In this document: positions 1 through 64,000 of the stretch, piece by piece
Numbering within the stretch: the first letter of the stretch is position 1
How the letters are laid out: the number at the start of each line of letters is the position of its first letter
Assembly: GCA_002633005.1 (NCBI GenBank)
Contig: NMRA01000002.1
Coordinates: 2,135,756 to 2,199,755 of the forward strand
Reading direction: 5' to 3'
DNA length: 64,000 nt
Origin: Phoronis australis
Taxonomy: Eukaryota; Animalia; Phoronida
Notes under the pieces: generated by a model
What the model was told of the DNA's origin: nothing
Database searches by the model: none
Seen by the model: the letters and a program-made list of their open reading frames with translations, nothing else
Made by a program: the position numbers and the translations under genes

Positions 1-40
1 TTGAGTAAAATAATTAAATGTCCGCTGTCCCAAATTGTAG

Positions 41-3000
41 AACGTCTACCGTACTCTCTTTATATGATATGTGCGTGGAGATCCACCTGTGGACCACAAT
101 AGCATAAAGACCAGGTGAAGGTGTGAGTGCTGGTGATTAGGAATTGTTCATGTTTTCGAGAGATGGTCTGTCATGGACCTTGCACTGTTATATTTATTCT
201 AATTTTGACTTTTGGCTAAAGGGATATTTTCCTTTGTCATACCCTACTAAAAGTCTGAGCGATCAAGGCTCATTAGATCGGCTGCTAAATCCAGTTTCTG
301 TAGCATTTTCAAATGGAAATTTTTTTAACTCCCTCTGGATAGGACATTAGTTCATGCTTCTTCCCAGCCATTGCTGGAGTCATTTGTGTAGCTGAATTGA
401 TTCCTTTGACAGTATGTATTCATTGTTTATTATTCTCCCACCAGGTGTCCTTCACCTTAAGGTGACGTTCTCCCAGCAGTACCCACACGCCCCGCCCCTA
501 ATTGAGTTTCCCATGAGGCAAGCCATTCTACCCCCTGCCATAGTAAAGGATCTCTTAGACCATCTCAAACACGTGGTATGTATCATTGTTACAAGTTAAG
601 GCTTTCGGTTATCTGTTGGTCATCAGTTAAAAGTTTGAGCCATTCAACCCATTACTTGACCAAGAGTTTTTTTAGGGCTATGACTTTCTCCTGTTAGTTA
701 TGTTATCTTTACAGTTTTTAAACACAGAAGTCCTAAACATGATACATAAGAGCTCAGTTGGCTAATAACTGCAATGTGATTGACAGCCTTTTTGTGCATC
801 ACATTAGGTCATTACACGCTTGCAGCGTATCGGCTAATGAACATCAGTGAAACGGTGAAACAACTAACCATTCGTGTTACCCAGGATTGTTTTCTTTGAA
901 ACATGTTTGCGGTCATAATGGGTACTTTGAACAATCATGTTTAGGTGACACCTGGGCACATGCTTGAACTTTCAGCCTCTCCTTTGATTTTGATGTTATA
1001 GGCTCAGGACAATCTTGGCACGGCCATGGTCTTCACACTAGTGGAGGAAACGAAGCAGTGGTTGAATGAACACGCGGCGGCAGGTTGTCATGACGACGGG
1101 TCATATGAAGGCGAGGATAGTGAGGTAAAGGCGTATCTCCATGAATTTCTGAAATGCATTCTGGGCACTTAAACTGTATTATTCGCACAGTTCCTTTACG
1201 TTTCGTGGTGCATCCTTGATCAATGTCATCTAACTGTTGTTTCACCGAACTTAAAATAAATTAATAGGCTGCAATATATTTGATTATAACCCTGGTGAAT
1301 TGCCATGCATTGTATTGTCTGATTCGTTGAGTTAAATAAAAATATACTGTTTCAGTGTACAATATAAGACAAGTAATCTGTCAAAATACTATTTCCTCCT
1401 GGCTCAGACCAGCATGTTTATGGGTCTGGTTAACAGTTTTTTTCTCCACCTTGAGCTCTTCATGTTTATAGCCCTCACTTCTTCATTCATCTTGCTTGCC
1501 TTGGTATTGTTACCATTGCATCTGGCTAGTTTTCTTGATAGACACTAGATGGCATGACATTGACATGTAAAGGCATATTCTGTAACATTTTTGTTACAGG
1601 GGTGTGGCTTAGTGATATGTGATCATAAATTTCATTCATTCCGTGAGACCAATATATCTAGGGGAGAGACAACTACTAGGTAAAGGTGCACTTATGTGTC
1701 AAAAATATGGACTGACAATAGAGGCGTGGCCGTATCCAATCAGTGTTTATCAGCATCTACTTTATGTAGAGTCTGTGGAAGAGTTTTATATTACGTTTGC
1801 TTTATGATGTAGCAGGATAATCTAATCCATAGTTTTAGACTATAATGGTAGGCTTGCATTCAATGCCATTCTGCCAGAATCACAATTTGAAGTACTCTGG
1901 GGAAAACACTCTTTAGCGCCATCTGTGTATCAAGTGATTATGATGACTGTGCTATTAACATGATTAGACTAATTAAAATGAATTGTTATTTTGTTTTTAA
2001 TTAATTTCCTTTTCAGGACAATCTTGATGATGATGTTTTGGATATGCGAGACTGCAGCTTGGCCATACCCAAAATGACTGGTGGTAGATGGGAGTATGTC
2101 ATTGGTCTCGTGGTAAGGGTAGTCCGAGGGGGCAATAGGAAGCGGGAGACTTTATAGCATCCAGCAGAACAACAGTGAATTAGATCAAAGAACTGTGTTC
2201 TGACCGCAGCTAGTGGTCAAGTTCTAATGGAGAAAAATGGCAATCACTTACTGTGTATGAAGTTCATTATAGTTAAACTTTGAATTTTCGTAATGTTGTA
2301 TTTCTTTAAAAAAGTGTTCAAAGTAATGCAAACATACTTGACACATTTGGATATCCTTTGGATTAGATTGTTTGTTTTACAATTTCGCCAAAAAAGTTCA
2401 GTTGTTTTTTAGTGTTGACCACATTCTTCATACCATTGACTTCTCTCGCCAGGGTAAACCATCAGCTGGCAAGTCAACGTTCTTCAATGCAGCTACAACT
2501 CTTGACCTTGCCAAGACAGGTTCACACCCTTTCACAACGATTGAACCAAACTTTGGCAAGGCGTTCTACTCCATACCGTGTCCCTGTGCCAGACTGTGCG
2601 ACAAGCTTTGTGACGCTGGTCAGTTATTTTTGTAACAGTTGCACAAGTAGATTAAGACTTAAGACTGAAATTTGGTTTAACGCTCCCATTTCTCATTTGC
2701 TGAGTTTTAGCCACGTAACTATGAGGACATCACAGTCTAGAAATAATTGATATAAATTATCTCAGTAACTAGCAGTTATGGGCTTATTCTCAGCTTTTCA
2801 TGTTAATTTATTTTGCTCTTAGTAAGATTTTTAGAAATAGGTGTGTGGAGCGTAAGTCCAAATTTGTGAATTAAGTCTAAAATCTCCTTTCATGAACCTG
2901 ACCCGTGAGCTCGTGACCATCAAATTTTACTCACTCAACAGACCCTTAAGTAACTCACAGACTTTTACTCCAATACTTTAGGAATAGTGATCAACAAACT

Positions 3001-6000
3001 TTGCTCAGATTCGAGAACTGTTCTCGAGTATCTATGGAAGTTTTTGGTGGAATGAATCGAGAAATTTTTGTAAAATTAAATTAACACATTTTAAAGCCTG
3101 GTGCACTCTACAGTCAAGTAAGCAAATTTGAAATTGTTCATGTAAACCAGGTGTTAAAAAGTTTGTTAAGCGATGGTTGTCGTCTGTGGATTTTCCATTA
3201 AAAAGAGGATGATGTGTATTTTTTGATCAAATTGTATTTAATCATAGGCTACTGATTGCATTGTGCAAAGGAAATGAAATATTTAGATCACAAGGCTATA
3301 AATCTAATCTCAACTTGTTACTTAACTCTAATGAGAAGGGGTTTCTAGGCTTCAAAAGAAATGACATTTAGTTATTGCATGAGACCATGCTCTGCGCAGT
3401 AAATGATCCACAGTTGACAAGCTAACTTGTTGAGCTCGTCAATTGCTTCTCAAACCAAAAATCTTTTACTTTAAGTAAGGTTGAGACTAATGTCTTTAGA
3501 TACATTAGCCTCAACCTTACACTCCCATTTAAAAGTGTGAGTGACCATAATGAAACGTCGGTCATGTAATGTCAAATGTGAAGCGGTTCTATAACTTTAT
3601 CATTGACTTTGATTAAAAATTGTATTTAAGCACGTTTCACTATATTTTCGTTGTGTCTGGCCAAGTGAAATCTGTGTGCTGTTCTAAGGCAGTCTATGAC
3701 GTTTTTCTTGATAGAGTATGGTCACAACTTTGAAGGGCGTCGTCACATTCCAATTCTGCTGAAAGATGTTGCCGGTCTCATTCCTGGAGCTTCAGAAGGC
3801 AAAGGATTGGGCAACAGGTGTCGCTTGGTATTCAATCATCTGAAATGCCTGACGGTTACATATTTCAGTATACATGAGTGGGGATAGCCATTGGCAAAGT
3901 GATTTTGCTTCGGCAACTCAAATCACAGGCAACGCGACATTTTCAAATTTGCAATTTTAGGATTGATGAACCCCAATAGGCTCTGAAATGATTTTATGAA
4001 TTGTCAATAGTTTCAATGTTTTTGTTACTAAAAAAATGGAATTCGGTCATTGTAATGAATATTAAAAGAGCAAATTTATGAGAGTAAGAGGCCTAATTCA
4101 ATTTTCATTTTCAGCCATCTAAACGGAGCGAAATAAAAACTTTAAGCTTTTAGCCTGAAACAAAACAAATGCTGATGTTGAAGGAGAATAAAAAATCTTA
4201 AACCTTTTATTCTGATTTTATTATAATATCAATGATCATATACTTATTCTCTTAAGTGGTAATAAACTCATTCATTCTGTCAAAAACAATTTTGATTTAA
4301 GCCACTCCAATGTCTCCTTTTGCTTCAGATTAAGTTTGGAAGTGATTTCTAGACTTGAGGAAAACTGACAGTTTGTTATAGCTCCACGCCAGGTTCTTGA
4401 AGTTTGCTTGTCACAGTCCGTTAGTTACTGCCACCGAAGCAGTAAGGCTCTCTGGGAAATTCCAGAAGTTTTAATGCATCTAATTTCAATTCAAGCAAAG
4501 GTTAAAAACATCATTGAGATTACTTTGGAAGACTTATGGTAAAATTCTTCAATTTGGGTCAGTTTCTAAAATTTAGGACACAAACATTCAAGCCAAAATT
4601 GAATCTACTTGATTTTGAAGATTGGAACATATTGAATGATTTTGGCATTCATTATAGATATTTTTCAAATATTGGACATTATATTTTAAATCAACAAAAT
4701 CTGATATAAAATTGTCAAAAATAAATTCTCCCAACCCAAAATTCTTATGATTCTTGCAATGTTGGATATTTCAAAATTTTGGTATGAGCTTCAACCCCTG
4801 GCAAACTAAATTTAATTTTTCACTGTCCCAAACTGGAGAATCTTACTGTTAATGCACAATTGGGAAGAAAGTTGTTTTTGATATCAGAACGCAGTTTTTA
4901 GTGTCTTCAATAACGAAATAGAAAATATGGGTAACCTATTCTGAATGTCTTGCAATCATTTCTTTCAGATTTCTCAATGATTTGCTTGATGCAGACGTAT
5001 TGTTACATATTGTTGATGTGTCTGGCCACACCAATGAGAGAGGTCAGCAGACGTAAGGTCATGACCCCTGCCTGGATGTGCCATGGTTACAGGCAGAGAT
5101 ACAGTAGGCTTCTTTGTGTCTAATATGCTACTTTACACACTTCTAGCTAGTATTTTTATGTGATAAATTCTGTTAGTGCTTACTTAAACTGAGATTGTTT
5201 GCTTATCCTGACTGCACAGCCTGTATGACTTCTGTGTTTGACAGGCGTGTATTTCGTAGTCTTGCTTCCTTTTTGATTTCGTCTTCGATCTTAGATAAGT
5301 TAATACCTATTATTAGTGCACCTCTATACTTTGTACTGCATCCATGGTGGAGCAGTACTTTTGGAGTGTTTAACTAGCTCAAACTTCTTTTTGTCTTGGT
5401 GTGAAATTGTCAGATAATTGTTTCAGGCAGTGGATTTTCAATAATGTCATGGCCAAGTGGGACATCATCAAAAGAAAACCTTCAAAGTTGATTGACATGT
5501 TCACTGGTTACCACGCCAACAAGTCTTTAATAAACTCGGCCCTGGTCAATGCTGGCGTTGACCCCAAGTAAGTTTAAATTTATTGTGTTGTCAGTGGAAG
5601 TAAGAGACGCAATGAATTGAGCGTTTTCGACCGTCAATGGTTGTTCAGTTCTTGGGCCACGTAATGTGATGTCATCAATATCGAAAGGAGGGTACTGACC
5701 TATGTCACGGTTCATGACACTATCGCCCCTTTTCCTAATAAGTAGACTTTCACGTATCCAGCGTGGTGGCAGAGCGTTTTAATAGTCATTTCAATTTTTT
5801 AAGAAGTCTATTTGAACATAAATTTTATAAATTTCTTTCAGTTACAATTTCTTGTCTAGTTAGACTGTTTGTCTCATAATTATTTTAAAGTTGATGAAAG
5901 GTTTGTGGTGTATTTCTTTCACTTATTCCTAATTACAATTATTGTAAATTGTGTTTTCATAACTTGGTAACAGTCATCCATAAGTCTCCAGTTCATGGTT

Positions 6001-8098
6001 TTATTAGACATGAGTGCTCCTCCTTTTCCATGCATAGTCACAACTTATAGTTTGCATTATGTCCACTAGGGATCTCTCCAGTCTTCCAAAGTGGCCTGAG
6101 GAGAAGGTTCAAAAGATTGTCCTGGAGTTCTTGTCACTGCGATTTCCAATGCTGCTAGTGTTGAACAAATGTGATGTAGCAGGGGCAGAGGAAAATATAA
6201 GAAAGTAAGCAGCATCTGATTGTGGATTAGTGACTATGGCACATGACGTGTGCATGTTTGTCAGGCTGTGGTAAAATTTTTAAAATTTTGTACAAGATTA
6301 TTGTCAGATTTTGCCTTTCTCTGAAAAGTTTTTCAAATATTGATTTGTGTCAGCTGTGCTGTACTAAGCCTGCTAAACACAAATTTCAAACTTCTAGAAA
6401 TCTAAGTCATTTTTGTTGAGAATTTCACCAACTGAAAGTAATCATTATCTCGTTTGCCATATTGTGTCTCAAACTGAAGAATTGTTGTCGTGTGAATAAT
6501 TATTAAGTGCTGGTTAGTCTTTTGGACAATCATAAAATAATTAAAGTAAAGTGAAAGAAAAAAACTATTGCAATGGAATTAATTCAGATAATTTGCTTTT
6601 AATTGGATGGAATTCTGAATTGCCTAGTTATTGTTTTACGAAGTAAGCACGGAATTTCACAAACAATTTCTGTAGCCAGAGATAGTAGAGGCATAGTGTA
6701 CTTCCCTTGTTATTTCGTACGATGAAACACAACCTCTCTGTCTAATGACGTTGATCATACATCAGTCTCCTTTTCATAACTTCAGGTTACAAGACAAATT
6801 TCCTCAGCTTCCCAGTATACCAGTGAGTGCAAAAAAAGAAGTTTTACTTCAGAAGGCACAAAAGTCGGGCTCTTTACAGTACGAGTATGGCAGTAGCCAG
6901 TTCTCTGTGACAGAGAGTGGCCAGAATCATCTGACAGCGTCTGAGAAGTCTGTGCTGGATGACATTAGAAAAACTGTGATAGACAGGTTAGAGTCTTTTC
7001 TGAGATGGTTTTACATTTTACTTCTTTTAAGTAAAAGGTAGGGATAGGACAATATGGGATCTAAATAAATGTTGTGCTATGTACTTTTAAAAGCTGATGA
7101 TCTTCAGTCAGTGAAGTTAAACCAGAAAGTCATGTTATCAACTAGTTCAGCATTTAATGTGGGATGGTTGAACAAGATAACAGAATTCCCTTTTAGTATA
7201 CTTTTCCTCGTGGATTTTGTTATCGTCCCTAAATCTAACGTTGTTTCTCTAGTACCTTCTTTTAGAACAATTATAATGAAACTGTTGTCTTTAAATTTGA
7301 ATGTATAATGTATATGAACACAGACATGGTTCCACAAATGTCCACAAGGCTCTGTGCAAAGCTGTCTCACTACGATCCCCCTCCTATGTGTTTCCTGTGG
7401 GCTGCCTGGAAAGCTTGAAGATGGCCAACAAACATGAACGAGAGATACACACATTGAGGGACTGCATCTCCCTAAAACCAGAAACAACAGTTGAGGAGGC
7501 GTATGAAACACTGTGTCATTGTCCAACAAATATCTTGTCGGGTGAATTTGTAAGAGCCGAGGTGAGACATTATGTGATACCTTGGTACACTGTTACACTG
7601 TAGATATTTGAATGCTCAGCCAGTCACTACAAATATGAACACATTCACGTACAAAGTAGGCAAACAAAATGCCATGACCGCATCATGATGATTGACTCTG
7701 TTTTAAGTGGAGGGACTGACTGTTGATTGTGGCAATGTCCTAAATACGATGTAGTGTTTTCATCGACATACTTACTGGAGTGGTAAATTCTTTGTCATTC
7801 CCTGTAGTGACTGACAGATGGTTGCTATGACAATTAATTCCACTTTTATTTAGCGATGGCTAGGTCGTTTTGTTTGCTCTGTGGTGCTCTTGGTAAATTC
7901 CCGTGGAATTTTTTGCTTTGATGAAACTGATCAACAGAGATAGTATTGTCTTTTTTAAACAGTACTCTAGACATAATGCTTCATTGTGTTTTTCAGACAA
8001 CAGATGGTGCTGGTAACAGGAGACAGGTTCGAAAAGATGAAATTGTCCAGGACAGTAACAACATCATTAGATTCATGACCACAAAGAGAGTTCGGTGA
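41..8098 (+). CDS. RWD-domain / Ygr210c-like Obg-superfamily GTPase fusion gene (5'-partial, multi-exon; in-frame TAA at 5054-5056, possibly a pseudogenising allele)
   Basis: GT-AG exons with compatible phases: 41-120 (tentative), 445-575, 1002-1124, 2017-2112, 2453-2618, 3715-3817, 4969-5103, 5427-5567, 6070-6204, 6786-6986, 7324-7561, 7997-8098 (TGA). RWD signature [14 protein letters not shown]...[21 protein letters not shown]. GTPase motifs: G1 [17 protein letters not shown]2 [10 protein letters not shown]3 [24 protein letters not shown]4 NKCD, plus a Cys-rich CPC insert typical of the Ygr210c/archaeal subfamily. Confidence 0.88.
445..1124 (+). CDS. RWD-domain exons (445-575, 1002-1124) of the GTPase fusion gene
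   Basis: YPxxxP motif (QYPHAPP) and the C-terminal helix pattern [17 protein letters not shown] are typical of RWD domains (RWDD1/GCN2-like). An acidic linker follows, and splice phases join the exons in frame to the G1 exon. Confidence 0.8.
2650..2904. mobile_element. MITE fragment, same family as 20951-21247
   Basis: Shares the TTAAGACTTAAGAC..AAAT..GGTTT..CGCTCCC core, TCTAGAAATA..., CTCAGTAA and a CTTTCATGAA end with the 20951-21247 element. Confidence 0.55.
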
Positions 8099-9069
8099 CA
8101 TCATGATAACTTTATCTCTTTTGATTTTGTATTTATCTGTTATTACATTAGCTGTATGTGCAATAAAAATTTCAAATCTAAAGCAAGTCCTTTCTTATAT
8201 GGTGTTGGTTTACAAGACTGTCTAATGATGGTGTTAGTATGTCTACTGATAGGCTTAAATACTGAGAGACTTTCAGATGCGAAGTTCAGTCGCATCATGT
8301 ATACTTGAGAAGTTGGTTTGGCCAAAGTTTAATTCGAGTGAGGGCCATTCACATATTAGGTCACCACTAGAGGGAGACGTTACAAAAGATGGCGATTGAT
8401 GACTGTGGTATCGTGGTTTGAGACCTGAAAGGCTGTGAGTAGATAATATGCTAAGTGTAAAACTAACAAAGAGCTCAGAAGGATGACCCCGATGTGAACA
8501 AATTGAAGGCGTGGATCACAAACGATTTGTAAGCATGTTTGTGATGGAGATTGTAGTTTTGCATGAATCAGCCACTTCCCCCGGGAGTCTCTGAAACATC
8601 CGAACAAGTAGACCCATATTTTTGAGAATTGGTAGCCAGTCGTGGGCGATTGGCAAATTCTTTTAATGAACTTGAACATGCTCGATAAAGAGTTTACAAC
8701 AGAAATGGCTTTGAGCAATTCAAGGTTTTGTTTATTTGTCTATTTCAAGATTTATTAATTGCGTAAGACATGGATTCCAGGAGAAAACAGGGGATATCCG
8801 TTTAAATACATGAATACACTCAGGACGAAATACGGTATGTCCATAAGTCACATGGTCGAAAAACATGTAGATGTGTGACTGCATGACACGCTTCGAGTGA
8901 ACTTACAAATTTGTACGTAAAATATGCGGCGTCCAGACACAATCGTCTAAACAAGCGATGTCAAGACAACCAGTTTCACGGTTTTGGGGATTCCTTTTGA
9001 ACGGTGCACTGAGTTGCTCGGACCCGTATTGGAACAGTGCCACCTGTCGAAATTTCCGGAGGCTTCTGT

Positions 9070-9458
9070 GGCCAGTTGCATGAAACAGTCCCAAAGAAGG
9101 ACTCAACTATAAGGTCCCTAAGTCTTTGTGCATATTTGTGTCTTTATGGACTCACATAAGCAATATTTTTTCTATAATTTCATCTTTATCATTAGCTCGT
9201 CTTTGATTAATGACATTTTCGAATGATATAACTAAAGAACTGAGCCCGAGAGATCATTGAAAATAAACAGGGACTCATGAAAACATCCTTACTTATTTTA
9301 GATAATATTGACATTTCAACGTTCAGTTCACCCTCAGTTTGAATAAAGGTAAAAAATTGTCTTAGTAATGAAACTAAAGTGCAAGAAAGGGCAATCGATG
9401 TTTTCACAAGTCCAAAATTTGTTGAGTCCCTATTGGGACTGTTTCATGCAAAGAGCGG
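9070..9458. mobile_element. MITE (~390 bp) with terminal inverted repeats
   Basis: TTGCATGAAACAGTCCCAA (9076) and its reverse complement TTGGGACTGTTTCATGCAA (9433-9451), extending inward as GGACTCAAC/GTTGAGTCC. The interior is non-coding and AT-rich. Confidence 0.75.
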
Positions 9459-10899
9459 ACACTGTGCGATTTTGTTGGTATCGATAGCAGTAGTATTCTA
9501 AGTTTTTCGGCGGCGAGGTTCGAGTTAAAATAATGCTCTAAATAGTGAGAGTAGATTCTCTCGGGATTGATCTAAATTCTTTCTATTTACAAATTGTCAA
9601 CTTTAAATTAGTTATCGTAGCAAACTCGACTTGACTCCCAGCGATTCTACCCGCAATACATGTCTCTAAGGGGTAGCGACGGTAAATCCACGTTCCGTCC
9701 AAGAATCGGACTTTAATTTAGACCATTTACTCAATGCTGTAAAATTGGTCTCTACTGTTTTGTTTTTCGTTCGAGAAGTGATTTCTGGGTTATCTGTTTA
9801 TTTTTTACGACCGTGCTCAGCACATTGCACTTCGTGGCCCGGAATCCAACTTACTTTCAGACATTAACGGTTCTTTCGAAGACCTGAAGTCTAATTTCAA
9901 GGAACAATCTAAGACCGATTTCATCACAATCAGTTATCGTAATCATTTTTATGACAAATCGGATTTACAGTCATTTTAATTGAGCTGAGATAGTCCAACT
10001 GGTTTATGACACCCCCTCCCTCACTAATGTTTACCTTCCCACGGGACTGCGGTAGTAATATGACTGAAGATAGGACGAACATTCGTTTTCCACATATCAC
10101 TCAGATCCTGATTTTGGATGCACAACAACAAAAACATCGAGTTCTAATTCCAAATTATAGACGCCTTATCAAATCTTGGTCTCGCAGATTATTAAAATTT
10201 GGAGACAGTTTTGGTAGCCTATTTTCTAAATTTGCAATTTGCAGAAATGGAAGACATTTGGCATTTGAGTGTTCTTAAAAGGTGTGTGTGAAAAAAGTAT
10301 GGAAATCTTTCAAGTTAAACATTGTTATTACAATATTTCAATAAATTTCAGTGCCTTTTTCAAAATTTTCCTTGGCGACACGTGATTTCAAATGGTGGCA
10401 AACATACTCCTGTAATCGAAAATAAAATTATGGCTACTTGAGGTTTATTACAGTAATAATGATGCAATATCTGCATACACCAATTGACCCATTGAATGAC
10501 TGACTGTTGTCCATCGGGGATTTATAAGGTTTGGTGGCGTAGTTCGGGATCCCATAATCACCCGTAAATTATTGGTCAACTATGACTGAGAGAATACGGA
10601 GTGCCTCGGGAAATGCTTAAAAACAACGTGTTATCGGAAAATGAAACTAATTTACGGCTCAATTACAGTTTAAAGCAAATTAAGATGAAACCAAGTAGAC
10701 CGAAGAAAGTTAAAAAAAAAAAAATTAATTTCCTGAATATTTGTCGACCTTTAGACCTTACATGTAAGAGGCAAACCACGAATAGATAGCCTGACACTTA
10801 TGATACCTTTATCGTTTAGCCTCACAGTGGGTTAAGGTGAACACAGGAGGAACCGTTTTCAACGTTTTCTTTAATTTCTATTTTTCATCAACAGTCGGA

Positions 10900-13800
10900 A
10901 TGAATTTTGACGAAATTCTTCAAAGTTTGGGGACATTTGGCCGTTATCAAATGCGCATTTACTTTTTGCTCTGCCTGCCGACGATTCCGACTCCAATGCA
11001 CACGTTAGCACCTGTTTTTATTGCCTTCACGCCGAAGTACAGGTAAGCAGTTACGTCTTTACCATAAGTTGTGCGGTCCACTCACAAGTGCGATAGTCTT
11101 TGACTACCTCAATGCCTTATTACCAGCGCCAAGAAATCCTGTCTGAAAAATATTCCATTTGTAAAAATACTGTAGGTTAAATTTCAAAGGAGCGAATTCT
11201 TTTTGAATTAAAGTCACCGTAGGTTACATTCCGTGCCCATTTTAATAATGCAATAGTTGTTGATGAGTGTTTACAGCTAAGTTATTTTGCGAACCAGTTC
11301 CCTACATGGGAAGCGTTTGCTCAGAATGTTTACGCTAAGAAACCAGTATGTAGCAACGCAATATAAATAAACTTCTTGCAACTTTTTGTGACATTTTTGT
11401 TGTGTTTTTTCGGAGGTAAGTTTTTATTGATCAAATTTATCGTAATGTCAAATATGCGGTAACAATGGATATGGCAATGTATGTTGAAAAGCGCATAAAA
11501 CTTTCATCTAAGTTTGATTATCTTTTGTCAAGATGACTCTGTTAAAATATTCACATCTCAAATCAGCAACTTGGATTAATAGAGGCAAGATCATTGAAGA
11601 GATAAAAAATCATCGCTGAAGGATAGCTTTAACTCGTGAATTCACCGAGTAAGTATAGTCGTAGCTGTACTTTACCATGCCAGGCAATCCAAATTTTACT
11701 CAGTCCGTTTTACTCGAAACTTGAAAAAAATTCTCATTCTGAGCAAAATTTTGGAGACCACCAAAATGCACTCAGCCAAAAGAACTCAAAATCTTTAATA
11801 ATCATCAAGCTTTCGAGTAGTACTCATCCAAACCATACCCCCATGTAATTCTTTAGCTCAGCTCAAATCTGACACGCATATAGGGATGAAAATGCGACAA
11901 AATTTGAATCAAATTACTCTGGTGATTCTGACTTTATTTTAAGACGTTGAAATAGGATAATTTCCTAGTGATAGATTATATACTCTTAGGTTACCGCACT
12001 CCGAATGCCAATCACATAAATAAAAATAGTTACTGAAAAAGCGTATGCAGTGTGAGAGCCCTGTCACTAAGCTCGTTCTCGGAACGCGCGAGACTTCATA
12101 ACTCCCATTCTTTACTCCAATTCAAGAGGTACATATAGGCCTACTGTATCTCTTTCGTTGTCATCGATATGGAGATTTTGCATCAGTCTTGCCCACGCGG
12201 TACCAGAATTCTCCCACAGGAGAAGTTGGCAGGGACGTCTCACAAACTCGGGTCAATCCAATCCTCTCAGATATCGTTTCGGTTAAGTAATTTGTATACA
12301 CATTGCAGTCTTGAACGTGTAACTTGTCCGCGGTATGGTAATTTGGCTTTGCTTCCACCATGACGGGAGGAGGTATTTCGCATTCATTTACTTCTTATAC
12401 AATTTTACATCACTTGATATTGTCTCAACAAATTCACGTTTTCATATTACTCGGACAATTTGTTGGTGTATTTTAACGTGCCTATCTTTTCTACAGCGTG
12501 GTGTTACCTTAATTCAGTAGCGCTCCATGGTACGGCGTTCCTCCCACTTAGACGAGGTGAAAAAATTTTGTCGCACTTCCCACAGAAATTTATTTAGCTA
12601 CCGCAATAAAATTTGGGAGAAAGTTCGTCTGACGTTGCTGTCTGTTTGCTGACGGGAGTTGCGGCAACGGCGCTTCAGTATCGTCTTTTTGTTCAGGGAA
12701 CATAAATCGTATTGGTGTCTAGCCCGGTGCTAGTGTTATTGTTATTACGTGTAGTTGCAATATCACCATGCGTTCCATGTTGTGAAGTTTCGGGGTTACA
12801 TTAGTATTTTCCTTTGCCAATATCTTTATTATTCCACAGGTGCGCCATTCCGGGATATGACGGCGACACGTACGACGCCATCAATCAGACGCACGAGCTC
12901 TACATTAAAGCCTTCATACCGGACGACGACTTTTGTCACGTGTACACTGGCGTTAACATGACTTCACCATCGTGGGACTTGCTTAAGTTGAATGGAACAA
13001 CATGGGAGGAGCTAAACATTACAATGAAGAAAGTAGAATGCTCAGCTTGGGTTTACGACAGGTCGACTTTCCAGGAAACTATAATAACACAGGTACTTTA
13101 AAGTACCTTTGATGCTTAGATCTATCCAGCATCGATACCATCGACCATCAGTACCACACCTGTCACCACCAGCATGAATACTACTAACATGCATCACCAC
13201 CTTCGTTGTCATCAACATAATTATCACCACCACCCTTGCCACTACCATTGTTAACGTCATCGTAATCGCCACCATCTCAATCATTGTCACCTTCATCCTC
13301 TTAATTGTGACCATCGACTGCACCACTAACTGCTGCATCACCAGTCGTCACACAACCAAAACTATCCGGATTACCACCACGAGCATTTCCACATTCTTCG
13401 TCGTCATCACCATCGATGGTGTAGATGCCTCATGCCATATTCTTCATCATCATCGTTATTGCCATGTTCACTATCATCGCTATAATCATCATTAGTATAG
13501 TCATCAACATCATCTTCATCATCGTCTTTGCCGTTGTCGTCGTCATCTTATTTTCACCAACATTAAGATCATCATCGCCATGAATCATGAGTCATCGCTC
13601 TCATCCTTTTGCATTCATCATCTTTACCGTCAGCACCGACATCGTTGCACAATGGTTGTTACTAAACTTATACCGATTTCTAATTTGCAATAACTCTGAT
13701 CCGTGAAATCTGCAGCTGCTCATAAGCAAACATTCTTTTCGTGTTTCAGTATAATCTTGTTTGTAAAGATGCTCCTTTAGCAACTTACGCCACGGTGATA

Positions 13801-14779
13801 TTCATGGGAGGCCTCTTAGTTGGTGCATTTGGATTTGGAATATTATCCGACGCGTAAGTACGGAGCCACACAGACATCATGCTACTGTAAGTGGCATTGA
13901 TGTTTTGACAAAGTATTGCCGTAACCGTTACGTCATCAGTGGCAGTGTACGTGAGTGCTTAATGAAGCCCATGCGAAAGTAAGAGTTTTTGGAGGATGCA
14001 ACACATTTCTCCTGATCGCTACTATTTTCGCCTCCAACCCACCTGGACGGCACAAATCTCATAGCTTGAGGTTGTTAACAATTTCAAATACTTCCCACCC
14101 CGCACCCTCCAAATTAAAAAATGTCCATTTCTCTCTTAAGAGTGTTTGAAATACTCTCCTTTTATCTTTCCTTTCCTTCAATCGCTTTTCTATTTCCAAA
14201 TGAGCATTAGAACTTGAACCTTAGCACACTGCAGGTTTGGCTGTTGACGCTGCAAATTTCTGGGGATACGTGGCACGGGCGGCCCAGCACTGAAAAATGT
14301 GGGGGCCATAGCCCCCTGTGGTGCACCTCGCATTGACCATGGACGGGGCAGCACTGTAAAACGTGGGAGCTATAGCCCCCAAGCTCCCTATGGTGCGCCG
14401 CCCATGAATGGCCATATTTACTGTGATATATGAGAGCATTTATTGCTAAACCAAACATACACATAATTGTAATAATTATAACTCAGATTCAGAAACATTT
14501 AGAAGACAAAATAGCCAGAACAAATTTCAGTAAGAAAACCCAAGTACAAAGGCACAAAAATATAACAAACATACCTTTATGAGCGTCAATAATATCGCAA
14601 CTCGTTGAAAACATTGTTCTACATTCATGTCAGAAGGTCAAGTGAGGAAAAGAGCACGAGCACCAACAGCGATGGATGCGCAGGTGGAGGCGGCAGAAGC
14701 AGCAGCAATAGCAGCAGCAGCAGCAGCAGCGGCAGCAGCGGCAGCAGCGGCATCAGCAGCAGCAGCGCAGTAGCAGCAG

Positions 14780-14826
<47 letters not shown>

Positions 14827-16330
14827 ACCACAGCCTCATAACAAGGACTCCATATTTTCATTACGTGTTTAAACTAACGTATATCATTAGATTGTCGCTT
14901 TATACTTCGTTTCAATAATCCTTTAGTACCGTCCAAGTAAACGTCCCGACGTTTGTTTAGGATTGGCCGTAAGACGACGCTGCTTATTGCAATCTTCCTT
15001 CAAGGAGCTTCAGGTGTAGGCTGTGCATTCTCGCCAAATTACATTGTATTCGTCATCCTTCGCTTCTTGATTGGTGCATCGAACTCTGGAATTTTCATGA
15101 CTGCATTCGTCGTGGGTAAGTTGGATATTCAGAATGGTTTAAACAATAACGAGAACTAAATGCTGAGGATGACGATGCAAAGATGGAATGACTTCCACGA
15201 GGGCACGATAACGATAACGTTGACAATGATACATGTACAGTAATAATTACTAAGAGGATGAACAATAAAAACTGTCTGCATCGCCGGCCTAACGGTAAAT
15301 GTTGAGGCAGATATGTGATTCGTCTGCAATGAAAGACATCTTGCAAGTACTTCCTCAGCAAACGACTGAAGCTTATTCGGTAGAAGTCAACGTGACATAC
15401 ATGTGTGAGAAAAAAGAATAAAAAAGGGTAACAAGCCTATCAGTTTGTGTGAAGAACCCGTATTTTTTAGTTCCACTTACATACTGTTTTAGAGATGGAA
15501 TAGTTTGCCTTAACCGTTCACGTAAACACGTCCTACTTCGGTTTTCCCTGTTTACCGTTTCCTACACGACACTGTCTGACATGACGTTCGGCTTAGGCGA
15601 ATGGAAAAAATAAGCTCATAGTATCCGCTATACAGCAGTTGTATAATTTATCGGTGTATCGTAAGCTGGTCAAAGCGTGTATAGTCTTAGAAGCCCGCAC
15701 CTTGACCTGTAGCTATGCCCATTCCGGGAATGTCACCTATGGCAAATCTCTCTCACTGCCGGCACCGACGGTGTTGTTGGAAGGTTGCTGGTTCATAATC
15801 ATCCTCTGACATCACGTAGACTTGGAGACTTGGCAAAGTTTCATAGAGGCAAGAAGTCGCTAAAAAAGCTACTGATGTCGGAGGGTCCCCATGGAAAGCA
15901 ATGTGAACTGATGGGGCTACCCTCATTGTAAATACTACATTAATTCATAAATAAATGATAAATAAATACATGGCGATATCTCNTATTGCTAAACCAAACA
16001 TACACATAATTGTAATAATTATAACTCAGATTCAGAAACAATTAGAAGACAAAATAGCCAGAACAAATTTCAGTAAGAAAACCCAAGTACAAAGGCACAA
16101 AAATATAACAAAATACCTCTATGAGCGTCAATAATATCGCAACTCGTTGAAAACATTGTTCTACATTCATGTCAGAAGGTCAAGTGACGAAAAGAGCACG
16201 AGCACCAACAGCGATGGATGCGCAGGTGGAGGCGGCAGAAGCAGCAGCAATAGCAGCAGCAGCAGCAGCGGCAGCAGCGGCAGCAGCGGCAGCAGCAGCA
16301 GCATCAGCAGCAGCAGCGCAGTAGCAGCAG

Positions 16331-16392
<62 letters not shown>

Positions 16393-19300
16393 ACCACAGC
16401 CTCATAACAAGGACTCCATATTTTCATTACGTGTTTAAACTAACGTATATCATTAGATTGTCGCTTTATACTTCGTTTCAATAATCCTTTCGTACCGTCC
16501 AAGTAAACGTCCCGACGTTTGTTTAGGATTGGCCGTAAGACGACGCTGCTTATTGCAATCTTCCTTCAAGGAGCTTCAGGTGTGGGCTGTGCATTCTCGC
16601 CAAATTACATTGTATTCGTCATCCTTCGCTTCTTGATTGGTGCATCGAACTCTGGAATTTTCATGACTGCATTCGTCGTGGGTAAGTTGGATATTCAGAA
16701 TGGTTTAAACAATAACAGAACTAAATGCTGAGGATGACGATGCAAAGATGGAATGACTTCCACGAGTGCACGATAACGATAACGTTGACAATGATACATG
16801 TACAGTAATAATTACTAAGAGGATGAACAATAAAAACTGTCTGCATCGCCGGCCTAACGGTAAATGTTGAGGCAGATATGTGATTCGTCTGCAATGAAAG
16901 ACATCTTGCAAGTACTTCTTCAGCAAACGACTGAAGCTTATTCGGTAGAAGTCAACGTGACATACATGTTTGAGAAAAAAGAATAAAAAAGGTAACAAGC
17001 CTATCAGTTTGTGTGAAGAACCCGTATTTTTTAGTTCCACTTACATACTGTTTTAGAGATGGAATAGTTTGCCTTAACCGTTCACGTAAACACGTCCTAC
17101 TTCGGTTTTCCCTGTTTACCGTTTCCTACACGACACTGTCTGACATGACGTTCGACTTAGGCGAATGGAAAAAATAAGCTCATAGTATCCGCTATACAGC
17201 AGTTGTATAATTTATCGGTGTATCGTAAGCTGGTCAAAGCGTGTATAGTCTTAGAAGCCCGCACCTTGACCTGTAGCTATGCCCATTCCGGGAATGTCAC
17301 CTGTGGCAAATCTCTCGCACTGCCGGCACCGACGGTGTTGTTGGAAGGTTGCTGGTTCATAATCATCCTCTGACATCACGTAGACTTGGAGACTTGGCAA
17401 AGTTTCATAGAGGCAAGAAGTCGCTAAAAAAGCTACTGATGTCTGAGGGCCCCCATGGAAAGCAATGTGAACTGATGGGGCTACCCTCATTGTAAATACT
17501 ACATTAATTCATAAATAAATGATAAATAAATACATGGCGATATCTCCCGAAGTGGTGTGTGCTCTTTTGTTTCGTGAGATTCTGACCTCTAGACAAGTCA
17601 TGTCTGGATTAAGTCTGGACTGAATTCTGTGCATGTAAGAATTTCGTGAAGGAAGCTAATTTAATTACGTGCTTCGCTTTTGATACATGGCGATATTTCG
17701 TGAAGTCGTGTGTGTTCTTGCGTTTTTTGCAAGGTTCTCGTGTCCACTGAAGGCACGCCTGTGTAATCTTCCGTTTTCGCGAACATCTGGGGTATACGGA
17801 CAGCAAGCCTGGCAAGTGAGTTGGTGAGATTTAACTTCAGCCTGATCGGATAGGGCGTGCCTCCAGAATCTTTCGCACATAACATTGGCTAAAGGTCTAT
17901 GTACTCATATCATTGCTGTTTTGTCAAATCTAAACTCCAACGAAAGTTTTCGCACGTCCATAGCTTTCAGATGCCAGCAATAGGTGGCAAATAGCTCCAC
18001 GGTCACAGACAAACACGTCGAAACTGTAACCCAGCAGTTTTGCAACGGCAACGTTTCGGACACATTAAAATACTACCATTCAGTGCGTTTCATATTAATG
18101 AGTGGTGATGACATTTTAAGGTAGTAAAATGTCACAACCTAGAAGCTGTTTTGTTTTTCCAAATCTCCTGCTTTATTGAAGATAATATCAAAATCAAACA
18201 AAGGCAGGAATGTGTATTTTTCGTAAGATTACTGTCGTTTCTACTCTCCATTTTACTTTCAGGTATGGAGCTAGTGGACCCATCAATGCGTCTCTTTGCT
18301 GGGATAGCAATGGAGTTCTTTTATGGCTGTGGTTTACTTGTTTTAACTGGTCTTGGCTACCTTCTGAGAGAGTGGACTTGGCTTCAACTCTCATATTCTG
18401 CTCCATCATTTCTGTTTCTCTGTTATGTACGGTATGTGTCCACAAACCACCTTTCTTCTTAGTTCTTACTTAATAAACTTCTTCGCTCAAGTTAACTTTG
18501 TTGATTCTAAAAAAATATCGACATCTGATTGGCTACGAGTTTTAGTATGTAAATAAAAGTATCATTGTAACTACTAACGGAAGTCTTAAATCAAACCCTT
18601 CTTAAATTAATAACCAAAGTTCCAAAAACTCATTTTCTTCAACAAAGTTAATTACGATATCTAAGAAGTCGTTTTGTCTTATCAGTTACGACGCTTAATT
18701 AATATGAATTTGAGTACTTTTTGAAAATAAGAACAATATTACGGCCATCAAACGGTAGAGTCTTGGATTAAGTTTAAGTGTGTTTCTGATGATATTAAAG
18801 CTTTATTCCCGAGTCAGCGCGTTGGCTCCTAGCACAAGGTCGCCAAGAAGAAGCCGAGGAAATAATACGCCGCGCAGCCAAGGTAAGCACTTTTCTGAGA
18901 AACACATGCTACATGTAAATATTGCGAACCCAGAAAGCCACTTTTTGTAAACACCATATCTTTATTGTACCTGCACACACAATGGTTGATTGTATTTTTT
19001 CTGTGGCAAGACCAACAAGTGGATCTCACACTACAGTATCAATGTTTTGTGAATCACAAGCGTTCAGCAGCTTATGGTGGGCTTAACTGGTAGTTGAACT
19101 TTAGGTCAAGGTTTAGTTCTCTGATGCCGAAAGTTCCACATGCTTCTTAGACACGTTTCCTCCGACCTTCATGGACATAGAGTCTAATTTATGTACGGAA
19201 CTTTTCGTATAAAGAATTACTCTCTTGTTCCTCGGATGCATGACGTAGGTTACATATCCCACTGTGTCTCCAAGATTTCCAATGTGTACTTGTATTTGTC

Positions 19301-22300
19301 AAAAGCAATTGACTTGTCAATTTCTATTTCTTTTGTTCCGTAGATTGCCTTCTTAAGTGTAGTATTACAATTTGGCAATGTCTCTAATTATATCAACCGT
19401 ATGCGATGCGATTCTTTTACTATTGTCTCAGGAAAATCGTGTGACACTCCCTGAGAAAATTTTCGATGAAGAGCCAGCTGCAGAGACCAATCCCAGTCCG
19501 TCTATGGGTCTTGTACAAAGTATTAAAGAGCTCATTCGTGCACCTAAGCTGCTTATACGCAGTCTTGTTGTCTTTTTCAATTGGTGAGTTTGAACACGAC
19601 AATGTTAGTCACGTGGTCAGTTTGTGAAGAAAAAGAGTGAAGCAGCCTACCGGAAGTCACGTTACCAAAACCTGATGCTAGCAGGGGATGCACGAAAGCT
19701 TCAGAGCACCTGCTATCAAAAATGATTTAAAGCAAAGAAGGCCAGTTTCAAAGACCAGTTTTCGTTATTTACGCAAGTTTCACAAATACGAAGTACCTAT
19801 TGTTTCTAGTTGAGACACTGCTGATTAAAATCACTGCGAAGAGGGAATCCATGAAATAACTACGGGAATGCACAGACAGGCTGGCTAAATTTTGTTATGT
19901 TATTTTGCAGTGATTTTACCAAATTTGAAGTTAAGTTTGTATGAATGCATAGACAAGAAATTTGCGTTATTGTTTCGAACATCAAGCGAGTTTATGGTTA
20001 TATCGATAATAACCACCAGAGGAACTCAAGTGTCCCTTGGCTAAGCCTATACCTGCAGAGATTCGATCAACACGAGATAATAGTCAATTCAGTGCCAAAG
20101 TCAATACGCATGAAAAAAGTAACTAACTCTTTACTATTTCAGGATGGTGGTTACTATGGTATACTACGGGTTATCTCTGAATAGCGGTAACTTGGGAGGA
20201 GATGTGTTTGTCAACTTCATGTTGTCTGGACTCGTCGAATTCCCCGCTTATGCTTTCTGCTTCGCCTGTAAATGGCTGGGCAGAAAATATCCACATGCCG
20301 GCAGTATGGTGCTAGGAGGTCTTGCATGTATCAGCACAATTTTCGTTGTTCTTTATTTTGATTGTGAGTAAAAGTTACTTTCATTTAGGTACTTTTTTCG
20401 CAATCACTTGGCTTATGTAGCGTAGGTGCAGTTAGAGAGGAGTAACTTAGATATGGTGGCCACAAGCATAACCAGGACATGCACGAATGTGACAATCCTG
20501 GTTATTGCGTTTCTTGACACAATAAGTTGAAAGACAAAACGGTCCACATTGATCATTGTGTAAAAACTGTGCTCCCTAGAGTTCTTTTATTTCCCCTGCG
20601 TGTCCAACTATTACTTGGTAATTGTGGAAAATTGAAGTTGTATTTTTTAGCAAACAACGACTGGTTGATTGCCCTCTCAATGACTGGGAAATTTGGCACC
20701 ACCGTGGGATTTTCCATTCTTTACTTCTGGTCTGCCGAGATCTTCCCTACGATTTGTAGGAATGGTTTGATGGGACTGAGCTCTACAGTCGCCCGTGTCG
20801 GTGCTATGGCATGCGCTCCAATTGCGGACTTGGTGGGTACGGGCAAAATTTCGAAATATTCCTGTTGACTTGAGCTGGGCAATTGTTTGATCTTGAATAT
20901 CTCGTTCAACGGGGTTATAGATGAACTCGGTGCTATTATTTGTTTATATGGGTCCATTTTCATGAAAGTGACTTAAGACTTAATACTTAAGACAGAAAAA
21001 TGGTTTAAACGCTCCCGGCCCAATCACAATTGTTTGCAAAAGGTTAAACTGAGTAACAATAAGAGCATCAAAGTCTAGAAATAGTTCACAGACGTTGTCT
21101 CAGTAATTGGTGTTGATGTGTATATAGTTCAGGGACCTTGCACTTTTTCTCAATTCAGATACGATTATATGTTTCCGAAAAAGTTATCAGGAGCTTAAGA
21201 CCGAATTTATGACTAAGCCTTAAGAGACCTTTCATGAAAAAGACCTCTGGAATCCAATGAGGATCCTAGTCCAAAGCAACCAAGCGATGAGGCTTAATGA
21301 GTGTGGGTGACGTTACGCATTGATGACACATGTGCTAAGATTTGCTTCTTAAAAGACAAGCTTGCAGGTCGGACGTATTGTAGCATGTACGTAGAACACA
21401 CAACAGATGGGGTATAATGAAGCTAAAAGTAGCCTTACAGTCGGCGACATCATGGCCTAGATACTCAATACTACAGTCTAGGTTGGCACATCCTTATCAC
21501 TACTGCACGATGAAAGTTTTTATGCAAATTACACTTAACCCAAAGTCACGTTTCTAAATGTACTTTTCGAGTGTAGATGGGCAACATTGGAGGCAGTCAG
21601 AGTCTAAGTCCCTCCATCTCGAACAAGTAATCCCACAATCACCATTTTTCCAAATAATCCTTCGTTCTGCCTCCGAAATCCTATACGGAGACAGTTTTTG
21701 GATCGCTCTTAATTCTCGTACCAGAAACGCCACTTGGCATTTTTCAACGATTTCGTTGACGATTGAAGACACGTATGGGAAATAAGTCTTCAATATCAAA
21801 ATCCTTGTTGGGGTTGGAGGATTTCAAGAACGTTGGCGGCTTCCAAATGTGTCATTCGATGCTCAAAAGATACTTACAACAACGTGACTTAGATTGTTTA
21901 GCCAATGTGTGGCATAAATTGATGAAATCTTCCCGCGTACAGGGTTCCTATGGAATCTATGTTTGAGCTCCGCTCAAGCACGGTAGCACTGTCTAAACTA
22001 CTTGTTGTTCTCCCCGAGTGTGGGAATTATGTCAACGCCTACTCCACTAGGCTATCTTAAGAAATTTAAGAGCATTCATGTACAAGCTTACAAAGCTGGG
22101 AATATCTTCAAGTATACCTTTAGTAGTCTATAAAAAGCGTGTGTCTGTATTTCCCTTGTGGCTTAATAACATAAGATAACCAAAAGATTGCAACCATGAC
22201 AGGGTAAAAGTTTTGGAGGACAATTCGGCGTGGCTTTGCCGCAGATTGTGTTTGGAGGACTCACTATCATCGCCGGACTTTTGTCCCTCATTCTGCCAGA

Positions 22301-23288
22301 AACAACGGGAAGGGAGTTGCCTGAAAGTATAGAAGACAGCAATAACTTTGGCAGGTAGGCTCTTTTTCTTGTATTATTCTATTTGGGGCGCAATTGTCAA
22401 GGTAGCACCGGCCGCCAATTAGTAGTCCTGGCCCGTCATTGGTTGTTTGAACCAAAAAAAAAATAAACGTAATGAATGGCGATTTCTCGAGACGTCCTGC
22501 GTTTTCTCGATTGTATTACTCCAACGGAACGGGTAAATGTTAGTCGCCGGAAACAGCATACATTGGATGCACTTGAACTGACTGCCGGTTCCGCTGGGTC
22601 AACCACCGAGCATATATAGTTGGTCTGTAACCCGGAAGTTGTCTTCGAGAACCAATCCAATGTCTTTGCCTTTTGTCCCGGCCAAACCGGCGAAGTTAAA
22701 CAAGTGAGGCACTGATACCACCTTCAGATATGGGATATAAAAAATATAGATAGAAGGTATGATCTGAGAACGCAGGTGCAGATGCTTAAAGTTGATGATC
22801 ACAATGTGTCCCACAAGCCATCGTCCACGCAATTGGCATTGCATTAAAGTACAAAAAGCTTGTTATTCGTACAACAACCACGGACATGCATACTCTAACC
22901 ATAACTGACGTCATTGACATGTTGGGTATGATTTTAAGGAGACTGATCTGCCTTCTGGTTTGGAGAAGCACAATAAGTAACCAGATCAGACGTTTGGCGG
23001 TTCACGTGTGAAATAGTTTACAGCCAGTGGATCATACGTCCAATGTCTTCTAACAGGATGTCATAGGAACTCTGTATAACCATGAACTGCAAAAGAGGCA
23101 TCATAGCCTTCATGTTTTTTGTGTTTTTTATTTGCACTGCCATTCTGTGTAGGTCTGACAAGGAGAAAGAAAAGCGACCGGATACTGACCTGTACTTGGT
23201 GCCGAGTTACAAGAAACGTGATGCAGAAGAAATAGCGTACAGTAATCCTGCATTGGACAAAGCAGTTGAAGCTGAAGACCGGTTGTAG
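10900..23288 (+). CDS. SLC22-family (MFS) organic cation/carnitine transporter-like, paralog A
   Basis: Coding exons: 10900-11042, 12840-13092, 13750-13853, 14961-15115 (duplicated at 16527-16681), 18263-18431 (5b), 18801-18882, 19432-19583, 20143-20363, 20651-20832, 22203-22354, 23153-23288 (TAG). Motifs: [51 protein letters not shown]. The 104/155/169-nt exon run matches the exon sizes I recall for SLC22 genes. Confidence 0.92.
13130..13660. repeat. Degenerate (CAT/CAC/CGT)n low-complexity tract in intron 2 of gene A
   Basis: Trinucleotide-rich tract. A paralogous tract sits at the same position in gene B (42960-43270). Confidence 0.75.
14690..14826. repeat. (GCA)n microsatellite (second copy at about 16232-16390)
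   Basis: Long imperfect CAG/GCA run in intron 3 of gene A. Its length differs between the two duplicated copies. Confidence 0.95.
15493..15660 (+). pseudogene. Dead exon 5a of SLC22 gene A (first copy)
   Basis: 168-nt AG/GT-bounded segment alignable to intact exon 5a of genes B and C, but reading ATG GAA TAG (stop) with further lesions. Confidence 0.8.
17057..17224 (+). pseudogene. Dead exon 5a of SLC22 gene A (copy in the duplicated block)
   Basis: Same sequence as 15493-15660. It keeps the TTTTAG acceptor and GTAAGC donor, and the premature TAG. Confidence 0.8.
18263..18431 (+). CDS. SLC22 gene A exon 5b (intact, 169 nt)
   Basis: [57 protein letters not shown]; bounded by TTTCAG and GTATGT; phase 1 to 2. 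Confidence 0.9.
20951..21247. mobile_element. MITE (~300 bp) in intron 9 of gene A
   Basis: Imperfect TIRs GGGTCCATTTTCATGAAAG / CTTTCATGAAAAGACCTC and internal CTTAAG repeats. Related fragments lie at 2650-2904 and about 41145-41450. Confidence 0.65.
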
Positions 23289-25227
23289 ATTGGGATTATT
23301 TATTTCCATATAGGGCATGGCAAAATAACATAGAATTAGATCAAATTCTCAAGTTAATAGGCCTATTAAAATACACTGTTAGACCCGTTCAGCCGAGCTT
23401 GCGGAATTTTTGTTTTGTTCCGGAATCCGGAAAACACTATGACACCGAGATTCTCTTGTTATTTTGACAAAAATCGTAGTAATCAGAAATGATAAAATAT
23501 TCTCAAGTGATACTTGTCGTTTGGACTTGTAGGTGCAGTAAACTGGCGAAAAAGGAAGGGGTTTCTTAAATTTTCAAGTGAGTCATATAAAAGAAGTTCA
23601 TAATTACATGAATTACCAAAACTATTTTATTTGCAAAAGGCGCCTAAACATGAGCGGAATGTACGTGTTCTATGAACCAAAATAAATTTTATATCATCTC
23701 ACTTTACTCGCAATCGACGGTGAAATTGTTCCAGAAAGCATCAATGACGAGACAGGCTAGTGAATAATTCCACCTCGTTAGAGCATATGCGCGCAGATGT
23801 GCCTATATCCGAATTAACACCTCTTTCCAAGGTACACAATTTTCGCAAGTATTTCGCGTGTAGACGCACGCGCTCAAGCTTCTTGTATAGACACAGGTGG
23901 TTACTCCATACAAAAGCACGTGTGGCAGTTTTCTATTGTTACGAGTCCAATTTTGATGCTTTTCAGGTAAAGAAAAGACATGCATGGTAACAGATAAATC
24001 TAGTAGCTTCACTCACTTGATGCAGCATAAGAAAAAAACCCGGAAACTTGGGCGCATTTGTGGTGTAATTTATGATATTCACTGCGAGGGGGTCGATTTG
24101 GTCAGTTCTATGGACGAGACTGAAACTCTGAAAAGAAGCATGTATCACCATAGAAGAGCTTCTGACGTGAAGGAATTTTGTTTACATACAAGTATCGTTT
24201 GCATGAATTTGACACATGAGTTTCATAATGAAAATGTTGAGATTCTGTACAGAAAAGCAATTTGTTCGACAAAGGGTAACAGGAAGCTATATACATCTAA
24301 GCCATAAGTTATTTCCTCAATACGCTAGATACCAACAGATGTAATTTGTCGCCTCCACGAAAGTACTAGAGTATTGGTTGTGTCACCAGACAAACAAGAT
24401 CCTGCGTGACTGGAGTTCCCGAGGATCTAGGAATCAAGGTCTAACAGACCAGATCCAGGTATTAAAAGTATATTCAATTCGTGTTCGTCGAAATGAAGCT
24501 GGTTATGTAAAACCAGAGGCAATCGTATTTAGCATTTTCGAAGTTTGTATTGAATCTTTATTAACAATCCGTGAAACTCACAGCCCAACAAGAACGTGGA
24601 AATTTTCCTGGCAGGCACAATAATTGACTTCTTCAAACTCATCCTAACCCTTTCCGTCCGATGCTGTTATTTTCGTCGTGCGGCCCAAGCTTAGAATACA
24701 AAATGTTTCGTAGCAGAGATTTCTGACAAAGCTCTCACCAATCGGAGGCCCAGTCATGAGAACTGTGGGACTATTTCACACGGTGGATTCCGGGTCCACA
24801 TGAATCGATGTAATTAATTTCTCAATTTTTGGCAACCAAATTATCGATGACGTTATCACCTTGACAATGAATTCGTCGTCAGTCGACTCGCTGTAGGCGG
24901 GAGTTGGTATTTCGACGCCATGATCGACCAGGGTGGTGGCAGGCAACAACTGTCAAAACTGCACAAATTGCAACAGTTCTTACATAATTTTTCATTGGAG
25001 TTCATTGTACTCGAATTGAATCATATCTGCTGGACAATTCTCACAAAATAAAACTCTGGTTAGGAACCTCACGTAAAATCTCATCCCAGGAAGAGAAGAA
25101 CGAGCTCCGTTCAAAGTGTCGTCTGCTTTGGATGAGAGTTAACGTAAGGTTGCTAACCAGACCGAAATCTTGTGAGAAAGGAAGAGACGAAGGTTTCCGT
25201 TAATCTTCAGTACCACCTTCCTTTTAA

Positions 25228-26873
25228 AGGAGAATGCCACCTGATTTAATTAGTCTTTTTTACCATCTGAATCTGTCTATATCCACACCGCCTCTTATAC
25301 GGTCGACCTCTCCTTGCCGAGAGGTGTCGCGTTAACCTGTGAGGAAGATGGGAAACGACGCAGCGACGTCAGTGGTTCGTCTGCAGAGTGAATGCCGCTA
25401 TATTGCGGTGCATCGTTCCCGCTTGTTCGAACTATGACGCTGCGAAGAAAGCAAATATATCGTTTTTTCGACTTCCTCGAGAGCCCGAAATGCTTAGGAA
25501 GTGACTCGTGGTAGTGAAGAATGAAAGGTACGCTGTTAATAGCAAGTATGAGGCCGTGAAACATCTCCGTGTCTGTGCCGGGCCGGCATTTCGTCGACAG
25601 TGATTTCTCTGACGAATTCCGGCTTACCAAAGAACTATCCATACATTCCGTTGCCTGTGCATGTTCACGGCACCCCTGTAGTATTTCTTGATCAGTGTAT
25701 TCCGGTTCGTATTGATAGCCTGTGAAACCTACCGATCTGACCCGTGAAGTCTTCGTCGGATGAGCTCTTGGCTAACTATAAGTCGGGATTGGCGCCGCCG
25801 GGACGAGATGCCATGTACATGTAGACGTTTATTATTCAGCGTTCTGTTTCAAAATGAATTATTCTCACCCTAACCAATGTTTATATAAAACTGAAACAAA
25901 GTTTGTCTTATTAGATACAATTTGTAATGCCTTTACAGTATTCGTGAGTGCAAATGCTGAGAAGCCACAAATGAATAAACCACTGCGATACCGGCACATG
26001 CTAATTCAGTGTTTGCTGACAGAAAGCTGTCACAGTTTTGAAACAATCACTCGATTTTATATGGTATGGTCACCTGTTAGAGGAATCTTTATTTAGAAAT
26101 ACAAATACAGTATTCAAATCATTGTTACTGTACAACCTTTAAAACCTTTGCCCTGGCAGTTTGTGGAAGGGGAACCCAACTTCGCGGCCCCCGACAAGTA
26201 AGTAGATTTTCAGTTTCGGGTTGCTAATTCACATAAATAATTACGTGCACATTACTTCTTTGACCCACAATTATAGTCTTTTCGTAACTGGAGGTTTAGT
26301 TTCCAACTCAAGCACGTTTATGTTCGTGCCAGTCCCAACGGCCGCGACGGACCTGATCGGGTTCAGAGCCACTGGCCGGGATAACAAGCGTCGGTTTTGT
26401 GTGTTTAGAACTCTAAAAATCACAAGTCTAAACAACACAGTTCTAGGTTCTCTTGTCAGTATTTCACGGAAGAATACTTCGAATTTATCTCCGAACAGAT
26501 CCCAAACTCCTGCTACGGAACTTGGTAACTTGGCCTGCCGAACTTTGTAGGCTACGCCGTGTCCAAACACCAATAAATCCGTAAATAAAATAAAACGTTT
26601 ATATAAGAACTCGGTGTATTTGTAAGGGCTTTACATCGAAGTTTGGTGATTTATTGGTGTTAAACGATGAATTCAAGCGATAAGCTGACACCAGTAACCC
26701 GTGTTGTGAACTGCTGAACAGACTGCGTGTGAAACCAATGATGTCATTGGATAATTTCAACACCGTCGTCTGCCGTCAGGTGTCAGGTAACGCAACCGAA
26801 CGTGCCGTTATCGAGTAGAACTACTCGATCTAAATTGATACAAAATAGGTTGTTTTTTGGGTGGCAATCTCCT
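25228..26873 (+). mobile_element. Non-autonomous Kolobok-like DNA transposon with a decayed THAP domain
   Basis: TTAA|AGGAGAATGCCACC ... GGTGGCAATCTCCT|TTAA, i.e. a TTAA TSD and a 14-bp TIR with one mismatch. About 25391-25655 reads CIVPACSN...SFFRLP...RK*L...LRVC..HF..SDF, a broken C2CH THAP. Confidence 0.78.
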
Positions 26874-28384
26874 TTAAAGGAAGTGTGATACGCCGTGGTT
26901 CTAGGAGTTTACTTTTGTGAGTGTTATTGAGCACACCAGATTTAATTCGAATACAATAAACTTTCCTGGATGAATCCACAACTACATTCCTGGGTTTCAT
27001 TGAGGTTCGTTTGCACTAACTTTTTGAACCCTCATATTTGGACAGTTTGTAAAGCTTCCCGGCTAATAAACTGTCGTTATTTTCCTTTGCTATGATTTTT
27101 AGTTTCGCCAACCACATAGAAGTACATAAGTTACATCATGAATATTTTAGATACTTTGTGGACGGCCCACGAAGTTCTTTACACAATGATAACATACAGT
27201 ATGTGGAAACTGACTAAAATAAAAATACATTTAAACGCCGCTTGGAGGGCTCCAAGGATATTTTCCTTCGAAAAATATTTGGATTGCCCCTTATAGCATC
27301 CTAGAGCGGGGGGGGGGTCGCCCACACTGAACGGTGACTTACAGGATGCGGGGATACAGAAAGGTGCGTACTCTCCAATAATTTACAGGTTTGAAGGGGA
27401 AGCCTTCGTTGTAACCGACGAGTGTTGGGTGCGGGGAAGTCGAGAAAAGAAAAACGGCAAAACAAGTAGAAGAGAGAAAAAAAATTAGAGAACATCTATC
27501 ATTACATCAGTGCTGGATTGCCCTTTGGGGACCTTAGTAAGGACGTTTTTATTTGGAAGGGGCCCCAGTTTTTAAAAAAACGACACATCAAAAAAGTGTG
27601 AGAAAAATATATACGCAGATTTTCCAATGGCATGTTTCTAGGGATCGTTATTAGTTTAACGATAGGTGCATGCATGTTAGTACCACACGATTTAAACTAG
27701 CATCAACTCAAAAGGTTTTATAACGAATAGTTTTCAACATTTACAAGAAGGAAATAAGACATGACTCATAGAGACCCTGCTCTAGGCACCCAAAAATTAG
27801 CAGGTCTAGTCTACTTCTTTGCTTGATGACCGTGTTCAGGCTATCACTGAAAACAACCAGAAGTCACGTTAACACGAACAAAATCTGAAAATGTCTTTAG
27901 ACAGTACCCCCACCGTGGGACAACCCATCTTAAGGCCTCTCCCGGTTGCACGTCAAATACAGTGTGTTTGCGTGCACTCATCCCAAAATTGCCAAATTGC
28001 TCATTACCTAAATCGCGGATTTGTAACTTGCTTGCTACTTCAACAACGGTTAACTCAAAATGCCCAATATGTTTTTTTATAATTTCTTTTATCGTGTTGC
28101 CATGTCAAGATTATTACCCTCCGGCAACGTCAAAAAGTATAATAGTTGGCGCTGGACTGTCCCCGACTCATTTTGAAACGGATTACAGAAAACAGAAAAG
28201 GAGACGGTAACAGATGCACTGTGCAGTGCTCGAAATGTCCACAAATCTTGGTTTAACAACACAACTGGCCACACACATGTTAAAAATAATATTCATCATG
28301 AAGGCGCACAATACTACATTACTGACAGCGACTTTTACCACTTGGGTGCTGCGGCCTGTTGTGTATTGTACCATGACATACAAT

Positions 28385-29893
28385 AGCGGATTTGCAGCGA
28401 CGCCATATTGAAATTAGGTTAAAATGGTGCATTGTGGGTGTTGTGGTCAGGATTCCGAAAGCGGCCATAGTATCAAGCATAATACGCGGTATGAGCGCGA
28501 AGAAAACTTACGGCGGATACACTTGTTGTGTTCCTGGCTGCTTCAAAAACAACAAGAGAGATAAAAATCTGAGTTTTTATGTGTTCCCTGCAAACCAAGA
28601 ACTTCGTGAAAAATGGATAGACAACATTAGGAGAGCTGGGAGTAAGGGGAGATTTAGCGCATTCAAACCAACGCTGAGCCATCTACTAGGCAACACGTAG
28701 CCCCTCGGTTGGCCATATAGGGGCTACAATACTTCCATTCGCTTTCTGTACTCATTTCGTTACTTCAGTGTATTTTAAACGGGTCGTGACCGGATTTGGA
28801 TTACCGATTTCGAGTTTTCATCTCGTCAAAAATACATTCTACACTTAAAACTATCATTTAAAAAAACGCTTACTTTCATCATTGGTCCTTTCTACTTCTA
28901 TACATATCGTAAGCTTAGTTGTGAGAATTAAGTTGACTTTGGCGAAGAATTACATCACTTTTTTGGTTGCCGTTAATTTTATCACCGCGTGCGCGATAAC
29001 CATAAAGCATGTCAACTGAATCACGTGAGTTAGGCAAACTTGAAGGTTAGCGCGAGACTCGGCGAAGCGCGTGACGCTAGCGCGTGACACTTGTAAAATA
29101 GCATGAGAAGGTATCGGGTGAAACTTGTAAGATGTGTGTCTCTTAGACTTTTTATTCGTCAACATGCGTAATTTCACGTAACTTCCTCAAAATGGCACCC
29201 GGTAACTGAGAGAAACTCGAGCAAATGCGACAGATTTTCATCGAGTGTTCAAGTTTTGCTGACTAAATTGTATTCAGAGTCGTGGTATGTGATAATTATT
29301 TATAACTCCGTGTTCCTATATGTATGGTTCATTTGATTTTATTTGCTGTATTTTGAAACGAGTAACTTTTTGTGAGGATGTACCATCGCCCCTGAATGCC
29401 TGCGGCATCCAGTGCGATGTAATTGCCTGGGGGCCATCGTGTGTGCAGCGAACATTTTCCTGGTGGAAAAAAAGACGTATGAGAACAACATTCCGACGGA
29501 GTTTCCTCTTAAAATTCACGTCTCTAGCATATCCACGGCGAAAGCTACAAAAGTTTAGCAACCCAAGAACTATCAACTTGTCTGAAATCGGAGGAGATTT
29601 CGAAATCAACGCCAAAGGGGCCAATACTGAACATGACGACAGTCGTGCCCTCGGTCACACGGTCACTGATCATACATGTAGCTACGCTGTGTTTACGAAC
29701 GAGAGAGAGAGGACTTGCTTGGTATTATAAAGCAAAAAAATGAAACATGGTTTTTAGTTTGCAAGTCACTCCAAATGCACACACTATCCAGCCTGCTCAA
29801 GACATGCCTGACCACAAGCTATCCCATGAGCCTTCGCGCAGGAAGTAACTCGCACATGCGCAATGCGTAGTTCGTTTGCGCTGCAAATCCGCT
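28385..29893 (+). mobile_element. TIR DNA element with a truncated THAP ORF (ISL2EU/Harbinger-group-like)
   Basis: AT|AGCGGATTTGCAGCG ... CGCTGCAAATCCGCT|AT perfect TIR. The ORF from 28491 reads MSAKKTYGGYTCCVPGC...SFYVFP...REKWIDNIRR, the THAP N-terminal half, and ends before the final C-x-x-H. Confidence 0.75.
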
Positions 29894-31488
29894 ATTACTG
29901 ATTGTGGAGTGAATTGAATCGTTTCAACTGGACTTACGTGATTAATATGTCCTAGATTTTCGGGTTCTCCGGTCCAATTCGAAGGGAAGATGGCAACTGC
30001 GTCCTGGTCATTTTCAAGAGAGGCGTTGCTTTAGTCGGCCAGCGACAGTTCATTCACGTATCGCACTTCACTTTTCACTATGACAGAATATCGCTAAATC
30101 TCACGAGATCTTATCGGTTTGTATACGCGCGAAATAAGCCGCGGAAAAAAGTTCGTCATCGTTGTAATTGAAGAGTTTCGTAGCAGATATGATTACCTTC
30201 TTAAAATGGTAATTATAATCCTTGTAAGTGAGAATTCGTATTTGTCGACTGGTTTATGTACCAAAAGAAAGACTTATACTTGGGGAATGCCCAGTCACGG
30301 AATTCCCGAGTGGAATGGCGACGCATGCGGACGATGTTGGGGTACCTTTAGTATTAATTGAAGCAATTTTAAAACGACATGAAAATATCATTGAAACGGT
30401 GTTGTTATCACTATGTGAACATAAAACGTTCACGAGGACCTTTTAATCAGATAATCAAGTAAGTCAATTTGAAAAGATTCCATTCACTGCACAATGGATA
30501 TACCTGAATGGATCAAGTCTTCTATATTATTCACTTATTGACTTTCACCGACGTCAATATTTCGATTTTCAAACCTCAAAAAATGCGATAATGATCGAGC
30601 TCGTTGCGTTTTTTGGATCTAAAAATCAATATCTTCACCGAGAGTGAAAATGTAAAATTATTTGCTTCATTACAGGACTACATCCACTGGGTAATAATCA
30701 TGAAATGAAGTAATTACATTTATGTTTGGTCTTTCGATCGTATTCATTCTTCGGTCATTATAATTGTCAGTCTGTGATCATTTCTTACCCGAAAACTTTG
30801 CGGAGAGATTTCGAAAAACTCCCAGGTATTTGGAATGGGCAAAGGAATTATCGATTACAGCGGTGAAACCTCGCCTAATTGTTACACGTAGACACCAACT
30901 GTCTCGCGACCCTTATCACTGTCATCTGAAAATTCCATCTTCATTAAATATCATCGAGGCGCATGCTTGCCGGGTTGAGGCAATTTCAGGATTATAATTT
31001 GAGTGGGCATATGCTCCGCTGGCGCATTTCCGGATGTGAGGTGGAGTACACACGCTCCTTCGATACAATATTCGTCGTTTTCCGCACGGCAGTATAAAGC
31101 ACATACAAAAAGTAAAGATCTTGATAAGGCCACAGGGAAATGCATGGAGTACGCTAACTTTCATTACGTTTTCGCAGCGCCCTCTTGTGACCAGAAAGAA
31201 AACTTTTGCCTGGCAAAAATGTCGAGTCATCGGCGAAAAAAAAATCTTTCGAAACTTCAGTCACAAAATAGGAAAGTTTCTTATCCGCAGTTATCGAAAA
31301 CGGTCGTATTCATTGGCTAATTAGTTCTCAAAAGTTGACTAATCTGATGTTATTCAAGGCACTTCTTGGTGAAGAACTTCCTTAACAAATCAACGTTAAC
31401 CGACGATCCCCAACCATTGTGTGTATGAACAGAAGAACAAGTGAACGGCGTCGCACATCACCCACTCCTTTGCCAGTGAAAAGCAACC

Positions 31489-31565
31489 TCTCTCCCATCC
31501 TCCCTCTCTCCTCTCCTTCCCTCCTCCCTTCCTCCCCTCTCTCGCTCCCTCCCTTCCCCCTATCT
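31489..31565. repeat. CT-rich polypyrimidine tract
   Basis: About 75 nt composed almost entirely of C and T, roughly 0.8 kb upstream of the gene B start codon. Confidence 0.7.
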
Positions 31566-32324
31566 CGTGTATGATAAAAGTTTAGCCGTATTTAAATCAC
31601 AAATAAAAATGCAATTCAGCGGTCGTTAAACGTTTCAAAATTCATTTATACTGAAATGATTGCCGTTTCCTAATTGTTTACAGGCCTTGTTACAGACACA
31701 CTACACCATGATTTGGATCTACGAGTGTTTTGTTGGGACAGTTTTGATTTTTGCTTTAATTTGTTATTTTCGTGAGGTATCAAGGTATCAGTATAGCTCA
31801 TTGAAAATATTCTTTTAATGAAATTAAACCCCCGGAATGAAACAGGTCCAGCTAATCACGACTGCCAGACCTGTGAGCTGCTAAGCCTAACTATAGTCTA
31901 TTTTATTTAACGTATTTGACGGATTTGTACAGATAAGATTCTATCTCCATGTACTGATGTTTGTCCAAATCTGAAATTATATAACTTATTTCTCGCAAAG
32001 GATCATTGACAGTGTTCGCAATCCCAATTGCTCACCCGTAAATTATCGGTCATAATACGGAGTGCCTTCCTTTCTTGAAAAATTACACAAAATTTATCGC
32101 TAGGTTACCGATTTAATTAACGATGGAACCAGATATGCCGAAGAAAACTTTAAAAAAAAAATATCCGGAGGCACTCTTACCGACCTTCAGACCTTGACAA
32201 CCGATAGTGTTATCTTATTCAAAATACTGTCATCACCTTACCTAACAGCGAGCAAAGGTGTGCACAAGAGGATCAGTTTCCAAAGTTTTCTTCAATTTCT
32301 AATGTTTAATGCTTGATCAGCAAA

Positions 32325-35300
32325 ATGAATTTTGACGAAATTCTTCAAAGTTTGGGGACATTTGGCCGTTATCAAATGCGCATTTACTTTTTGCTTTGCC
32401 TACCGGCCATTCCGACTGCAATGCACATGCTTGCGTCTGTTTTCATCGCCTACACGCCGAAATTCAGGTAAGCGGTTACATCTTTACCATCAGTTGTGCG
32501 GTCCGCTCACAAATGAGATTCTTTGAATATCCCCTGCATGATAATTCAGTAATCCTGCCCGTAAAATATAGCATTTGCAAGAGTATCGTAGCTTCCTTTT
32601 TGAAGAAACAAATTCTTAATGAATTATTTTGGAAGCTACACTCCGCGCCCATATTGATAACTGAATATCTTTTGATATGTATACTGTGTACTTACCGTTG
32701 TTAGTTTTGGGACCTTCGTTATGTGTGAAGCAGTTGCTCAGACTGATTACGCAATTAATATATTCATGCAGCATCCCGATATAGACTTTTTTGACTTTTG
32801 TTTGTGGAATGATTTTTGGTAAGTTTTTACTAGTTAAAGTTATCTCAATGTCAAAGATGAATGTTGACCGTGACAACTATGCAACATGTGTTCAAAATAA
32901 CATTGTCTATTTCGTGTATATTGTTATTTTCTAGAGTCCACTTTCTTAGGAACATAAAAATCGTAAAAATGTGACACTTTTAATGTCCCTTGTTTACGAT
33001 AACGTACACCACATGTATCAGGATCACTAACTTTTACTTTCTGAAGAAAAGAGTTTATTTCAAAACTTTTATGGAAAGTAATACGCTGCAACCAATGTGA
33101 TGAGCTATCCATTCTACATTTCAAATCTAACGTGATAGATGCTTGCCCATTTTTCAATTTTCTGAAAACCTTTATTTGCAAATGTAAATTTCGGATAGAT
33201 ACTTGGAGTAGTTTATCGCATTTTCGTAAATGTCATTTCATTCTGAAACGTATCAAACGACATCAAAGGTCCAACAAATTAAAAGTTTGTCCCCAGCAAG
33301 GTTCAGGGACCCATATTATAAAACTTGTATTTATAGGGTAGAAGTCTTTTGAATTATTGAACTTATCTTCCTAATAGATTAGCTAGTCATTTATACCTGT
33401 ATAATCTCTCTGGTTCAATTTCTTTTTCTATTGCTATTACACGCTGTTACGTTTCGCATTTCTGTAGCACTCTTGGTTTTTAGACTTAAAACTAGTTTTG
33501 AAATAATCAAGTATGCGGATTACTAATGAGTTTAATTATTTATCTTTTGCTCCTGGTATAATTATGAAGAACTTACAAAGGACTTTTTAACGATATGGCA
33601 TTTGTGCTATTCGGTTGAAAAAACGGCGGAGTTGAGAAAAGTTTTAATGACTGTACGTTCCAATAGCATGTACTCACACTGGAATAAACGAATCTAAAAA
33701 CAACACTCACGCATGTGCTTTCACACTTTCACAAGATCGGAGTTGGCATTTCAGGACTAAAGTTCGGTGAACGTACCAAGAGTAGCGTACATGAAATAAT
33801 ATCCCACGAGACCTTGTCCCACGTATTGACCCAGACCGAAACGTTTTGTATTAACAATATACACTTTGAACTCTTAGTTTCTTTTATTTTTTGGCAGATT
33901 TTGTAAAAACTTTTTCTATATAAAAATAATTGCAGGCGGTCTGATACACGTTGTACCAGACGTGCGCAGGCCTCGCATGTGGGCCCACTGCACTGATCAC
34001 ATGGAAATATTTTTATGCTTTATTAATGTATGGTTAAAACCGAGCTGAGGAGCTAAAAATCTGGCTCAATGGTTCAGCAGTGTGACCTGGTGGGACCTGG
34101 TGGGACTCGAACCCACGACCTCGAGTAATGAAAGCGGGCACTTATCAACCAGGCAACACTGTCCCCTCTTGTAAAAACATTACCCAGACTGTACATTGTA
34201 TGTATATCAGTATAATGCGTCTTGTCTGTCTAGGTTTGTTTAAACTTTTTATTCGTTTATCTTTTTTGTTTATCTTACCCACCCCTTGTGAGTTTTTCAC
34301 TCGCGCATTTAAATGTACTTTTATGTCCAACATCAACCAGTTTTCTGCTGACGCAGCTTTTGATCCTGCTTATCTATTTTCTAGTTAAGGAGGTGAAAAT
34401 GTACTTCACTTCTGTCGCATATACAAGTCCCTTGATTGTGGCACCGAGGCTACAATTACCAAATCTCATTTTTTGATACAGAAGGGGTTAAATACTTTCT
34501 TGAATATATCTAGTAGTTTAACTGTGTTAAGTATTATAATTCAATCACTTAACGCAAAATTCATTCAATTCGAATCATTCCTGCACAGCATCCACTCTTG
34601 ATTAAAGAATTACATTTCGACGTCCTCTTAATTCAAGAACCGTGGTTAACCACTACCAGTTGCCTTTCAGTCTTTCAAATTGATAGCTATAACATGTACT
34701 TCAAACCTGGGCCCGGTCTCCAATCTTTTTACTCGAAATGGAACTCGAAAATAGGTTTGGCATTTTCTACTCTTCTTTTGGGCGAACTCAAGATAAGTGT
34801 CTATTATTCAATGCACAATAACTTACGTAGATAATTTATTGCCCTCAGTTCACAGTTTGTTAGCCCAATATTAAAGCAATAAGTTCGAGTTTGAACTCGA
34901 AATTTCGAGTTTTTACTCGCGTTTGTAGCACGATTATAAGGGTCTTCAAGGGCAAACTTGAACTAGAAACTCCTATGCATAAACTATAATGTATTCGAGC
35001 ACAGTCTGATAACCAATTATCTTAAGTTCGCACAAAAAGAGCAGAGAAGTTGCCAAAAATAGTTTCGAGTTCATTTCGAGTACAAAGATTAGAGACTGGG
35101 CCCTGATCTGGCTCGTGTTCAACACACGGTGGCCTTATCACTTACATAAATGACAATCTTCCTGTCAAAAATTTCAAGCTCTTGATACTTATTAGACGTT
35201 CGAATGCCTACTCACATTTATCTCTATTAAAAATAAAATCATTTGCTTCGGTAACTTTTTACAGACCACCGACTTCACACCTTAGAACTATTGGCATGTT

Positions 35301-38300
35301 TCTTGAAGAGTTCTGTCCCACCATCGAAAACTTTCGAAATCACCGTGAAACACTGATTTTAGGTGGAGATTACAACTAAATCTGCTAGAGACACAAACAA
35401 ACAATAAAGTTCGAACATTCCTGAATTTCATGACTAATCTCAATTTAGGACCTTCCAATACACACGCCACAAGTCTCAGCTCAACCTCAGCAACTCTAAT
35501 AGATAACTTCTTTACATCAACAACATACGGTCACATTCATACACACTCTAGTATTCTTCTATCTCAGATTTCAGACCACTGTCCTATCTTCATTGCTTCA
35601 AAAACTATAAAGAAACTCCGCACTAAACGCCCTACGTTCGTTTCAAAATATTCTTACACACCGCAAACAAAAGCTCACTTTCTCAATAACTTGCGAAACT
35701 GCAACATTATGGAAAAGCTGAACCTCAGATTAGATTGTGACCCCAATCACAATTACGCAATACTAAGTGATGCTTTAACAAATCTCACGAAAAAAACACT
35801 TTGGTCCAAAAAACATTATATGTAAACAAACACACCGGCGCTACCGAAATAAACTACAAACAAACCAAGGCAACCCCTCGCAACACACAATCCTACCCTA
35901 TATTCCATTACCACCTTAAAGTATACAACAAGATTCTCAAAAAGCTATTGATTCTGCCAAGCAATCTTACTATCATGACACATTTGAAAAAGGGAAGTCT
36001 GACATGAATAAATCATGGGATACAATAAAGACAGTTATGAACAACGGCGTGCGAACAAAAATAGTAACCCAGAATGTCTCTTACATTCAGATAAAATTAA
36101 AACCAGTGATCTACTCGAACTGGCGAGTTTATTCAACTGCTGCTTTACCCAAATCGGCTAATCCCTTTCTGAATCAATAACTATGACAAACAATAAGAAT
36201 TTGAAAGGCTATCTTCCCGCGCCAAACAAATTTAAATTCTCTTTCAAACAAATTAATCATAAACATATACTATTTACTATAAGAGACATGGACGCAAAAA
36301 TGGTACTGGTCATGACAAATTATCATCTAAAATTATCAAAATAAGCCGCTCTTTAATAATTGAACCTCTCACGACCATCATCAACCAATGCTTGCACTCT
36401 GGTACATTTTCAGATGCCCTCAAGGTGATACTGTTTTTAAACAACATGGTTTGGACCCAGAGCACTCTTGCAATTATAGACCCATATCTATTATCCCAAC
36501 AATCTAAAAAGTTATAGAAAAATTATCCACACACAACTTTCAACTTTCCTAAATGAAGATGATATTCTTCATAAACATCAATATGGCTTCAGGAAATGTC
36601 ACTCTACAGAACTTGCTTCGCTTGAGCTTTTAGACCGCACTTGTTCCCATCTTGATAATGACATGAGTCCCCTGGTCATAATTCTCGATCTCTCTAAAGC
36701 TTTCGCCACAATAGACCACCAAATACTTTTAAAAAAGATGAATCACTATGGTATCACTAGAGTTGAATGTACAGTATTTAAAAAACATTATTACCCAATA
36801 TGTTTCACTGAGGGATGCAACTTACCAATATCTACCGGAGTTCCCACAAGGCTCTGACCTTGGCCCACTTCTCTTCTTAATTTGCATCAATGATCTCCCG
36901 TTTTCTTCTCCCACGGACACACTTCTTTATGCTGGGGACACTTGCCTCGTCACACCTTACAAACTGACAGAATCTTTCCAACACATTTTACAGCAATCAG
37001 CCGCCATTAACAACAACCTTAAATCTATTTCAGTCTGGTTTTCCATGAACAAACGTTCAATTAATGCATCGAAAAGTAAACTAATGATCTTCCACTACCT
37101 CCAAAAGAAAATTGAAAAATGCATTATTCCCACAATTTATGTAAATAGCAAAGTAATATAACAGCCTCATTTCAAACAAACTTAACAATCTCGGTGGACT
37201 CGTATATAAATTGAAATATCTTCCTCTCCCAACTCCCAAGTTAATATATAATTCACTTGTTCTCCCACGTTTAAACTACGGCATTACAACTTGGGGTTTT
37301 GGCAATACTAAGAAACTCCACACAGCCCAGAAGAGAATTTTTGGAATATATCAAGTTCCAGTTACAATGCTCGCACTCTGCCCACATGTAAGAATGGTAT
37401 TAATCAAAATGAAGATCAATGATTTACAAGTGAGGGAAAATGAACATAAATTTTACTGATTTAAAGATGTTTTAAATGAATTGTGCGTCTTATTTTTCAT
37501 AGCGTATAAATGTCGGAACAGTGCTGTTTGTTAAACATGGTATTATTGCGCGTGCTCATTTAAGTATTCTGTTTTCACATTCGATGAAGTTACCTGCTTA
37601 ATGGCGCAGCGGTTAACTCTTGCGAAACGGGTTCGAAACCGTCCTCGAGTTCCCGCCCAAAATGTTATACAACGCTCGTTGAATAACTAAATGGGTTATT
37701 TAACGGCTGCATTGGCCGTGTCAGGCTGATAATGTGGTATAAAACACCTATTAACTCAAGTGCGAAAAGTCACGGTGCTCACACATGAAAGACGTGTGGT
37801 TTAACCCTTCAGTGTTTACTTCGCACACGAAACAGATAACACGTGCAAATATACGGTGTAAATACATGCTGATAGCCTGGGTGCGAAGTTGTATGCTAAA
37901 TATAGAGCTTTGGGCCGATGTGAGGAAAAATAACCAAATAAAATCTGACGCAAAATTAGTGACATTAAAAGCTACAATCTTCTTTTAGTAAGCTAAATTG
38001 TTTACAGGTGTTGAAAATTCAGCTGTTCTTCTTCCACGAGGTTGCGTAGGTGTCACAGCGACTTGTCGCAACTGGTTTAATTACGTTATAAGTTTTTAGT
38101 ATTTTAATACCAGCAAACCGAATTTTAGAACAAACTTTGTTGCTGCGAATTTGCCATCATTTCCCCAGAGATGTCACAAAAATTTAGGAATTGACGCGTG
38201 CGTGTTTCACGAGCTTACTGTTTTCAAAATGACATGCTTTTCATTGTTACAAAAGGCGGAGAATTGTGCTAGAAAATGACGTTTATTAGATTGTTTTTCA

Positions 38301-41300
38301 CTTAAACAACTGTAACGGGCAAAGTGAATGTTAGTTGACTCCCAGATTTTGACGATAGTCTCCATACAGCTAGATGGCTGGCTACACACAGTGGTACCTA
38401 GCTGTATTTTGACGATAGCTAACTGGCTGGCTACCATGCTGATAAATCAATCCTTAGCTTTAAACAGGGTTGGAAGTCCGTGCATTGAAAGTGCAGAATT
38501 AGGTGATATATGTCGCACCCTGATTGCATTTCGAATATTAACCTGAGCACCTCTAAATGGCGATTGCGTGAACGCTTTTATCAGCAAATGATGAATGCAT
38601 CCAATGTAACGGCACGGAAGTCAATCCTTTCAAAAGAACGTATTCACTCCAAGGTTCGACTTGATACTATTGGCTTGTCACTCTGTCATTTGCATCCTTG
38701 TGGAATCGTGACTAAAGCATCCTCTTACTTGAATGGCTGGCATTCGGGTCACTGTATAACGTCATTAGGTCAAAAACTTTGTGAGATCTTCGAGTGAATA
38801 AGCTCTTTCGAAAAGCTCGATTCCGTGCAGTTATATTCGTCGTAGTATTTCTGCAGATAAATGTGTTCAAACGATCGCAATTTCGACGTGTGTTGGTTAA
38901 AGATGCTATGTCTCATCATAGAAAATAGATAACAGGGCCCAGTTGCATAAAAGTTATACGCCGTGTAGCAACAATGACGTCGCGTTATCACCCGTCACGT
39001 TGTTGTCATTGAAGAATGCACGTGCCGTCATTCAACAATCAAACTTATCCAGCGGATGATTTTGAAGCTTTATGCAACTCGGTGCAAATTTGCGACTCCG
39101 ACATTTTCTTGAGTAGTATCCTCGAGGTGGCGCCACTCTCCTAAATTACCAGTTTCAGTTTCCGGTTAGTGACGACACAACAGTTGGCCATAATTAGCAG
39201 ACGACCACAGGCGCTTGGGTTTATCGCAAATGACGTCACAATATATATAAGAAAACATAAAAGTTAGACACTCGAAATCTGTTTAGCCGAGGCTCCCAAC
39301 TTCAACCGTCCAAAATCCAAATAAAATCTGCGTGCACCTCCCTTAGCCTGGTATTGCATAAACATTCGAAGCCTTATCTTTCCTAGATCCCATTAACTGT
39401 CTTCGTGAGTGGTGAGGTGGCGATGGAATTTCCAAAACAATCTCAAAACTCTGAATTCAAGGACCTGAAATAGTAAACATGGCGGATTTCAGTTGTGCTT
39501 CAACTTGTACGCCTGACGTAGGTGAAACTTCGAGTTTGAGCAAGCAACCTATATTTCAAATTCAATAATTCTAATCCAAAACTCAACTAATTGAGAACGT
39601 TAAAGTTAGTATTTTAATGCTTATTTGTAACTTAATTCAACTGACGGCTCATTTTAGCCCTTAACTTAGAACTTTATTACATAAACTGGCGTATCTTGTT
39701 TCTCATCTTGACATCACGCACTTTTTTGATTGAAGCACAACACACACCCGGCCAGGAAACGCAGCCCGTGCAAGTATTACAATGCGCGTGGCCGACGAGT
39801 TAACTCAATGGTTTTGGCCAAAAATAAAACCTTCATAAGAAATCACAGTACACAAAAAACTTCGCATATCAATACAGTATCAGGATAATTTATATTTGAC
39901 ACAAATATGTGAGTAATTACATTTATTTGGCAATAAAGTGCTCTCTGCTTCTCATGATCAAGTAGTCGATGGATTGACGGCGAAAGCCGCGCGAAATTAG
40001 ACTTTCGGATTTAGCTCGGGAGGGTCGGTCAAAACCCGGATGTGCGAAGACCGTCTGCCATGACATCACTGAACCAGGTCCTTGAATTTCTGATTTTGGC
40101 ATTCTTTTGGCATTTTTGTCGCCAAATCACCACTCGAAGGCAATTTGAAGAGATCAAATGAAAGAAGGTATTCTAAGAGTTGTCCGATGCTAGTGTCGTG
40201 GAGTTCCATGCTCATTTGAGTAGAAAATTCTGAGCAAACAGATTTCGAGTGTCCAACCTTTATGTTTAATATATATATATTATTGAGTGACGTCATTTGC
40301 GATAAACCCAAGCGCCTGTGCAGACGACGTATTGCCGGAAGTAAAACTTGCTAATTTTGCCAGGTGTCACTAGAGAATAATGAAGTCAGGGTTTCTGCTA
40401 AGATCACAGATTTGGTCCATTGAAAATATACGGAGTTGGCCGCCTTTGTACTACAGTCTAATGTCTCATTAGAACTGTGAATATAAAGTCTGTAGCATGC
40501 GCCACCTTGTGAAATAGTTTGTAAATAGATTGCGATTTGAAAGAAAGCCCTATAACTAATACACTTAAAAACAGAAGTGAACAAATAAAAATCCAAGTAA
40601 TTCCAAATATTACACAATTGTTATTTGATAGTGAAATGAACAAATAATGAGAACTGCGCCTTGTTTTATAAGGGTAATTATTAACCATTAACACGAAAAT
40701 AGTCTCGCAAAACGAGACTTCCACGTGATTGTAATGGTAACTGGTTCCCGTATGGTTTCCAACACACTGGAGGACCCTGAGCTGTTTGTGAATTAATACC
40801 TCATTTGCATATTCCCAATTTCATGATACTGTTCATCTTTAATATTTGATTTTCAATTCGAGTATGATGCGTATGGCACTTGATTCTACATTTTCACTGT
40901 GCGGACTTCGTCAGTAAACCAACCCATAAGCAGGGTTGGTTTACTGACGAAGTATTGGGTCCCACGTGTGAGAGGTCAATGCCCTGAAAATATCGTAACG
41001 CCTGGGCCCAAGTGTAATTACCATGCTTACCAAAAACATTTTTCCAGTCTCATCTGGTGTACATAGAAAATGTGTGATAAAACGCACAAGAAGCGACCGA
41101 TTATCATTTGCTGATAATGACATAGATTCACAAGCTAACCTGTAGCCTGTTTCATGAAAGTGACTAAAAACCTCGAAAGAAGATTGGTCTTTCGCCCCCA
41201 CTTCGAAATCAATGAAAAAGACTTAGCCAATTAATTATGAGTGCATGTCAGCATAGAAATCATTTTCAGAAGTTGTCTTAGTAACTATGAGTTTCGTGTC

Positions 41301-44017
41301 TATTCTCAGAGACTTTGTACTTATGCCGAAGTAAGTTTCGATTATTTTTCAGAAATAGTAATGTGGAGCGCGAGGCCAAGTCTGTTTGATGAGAAGTTAG
41401 TTAAGACATTTAGGTCTTAAAAGACAGAAAATTTGTCTAATGTTCCCACTTCACTGTTGAAATTACTTGTACAAAATGTCTTAGAAAGAAACAGTTTATT
41501 TTGTTGTTTTCTAAAGTGACTTAGTTTCAAGCTAAAGACCTATTGCCTCTAATCTTGAATTCGTACCGTTAGGAATCGACTGTAGAGTGTGAATGTGCGT
41601 CTTATTGGACTTCAAATACACTTTTCTGTACCTGAATGGCTACCATGTTACCATGTTAACCACAGAATTTGCATATGGTGGTCCACAATCTCAACTGCAA
41701 ATTTTGCTACTGGGGTGTAATTGACTGTCGTTACCTTTCCTTTTCTTCAAGGGAATACACGCTTTCACTTCAGTGACTGTTGGTCAATTCAGCATGTCTC
41801 TGAATACTGTCTCAGAATCCACCAAGATACCCATAACAATAAACCGTGGTTGTTCAAAGGGTCTCAGAGAATTCATTGACTCTCCAAGTTTTTCTAGCCT
41901 CTCCATTACTAAGTTAATTTTGTTCTTGAATCTGCAATTGCATGTAGCTGGCTAAACACGAAAATAGAATTAGACCTTTCGGTCTCAAGTTTACGCACAG
42001 CAGCGCTATTTTGGAAGTCAGCTATTTAAAGCCCGTACGATGCTTTCCGGAGCTGTTCTCCCGTATAGGAGGCGTTGACAGGGACGTCTCAAAAACTCGG
42101 GTGAGTCTTGAGGCCTTTCAGATAGCGTCATTATGGAAATGAACTGTAATTTTTCTGCAACATCGTTTCGAAGGAGTAGGTTGGCTTTGCTTTCACAAAG
42201 GCGGGAGGAGAAATTTAGCATTTATTGACAACGCTAGATTTTTTATCACTTCGAATATACATGTAGTCTCGACAAGTACACGTTTTCCGACTACTCGGAC
42301 ATTGTGTTGGTGTGTATTTTAACGTGCCTCCTCTCTTCAATATTACATAGGTAAAGTTTCCCTTATAGTGATCTAAGGTACGACACTCCCTGCAAGTTGA
42401 AACTGTAAGGATGAGTCTTTCATAAGAAATTGATTAAGTTATAGCAGTTAAACTTGTCTGACGTTGCCGTCTATGTTACGCTGACGGAGCTGCGACAAAG
42501 GCTCGTTATCCCCGCTTTTTTGTGCAGGGTACAAAAATCGTACTACTGACTATCCCTGTGCTAATGTTACTGTTATTACGTGTCGCACCAATATCACCAA
42601 TGCGTTCCATTTTGTTAAGGTGTGGGGTTAAATTAATCTTTTTCGTAACGAATATTGTTTTTATCACACAGGTGCGCCATTCCTGGATATGACGGCGACA
42701 CTTACGACGCCATTAATCAGACGCACGAGCTTTATATTAAAGCCTTCATACCGGACGATGACTTTTGTCACGTGTACACTGGCGTTAACATGACTTCACC
42801 TTCGTGGGACTTGCTAAAGTTGAATGGAACAACATGGGAGAAGCTAAACATTACAATGAAGAAAGCAGAATGCTCAGCTTGGGTTTACGACAGGTCGACT
42901 TTCCAGGAAACTATAATAACACAGGTAGTTTTAAGTACCTTTGATACTTAGGTCTCCCACCATCGATACAACTGATCGTCAGTACCACCTCTGTCATCAC
43001 CAGCATCATTACCACCACCCTGCACCACCATTTTCGTCGTCATCACCTTCACCGCTGTAATGGTTGATGTCATCATAATCGCCACAACCTCCGCCATCTT
43101 TGTCATCACGATCATCAGCATCTCCATTACTATCATTGTCGCCATAACAACCAACACCGTCCACTGCGTATTCGACCGCATCAGCAATCGTTGCATCCCC
43201 AGTCACTTCACAACAGTCATCATTTTGTTGCATGCATTTTGCCGTCACCAACTGCACCGTCAGTACCGACTTCATTGTACAATGGATGTACAAAGCTATT
43301 CTAGATTGTTCCAGGGCCCGGTCTCTAATCTTTGTACTCGAAATGAACTCGAAACTATTTTTGGCAATTTCTCTGCTCCTTTTTTTCAAACTTAAGATAA
43401 TTGGTTATCAGACTGTGCTCGAATAAATTATAGTTTATGCATAGGAGTTTCTAGTTCAAGTTTGCATGCCCTTGAAGACCCTTATATTCGTGCTACAAAC
43501 TCGAGTAAAAACTTGAAATTTCGAGTTCAAACTCAAACTTATTGCTTTAATATTGGGTTTACAAACTGTGAACTAAGGGCAATAAATTATCTACGTAAGT
43601 TATTGTGTACTCGAGCATAGAATAATCGACACTTATCTTGAGTTCGCCCAAAAGTAGAGTAGAAAATGCCAAACCTAATTTCGAGTTCCATATCGAGTAA
43701 AAAGATTGTAGACCGGCCCAGATGTCAACGCCACACAATGGACTTACGGAGTGAACAAGAGTGCAGGTTGCTGTAGCAATATTTTAATTTTATTCTACAA
43801 TTTTATCCGTGAGTAACAGCAACAACAACACCAACACCAGTTCCATTTTACATAATAATAATAACAGGTGCAACAACAATAACAACAAAAACAGCAGCAA
43901 CTTCATCTTATTGAAAACAGGGCTTATGACTCATACTTCTGTTATACATAATAATAACATATACGCTACAATATTGCACAATTTTAGCCTTAACACCACC
44001 ACCACTAACAACAACAA

Positions 44018-44049
<32 letters not shown>

Positions 44050-47000
44050 GCAACAACAACAACAACAACAAATACAAGGTCAGCAACCCACAGTTTGGTT
44101 TTACTTAACAGATAATAGTAACAACACTAACACTTAGGATACAAAATACCCATACAATATATATAAACTGGGAGAGTGGGAGAGTAGGTTGCAATCCTAA
44201 CAATTCTTCACGCAACAACATTCCTTTTATGTGTAAGAAGACACAGGTTTCAGTTTCACTGGATTACGTACAATGCTCTTAAACAAGCCATGTTTGGATC
44301 ACCTTCACTATCTGCTGGTATAAAATTTCTCATCAGATAACTAAGTTCAGGGCACACAATGAAAGAAAGTAAACACGTGATTACATGTAGGCCTATGCCA
44401 GAATTGTAATACAGGCATGTAGTTTCACTTTTGTCCGTATTACAAGTCTGGCTTATCTCAATGCCTCCAACCAGCAGTACTAAGCACATACGAAGCACCA
44501 ACAGCCAAGCTAGGGACTAGGGTAGATTTTGTTGGTGTAATTGAGTTCAATGACCCAAATTCAGATGACAAATTGGCGGTAAATTTGACTTTTATCGCAT
44601 TCAAACAGTTAAAAACGCCGATACTTGACTTCCACTGGGCTACATCATTCTTCACTTTGTATCAGTAGCAAGTCTTTTACCTTTCCGATGAGTGCACTAA
44701 ATGCACAAACGTCCAGAGAGATATCTTCGCACGTCTACTCTGTATGTAGCGCCACCTGTATCGTTACACTTTAGCTTGTTTCATTTTACACGTATACTAG
44801 TTTCGTTATTTGCTTTAATTCTATACCTTCAAATCTGGAACTGTTCATAAGAAGCACATCGATCTATTATTCGTGTTTCAGTTTAATCTTGTGTGCAACG
44901 ATGCTCCTTTAGCAACCTACGCCACGGTAATATTCATGGGAGGTGTATTAGTCGGTGCATTTGGCTTTGGATTTTTGTCTGATGCGTAAGTACGGAGCGA
45001 AGTATGGACACTTTCTCAAATCGTATCAATATGTTGAGAGATAATTGTCGCCATTATTGTTCTTTGGTAACAGTGTAGGCCTACATGTACGGTACATTAA
45101 ATGAAGCCATAAGGAATGTAAGAATGATTGGGAAAACAGACATATCCTATTTCACCACACTCTGTTCCCTGTCGTCGTTTTTTCACCTCACAACCCACAT
45201 GTTTCCCACCCTAGCTGGCACAAAAATTTCAAAATACCCTTTGGCCTTTTCTCAAAATTAGAAATAAATCCCTGGCTCTTTTCCTGTCTTTTAAGTCGCC
45301 TTTTAGCCATGCCAAATCAGCACTAGAAATTCAACCAACAATTCTGTTATACCCTCAAACCACGAGTGTGACTTCACGCTACAAATTTCGGAGGGCACGT
45401 GTCCCCATCCGCAAAATCCTGCTAATGGCTGTACTTTAAAAGAAGCCAGTGAATAGAATGTCAGTTACGAATGGAAACCGTGGACGCATTTCATCATTTC
45501 ATGGACCTTCAAACATGAGTTGTTTCAATTTGCCAGCTCCGCAGCAGTAGCAGCATCACTAATATCATCAGTGACCTCTTAACATGGGGCCTGTTCAAAG
45601 AAATTTTTACTTAGCTAAAACAAATCTTAAGATTCAGCCAATTTTAATATAAAGCTTAAAAATTTGTCTCAAGTCCGTTTCAAGAAGAGGTCTTAAGTTT
45701 AACTTAAGTTTTTGAATTGAGTTTTGTCTCAATTTTTACTAACTTACCGGATGTGGAAGTTTCAAAGTTTGGAAGTTGAAAAAAATCTTGGACTTTATTC
45801 AAACATTTTTAAGTCAATTTCTTGGAAAAAGCCCTGATTTTTATATAGTCTAAAATATGTAGATTTATTTGGTTGACGCTTCGTACTTTATTAGACAATT
45901 GCATAAGAACCTTTGAAGTAAATGTCTCAACATGTTTAGGATTGGCCGCAAGAAGACTCTGCTTATTGCAATCTTCCTTCAAGGAGCTTCTGGCGTAGGT
46001 TGTGCATTTTCGCCAAATTACGTTGCATTTGTCATCCTCCGGTTATTGGTTGGTGCAGCAAACGCTGGAATTTTCACGGCTGCATTCGTTTTGGGTAAGT
46101 TGGACACTCACAAATATTTTAACAACGGGTGTATAGTTAATAACGAGAACACCGGCGACTGTAATTTGAATAGTAAGATAAAAAAATCGGGAAACGTCCT
46201 CAGGACAAGGACATTCTTAATGGGTGACTACTAAAAGGATTAAACAATGAAAACTGGTTTGTGTCTAGCTCAAAACACTAGATGGCGTAGCAGCCTGGTG
46301 TGCGTTCTGTAGACGCACATTACTCCAGAAAATGGCTGAACTCACAAGTCTTCGCTAAATGTTGCCTTGTATGACGAACGAAGCACACGATCACGCTAGC
46401 TTTCTCGTACACTCCTTACGTTAACAGAACTCAGGCCTGCGTAGGTCAGACCAAAAGCTCGACACGATTTTGTAACTACAAGAGAGAAAATTAGTGATAT
46501 TTGTTAGATAAGATAGCATCGCGCGGGACTACATATCAAGGCGAGAGAAAGCTATGTAAAAGTTCCAGCATACATTCTGGGCTTGTTTGCTGACATATAG
46601 ATGTGACAGTGGTCAGGTGTAGTTTAACAGTTTGAAGGAATCTTCGATGAAAACTATTTGCAAGCACATACTTAGCACACGACTAAAGATTATTCTGTAG
46701 AAGTGAAAGTTGGGTTTACAAATTTTAAGGAAAGAATTGTGAAGTACTAGCGAGCCTATCAATTTGTCTGAGGAGCAGTGGTTTTTCTCTTTCAGTGATA
46801 GAGTCTTTCGCTTCATCTGTTCGCGTTAACATAGTTCTAAGTCGGAGCTGCCTGTTTGCCCTTTCCTACCCGATCCTCTCTGGCATGGCTTACGGTTTAC
46901 GCGACTGGAGTAAGATACAGTTCGTGGCATCCGCTTTAGCAGTTGTATACTTTATTGGTATAAGGTAAGAGGATCGACGCATGTGTAGCCCGTTATGAAC

Positions 47001-50000
47001 CGTGGGTTGTCGTACATCAAGTCTTTACCTATCAAAGACCAAATTGAAAAGTGCTTTCATTTCTTCAAGTCATAACTCTCGCGACAAATGCAATTACTGT
47101 CCGCAGTCCTATTTTATAGCATTGTAAATACTAACACTGGAGGTAGAAACTAATTCCTATAATTTCCCGATTTATTTGAAAATACTTTAAATTCACCGTA
47201 TGAACGTGATAGGATTCCATGTCTGTTCCCCATTTCAATTTTCCAAGGTAACGGTTATTTTTGGCCCGCCCCAACACACTCCAAAACGTTTTCTTGAGTC
47301 GCTGATAGTTTCGATGCACCGTTGGTATTGGAGCATCGTTGGTAGTGGAATCTCGAATTTAGTCGTCTAAACAAAGCGAAATGCAACTTTAATTTATTTG
47401 AACTTAAATCTGTTCACAAATACGAAAATGGTGGTCATTAAACGGTGTCGTTTTGGTCGGAAATAAGTATAAGTGTGTTTCTATTGAATTTTAAAGCTTT
47501 ATTCCTGAGTCAGCGCGTTGGCTCCTAGCACAAGGCCGCAAAGACGAAGCCGAGGAGATAATACGCCGCGCAGCCAAGGTAAGCACTTTCCTGAGCAACA
47601 CAGTGACAGTACAAACACAATCAAATCACGTTTTCCAATCATCATCTATTGTATCTGCATGCACAAAAGATGGTTTCACCTATTTAATGGGATACTACGT
47701 GACCAACAAGTGTATCGCGTGCTATTAGGTTTCATGAACCACACGTGTTCAGCAACTTATGATGAGGTTAGCAGCCTGCCTTCAAGTCAATGTTTAAGTC
47801 CGGCCCAGGTACTGGATATTCCATGTTCTCCTTAGATCTTATTGCATTCGGCAGCCATGCTTTTACCATCACGGATATCAAGCATTTTTCACGCAAACTC
47901 AAATTATAGCCTCATGGACTATAACAGAATTGTTTGAATAACGCGATTTTCTAATGGTAGTCCGTGATTACTAATATGTAGCTGTTCAAAGCATATGAGA
48001 TTTTGAACTTTGCCCTATTTCGTTTTTTCCATCATTGGCCTCTAAAGTGATAGTATTAGTATTGCCTTTGAGGCTATCTGCTCGAACTTCTAGTTATGCG
48101 TTTTGTCGCAGGAAAATCGTGTGACACTTCCCGAGAAAATGTTTGACGAAGAGCCAGCTGCAGAGACCAGTCCGTCGATGGGTCTTATAGAAATTATTAA
48201 AGAGCTCGTCCATGCTCCTACATTGCTTATACGCAGTCTTGTTGTCTTTTTCAATTGGTGAGTTTGGACAAGACAACGTTAGTCACGTGGCCAGTTATTT
48301 TGAGAAGCAAGTAAAACAAAAAAGTGAAGCAGAATAACGAAAGAGGACGCACGGAAGCTTCACAGTACTTACTAGCCAAGATGCTTTAAAGCAATTTCTA
48401 AGGCAGTTGTCTTTTGCGCAAGTTTTACAAATTCGAAGTACCAATTTGTTTTCAGGTACGACACTTCTCATTGGAATTAAAATCGTTGCGAAGCCCTAAG
48501 CCACAAAAAGCGTTAATAGGATTCATTAAAAGTTAAATTTCAGTAAATTTTTGACGTTATTTTACAACATCGTGGAATTTCAACGCTAACTTTTCACGAA
48601 TGAGTAGACAAGACATATCCTTTTCGAAATACATCGGGTAAATTTATGATTATATCAAATAAAACAGTCGAAGATCCTCAAATGTTACGCGGCTTTCCCT
48701 GAATCAGCAAAGAACTGACTTGCGGAAATCGATTGTTCAATCGGTTCTCTTCCATAACATGAAAGTTTAAATACGCACACGCCAATTTTGTAAAATCTCT
48801 ATTATTTGACATTTCAGGATGGTGGTTTCCATGGTATACTACGGGTTAGCTCTTAATAGCGGTAACTTGGGAGGAGATGTATTCGTCAATTTCATATTGG
48901 CTGGACTCGTCGAATTCCCAGCTTATGGTTTCTGCTTCGCATGTAAATGGCTGGGAAGAAAATATCCACATGCCGGCAACATGTTCCTAGGTGGTCTTGC
49001 ATGTATCAGCACCATCTTCGTTGTTCTTTACTTCGATTGTGAGTAAAAGTTTCTTTCATTAAGACATGCTTTCACAGTCACTTGGAGTATACAACGTAGT
49101 TGAAGTACGGAAGAGTAACCTAGTTACGGCTACCATAAGTATATTGTACAAGTGACACGACTGTAAAAATTCAGGCATTTTGTTCCTTGATGTACATGGC
49201 AAGAAAAGAAAGCCGTGGTCAACATTGGTTCTTAAATAAATATCGAGTGCATCCTTGAGTCCTTTCATTTCCCTTCTCTTTTCCAACAAGCTTAAAAAAG
49301 TGAGCAACTAAATGCATGTGAATACCACACGACTGACTCGATTTTCATGAGAACCAGACACCACGTTTCATTTAGGCTATTGGTGAAAACTTAATATATC
49401 AATTATTTACAGCAAACAATGACTGGTTGATTGCCCTCTCAATGACCGGGAAATTTGGCGCCACCGTGGGATTTACCATTCTTTACTTCTGGTCTGCCGA
49501 GATCTTCCCTACAATTTGTAGAAGTGGGTTGATGGGACTGAGCTCGACTTTCGCTCGTGTCGGTGGTATGGTATGCGCTCCAATTGCGGACTCGGTGAGT
49601 ACCGGCAAAATTTCGAGAAATTCTTTGGTCTTATACTTGGCAGTCGTTTTGTCAGATGCTCAAAACTCGAACCTTGAAGATCTCGTTGAACGGACTTATA
49701 AATGAACTCAGTGTCTTTATTTGCTAGTCTGAAGATTTTACTCCAAAGCAAATAGGCAGTTTGGTTGAATGACTCTGCGAGACTACACATTTCAATGCAA
49801 GACATTGATTTGGTAACACAAGTGATAAGATCTTTTTCTTTATCTGCCGTTTACCAGATTCCATGTACGAGTAGTTTAAAAGACAAGCTTGCAGGTTGGA
49901 AGTATTGTAACATGGTGGAACGCACACGAGATGAGATATGACGAAGCAAGTAGTCGTCTTAGGCGGTGACATCATGACATGGATACTCGATACTACAATC

Positions 50001-51770
50001 TAGGGTAGTACATCCTTATTAATACTGTGAGACGGAAGTTTTTCGGTAAATGACACCGAAATTGGGTTTCTGTATGAACCCATCTGGTGTAGATGGGTCC
50101 TTTGTATGCGGTTGGAGTCTTTAAGTCCCTTCTCGAACAAGTAATCCTGCAATCAACATTTTCCCAAATAGTCCTTCGTTCCGCCACCGAAATTGTGAAC
50201 GGAGATATTTTGATGTGACTGCTTCGCTATAAACATAGAAACTTACAAACCTGGGGAATATCTCAATTATACGTTTAAATGGCGTATGCGTCTTTCCTCT
50301 TGTGGTTCCTAATATATGATAACCGAAAACTTCCACTATCACAGGGCAAAATTCTCGGAGGACCGATGGGCGTGGCTTTACCGCAGATCGTGTTTGGAGG
50401 ACTCACTATCACCGCCGGACTTTTGTCCCTCATTCTGCCAGAGACAACGGGAAGGGAGTTGCCTGAAAGTATAGAAGACGGCAATAACTTTAGCATGTAA
50501 GTACCTTGCCTTTTATTTGAGTGCCTTTTATAAAGAAGCGCCGGTCGTCAATTATTAGTCTTGGCCCATCGTTGGTTGCTTGAACCAAAAATGAACTACT
50601 TGTATATGAGGAAAGTTGCATGTTCCAAAGAGATGTGCACCGCAAACCGGTGGTCTGTGGTTAGGTTCTAACGCTTTGTGAGAGTTATCGCTTGCAGATC
50701 AGAAACCTGTATCGCACTATCCGATTCTAAGTAAATGATGCATTACAACTATACCGTAGTTTATGGTGTCAATGTCTGTATGAGGCATAACCGAGGTGCA
50801 AATTAAGTGTGTCAAAATGGCAGAAACAATCAAACTGTCTTCGCACTTTACAGCGAACTAAAAATTCCATCTGGAGTAAAGTTTGCTATGTTTTCCTCGT
50901 GTGGCGAGTTTTCCTTTAGTGGTGCGAAAACTCTCCCCTGTTGGAAAGGCTTCCTACAACAGTTGCGCAACTGAATGCAAAATAACACAGTTCGTATGTT
51001 GTGCAATCACTTGACAGATCGTTCGTCTGATCTAGAAAACATATGAACTGTCATCACGCACCCGATTTGCATTTTTACCCATGATAAGGCTGAATTCCAA
51101 GGACTCAATTTGTGTTCTGGCTCTGTTTACCCATGGTAGCCCTGACACATGATTGGCCAAGTATTTTGCATACTATTTTTATGCTACATGTAGTTACTCG
51201 TGCGGCGGTTGATCGAACGCTCTTGAGAACGTTAAAGCGGCTGACCAGCCTTTTCATCAGACGTCTTACTTGCGTTGTAAACGCGGTAAATGACCGTCTG
51301 ACAATAAAAATACGTAAGCTTTGGTACCACCACACACCTGGGTTGAGTTCCGTAGATACAAGAATTTCGTGAGTAAAACTTGCATTAATTCACAACATTC
51401 TAATATCCAGAACATTCTCACACAACCTGGCGATAAGAAAATTGATCGGTCGTCTGATTTTGAGACATACAGGTACCCAGATCAGAGGTTTGGCGGTTCA
51501 GACTTTCGATTTCGTCAGCTCGGACGGCGTATGGGCGCTGTATAACGATTAACTATAAAAACGGCAATCCGACTGTCTCATAGTTGTTCTATTTGTTTGC
51601 TTAAGTATACCATCTTCCGTTTCAGGTCTAACAAGGAGATAGAAAAACGTCCAGATAATGAAACCACTAACTTGTACGTGGTGCCGAGTTACAAGAAACG
51701 TGATGCTGAAGAAATGGCGTACAGTAATCCTGCTTTGGACAAAGCAGTTGAAGCTGAAGACAGGCTGTAG
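32325..51770 (+). CDS. SLC22-family organic cation/carnitine transporter-like, paralog B
   Basis: Coding exons: 32325-32467, 42672-42924, 44882-44985, 45940-46094, 46796-46964 (5a), 47497-47578, 48112-48257, 48818-49038, 49413-49594, 50345-50496, 51626-51770 (TAG). All are GT-AG and phase-compatible, with sizes the same as or close to gene A. Confidence 0.92.
34010..34160 (-). mobile_element. Short tRNA-derived SINE
   Basis: Minus strand: A-box-like TTGCCTGGTTG, B-box GGTTCGAGTCCC, a non-tRNA body and an A-rich tail. No clean cloverleaf. Confidence 0.55.
34527..37390 (+). mobile_element. Decayed LINE ORF2 (APE endonuclease + reverse transcriptase; CR1/L2-group-like) in intron 1 of gene B
   Basis: Endonuclease motifs IQSLNAKF, IQEPWL, FYRPP, ILGGDYN, TLIDNFF, SDHCPIF. 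RT motifs NYRPISII, QYGFR..HST, LDLSKAF, PQGSDLGPLLFLI, YAGDT (degenerate YADD). Many stops and frameshifts. Confidence 0.92.
34710..35102. mobile_element. Harbinger-like MITE nested in the LINE endonuclease
   Basis: CTG|GGCCCGGTCTCCAATCTTT ... AAAGATTAGAGACTGGGCC|CTG, i.e. a 3-bp CTG TSD and roughly 40-bp imperfect TIRs. The LINE endonuclease sequence resumes afterwards (CSTHGGLITY). Confidence 0.85.
37597..37945 (+). mobile_element. tRNA-derived SINE-like element
   Basis: Pol III A-box TGGCGCAGCGG (37602) and B-box GGTTCGAAACC (37630), then about 300 nt of body and an A-rich end. Confidence 0.55.
38936..39083. mobile_element. Short MITE
   Basis: Inverted ends GGCCCAGTTGCATAAAAG / GCTTTATGCAACTCGG, similar to the termini of the 9070-9458 element. 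Confidence 0.5.
39206..40320. mobile_element. Non-autonomous DNA transposon with ~80-bp TIRs and an 8-bp TSD (P-element/hAT-like)
   Basis: TSD CAGACGAC at 39198-39205 and 40321-40328. The TIR CACAGGCGCTTGGGTTTATCGCAAATGACGTCAC is perfect for 34 bp and continues imperfectly to ...ACACTCGAAATCTGTTT. Confidence 0.9.
43315..43718. mobile_element. Harbinger-like MITE, inverted copy of 34710-35102
   Basis: CAG TSD (43312-43314 / 43719-43721). The sequence is the reverse complement of the 34710-35102 element over its whole length, with high identity. Confidence 0.88.
43815..44090. repeat. (AAC)n microsatellite / low-complexity tract
   Basis: Long AAC run at about 44007-44070, plus degenerate flanking units. 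Confidence 0.9.
46796..46964 (+). CDS. SLC22 gene B exon 5a (intact, 169 nt)
   Basis: [57 protein letters not shown]; bounded by TTTCAG and GTAAGA. It is the only exon-5 candidate between exons 4 and 6. Confidence 0.88.
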
Positions 51771-54700
51771 ATTACGATTGTTTATTTCGATAAAGGGCAT
51801 GACAAAATAACCAAGAATTATAGAATCCGTAGAAAGCCTATTCAAATGTATCCTTGTTAGGCACGTTTTATTTTGTTTTTAGTTTACGTTATTTTTATTT
51901 TTCCATTGTCTTGAAAAGTAATGGAATGGAATACAGCTCTAATTGGGTGAAGATACATGTAACTGAGCGCGGACTACTTTCCTTATTTGTCCATCAGCTG
52001 TATACATGTTAATTTATAGTGTTTCAGCACGAATCTAAAATGAGCGTGTCACTGTGACTGTTGATGTTTATTTAAAAAAATGCTAAGTTGTTATGTTCTG
52101 GAAATGTTTCTCTTATGATATATTACTTTTGTGTCCAGTAACTCAATCAGTGAATTTACAGTCAATTTAAACTACCGAATACTTTTATTTGTCAAGGTTT
52201 GAAAATTTAGGATCTGCAAGTGAAATAGAGTTCTTGTATAATAAATGTATTCAAGAAACAATGTTTGAAATGAAGACTGATTTTCCCATTTGCTGTCTGT
52301 AAGATTCTCTTTCAAGTATGTTTTATTTTAGACCTCATAAAATGAAATTTAACTCATTCTAATGTTCTTACCGTATGACATCGACCTTCTCACACTCAGT
52401 TTTTGCATTTTCATGAGTGCACCACATAACGAACAACATCAAACTAGACTTAAAATTACTAAAATGTCAACAAATCGTCTCTTGATAGTAAAAACTAAAC
52501 TAGTCTGTTTCTTGGACATGTCAGTATACCATATTCATGCCCGTACCTTTACTCTCAAATTAAGAAATTTAACGGAATTTTGAAGTGCGTAAATCCAGTT
52601 TCAGTGAACCTATTTTTAGGATTTGAACGCCAATTTCTGTTACTTTTATGTTCTACATATATCCGGAATCATTATTTTTTTAAAATTTCTAGTATTTCAA
52701 AAAGCACTTTGACAGCCAGACTTGTTTGTTACATTTTAAGTACATTTTCATAACGCTCAGTTTACTCTTTTGTTACCTTTGAACACACTATGAACGTTTA
52801 TTGCTGAGCGATTTTAACCCATTTAATGGGTGTAAAGTGTTCGGATTCTACTTCTTGTGTGAAACAGAAATGCACGTTTTACATTGACAGAATTAAAGTA
52901 GAAATGTAAATATAAACCACTGTCTGATTTGTACGACATGTTCCATATTGAAATTTGTTGTGTGGAACTCTGCGTATTGTAAACGTGGGGGGGGGGTCCT
53001 TTAATTTCCAAATTTGTGACATAAAAGAAGGTGATAATACATTTAAAACATCAGATTGGTGCACAAACAGATTATAAACATGACTGGTATGTATATGTTC
53101 TATGGACTACTCAACTCATCATGCCCAGAACCGATGGCGGCAAACTCGTCAATGGGGGAGACTGAGAATTTTTTCCTCGTTTGAGTATATGCCCATCAGT
53201 GTCAATATAATCGAACACACCTTATCAAGGAAAAGAAATTCCTATTTGTTTCACACGTAAGCGCATGTGCCTATTTCTTCTTATTGGCGCAGACGGCTCT
53301 TCTTTGCAAACGCTCGTGAAGGAATGAGTTATTGGTTCTCTTGGGCCAGTTTTAGTGCCTTGTGCCCAAACAATGAAATTTTTTGTCATAGATTAAGATT
53401 GGCCACACGTTGTAACAGATAATTCCAGATTCACCCACATATTCTATGAGTATAACCCATCGGCGAAACTGACTTTGATAACGCATGTAGCTTGCATTTC
53501 GTTTTACATGCTTCACTTACCAACGTATTCTCTGATGTTCGTCATTTTATGTTTTTTTCTTGAATCTTTATCAATAAAGTATACAGGGCAAAAACGGTAA
53601 TAGCAAAATATCGACGTCGTCAAACTCCACGAAATCCCCTTCCTCAGGTCGCTATCATTTTCTTCACTCGGCCCGAGCTCTATTGAGTGCAAAGCGTTTT
53701 CGTACCAGGGATTTCTGAAAAAGCCTTCAACAAAGGGAGCCGCTGGAGAAGGACGTGGGTCGAGGGAAGACGTCCAATGAAGGAAATCGTCTCGGGCACT
53801 ACCAATTTACTGAGGGTACTTACTGCACTTAAAATCTTGGTCCGTCGTCTAAGGGGGAAAGGACATACCAGGGGTTCATTTTTGAACGTTGAAAAAGTGA
53901 CCACGGGTAAAAATTTAATGAAGCTGCCAAAGGTAAAGCCAAGGATAAGAAGCAAGGACGTGTTTGAATTAATACACTGTATATGAAAGATTTCCGTATC
54001 AGTTATCTTAAAACGTTTCTTGGCAAACATATGTATAGCACAACTTGTACACTTTCATATCGTCAACTGTGCAGGTTTTCGTTTATGACAAAGATATCAT
54101 AACTTTCTTTTAAACCAGTTGCTTGGAATTCTTTGACGTCCTACAGCAATAGGTCCAAATAAAATACGAATGTGGCTAAATAGTGAATGAGATTGGAGGT
54201 AGCATTCAAAGAGTGGAGGCGTGTGGATTTCAAAGACGGCAAAGAGAAAACAAAAATTTGAGACACTGTAAAAATCACAGATGAATTCAAGGTTATCATG
54301 AAGGCTGAGTTCCATCGGATTAGTTGACCAAGAAAAAGGTTAGGGAACAATACATTGCACTGCGCCACTTGAAACATAACCTGCCGGAAAATCACGCACT
54401 AGTTCTCGTGGACTCTTCGTATAACTAATCCTGCCAATCTTCTGAAAGCGTCCAATCAGCATATTGGAACACATCGATAGTGACCGTTCACACGTAGAAT
54501 CCACCACTTCCTCTACCGCAAACTTTTAGTTCATGTGTAAGCCGCTAGGCACGTTTTTAGTTTTGAAAGTATATGAAGGTGTCCCTCAAGTGCTTCCACG
54601 AACCAGTTTGCGGGGCAATGACCAATGGAAGAATGTTTATGGATAGACCTAGGATGTGCGAACAAATTTTAAGAAGCTTTCGAATAGGCTTTTCAGTTTT

Positions 54701-56866
54701 TGATTTAACAGTGACCTAATATTATGTATTCTTAACTTTTTAAACGAATAGTTTTTGTAACTTCATTACATTTAAAAATGTTTCAAACAGAAAGAATTAA
54801 TGAGGGTCAACATTTTTAGGAGCACAGTTCAGTCTGTCATACCCATACATCATTTTACCCAATGAACGTTCGCAACTGACCGTGGGTCAGAGGTTCAAAG
54901 GCCACGGATGATGACACATCTGTCTGTGGATTGTAACCAAAATGTTTAACCCCCATACATGTACAATTTCAAGGCTGATAGGAATAATTCATGTGATTTT
55001 TAATAGCGTTTTCTGATTTTGCACTTTTTAAGGGCTAGTTAGCTCTTATTTATAAGCGATTCTTCAGAACTAAGGGTTTGAGAATGTGTGAAGCTGGCAA
55101 ACCGAAAATTATTGTTTCGTTTAGTTAAAGCCTGCATCAAAGGAAATGTATCGTTGTCTGCAATACAAAAATGTAAAAAAATATCAACATCACTCGGTGC
55201 ATTAAAAAATTGATAAATTCTTATTAAAAGTTATTTCAAAATAGGTCTTGTGCGAAATTTTTTGACACCTACTAGTATCTGTACATACATGTACCATTCT
55301 GTAGTATTCAGAATTTAATCACGCTTGCTACTTGGTATTGAGTGTTTTATTGGTCACAATTCGCATTGGTTGCATTTCGGCGCCATCGAAAACATGCCTG
55401 AACTGAAATGCATGCTCTACCGATTACTTTTTGTGGCTGGTGAATATTCAATTAGGATATATTCGTAGACTCGTTGCTATAAGAAAAACAGTTTTTTAAA
55501 ATTTTCTTTTTTGTTCTAAGACGTTTAGGAATATTCTAAATACACCAAAATGAAGTGCCCATTCAACTGACATCGCACTGCACTAAACTTAGTTGAAATT
55601 GTTTTGAAATCGTTTTTGTTTGATAGTCGATTTTTTCAAGATATGGTTATGTGTCATTATAAGACACATATATTTTCTAAATTCTGTTTAAATTGCGCTT
55701 TTGATTCATGTTTTATAACTTATTACTTCCTGGTTCAAGTTACATCAAAGCAAAAATGTGAAGAATCTTAATTGATTTACAGTAACAGGCTACATTTGGG
55801 TCATGAAGTGTGAAGCTTACTCAAATTCTTGATCCTTGCAATTTCACATTAGGTCACGTGATGTGGCGTGCAGACCATACATGTACTTAAACATGTTTGT
55901 GATCAATGTGAACGTTTTTACCGTTGTTTAAACCGTTCTAAATCAAAATCACTAAAACTAAATGCATAACAAAAACATGTGCATTTGTAAGCAATAATCG
56001 TCTGCACATATACGAGAAGTTTATGCGCGTGCATGCAAAACATTTGAGAACTTTTCCTTGAAAAGAATTACTAATTCGGATAAGGACGTTGTAGGCGCAT
56101 AATTATACTTAAACGAGGAAGAATCAGTCAATATGCCTGGTCGTTGACGCTCTTAACAACGTTGCCACCGTCGACTGTGAGTAAAATGAGATGCTGTAAA
56201 ACTTCTTTTGATACACAAAGCTCATATTTATAAGTCTTTTCTGAATACAATCATTCAGACATTTCCAATTAATTTCCAATTTCAGGAAACTGTTTCCCTG
56301 TTTCTGCCAGTTCACTGTTCATACATTACAGACAATGTGTATGTTTACAGTTTACCACGACTTTTTTGAAGCAAAAAGTGAATCTCGGTGTCAGAAATTA
56401 AAACATGTATCCAAACATTGTATAATAAATTGATATGCATCAAAATAACTATTCCCAATAAAGATGAGATGGAGCGTCAGTCTTTAGGAACTGCCTATGA
56501 ACGTCGTCACCAATTGATCACGTGTTAGAAACTTGAAGGAATTGTCAATAGACTGCCACACGACGTGCAACGAGTAATCCATCACCAATATATCTGCAGA
56601 AAACGAGTCAGCGTCAACAGGCTCGTTCCAACGAGCCCATTTGCGGATTTTTCCAAGCTTTCACATAAGTAAATATAGGTAAACAAAACTGTTTTATTCG
56701 ATCACTCGTAAACTTTTCGAGATGCAAGAAAAAAAAAACAAAATTCCTCAAACTTAGGACCCCGATGTTCGGAGTTAACAACGCAATGGAATCGCCAATT
56801 AAATTCAGATTTAATCTAATTCTATGTTATTTTGCCATGCCCTATATTGAAATAGATAATCCCAAT

Positions 56867-59800
56867 CTACAGCCTGTCTTCAGCTTCAACTGCTTTGTGC
56901 AAAGCAGGATTACTGTACGCCATTTCTTCAGCATCACGTTTCTTGTAACTCGGCACCGCGTACAAGTTAGTGGATTCATTATCTGATCGTTTTTCATTCT
57001 TCTTGTCAGACCTACAAAAACAGTGCAAATAAAACGGAAACAAAAAAGAAACAGCCGGATTATCCATTGCCTCTTTTGCAGACCATGGTTATAGAGAGCT
57101 CATTCATGTACGCTGTCAGGTGAGAAGACATCGGACGTCTGATGCACCAGTTGTACATGTAAACTACTTCACACGTGGATCGTAAAACGTCTGATCTGGT
57201 TAATTATTGTTTTTCCAAATCAGACGGCAGGCCAGTCTTCTTAAAATAAGGCTCCACAAATTAATGACCTCATTGTTAGAGTCTGTGTGGTCGTGACGTA
57301 CCAGATTGTCCTGAATACCAACATTTCTGCATGTTAGTGTTATGCTAATTGCTCGGTCGATGTGAGATGAGATGCAGTTCGATCATCCACTTCAAAAGGA
57401 AACTAAACCTTGTTTTCGTGATTTCAACTGATCCTCCCTCTGTCACCTGCTAATGCATCATAGGCGTCAATTGCGACAAAAAGGCGGAATCGTCTAAAAA
57501 TTTATACTCCCTATCTTACAAATTTGACGCCATGGTCCTCGGTGGTAGTCCTTTCCACAACTGCCGTGTAATTTGATAAAAGCGAAGGCCACGCTTGCGC
57601 GTTTAACAGACTTTGAAAGAAGTTTTCAAACTTTCCTCCAAACATTTGAGGATTGTCGTTGTTACAGAGATTTATTTTTCCAGAGAACTGGATGGGAAAG
57701 CGGTTTTACTATCTGTTTTAACGGATGTGGAATGTTCACAAAAACGCAAACAGTTAGCTCAGGTAAGTCTAGGACTGTGTCCAAAAGTCAAATTAATGCA
57801 TGGAACTGGCCGTAATTCGGTGCACCATAAAGACAATAAAGTTAGGCCAACCTTCTGATGAACTTCACATTTTTGTAGTTTCAATGATTGCAAAAAGGTA
57901 GTTTTCATTTAATTTTAAACGTAGCATGATCACTAAGCTGGGGTGCGATAACAAAATATGACAAGTCTGGGGCAGTGGCAAAAAGTAGTCATTTACAAAA
58001 ATAATAAAATTGTTTTTTAAAGCTTTATAAATCCAAGTATCGTGTTTGAACATCTTCAGGCGTAGTATATACTAGAGGTTCACATCAAAAACTAATTCAA
58101 CTGTTTATTTTTTCATGGCAACATCTCAAATGAGGCTTTAAATTTAGTAACCTAGTGCCAGCCCCTCCCTGTAGTTGAACGCCAGCCTAAGGTAGGCGAG
58201 TAACAAAAAGGTGCCTGTGCTACGAAACAGAAGGATGTACATTATAGGTCGAAATAAATGAAACATAAGAAAAATGTCGTTTAAAACAACTTTCCGGACC
58301 GCTAGACTAATGTGGGATCAAGCAGATGCCGAGACGAAGGCGCCCCGAAAAGAGTGAAACTCTGGAGTCAAAATCGAATAGGCCTACAGTATAGCCACCA
58401 AACTAAAAATTACGTATCTTTTAACAAATATATTTGTTTTAACCTTCCAGTAATCCATCAAACCTTGCAAAGTTTAGCTGCTTGTGTAGCCATCCAAACG
58501 AGTTGATCCATCGTTTATACAATTGACAACACTTTTCGGCGTAGGGAATACCCAAAAAATGACGGAATGTTCTTCTCGAGCAGAATATAGGGTGTCAGAA
58601 CTACACAGGCCCTATCAACATCGTTTCACCATCCTTATCGCACATTTTTTTAAGCTATAGACTAAAGTAAGCTTTACCGACAACGACGTTGTTTGTCGAA
58701 TAAAAATGGCGGCTTGGAATCGCACACGAAGGTGTGTTCTGATTGGTCAGTTAAGCCATCAGTCATAATACTGGCGATTGGTCAATTATACAAGGCATGG
58801 AGACCTACCTGCCAAAGTTGTTGCCGTCTTGTATACTTTCAGGCAACTCCTTTCCGGTTGTCTCTGGGAGAATGAGAGAAAGGAGTCCGGCGGTGATAGT
58901 AAGTCCTCCAAACACGATTTGCGGCAATGCCACGCCGAAAGGTCCTCCGAGTAATTTGCCCTGTTGTAGTTCAAGTATTTCAATTAACATGTCTTAAGAC
59001 GCCAAAACAGGGAACTTTGCATACGCATTTTAAAGGCGTAGTTCAGGACCTTTCTCAACTTTCAAATTTCATCATCTTGAAATAGTAGGCCTCAAAAGCA
59101 GTTTTCACCCACTCCCTCACAATATCGTTAATTCCGTGCACATATGCAGAAGTAGATGCTGACGATACTTCCCGATCGTGAAGCGACAACCCCATAACAA
59201 ATATAACAGACAATCACACTTGTTGAGCAGATCACTGTCACCCGGTAGACTATTATAAAGTCAACTGCACCCGCACATATGTTTGAATTCGCAGTTTCCG
59301 CCCACGTTGACTTACTGGAATTGATTTCTTGAGAGTGGGTATGAACATGTTGACACATTGCTGGCCAACTTCAGAGCGTGTCAAGATTGGTTCAATTTGA
59401 AGGTATAAACCTTTCAAATTCACAGGTTTAAATCTTTTGAGTATACTTAAAAGGGAAGAATTAAAATTCCAATAGCTCCATTATTTTCATCGTTTGCGTT
59501 TTTCACGTACCCTACAAGTTACAATGCTTCCGACCTGTAAAGTAGTCTTTTAAATTACATGTACAGAATACCGAGCAAGTACAAATACACAAAGAAACGG
59601 ATTTAATCATTTGCGTCATCAATCCAAACATTTTCATAGTAATTTGCTCCAGAGACCATTAAACACGTGGCCAGGTTACTTTGGATTATCGTCCGCATGG
59701 AATTTCGAAACCATCATACGAAAACACTTGGTTCATCTATAAGATCGGTCAGCAAGATGCTCAAGCTTTGAAAATCTGACAAAACAATTACCGAGCTTCA

Positions 59801-62800
59801 GTGTGCAAGAATTTCTCAGCATTTTATACTCACCGAGTCCGCAATTGGAGCGCATAACATACCACCGACACGGGCGAAAGTCGAGCTCAGTCCCATCAAC
59901 CCATTCCTACAAATCGTAGGGAAGATCTCGGCAGACCAGAAGTAAATGATGGCAAATCCAACGGAGGCGCCAAATTTCCCAGTCATTGAGAGGGCGATCA
60001 ACCACCCATTGTTTGCTGGAAATATATAATATAAAATTTCCACAAGTAAGTCAAGTACTGGAAAAGTGCCGGAGATGAAAAAACGTTAGGACCTGGTAGC
60101 ACCGATTTTACACAAAGGTCAATGTGGACCGCTCTTCTTCAAAACTTCCTGTGTCAAGAAACGCAAAACCAGAATTTTTACATTCGCATGGCGGTTTACG
60201 CCTGTGGCTGCCAAATCCAAGTTATTCCTCTCTAACTGTACCTACGCTGTATAATTCAAGGGATTGAGAAAAAAACTTAATGAATTGAACTTTTACTCAC
60301 AATCGAAGTAAAGCACAATGAAAATGGTGCTGATACATGCGAGACCTCCTAGCACCATATTGCCGGTATGTGGGTATTTTCTGCCCAGCCATTTACATGC
60401 GAAGCAGAAAGCATAAGCGGGCACTTCGACGAGTCCCGACAACATGAAGTTGACAAACACATCTCCTCCCAAGTTACCACTATTCAGAGATAACCCGTAG
60501 TAGACCATGGAAACCACCATCCTGAAATAATGAAATAGTAAGGATTTAGCTTTTGTCATGTTTGTGCGCGGAGACTTAGGCACTGAATTAGTTATTAACT
60601 CGTGGAATTCCATTTTGTGCAGATATAGAGTCAGTCAAGGAACAGTTGAATTCCTCCGGAGGTTATATAATATAACCATACACTTGTTTGATGCAGCCCA
60701 AACAAAAACAAATATTTCCTACGCGTGAATTCATGCAGACGTAACGCCACAACGTGGTAAACTCACTGCAAAATAACGTAATGAGATCTAATCTACCTGT
60801 CTGTACATTCCAGTGAATTTTTTGTGGATTCCGTCTTCGCATTGATTCCAAACAGAAGCGTCTTGACTGCAAACAATGGGTACTTCAAATACCCGAAACT
60901 TGTGCATACGATGAAAAAGAGTTCTTCGAAACTGGCCTTCGAAAGTATTTTAAATCGTCTTTGATATCAGGTTCCCTGAAATTTTCGTGCATCCTCTGCA
61001 AATATCAGGTTTTGGTCACGTGACTTTCGACATGCTGCTTCCGACTTTTGCTTTACTTGCTCCAGAAACTAACTGACTTATCACGTGAGTGACACCGTTT
61101 CTTCAAACTCACCAATTGAAAAAGATAACGAGGCTGCGTATAAGCAGTGTAGGTGCATGAATGAGCTCCTTCAGAATTTCTATAAGACCCATTGATGGAC
61201 TCTTAGTGGCCTCTGCAGCTGGCATTTCGTCGAACATTTTCTCGGGAAGTGTCACACGATTTTCCTGGGACAATAGAAGGGGAAACGCTTCACTAAACTG
61301 TTAGAGCAGATAGCCTTAACGACAATACTAATGCTTTTTACGTAGAAGGCTATTGGAAAGAACGAGATAGATGCCATTTTCTTTTGACAACTACATATAA
61401 GATACCATGAAAACACAATGGGATACACAACTCCCGTCATGCGAACAATCCCATCATAACACCCTGAGAATAAAGATTATATTACAAATGGGCAATCCTG
61501 TACATAAATTAGACTTGGTATCGATGACGGTGCCAACATCACGGTCAGATGAAATAGGTCTAAGAAGCACATGAAACATCCGGCATTTTAAGATAAACTA
61601 TAAGCTAATTTCACCGTAAGGTCTTGCATGCACTTGTTTCGAAAAACATGATACTGTAGTATAAGATGCACTTGTTGGTCTTATAGCTTTTCACAGGAAA
61701 GATGCAAACAATCACTGCTTATGCAGGTACAATACATGGCGCTTACAAATCTTGGATTTCTGGGTTCGCAGTATTTACATGTAGCCTGTGTTGTTCAAAA
61801 AGTGCTTACCTTGGCTGCGCGGCGTATTATTTCCTCGGCTTCTTCTTTGCGACCTTGTGCCAGGAGCCAACGCGCTGACTCAGGAACAAAGCTTTAATAT
61901 CCTCAGAAACACACTTAAAGTTAGTCCAAGACGCCACCGTTTGATGGCAATACTATTTGAGATTTTAAAAACTACATGTATTCAAAGTCCTATTAATTAA
62001 AAGTGATAACTGTCAAGAAAAAATGACTTCTGACATGTCGTAGTTAACTTTCTTGAAGAAACTGAGTTTTTGGAACTGCAGTTGGCTAATATTAATTAAA
62101 GAAGGATTTTGCTTAAAACTTCTGTTAGTATTTAAAACATGTTGATGTAACATACTAAAATTAGTAGCCAATCAAATGTCGATATTTTTTAAGAATTAAA
62201 CTCAATAAAGTTGAGCGAAGAAGTCTGTTAAGAAAGAAGAAAGACAGTTCTTGGACACATACACATGTACCATGCATAACAGAGACACAGAAAGGACGGA
62301 GCGGAATAGGACATTGAAGCCAGGTCCATTCTCTTAGAAGGTATCCGAGACCCGTTGAAACAAGTATGCCAGAGGCGAAAAAGAACTCTATAACGATCCC
62401 AGCAAAAAGTCGCATTGATAGAACCATTAGTTCCATACCTGAAAATGAAAAGATGACTAGAAAAGCTAGAGATCTTACGAAACAATCACCTTCTTGGCAA
62501 ATGTTCGTTTTTGCTATTGGAAATCAGAACTTACAGTTTCGATATGGTTACAGTTCATTGCCTTAACATGTCATTATCACTATTAAATAGACTTGGTGAT
62601 GGTACATGTATTTCAATGTTTCCGAAACATTGCCGTTGCAAAATATGGGCTCAGAGTTTTGACGTGTTTTGCCTGTGACCGTGGAGGACAGACTGTATTC
62701 GAGACCATGTGCCGGGATCTTAAATGTATGGGCGGGTAACTGCTTTCGATGGGGCTTTGATTTGGAGAAACAGAATTGTTTTCGGAAGATTTCATCTGCA

Positions 62801-63369
62801 GCGCTGCTGTCTTTTGTCAAATGCATTTTGAGACGGTTGTTGGGTTGTAAACATCCAGTGACGTTACAAATAACTTGGTGATTCGTGAACATCATGGCGG
62901 AAACCAACATTGCTTACTTGAGTTCACCACAATTGATGTGAGCATGCTCATTCGATACAAGTCGTCATTTTCAGTACAACGTTATTAAGTACATATCTAA
63001 CGTCACTAAGAAATGGAGTGACTTTTTATCGGACGAGCATGGATGTGAATATAACAGCCATGATGTTTACCGGCCTCTAACCGTCCAGCAATGCATTTGA
63101 TAAACGACCGTCAGAACTGAGTGAGATAGTTTTGCCTTGGATGACATCCCCCGAATTAGCATACGTCTAGCAGGGCTACACACGCTTTGATTTAGCTTAC
63201 CATATACCGATAAAGTATATAACGGCGGTAGCGGACGCTATGAGCTGTATCATACTCCAGTCACGTAAGCCGTATGCCATGCCAGAGAGGATCGGGTAGG
63301 AAGCGGCAAACAGACCAAACCGAAATAGGGACGTGTTCACGCGAACGTTTAAAGCAAATGTCTCCATCA
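56867..63369 (-). CDS. SLC22-family transporter, paralog C (5'-partial; exons 1-4 beyond the window end)
   Basis: Minus-strand exons: 63369-63201 (5a), 61891-61810, 61264-61113, 60521-60301, 60015-59834, 58960-58809, 57011-56867 (TAG). Exon sizes and motifs match genes A and B. Confidence 0.92.
62271..62438 (-). pseudogene. Frameshifted exon 5b of SLC22 gene C (168 nt)
   Basis: Reads [42 protein letters not shown], then has a 1-nt deletion relative to gene A (CTTCAA-TGTCCTAT vs CTTCAACTCTCATAT). SYSAPSFL continues in another frame. Confidence 0.8.
63201..63369 (-). CDS. SLC22 gene C exon 5a (intact, 169 nt)
   Basis: [57 protein letters not shown]; bounded by TTTTAG and GTAAGC. Confidence 0.9.
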
Positions 63370-64000
63370 CTAAAACAGTATGTGAGTGCAAATTATGTAA
63401 TTTTGCTGCAGCACTTCAAATTTTATAATTTCTTAGACCATCATATTATTTTCTTCAAAACTACAAAAGCACCACATTGATATCTACCGAATAACTACCA
63501 CTCGTTTGCAAATGACGAGTTAGCACGAATCTTCCATTAGAGACATATAGATTATTACATGGCGAAGTCGTTATCCCGCGTTATCTAGAGCCCGAGTGGA
63601 TTTTGGAGATTTATAATTCTCCAAAATCTATTTATACCACATACTAAACGAGAAACATTGCACTGAATCGATCTACCTTTCTCGACTCGCCTCGGCTTTG
63701 TAACTACTTTCTATGTCAGAGGCCTGGGGTCGGAGGTCGTGACCTTTTAAGAAAAGCCGAGCTATTTTTGTCAAATAATGCTTATACTCAAAACCAATTG
63801 GAAATTTAAACAAATAAGAAATGAAATGAATCTATGAATTAACGTTTAACAACTATTATAGCTTACTACACATTTTATCACGCCAAGCTTCGACCAGGAA
63901 AATATCGTCTGCTAAAGTAGGTTACCACTAGTAACTGACTATAATGCTCAAGTCAAAGGATCCCGACGACACGATACCCGTATTCAAATTGGAGATCGGT

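What the first reader, a model, noticed from the sequence alone, without database searches (positions are those of the whole stretch)
445..8098. RWD domain fused to a Ygr210c/archaeal-type Obg GTPase in an animal
Seen: RWD exons splice in frame, through an acidic linker, into a GTPase. Its motifs ([12 protein letters not shown]...[37 protein letters not shown]4 NKCD) resemble yeast Ygr210c rather than OLA1/YchF (G4 NxxE, ATP-preferring) or DRG. Established: the Ygr210 subfamily is known mainly from archaea and fungi and has little functional data. RWD proteins RWDD1/Gir2 partner the Obg-family DRG2/Rbg2 GTPases, and RWD domains (GCN2, IMPACT, Gir2) bind GCN1 on stalled ribosomes. Inference: this may be a Rosetta-stone fusion, a single-chain analogue of Rbg2-Gir2 linking this orphan GTPase to ribosome-collision/GCN1 signalling. 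The intron-rich structure argues for long residence in eukaryotes rather than contamination.
Basis: partly seen in the sequence, partly recalled or inferred. Interest (0 to 1): 0.78.

Follow-up and report, generated by a model that had tools for sequence, protein, structure and literature searches.

The report
RWD-tethered Ygr210-type GTPase of invertebrates
This is a real, spliced and expressed animal gene that joins an RWD docking domain to an archaeal-type GTPase in one chain; it belongs to an old, unstudied family found in invertebrates, algae and protists, and it likely uses the docking domain to reach GCN1 on stalled ribosomes.

Summary
The gene is real. Eleven GT-AG exons encode most of an RWD domain, an acidic linker and a Ygr210-type Obg-family GTPase. 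RNA reads join the second RWD exon to the exon that begins the G domain (19 reads, 3 runs).

The fusion is neither animal-specific nor unseen. Invertebrates from corals to tunicates carry it. Choanoflagellates, algae, dinoflagellates and euglenozoans carry it with an added FSH1 esterase. Databases label it, one supplement legend mentions it, and this scan noted the protist form twice on other DNA. I found no functional study.

Trees show it is not the orthologue of the standalone fungal Ygr210 type. It is a second, RWD-bearing paralogue, and both nest inside Asgard archaea. The RWD is closest to RWDD1/Gir2 among solved RWDs. The GTPase is built like YchF/OLA1, not DRG, and no DFRP domain was found. 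The best reading is a GCN1-tethered, GTP-using YchF-like ribosome factor (about 50%). GCN1 and ribosome binding were not tested.

The parts
445..575 (+). Exon: middle of RWD domain with the YPxxxP motif; the RWD N-terminus lies upstream of the window
   Evidence: Pfam RWD E 2e-4; tblastn of homologues; profile positions 42-85; RNA depth
1002..1124 (+). Exon: last RWD helix and start of acidic linker
   Evidence: junction to 2017 in 7+2+10 RNA reads
2017..2112 (+). Exon: rest of linker and first beta strand of the G domain
   Evidence: strand 149-153 in the model of the homologue P0002; junction from 1124
2453..2618 (+). Exon: G1 (GKPSAGKST), G2 (PFTT) and the Cys-x-Cys...Cys part of a likely zinc-binding insert
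   Evidence: Pfam MMR_HSR1; best PDB hit 1wxq; junction to 3715 in 6+6+8 reads; zinc binding is inferred from Cys/His conservation
3715..3817 (+). Exon: His of the insert and G3 (DVAGL)
4969..5103 (+). Exon: G domain; holds the assembly's in-frame stop
5054..5056 (+). In-frame TAA in the assembly (codon 235); an assembly error or a nonsense allele
   Evidence: RNA reads G at 5054 in 21 of 21; DNA contig of run X1 also G
5427..5567 (+). Exon: helical insertion, 8 residues shorter than in standalone and most archaeal forms
6070..6204 (+). Exon: G4 (NKCD)
   Evidence: junction to 6786 in 14+2+16 reads
6786..6986 (+). Exon: G5 and YGR210-like_G4 region
   Evidence: Pfam PF08438 E 7e-11; junction to 7324 in 13+5+15 reads
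7324..7561 (+). Exon: end of G domain and start of TGS-like domain
   Evidence: junction to 7997 in 5+5+14 reads
7997..8098 (+). Last exon: end of TGS-like domain and stop codon

Best explanation
The gene encodes one protein, an RWDD1/Gir2-like RWD domain joined by an acidic linker to a Ygr210-type Obg-family GTPase, and the RWD likely docks it on GCN1 at collided ribosomes, where the GTPase would act on the stalled ribosome in the manner of YchF/OLA1. Shown: one spliced, expressed gene; the domain content; intact G1-G4 motifs; membership of an RWD-bearing clade apart from the standalone fungal type. Predicted: a flexible linker and a YchF-type fold with helical and TGS-like domains. Inferred: GTP rather than ATP use (NKxD); GCN1 binding; ribosome binding; competition with GCN2 and other RWD proteins for the same GCN1 site. 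Family loss of the gene appears tolerated (a Chlamydomonas deletion strain lives), which suggests a redundant stress or rescue role.
For: Junction reads and frame. RWD detected in 115 of 123 rows of the fused clade and 0 of 26 rows of the standalone eukaryotic clade. Among solved RWDs, RWDD1 scores best for both the animal profile (87 bits vs GCN2 53, RNF25 43, RWDD3 31) and the protist profile (72 vs 53, 46, 33). Gir2's RWD is necessary and sufficient for Gcn1 binding and links an Obg-family GTPase to collided ribosomes (PMC8040806, passages). The position matching GCN2 D37, a predicted contact of GCN1 R2312, is acidic in 35 of 35 animal and 56 of 70 protist RWDs; the E136 position is acidic in 24 of 35 and 38 of 70. 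NKxD in 47 of 47 fused-clade rows and 0 of 5 YchF. Model of the scallop homologue: pLDDT 90.7, linker 116-129 under 50; it aligns over the whole chain of 1wxq (Z 32.6, rmsd 2.9, 332 residues) and of YchF (Z 20.1). YchF/OLA1 binds the large subunit and promotes splitting of stalled ribosomes (PMC11814078, abstract).
Against: No binding or activity was measured, and no Ygr210-type protein had functional ribosome data in what I read. The acidic positions discriminate poorly: RWDD1 itself has Ser at the D37-aligned and Thr at the E125-aligned place, the E125 position is acidic in 0 of 35 animal and 11 of 70 protist RWDs, and docking predicted GCN1 binding for nearly all human RWDs. RWDD3's RWD binds Ubc9 instead. 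The animal linker is short (median 30 residues), and YchF's site near uL14/H62 differs from Rbg2's site, so reach to GCN1 is not assured. The FSH1 esterase of most protist members is not explained by this model. RWDD4 was not among the solved RWDs hit, so it was not compared. The RWD count is inflated by a search that included the RWD and by a profile built from these same proteins.
Confidence: 0.5

Rival explanations
1. The GTPase is a large-subunit maturation or recycling factor, and the RWD binds a partner other than GCN1 in that pathway.
For: Obg-family members often act in ribosome biogenesis (PMC8629797, passages). YchF binds the free 50S subunit. The standalone clade and the archaeal forms have no RWD.
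Against: Four other RWD proteins are reported GCN1 binders, and this RWD is nearest RWDD1.
Confidence: 0.2
2. The RWD is an E2/ubiquitin- or SUMO-pathway adaptor, as in RWDD3, and with the protist FSH1 esterase the protein forms a modification or deacylation module switched by the GTPase.
For: RWDD3 binds Ubc9. The esterase has GxSxG in 62 of 68 rows examined, and the protist profile also hits acyl-protein thioesterases weakly.
Against: RWDD3 scores far below RWDD1 and GCN2. Animals and a Mastigamoeba-containing group have no FSH1 part.
Confidence: 0.15
3. In this species the gene is decaying and works poorly or not at all.
For: In-frame TAA in the assembly. Run X7 has reads through intron 5104-5426 with a changed donor +3 base in 10 of 10 reads. 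Five of 11 exon variants examined change a residue, besides the stop codon itself (the best-supported rows only, 134 rows were not shown).
Against: 21 of 21 RNA reads carry the sense codon; five junctions splice in three runs; all G motifs are intact; the branch is not long (0.4, median 0.52).
Confidence: 0.1
4. RWD and GTPase exons belong to two separate genes.
For: Junctions 575/1002 and 2112/2453 were not among the rows displayed.
Against: 19 reads join 1124 to 2017, and exon 2017-2112 carries the first G-domain strand. 45 of the 120 listed homologues carry RWD and GTPase in one chain.
Confidence: 0.02

Closest known systems
Ygr210 subfamily of Obg GTPases (archaeal PRK09602, P. horikoshii 1WXQ, standalone fungal, oomycete and alveolate proteins)
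   Same: G1 [10 protein letters not shown]2 PFTT, G3 DVAGL, G4 NKxD, Cys-rich insert, PF08438, whole-chain fold match.
   Different: N-terminal RWD; separate clade (100/99) from the standalone eukaryotic clade; helical insertion 8 residues shorter; scores under the archaeal NCBIfam cut-off (285 vs 387 bits).
Unstudied FSH1-RWD-Ygr210 proteins of algae and protists (Chlamydomonas Cre12.g538200)
   Same: Same clade, same RWD-linker-GTPase core.
   Different: The animal form has no FSH1 esterase and a shorter linker (median 30 vs 71); animals branch apart from the protist forms, choanoflagellates included.
Gir2-Rbg2 (RWDD1/DFRP2-DRG2) complex on Gcn1-bound disomes
   Same: An RWDD1-like RWD linked to an Obg-family GTPase with a C-terminal TGS-like domain.
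   Different: One chain instead of two; no DFRP family hit; the GTPase is not DRG (23 bits vs 267) and has the YchF-type helical insertion rather than the HTH and S5D2L domains with which Rbg2 touches the 60S and A-site tRNA.
YchF/OLA1
   Same: G domain, helical insertion and TGS arrangement; second-best fold match (Z 20.1).
   Different: G4 is NKxD, not NxxE; G2 PFTT, not PFCT; Cys insert; RWD; outside the YchF clade.

Membership tests
Ygr210 subfamily | PF08438 YGR210-like_G4 domain | tested here: met
   window exon 6787-6987, 43 bits over the 24.7 cut-off; 5 of 5 animal homologues scanned
Ygr210 subfamily | Closer to archaeal PRK09602/1WXQ than to YchF, Obg or DRG | tested here: met
   285 vs 89 vs 68 bits for homologue P0002; 267 vs 82 vs 63 vs 23 bits for profile A1; Z 32.6 vs 20.1
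Ygr210 subfamily | Canonical G4 NKxD | tested here: met
   window NKCD; 16 of 16 animal rows
Ygr210 subfamily | C-terminal TGS domain | tested here: inconclusive
   No Pfam TGS hit at E 0.01 in the fused proteins; the model aligns to the end of 1wxq and YchF, over their C-terminal part, so TGS-like by structure only
Orthologue of standalone fungal Ygr210c-type | Groups with fungal standalone proteins | tested here: not met
   AU p 9e-8 against animals plus Dispira, Coemansia and Chromosphaera; yeast Ygr210c itself was not in the tree
YchF/OLA1 | G4 NxxE and TIGR00092 over cut-off | tested here: not met
DRG/Rbg | DRG-type sequence and HTH plus S5D2L domains | tested here: not met
   Rbg2 23 bits; no MMR_HSR1_Xtn hit; Rbg1 Z 15.4, level with unrelated GTPases
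RWDD1/Gir2 (DFRP2) | RWDD1-like RWD domain | tested here: met
   best solved RWD for both profiles; 41-42% identity in structure alignments; RWDD4 not compared
RWDD1/Gir2 (DFRP2) | C-terminal DFRP domain | tested here: not met
   no DFRP family listed at E 0.01 for 8 fused proteins; the GTPase follows about 30 residues after the RWD
GCN1-binding RWD proteins | Acidic residues at the predicted GCN1 contact positions | tested here: inconclusive
   D37 position 35 of 35 acidic, E125 position 0 of 35, E136 position 24 of 35 in animals; RWDD1 also departs at two of them
GCN1-binding RWD proteins | Physical binding to the GCN1 RWD-binding domain | not testable with these tools
Obg-family ribosome factors | Ribosome binding and nucleotide hydrolysis | not testable with these tools
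   needs bench work

The most novel reading that the evidence does not exclude
Early eukaryotes duplicated the Asgard-inherited archaeal counterpart of YchF and fixed a Gir2-like RWD to one copy. That copy is an overlooked GCN1 client GTPase, parallel to DRG2-RWDD1, that splits or rescues collided ribosomes and competes with GCN2. It survives in invertebrates, algae and many protists, and appears lost from humans and the standard animal models, which would explain why nobody has studied it.
Probability: 0.35. Interest if true: 0.8.

Novelty: new variant of a known kind. Interest (0 to 1): 0.52.

Why it matters
GCN1 is thought to choose among RWD-bearing partners to decide the fate of collided ribosomes. 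A conserved GTPase with its own RWD would add an unrecognised branch. It would also give the first functional handle on the Ygr210 subfamily, whose archaeal members have no functional data according to a 2021 review. The idea is testable now: a Chlamydomonas strain lacking the gene already exists. The value is tempered because the architecture is in databases and nothing functional is shown here.

Tried and rejected
A homology search with exon 7325-7561 found nothing (weak search). A second read-laying aimed at the undisplayed junctions and at the DNA state of 5054 gave no result, so those stay open. The profile search of cluster representatives never ran, so family size at 50% clustering is unknown. 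A two-chain prediction of the RWD against its own GTPase part gave no verdict. No RNA holder was listed in the index; raw-read runs of the same species label were laid instead. The Atlas search returned only standalone Ygr210-type and DRG clusters and had no model; it added nothing on the fusion. No whole genome was held, so the upstream RWD exon and other Obg-family genes of this animal were not seen. Rejected: contamination (introns, animal position in trees); OLA1 or DRG identity; an animal-specific fusion; orthology to the standalone fungal type. Literature searches gave one mention of the architecture and no functional study. Supplements and most subscription papers are outside those searches. 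One review (PMC3165542) was not held.
Full report
OBSERVATION. The window's + strand holds eleven exons between 445 and 8098 with GT-AG at all ten introns. They give 522 codons in one frame. Eight full-length homologues map onto them in order. Identity to the 11 animal homologues aligned is 44-55%. The first ~43 RWD positions are not in the window. Raw RNA reads from three runs with the same species label (18-19% of each run read) show five junctions with GT-AG ends, all on one strand. The key one, 1124/2017, has 7, 2 and 10 reads. Exon 2017-2112 ends in the first strand of the G domain, so this junction ties RWD to GTPase. Five more joint rows were not displayed, so 575/1002, 2112/2453, 3817/4969, 5103/5427 and 5567/6070 rest on splice signals and homology only.

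A MISSED STOP. Codon 235 (5054-5056) is TAA in the window. All 21 RNA reads covering 5054 (3, 4, 14) read G, which gives a Glu codon, and the DNA contig of run X1 also reads G. It is an assembly error or a nonsense allele; these data cannot tell which.

DISTRIBUTION. A search with exon 2453-2620, which contains no RWD, gave 2745 hits. Of the 120 listed, 45 carry RWD and GTPase in one chain, 35 of them among the best 62. Named carriers are bivalves, gastropods, the nemertean Lineus, Capitella, amphioxus, Phallusia and Acropora. A second search, with the RWD-GTPase part of a euglenid protein (378 hits, 120 listed), returned FSH1-RWD-GTPase proteins. Named ones come from choanoflagellates, Ichthyophonus, diplonemids, Papus, green algae, Tribonema and dinoflagellates; Mastigamoeba has RWD-GTPase. 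No vertebrate, arthropod, nematode, echinoderm or land plant name appears in either list. Many rows have no name and the searches need shared words, so loss is suggested, not shown. A table in PMC4263083 (passage) lists Ygr210 for yeast only, among Arabidopsis, rice, a red alga, human and E. coli.

FAMILY. The animal profile scores 1wxq at 267 bits, OLA1/YchF at 62-82, Obg at up to 63 and Rbg2 at 23. NCBIfam PRK09602 gives 285 bits (cut-off 387) and YchF 89 for the scallop homologue. G4 is NKxD in 16 of 16 animal, 31 of 31 other fused-clade, 15 of 17 standalone, 26 of 26 archaeal and 0 of 5 YchF rows (four rows were relabelled by their tree position). A Cys-x-Cys, Cys, His set is present in 14 of 16 animal rows; zinc binding is my inference. 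Five genomes reached through archaeal-type loci had no YchF over the cut-off; one of them is titled Sulfurovum. Five such genomes all had a DRG-family hit over the cut-off. So the Ygr210 type looks like the archaeal counterpart of YchF. A 2021 review notes NKxD in Haloferax 'YchF' and no functional data for archaea (PMC8779481, passages).

TREES. In the careful mixture-model tree (56 rows, 393 columns, bacterial YchF as outgroup) all eukaryotic rows form one clade (100/100) inside Asgard archaea (99/97). Their sister is one long-branched Heimdallarchaeota row (96/89). They split into a standalone clade (97/92; fungi, Chromosphaera, Rhizamoeba, oomycetes, alveolates) and an RWD-bearing clade (100/99). 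The 95-row quick tree agrees (P0228 and L035 were dropped because no G1 start was extracted). Animals plus the opisthokont standalone rows are rejected as a clade (AU p 9e-8). Both clades span opisthokonts, amoebozoans, stramenopiles and alveolates, which points to a duplication near the root of eukaryotes with patchy loss (inference; no single genome with both was seen). Inside the RWD clade, animals (98/93) stand apart from protists, choanoflagellates included (100/99). Holozoan monophyly is rejected at p 0.007 and 0.02 (mixture), but in that 22-row tree animals were not one clade. Rate effects, a further duplication or transfer among protists all remain open. Limits: archaeal rows came from a search seeded with an Asgard protein (80 of 306 loci kept, 22 used), and yeast Ygr210c, eukaryotic OLA1 and DRG were not in the trees. 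In a 153-row fast tree (33 near-duplicate or odd rows of 185 dropped) RWD was detected in 115 of 123 fused-clade rows and 0 of 26 standalone rows; 73 rows also had FSH1. That count is raised by the second search and by a profile built from the same proteins.

STRUCTURE. The scallop homologue P0002 was folded as a stand-in with a 133-row alignment: mean pLDDT 90.7, pTM 0.77, residues 116-129 under 50. Residues 148-548 align to the whole of 1wxq (Z 32.6, rmsd 2.9, 332 aligned) and 146-549 to the whole of YchF (Z 20.1); Rbg1 gives Z 15.4. Residues 1-117 align to GCN2 and RWDD1 RWDs (Z 15.4-15.6; 27% and 42% identity). Pfam found neither TGS nor DFRP in the fused proteins at E 0.01; the C-terminal domain is TGS-like by structure.

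THE RWD. Among solved RWDs, RWDD1 is best for both the animal and the protist profile. GCN2 D37, E125 and E136 were mutated together as predicted GCN1 contacts in a 2026 preprint (10.64898/2026.04.27.721104, passages). I mapped them through, assuming a one-residue offset in chain 8t7t. They are acidic in 35, 0 and 24 of 35 animal RWDs and 56, 11 and 38 of 70 protist RWDs. RWDD1 has Ser and Thr at the first two places, so the test is inconclusive. The window's product has Thr at the second and Glu at the third; the first lies outside the window.

MECHANISM. Gir2's RWD binds Gcn1 and links Rbg2 to the leading ribosome of a disome; Rbg2 touches the A-site tRNA through S5D2L (PMC8040806, passages). 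GCN2, IMPACT, RWDD1 and RNF14 bind GCN1 by their RWDs, and RWDD3 binds Ubc9 (PMC10931611, passages). YchF binds uL14, bL19 and H62 and promotes splitting of stalled ribosomes (PMC11814078, abstract). The simplest reading is a Gir2-like tether on a YchF-like, GTP-using motor (0.5). Every binding step is inferred. The Chlamydomonas lf5-2 strain lacks the gene and is maintained and studied, so it is not essential there. The yeast YGR210C leader has a strong AUG uORF (PMC5793785, passages); this concerns the other paralogue and is only a hint of translational control.

WHAT IS KNOWN. RefSeq names these proteins 'uncharacterized GTP-binding protein YGR210C-like'. The one mention in print that I found is a supplement legend in PMC12711092, listing the four Pfam domains of Cre12.g538200 as 'conserved in algae and invertebrates' (passages seen, the supplement file was not opened). 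Searches. Also seen: PMC8629797 and PMC3064805 (passages) and 10.64898/2026.05.13.724932 (abstract). That Ygr210 was first described from archaea and fungi (Leipe 2002) is recalled, not read; that 1ycd is yeast FSH1 is also recalled. Unsearched supplements may hold more. This scan earlier noted the three-part form in Plasmodiophora and a diatom; no look-alike DNA was noted in other genomes.

VERDICT. It is a new variant of a known kind: catalogued but unstudied, with a sound, untested link to GCN1. Interest 0.52.

Noticed in passing
window 5104-5426: Run X7 alone has reads through this intron (depth 8.5 in bin 5221-5510 vs 0.9 and 0.8), and 10 of 10 reads at 5106 carry G at the donor's +3 base. 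Read-through meets a stop in the intron. It may be an intron-retaining allele, next to the assembly's stop codon.
   Followed up: partly
window 5052-5058: The assembly's stop codon also forms a good 5' splice-site match (GTAAGG), so if it is a real allele it could act as a cryptic donor.
   Followed up: no
P0172, P0175, P0212, P0181 vs animal rows: Choanoflagellate and Ichthyophonus members group with euglenozoan and algal ones, not with animals; unexplained.
   Followed up: partly
L079: A long-branched Heimdallarchaeota protein is sister to all eukaryotic rows.
   Followed up: no
L056 675-1868: An archaeal-type Ygr210 gene lies on a short contig of a 0.9 Mb genome titled Sulfurovum that has no YchF over the cut-off; mislabelling or mis-binning is likely.
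   Followed up: no
window 2700-2850, 4330-4375, 4550-4850, 5608-5645, 6450-6485: Short repeated elements in the introns draw many partial RNA reads and contigs from elsewhere in the genome.
   Followed up: no
window 36480-37158: Reverse-transcriptase fragments in two frames, a broken LINE-like element by appearance.
   Followed up: no
window 28377-28697; 45917-46231: A THAP domain and an MFS transporter exon (86 of 135 long frames were scanned).
   Followed up: no
window 10900-11046: A frame that looks like the first exon of an organic cation (SLC22-like) transporter; recalled resemblance, no Pfam hit.
   Followed up: no

Follow-up and report, generated by a model that had tools for sequence, protein, structure and literature searches.

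Two exon 5 types probably divided between three clustered SLC22 paralogs of Phoronis australis, with one copy likely using both

Which of two homologous exons does each of three neighboring transporter genes of Phoronis australis use, and has a former splice choice been divided between them? The window, i.e., the whole stretch of 64 kb analyzed here, contains three SLC22 (organic-cation-transporter-like) paralogs, A, B and C, all with an old duplicated exon 5, the two types of which are termed 5a and 5b. A sequence-only reading of this DNA had proposed that each duplicate has fixed one isoform. For A, which lost 5a, and B, which lost 5b, this holds and the partition is complete, but it does not for C. 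Instead, A kept 5b, B kept 5a and a C-type copy has both exons and likely switches between them by sample, a division of splice choice between genes that we consider probable.

Within a cluster of 53 kb, a copy with both exons thus lies next to two completed losses and a third that is likely still unfinished. Gene A (10900..23288, forward strand, SLC22/Orct-like) has 11 coding exons when 5b is used (exons 1–6 at 10900–11042, 12840–13092, 13750–13853, 14961–15115, 18263–18431 and 18801–18882; exons 7–11 at 19432–19583, 20143–20363, 20651–20832, 22203–22354 and 23153–23288), resulting in an open spliced frame of 582 aa. Likewise, gene B (32325..51770, forward strand) comprises 11 coding exons using 5a (exons 1–6 at 32325–32467, 42672–42924, 44882–44985, 45940–46094, 46796–46964 and 47497–47578; exons 7–11 at 48112–48257, 48818–49038, 49413–49594, 50345–50496 and 51626–51770) with an open spliced frame of 583 aa. 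Gene C is inverted and lies tail to tail with gene B. Its 3′ part (56867..63369, reverse strand) is defined by exon models and junction reads and includes exons 6–11 at 61891–61810, 61264–61113, 60521–60301, 60015–59834, 58960–58809 and 57011–56867, while exons 1–4 are located outside the window. All six exon-5 intervals reported previously proved to be correctly placed and bear AG/GT ends.

Judged by whole-protein homology, tested with A, the three products are SLC22 transporters of the MFS. The A protein shows 44–49% identity over 548–588 aligned residues to five Lingula/mollusc Orct-like proteins, and the nearest brachiopod/mollusc homologue matches OCT3/OCT2/OCTN2/OCT1 at E values from 1e-90 to 1e-82. 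Pfam searches on single exons were mostly blank, the match of exon 4 to MFS_1 (E 7e-5) falling short of the cut-off for whole proteins, and protein searches with C-5a (6 candidates, none at E <= 0.01) and exon 2 (9 candidates, none accepted) revealed no close relative, which is weak evidence. Exon 5b matches OCT1/OCT3 at E 2e-8, and A-5b aligns without gaps to residues 230–278 of human OCT1, a segment including F244 of the TM5 pocket wall. The 5a profile matched SLC22 chains alone and weakly (best E 0.009). At the site of OCT1 Q241, 5b bears E and 5a either S or F, the latter type having R one residue before. As pocket residue F244 is situated in the helix specified by this exon, a swap between 5a and 5b is predicted to change cargo preference. 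With a best identity to 47 homologues of 54% for 5b and at most 32% for 5a, 5b can be classified as the canonical and 5a as the strongly diverged type.

As proposed from the letters, 5a and 5b are homologous neighboring exons of 169 nt when intact, running from phase 1 to phase 2 between AG and GT. A-5b, B-5a and C-5a have this length and are open, while both copies of A-5a and C-5b count 168 nt in the assembly. Inclusion of two intact exons indeed shifts the frame, and translation would end within exon 6, at its nt 10. The two types find each other by tblastn within the window at E 5e-4, and no additional copy was detected in the 64 kb with the peptides of both. C-5a and A-5b share 13 residues, as counted before, albeit out of 55 full codons and not 57; for B-5a versus A-5b the value is 12/55. 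At the DNA level, exons 5 of like type are 72–81% identical and 5a versus 5b 47–54%; the high identity of the remaining exons between paralogs was confirmed with a range of 83–96%, somewhat wider than the approximately 86–96% previously given. Synonymous difference amounts to 0.69–0.76 (saturated) between 5a and 5b versus 0.21–0.25 for other exons between paralogs, and in the exon tree the 5a copies form one clade (100/100) to the exclusion of the 5b copies (100/98), as had been predicted. Hence, saturated synonymous sites and the tree place the exon duplication before the gene duplications, but the age formerly read from protein identity was overstated, in part because 5a evolved fast.

The proposed course is a tandem duplication of exon 5 in a single ancestor, followed by fast evolution of 5a. 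Alternatively, gene conversion or unequal crossing-over with a remote SLC22 paralog could have brought in 5a, which would account for the great length of its branch (1.68 changes per column) and its unsettled place in the tree as well as for flanking introns of 5a and 5b that share no ancestry clearly above shuffles. We regard such a foreign origin as very unlikely, as lengths and phases of the two exons match, neither exon 4 nor exon 6 has left a relic between them and no donor-like protein was found among 1.84 billion representatives or 61 homologues. Among these representatives, the 5a profile gave 2 matches: a 2305-aa repeat protein, rejected since its score is a sum of short matches, and an 82-aa fragment resembling an ordinary SLC22 exon-5 segment. 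A 5a-like segment was also not found among the single-domain homologues (best 22 bits with the 5a profile vs 55 for 5b over 61 homologues), and of 120 pattern matches in JGI metagenome contigs none was confirmed, so that protein and contig searches yielded no 5a orthologue elsewhere. Separately, B-5a retrieved unnamed short clusters from the ESM Atlas, one set carrying Sugar_tr on 11% of its members, a lead only. After duplication of the tandem exon pair in the ancestor, B would have split first and lost 5b, and A and C would have separated later, with A losing 5a; intron identity is 75–78% for A–C and 67–71% for both A–B and B–C.

For establishing exon usage, about 18–19% of each of three raw runs from one study (X2–X4) was read, the runs being picked by species label and their RNA nature judged by read alignment and not by run records. 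Junctions were listed from 3 reads with 2 starts onward. A contig from a further run, X1, was also available.

In gene A, exon 5a (15493..15660, forward strand) is dead as previously concluded, although by more than one early TAG: its frame contains three stops, and one base is missing. A second copy at 17057..17224 (forward strand) shows the same lesions. The two represent overlapping ends of two contigs: the segments 14441–15982 and 15984–17546 abut a single N at 15983 and are 97.4% identical (14 substitutions in 1539 aligned bases), and exon 4 is doubled along with 5a (14961–15115 and 16527–16681). The apparent doubling of approximately 1.54 kb (14441..17546) is thus most likely a scaffolding artifact, and a real tandem duplication of exons 4–5a was rejected. 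In line with a dead exon, dN/dS on the A-5a branch is about 1.0. The canonical exon 5b at 18263..18431 (forward strand) is intact. In X2, an A-like 5b end with 1 mismatch in 28 continues into an exon 6 in 6 reads, supporting use of 5b by an A-like copy.

Gene B, by contrast with A, uses 5a only. The intact exon (46796..46964, forward strand; branch dN/dS 0.54) is connected to exon 4 by 5, 2 and 11 reads in X2, X3 and X4, respectively, and to exon 6 by 12 exactly matching reads in X4, which demonstrates 4–5a–6 splicing. The absence of 5b from the following 532-nt intron (46965..47496, forward strand), noted before, was borne out by tblastn of the window and by local alignment, in which both this intron and that between exons 4 and 5a scored equal to shuffled controls; only the last approximately 110 nt of the former align with the A intron preceding exon 6. 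B junction reads reach about 11 per Gb in X4 vs 1–2 in X2 and X3.

For gene C, the previous assignment to 5a fails. Exon 5a (63201..63369, reverse strand) is intact and preceded by an exon 4 in each of the four runs, as seen from loose ends of 3, 6 and 6 reads in X2, X3 and X4 plus the X1 contig, and stays open after applying nine listed read variants. Exon 5b (62271..62438, reverse strand) has 168 nt in the assembly, being one base short near 62313 and followed by a weak GTACAT donor, but 169 nt and an open frame in RNA reads. The frameshift described earlier is therefore real for the assembly and absent from RNA: 0/31 raw reads carry the lesion allele, a linked substitution being found in 17/17, 13/13 and 1/1 reads of the three runs and the extra base itself in 10/17, 11/13 and 0/1 as well as in the X1 contig. 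According to the sequence-only reading, raw reads exposing the lesions as assembly errors would speak for ongoing mutually exclusive splicing, and at C-5b the RNA reads are indeed without the lesion. Moreover, C-type 5b is spliced on both sides, with 9 and 11 reads from exon 4 and 9 and 8 reads to exon 6 in two samples. The lesion may be an assembly error only; against this, the other 5b changes of the assembly also occur in some X2 RNA reads (2/11, 7/18 and 6/18), and these shared changes point to a drifting allele class in C. The assembled haplotype, designated class 1, would be in the process of losing 5b, as suggested by three changes from A residues, the weak donor and a frameshift absent from RNA.

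In the X2 and X3 reads, consensus exon-4 ends joined to 5b differ from those joined to 5a at three of the last ten bases, so that the choice there follows the copy. This would be expected if partition were complete in cis, each copy or allele (A, B, C and a C-like sister) using one exon without any live switch, and the exon-4-to-5a reads of X4 would then stem from another copy or allele sharing the exon-4 end. Haplotypes that look mosaic between samples, including an X1 contig mixing class letters, could also be accommodated. In X4, however, C-type reads show letters of class 2, the other C-type copy: in 5a (9/9 at 63338), in exon 7 (7/7 at 61205) and in 5b (2/2 at 62420, necessarily including a 5a–5b read that ties a 5a to a class-2 5b in one molecule). 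In addition, clipping of the 6 X4 reads that lead from exon 4 to 5a sets in 7 bases later (24 letters of depth, corresponding to 6 reads x 4), a position which among the three haplotypes fits the 5b-joined one alone (5/7 matches ending on a match vs 3/7), the exon-4 haplotype being deduced here from clipping and not read directly. With classes assigned from summary tables and phasing limited to 151 nt, class-2 exon 4 goes to 5a and 5b at 6:<=1 in X4 vs <=2:20 in X2 plus X3 (Fisher 4e-4, with reads that are not independent). Hence, one C-type copy likely uses 5b in X2 and X3 but 5a in X4, and a complete partition in cis appears unlikely. Class 2 may correspond to a C allele or, alternatively, to a sister gene lying beyond the window.

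Long-term constraint is a further point against strict cis partition, as it requires use of both exons. A-5b and C-5b differ by 18 synonymous and 12 non-synonymous changes (P = 8e-5), and with a dN/dS of 0.17 between them, 5b was held under purifying selection in the C lineage beside an open 5a. For 5a, the C branch has a dN/dS of 0.31, based on 4 synonymous and 5 non-synonymous differences (P = 0.18, not significant alone), pooling of B and C gives P = 0.08 and a neutral exon would be stop-free 39–57% of the time at these distances. In another reading, C-type 5a is an unproductive (poison-like or leaky) exon, the inclusion of which would result in 5a plus 5b or in retained introns and thereby in decay, B alone making a 5a protein. 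Consistent with that, C-type 5a was seen to continue into 5b alone (0, 3 and 1 reads in X2, X3 and X4), a joint to exon 6 being absent at the listing threshold in all runs at low depth. A 5a–5b join, rare among the reads, would be in frame in the assembled haplotype but stops in exon 6 with an intact 5b. The introns around C-5b hold unspliced reads, that between 5a and 5b (62439..63200, reverse strand, 762 nt, GT-AG) showing sense-strand reads unlike most of intron 6–7, and C-type junction reads reach their minimum in X4, the sample with the choice of 5a (2 vs 7–8 per Gb in X2/X3). On the other hand, C-5a is open with a dN/dS well below the approximately 1.0 of the dead A copy, and only a few reads cover its donor. 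We therefore judge an unproductive C-type 5a to be improbable. Because 19 derived letters (14 non-synonymous, 5 synonymous) are distributed among the sites listed across its exons, assembled C may be subject to general decay and not to specialization on 5a.

With a switching class-2 copy, mutual exclusivity would at least partly be enforced by the frame, 169 plus 169 nt leading to the stop in exon 6, which would elicit nonsense-mediated decay. With a 762-nt GT-AG intron between 5a and 5b of C, neither steric hindrance nor U2/U12 mismatch is a likely mechanism. A scan for docking/selector inverted repeats, run without shuffle control, gave only short pairs, none evidently common to A and C. B expression peaks in X4, in which 5a seems to be the choice of the C-type copy, an observation from three samples. 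Extending this to a live switch by tissue in one SLC22 copy, with B on where 5a is picked, A fixed on 5b and 5b loss segregating in C, is a tentative proposal that we would not yet favor. If true, a single species would display all stages of isoform partition, and these could be assayed directly. One could ask whether daughter genes inherit the tissue pattern of an old switch and whether loss proceeds by drift or selection. Furthermore, proteins alike save for 55 residues around the predicted pocket helix would constitute a natural SLC22 helix swap for probing cargo preference in polyspecific transporters.

Among transporters, exon 4 of SLC12A1/NKCC2 is an example of mutually exclusive homologous exons. 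Other examples are SLC25A3 and SLC39A14 (PMC5740500) as well as Drosophila mrp and ABCC9 (PMC9741552). In human clusters, exons with a length not divisible by three occur in about 60%, and joining reads in 22% of those (PMC5740500). The phoronid pair resembles such transporters in the swap of an internal homologous exon, there often by tissue, and in the presence of joining reads, but belongs to another family, shares only 22–24% of residues and covers the predicted cargo-pocket helix. Human OCT1-3 and OCTN2 and organic cation transporter proteins of Lingula and bivalves are among the closest known proteins, none of the single-domain homologues having a 5a-like segment. No published case of an internal mutually exclusive SLC22 exon was found in a search of the literature other than subscription journals, and the term SLC22 had no match in the supplements of PMC5740500 and PMC9741552, which are possibly incomplete.

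The partition pattern itself is known and was described by Abascal, Tress and Valencia (2015; PMC4494069) as splice isoform separation following duplication of genes, with complete separation in CALU, MARVELD3 and U2AF1 and partial separation in CACNA1C/D versus CACNA1S/F, SLC8A3, CDC42 and FYN; no SLC22 gene is among the 11 of their table. Should our reading be true, this could perhaps be the first internal mutually exclusive pocket exon in SLC22, a priority we put forward with reserve. As in those cases, paralogs retain complementary members of a pair of homologous exons, here probably mutually exclusive in the ancestor, and since in the partial cases another paralog has both exons, the partial type is the one to which A, B and C correspond. 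Known examples of splice isoforms divided between duplicates are, however, mostly finished and from vertebrates, those of PMC4494069 being derived from human genes and mostly involving ancient exons, whereas the phoronid genes form a local invertebrate cluster with alignable introns, encode MFS transporters and include one loss that is apparently still segregating.

Two complete SLC22-like genes, A (10900-23288, 582 aa) and B (32325-51770, 583 aa), lie on the forward strand of the window. A third gene, C (63369-56867, reverse strand), is present with its 3' part only and is arranged tail to tail with B. Their closest named relatives are 'organic cation transporter protein' entries from Lingula and molluscs, and the five such proteins tested show full-length identities of 44-49% to the gene A protein, a pattern pointing to a probable lophotrochozoan source. 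By tblastn, SLC22 exons beyond the annotated ones were found neither in 1-10800 nor in 23900-32200. Between exons 4 and 6 lie two homologous exon types, 5a and 5b, and every exon-5 coordinate proposed in the sequence-only reading proved exact. A-5a occurs twice, within a 1.54-kb overlap (14441-17546; 97.4% identity, 14 substitutions, 6 gap blocks) flanking the sole N of the window (15983), in which a GCA microsatellite and A exon 4 are doubled as well. Both A-5a copies bear identical lesions, namely three stops and one missing base, and the doubling most likely represents two contig ends, possibly from two haplotypes. B exon 2 is flanked by two opposite-orientation copies (34707-35105 and 43312-43721, 92% identical) of a ~400-bp element with self-complementary ends, probably a small transposon; the inverted pair could promote exon skipping or circular RNA formation in B.

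When aligned with homologues of 400-700 aa (47 rows), 5b shows a mean identity of 42% (best 54%) and 5a of 24% (best 32%); 5b is thus the ordinary SLC22 segment and 5a a derived one. Exon 5b aligns gap-free with residues 230-278 of human OCT1, its position 20 falling on F244, which is described as part of the TM5 wall of the binding pocket (bioRxiv 10.1101/2023.03.15.532610). At the equivalent position, 5a retains phenylalanine. At the OCT1 Q241 site, 5b has a glutamate that is absent from 5a, the latter having an added arginine one residue before. The remainder of exon 5 presumably corresponds to TM6. A swap between 5a and 5b is predicted to alter cargo preference.

The proposal that the exon duplication is older than the gene duplications is borne out by saturated synonymous sites between 5a and 5b (difference 0.69-0.76 in intact or near-intact pairs) and by an exon tree grouping by type. 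Between paralogs, synonymous difference amounts to 0.21-0.25 in other exons and 0.34-0.43 in like-type exon-5 copies. In the tree, built from 44 peptides (39 distinct homologue segments and five window exons, leaving out gapped or duplicate rows), the three 5a copies fall together (100/100), as do the two 5b copies (100/98), with 5a on a long branch without placeable position. Protein, homologue-profile and metagenome-contig searches found no 5a orthologue in other species. B likely branched off before the A-C split, since A and C share 75-78% identity over introns 6-9, compared with 67-71% for either of them against B. No relic of 5b was found in B by local alignment of its introns against shuffles or by tblastn of the window. 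Branch dN/dS values for 5a are about 1.0 (A), 0.54 (B) and 0.31 (C), all from small counts, the C-5a branch having 4 synonymous and 5 non-synonymous changes (P = 0.18). A-5b and C-5b differ at 18 synonymous and 12 non-synonymous sites (P = 8e-5), indicating clear constraint; until recently, the C lineage therefore retained a functional 5b alongside its open 5a. The intron that follows 5b (A: 18432-18800, forward strand; C: 62270-61892, reverse strand) shows 82% identity between these two genes, compared with the 75-78% of introns 6-9, and may contain splicing elements.

RNA evidence came from a contig set (X1, presumed RNA) and three stranded raw runs (X2, X3 and X4; one study, same species label), of which 18-19% each was used, with reads placed on 44600-64000 (15 of 27 joints listed) and 61050-63520 (all 3 joints listed). 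B exon 4 is joined to 5a in 5, 2 and 11 reads (X2, X3 and X4, respectively), and B-5a to exon 6 in 12 X4 reads, seen as loose ends matching B-5a exactly. An A-like 5b end is joined to an exon 6 in 6 X2 reads. Hence, with 5a dead in A and 5b missing from B, the proposed partition between these two genes stands. Expression of B peaks in X4, with junction reads at about 11 per Gb versus 1-2 in X2 and X3, and C-type expression is lowest there. The exon 6 acceptor (18801, 47497 and 61891) has a poor pyrimidine tract in A, B and C, and a few reads continue unspliced into the intron before exon 6 (3 B-like reads, X4). Short stretches at 57439-57471, 63545-63960 and 45742-45794, where numerous loose-ended reads from either strand pile up, are dispersed repeats within introns.

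The claim that C has fixed 5a and lost 5b holds for the assembled haplotype only. In C-5b, none of 31 raw reads has the assembly letter beside the missing base, and the base itself is present in 10 of 17, 11 of 13 and 0 of 1 reads (X2, X3 and X4) and in an X1 contig. With this base, C-5b is an open 169-nt exon, and it is spliced to both neighbors: C-type exon 4 is joined to 5b in 9 (X2) and 11 (X3) reads, and 5b to exon 6 in 9, 8 and 0 reads. Joints from C-type exon 4 to 5a were also detected (3, 6 and 6 reads, and one X1 contig). However, the joints listed at 61050-63520 for X2-X4 (18-19% of reads) include none from C-type 5a to exon 6, the sole onward junction detected being the unproductive join to 5b (0, 3 and 1 reads). 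Unspliced sense reads fill both introns flanking 5b, reaching a depth of 13 in X3, but are missing from most of intron 6-7.

About half of the reads on exon 7 in X2 and X3 depart from the assembled haplotype (class 1) at six linked sites, defining a second C-type class (class 2), which is the only one in X4 (7 of 7 at both 61205 and 61210). At three positions where assembled 5b has drifted, class-2 5b agrees with the residues of A. In X2 and X3, 5a and 5b are joined to different exon-4 ends. In X4, the clip point of the six exon-4-to-5a reads lies at 63377 and not at 63370 (24 letters of depth in that bin, equal to 6 reads times 4), a site fitting only the haplotype that X2 and X3 splice to 5b (5 of 7 chance intron matches, match-ending, versus 3 of 7 for the other two exon-4 haplotypes). 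Moreover, X4 5a reads bear the class-2 letter in 9 of 9 cases, and both X4 reads at 62420, necessarily including the 5a-5b read, have the class-2 5b letter. By this assignment, class-2 exon 4 would be joined to 5b in 20 and to 5a in at most 2 reads in X2/X3, and to 5a in 6 and to 5b in at most 1 in X4 (Fisher 4e-4, reads non-independent). From this, we infer that one class-2 copy carries both exons, taking 5b in X2/X3 and 5a in X4. Sites where every RNA read differs from the assembly, together with mosaic X1 contigs, suggest allelic variation within a polymorphic species, class 2 being an allele of C; a 1:1 ratio of both classes in two samples, with a single class in the third, would suit two genes, class 2 being a sister gene beyond the window.

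Judged from displayed variants (40 of 448 and 40 of 52 in two read placements; 30 used), assembled C is derived at 19 sites (14 non-synonymous, 5 synonymous) in 5a, 5b and exons 7, 8, 10 and 11, and class 2 at 6 (2 non-synonymous, 4 synonymous), a contrast with P = 0.14 overall and 0.036 for class-1-shared sites. With this excess of derived amino-acid changes over the RNA reads and over A and B, early decay of the whole assembled copy (56867-63369, reverse strand) is possible. Only in this haplotype, 5a plus the 168-nt 5b (63369-62271, reverse strand) reads in frame to the gene end with a 56-residue insertion. Although 5a-5b joins occur in the RNA, none of the reads examined has this allele. 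The shifted frame of 5b is stop-free in A also.

Steric or U2/U12-based exclusion of joint 5a and 5b inclusion is unlikely because the introns are of the GT-AG type for both exons and the distance between 5a and 5b is 762 nt in C and 1038 nt in A. An inverted-repeat scan, run without shuffle control, made no pairing element common to A and C evident. Including both 169-nt exons shifts the frame and leads to a stop at nucleotide 10 of exon 6, far upstream of the last junction, a position that by the usual rule causes transcript decay. Joint transcripts would be removed in this way. In human clusters, frame-coupled exclusion of this kind is reported to be more common than any other arrangement (PMC5740500).

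Overall, A and B are finished partitions and the C-type copies unfinished, making the SLC22 cluster unusually well placed for testing isoform partition. In the literature searched, including possibly incomplete supplements, no SLC22 case of mutually exclusive exons was found; the kind of event is already known, and the gene family is apparently new for it. Tandem exon substitutions are reported as enriched among membrane transport genes (PMC9741552). Separation of splice isoforms into paralogs is described for 11 vertebrate cases (Abascal et al., PMC4494069), and the same pattern genome-wide by Lambert et al. (PMC4417111). Four of the 11 cases are partial, with another paralog retaining both exons (CACNA1, SLC8A3, CDC42 and FYN; PMC4494069), and it is to this type, as described there, that the SLC22 cluster belongs as an added case.
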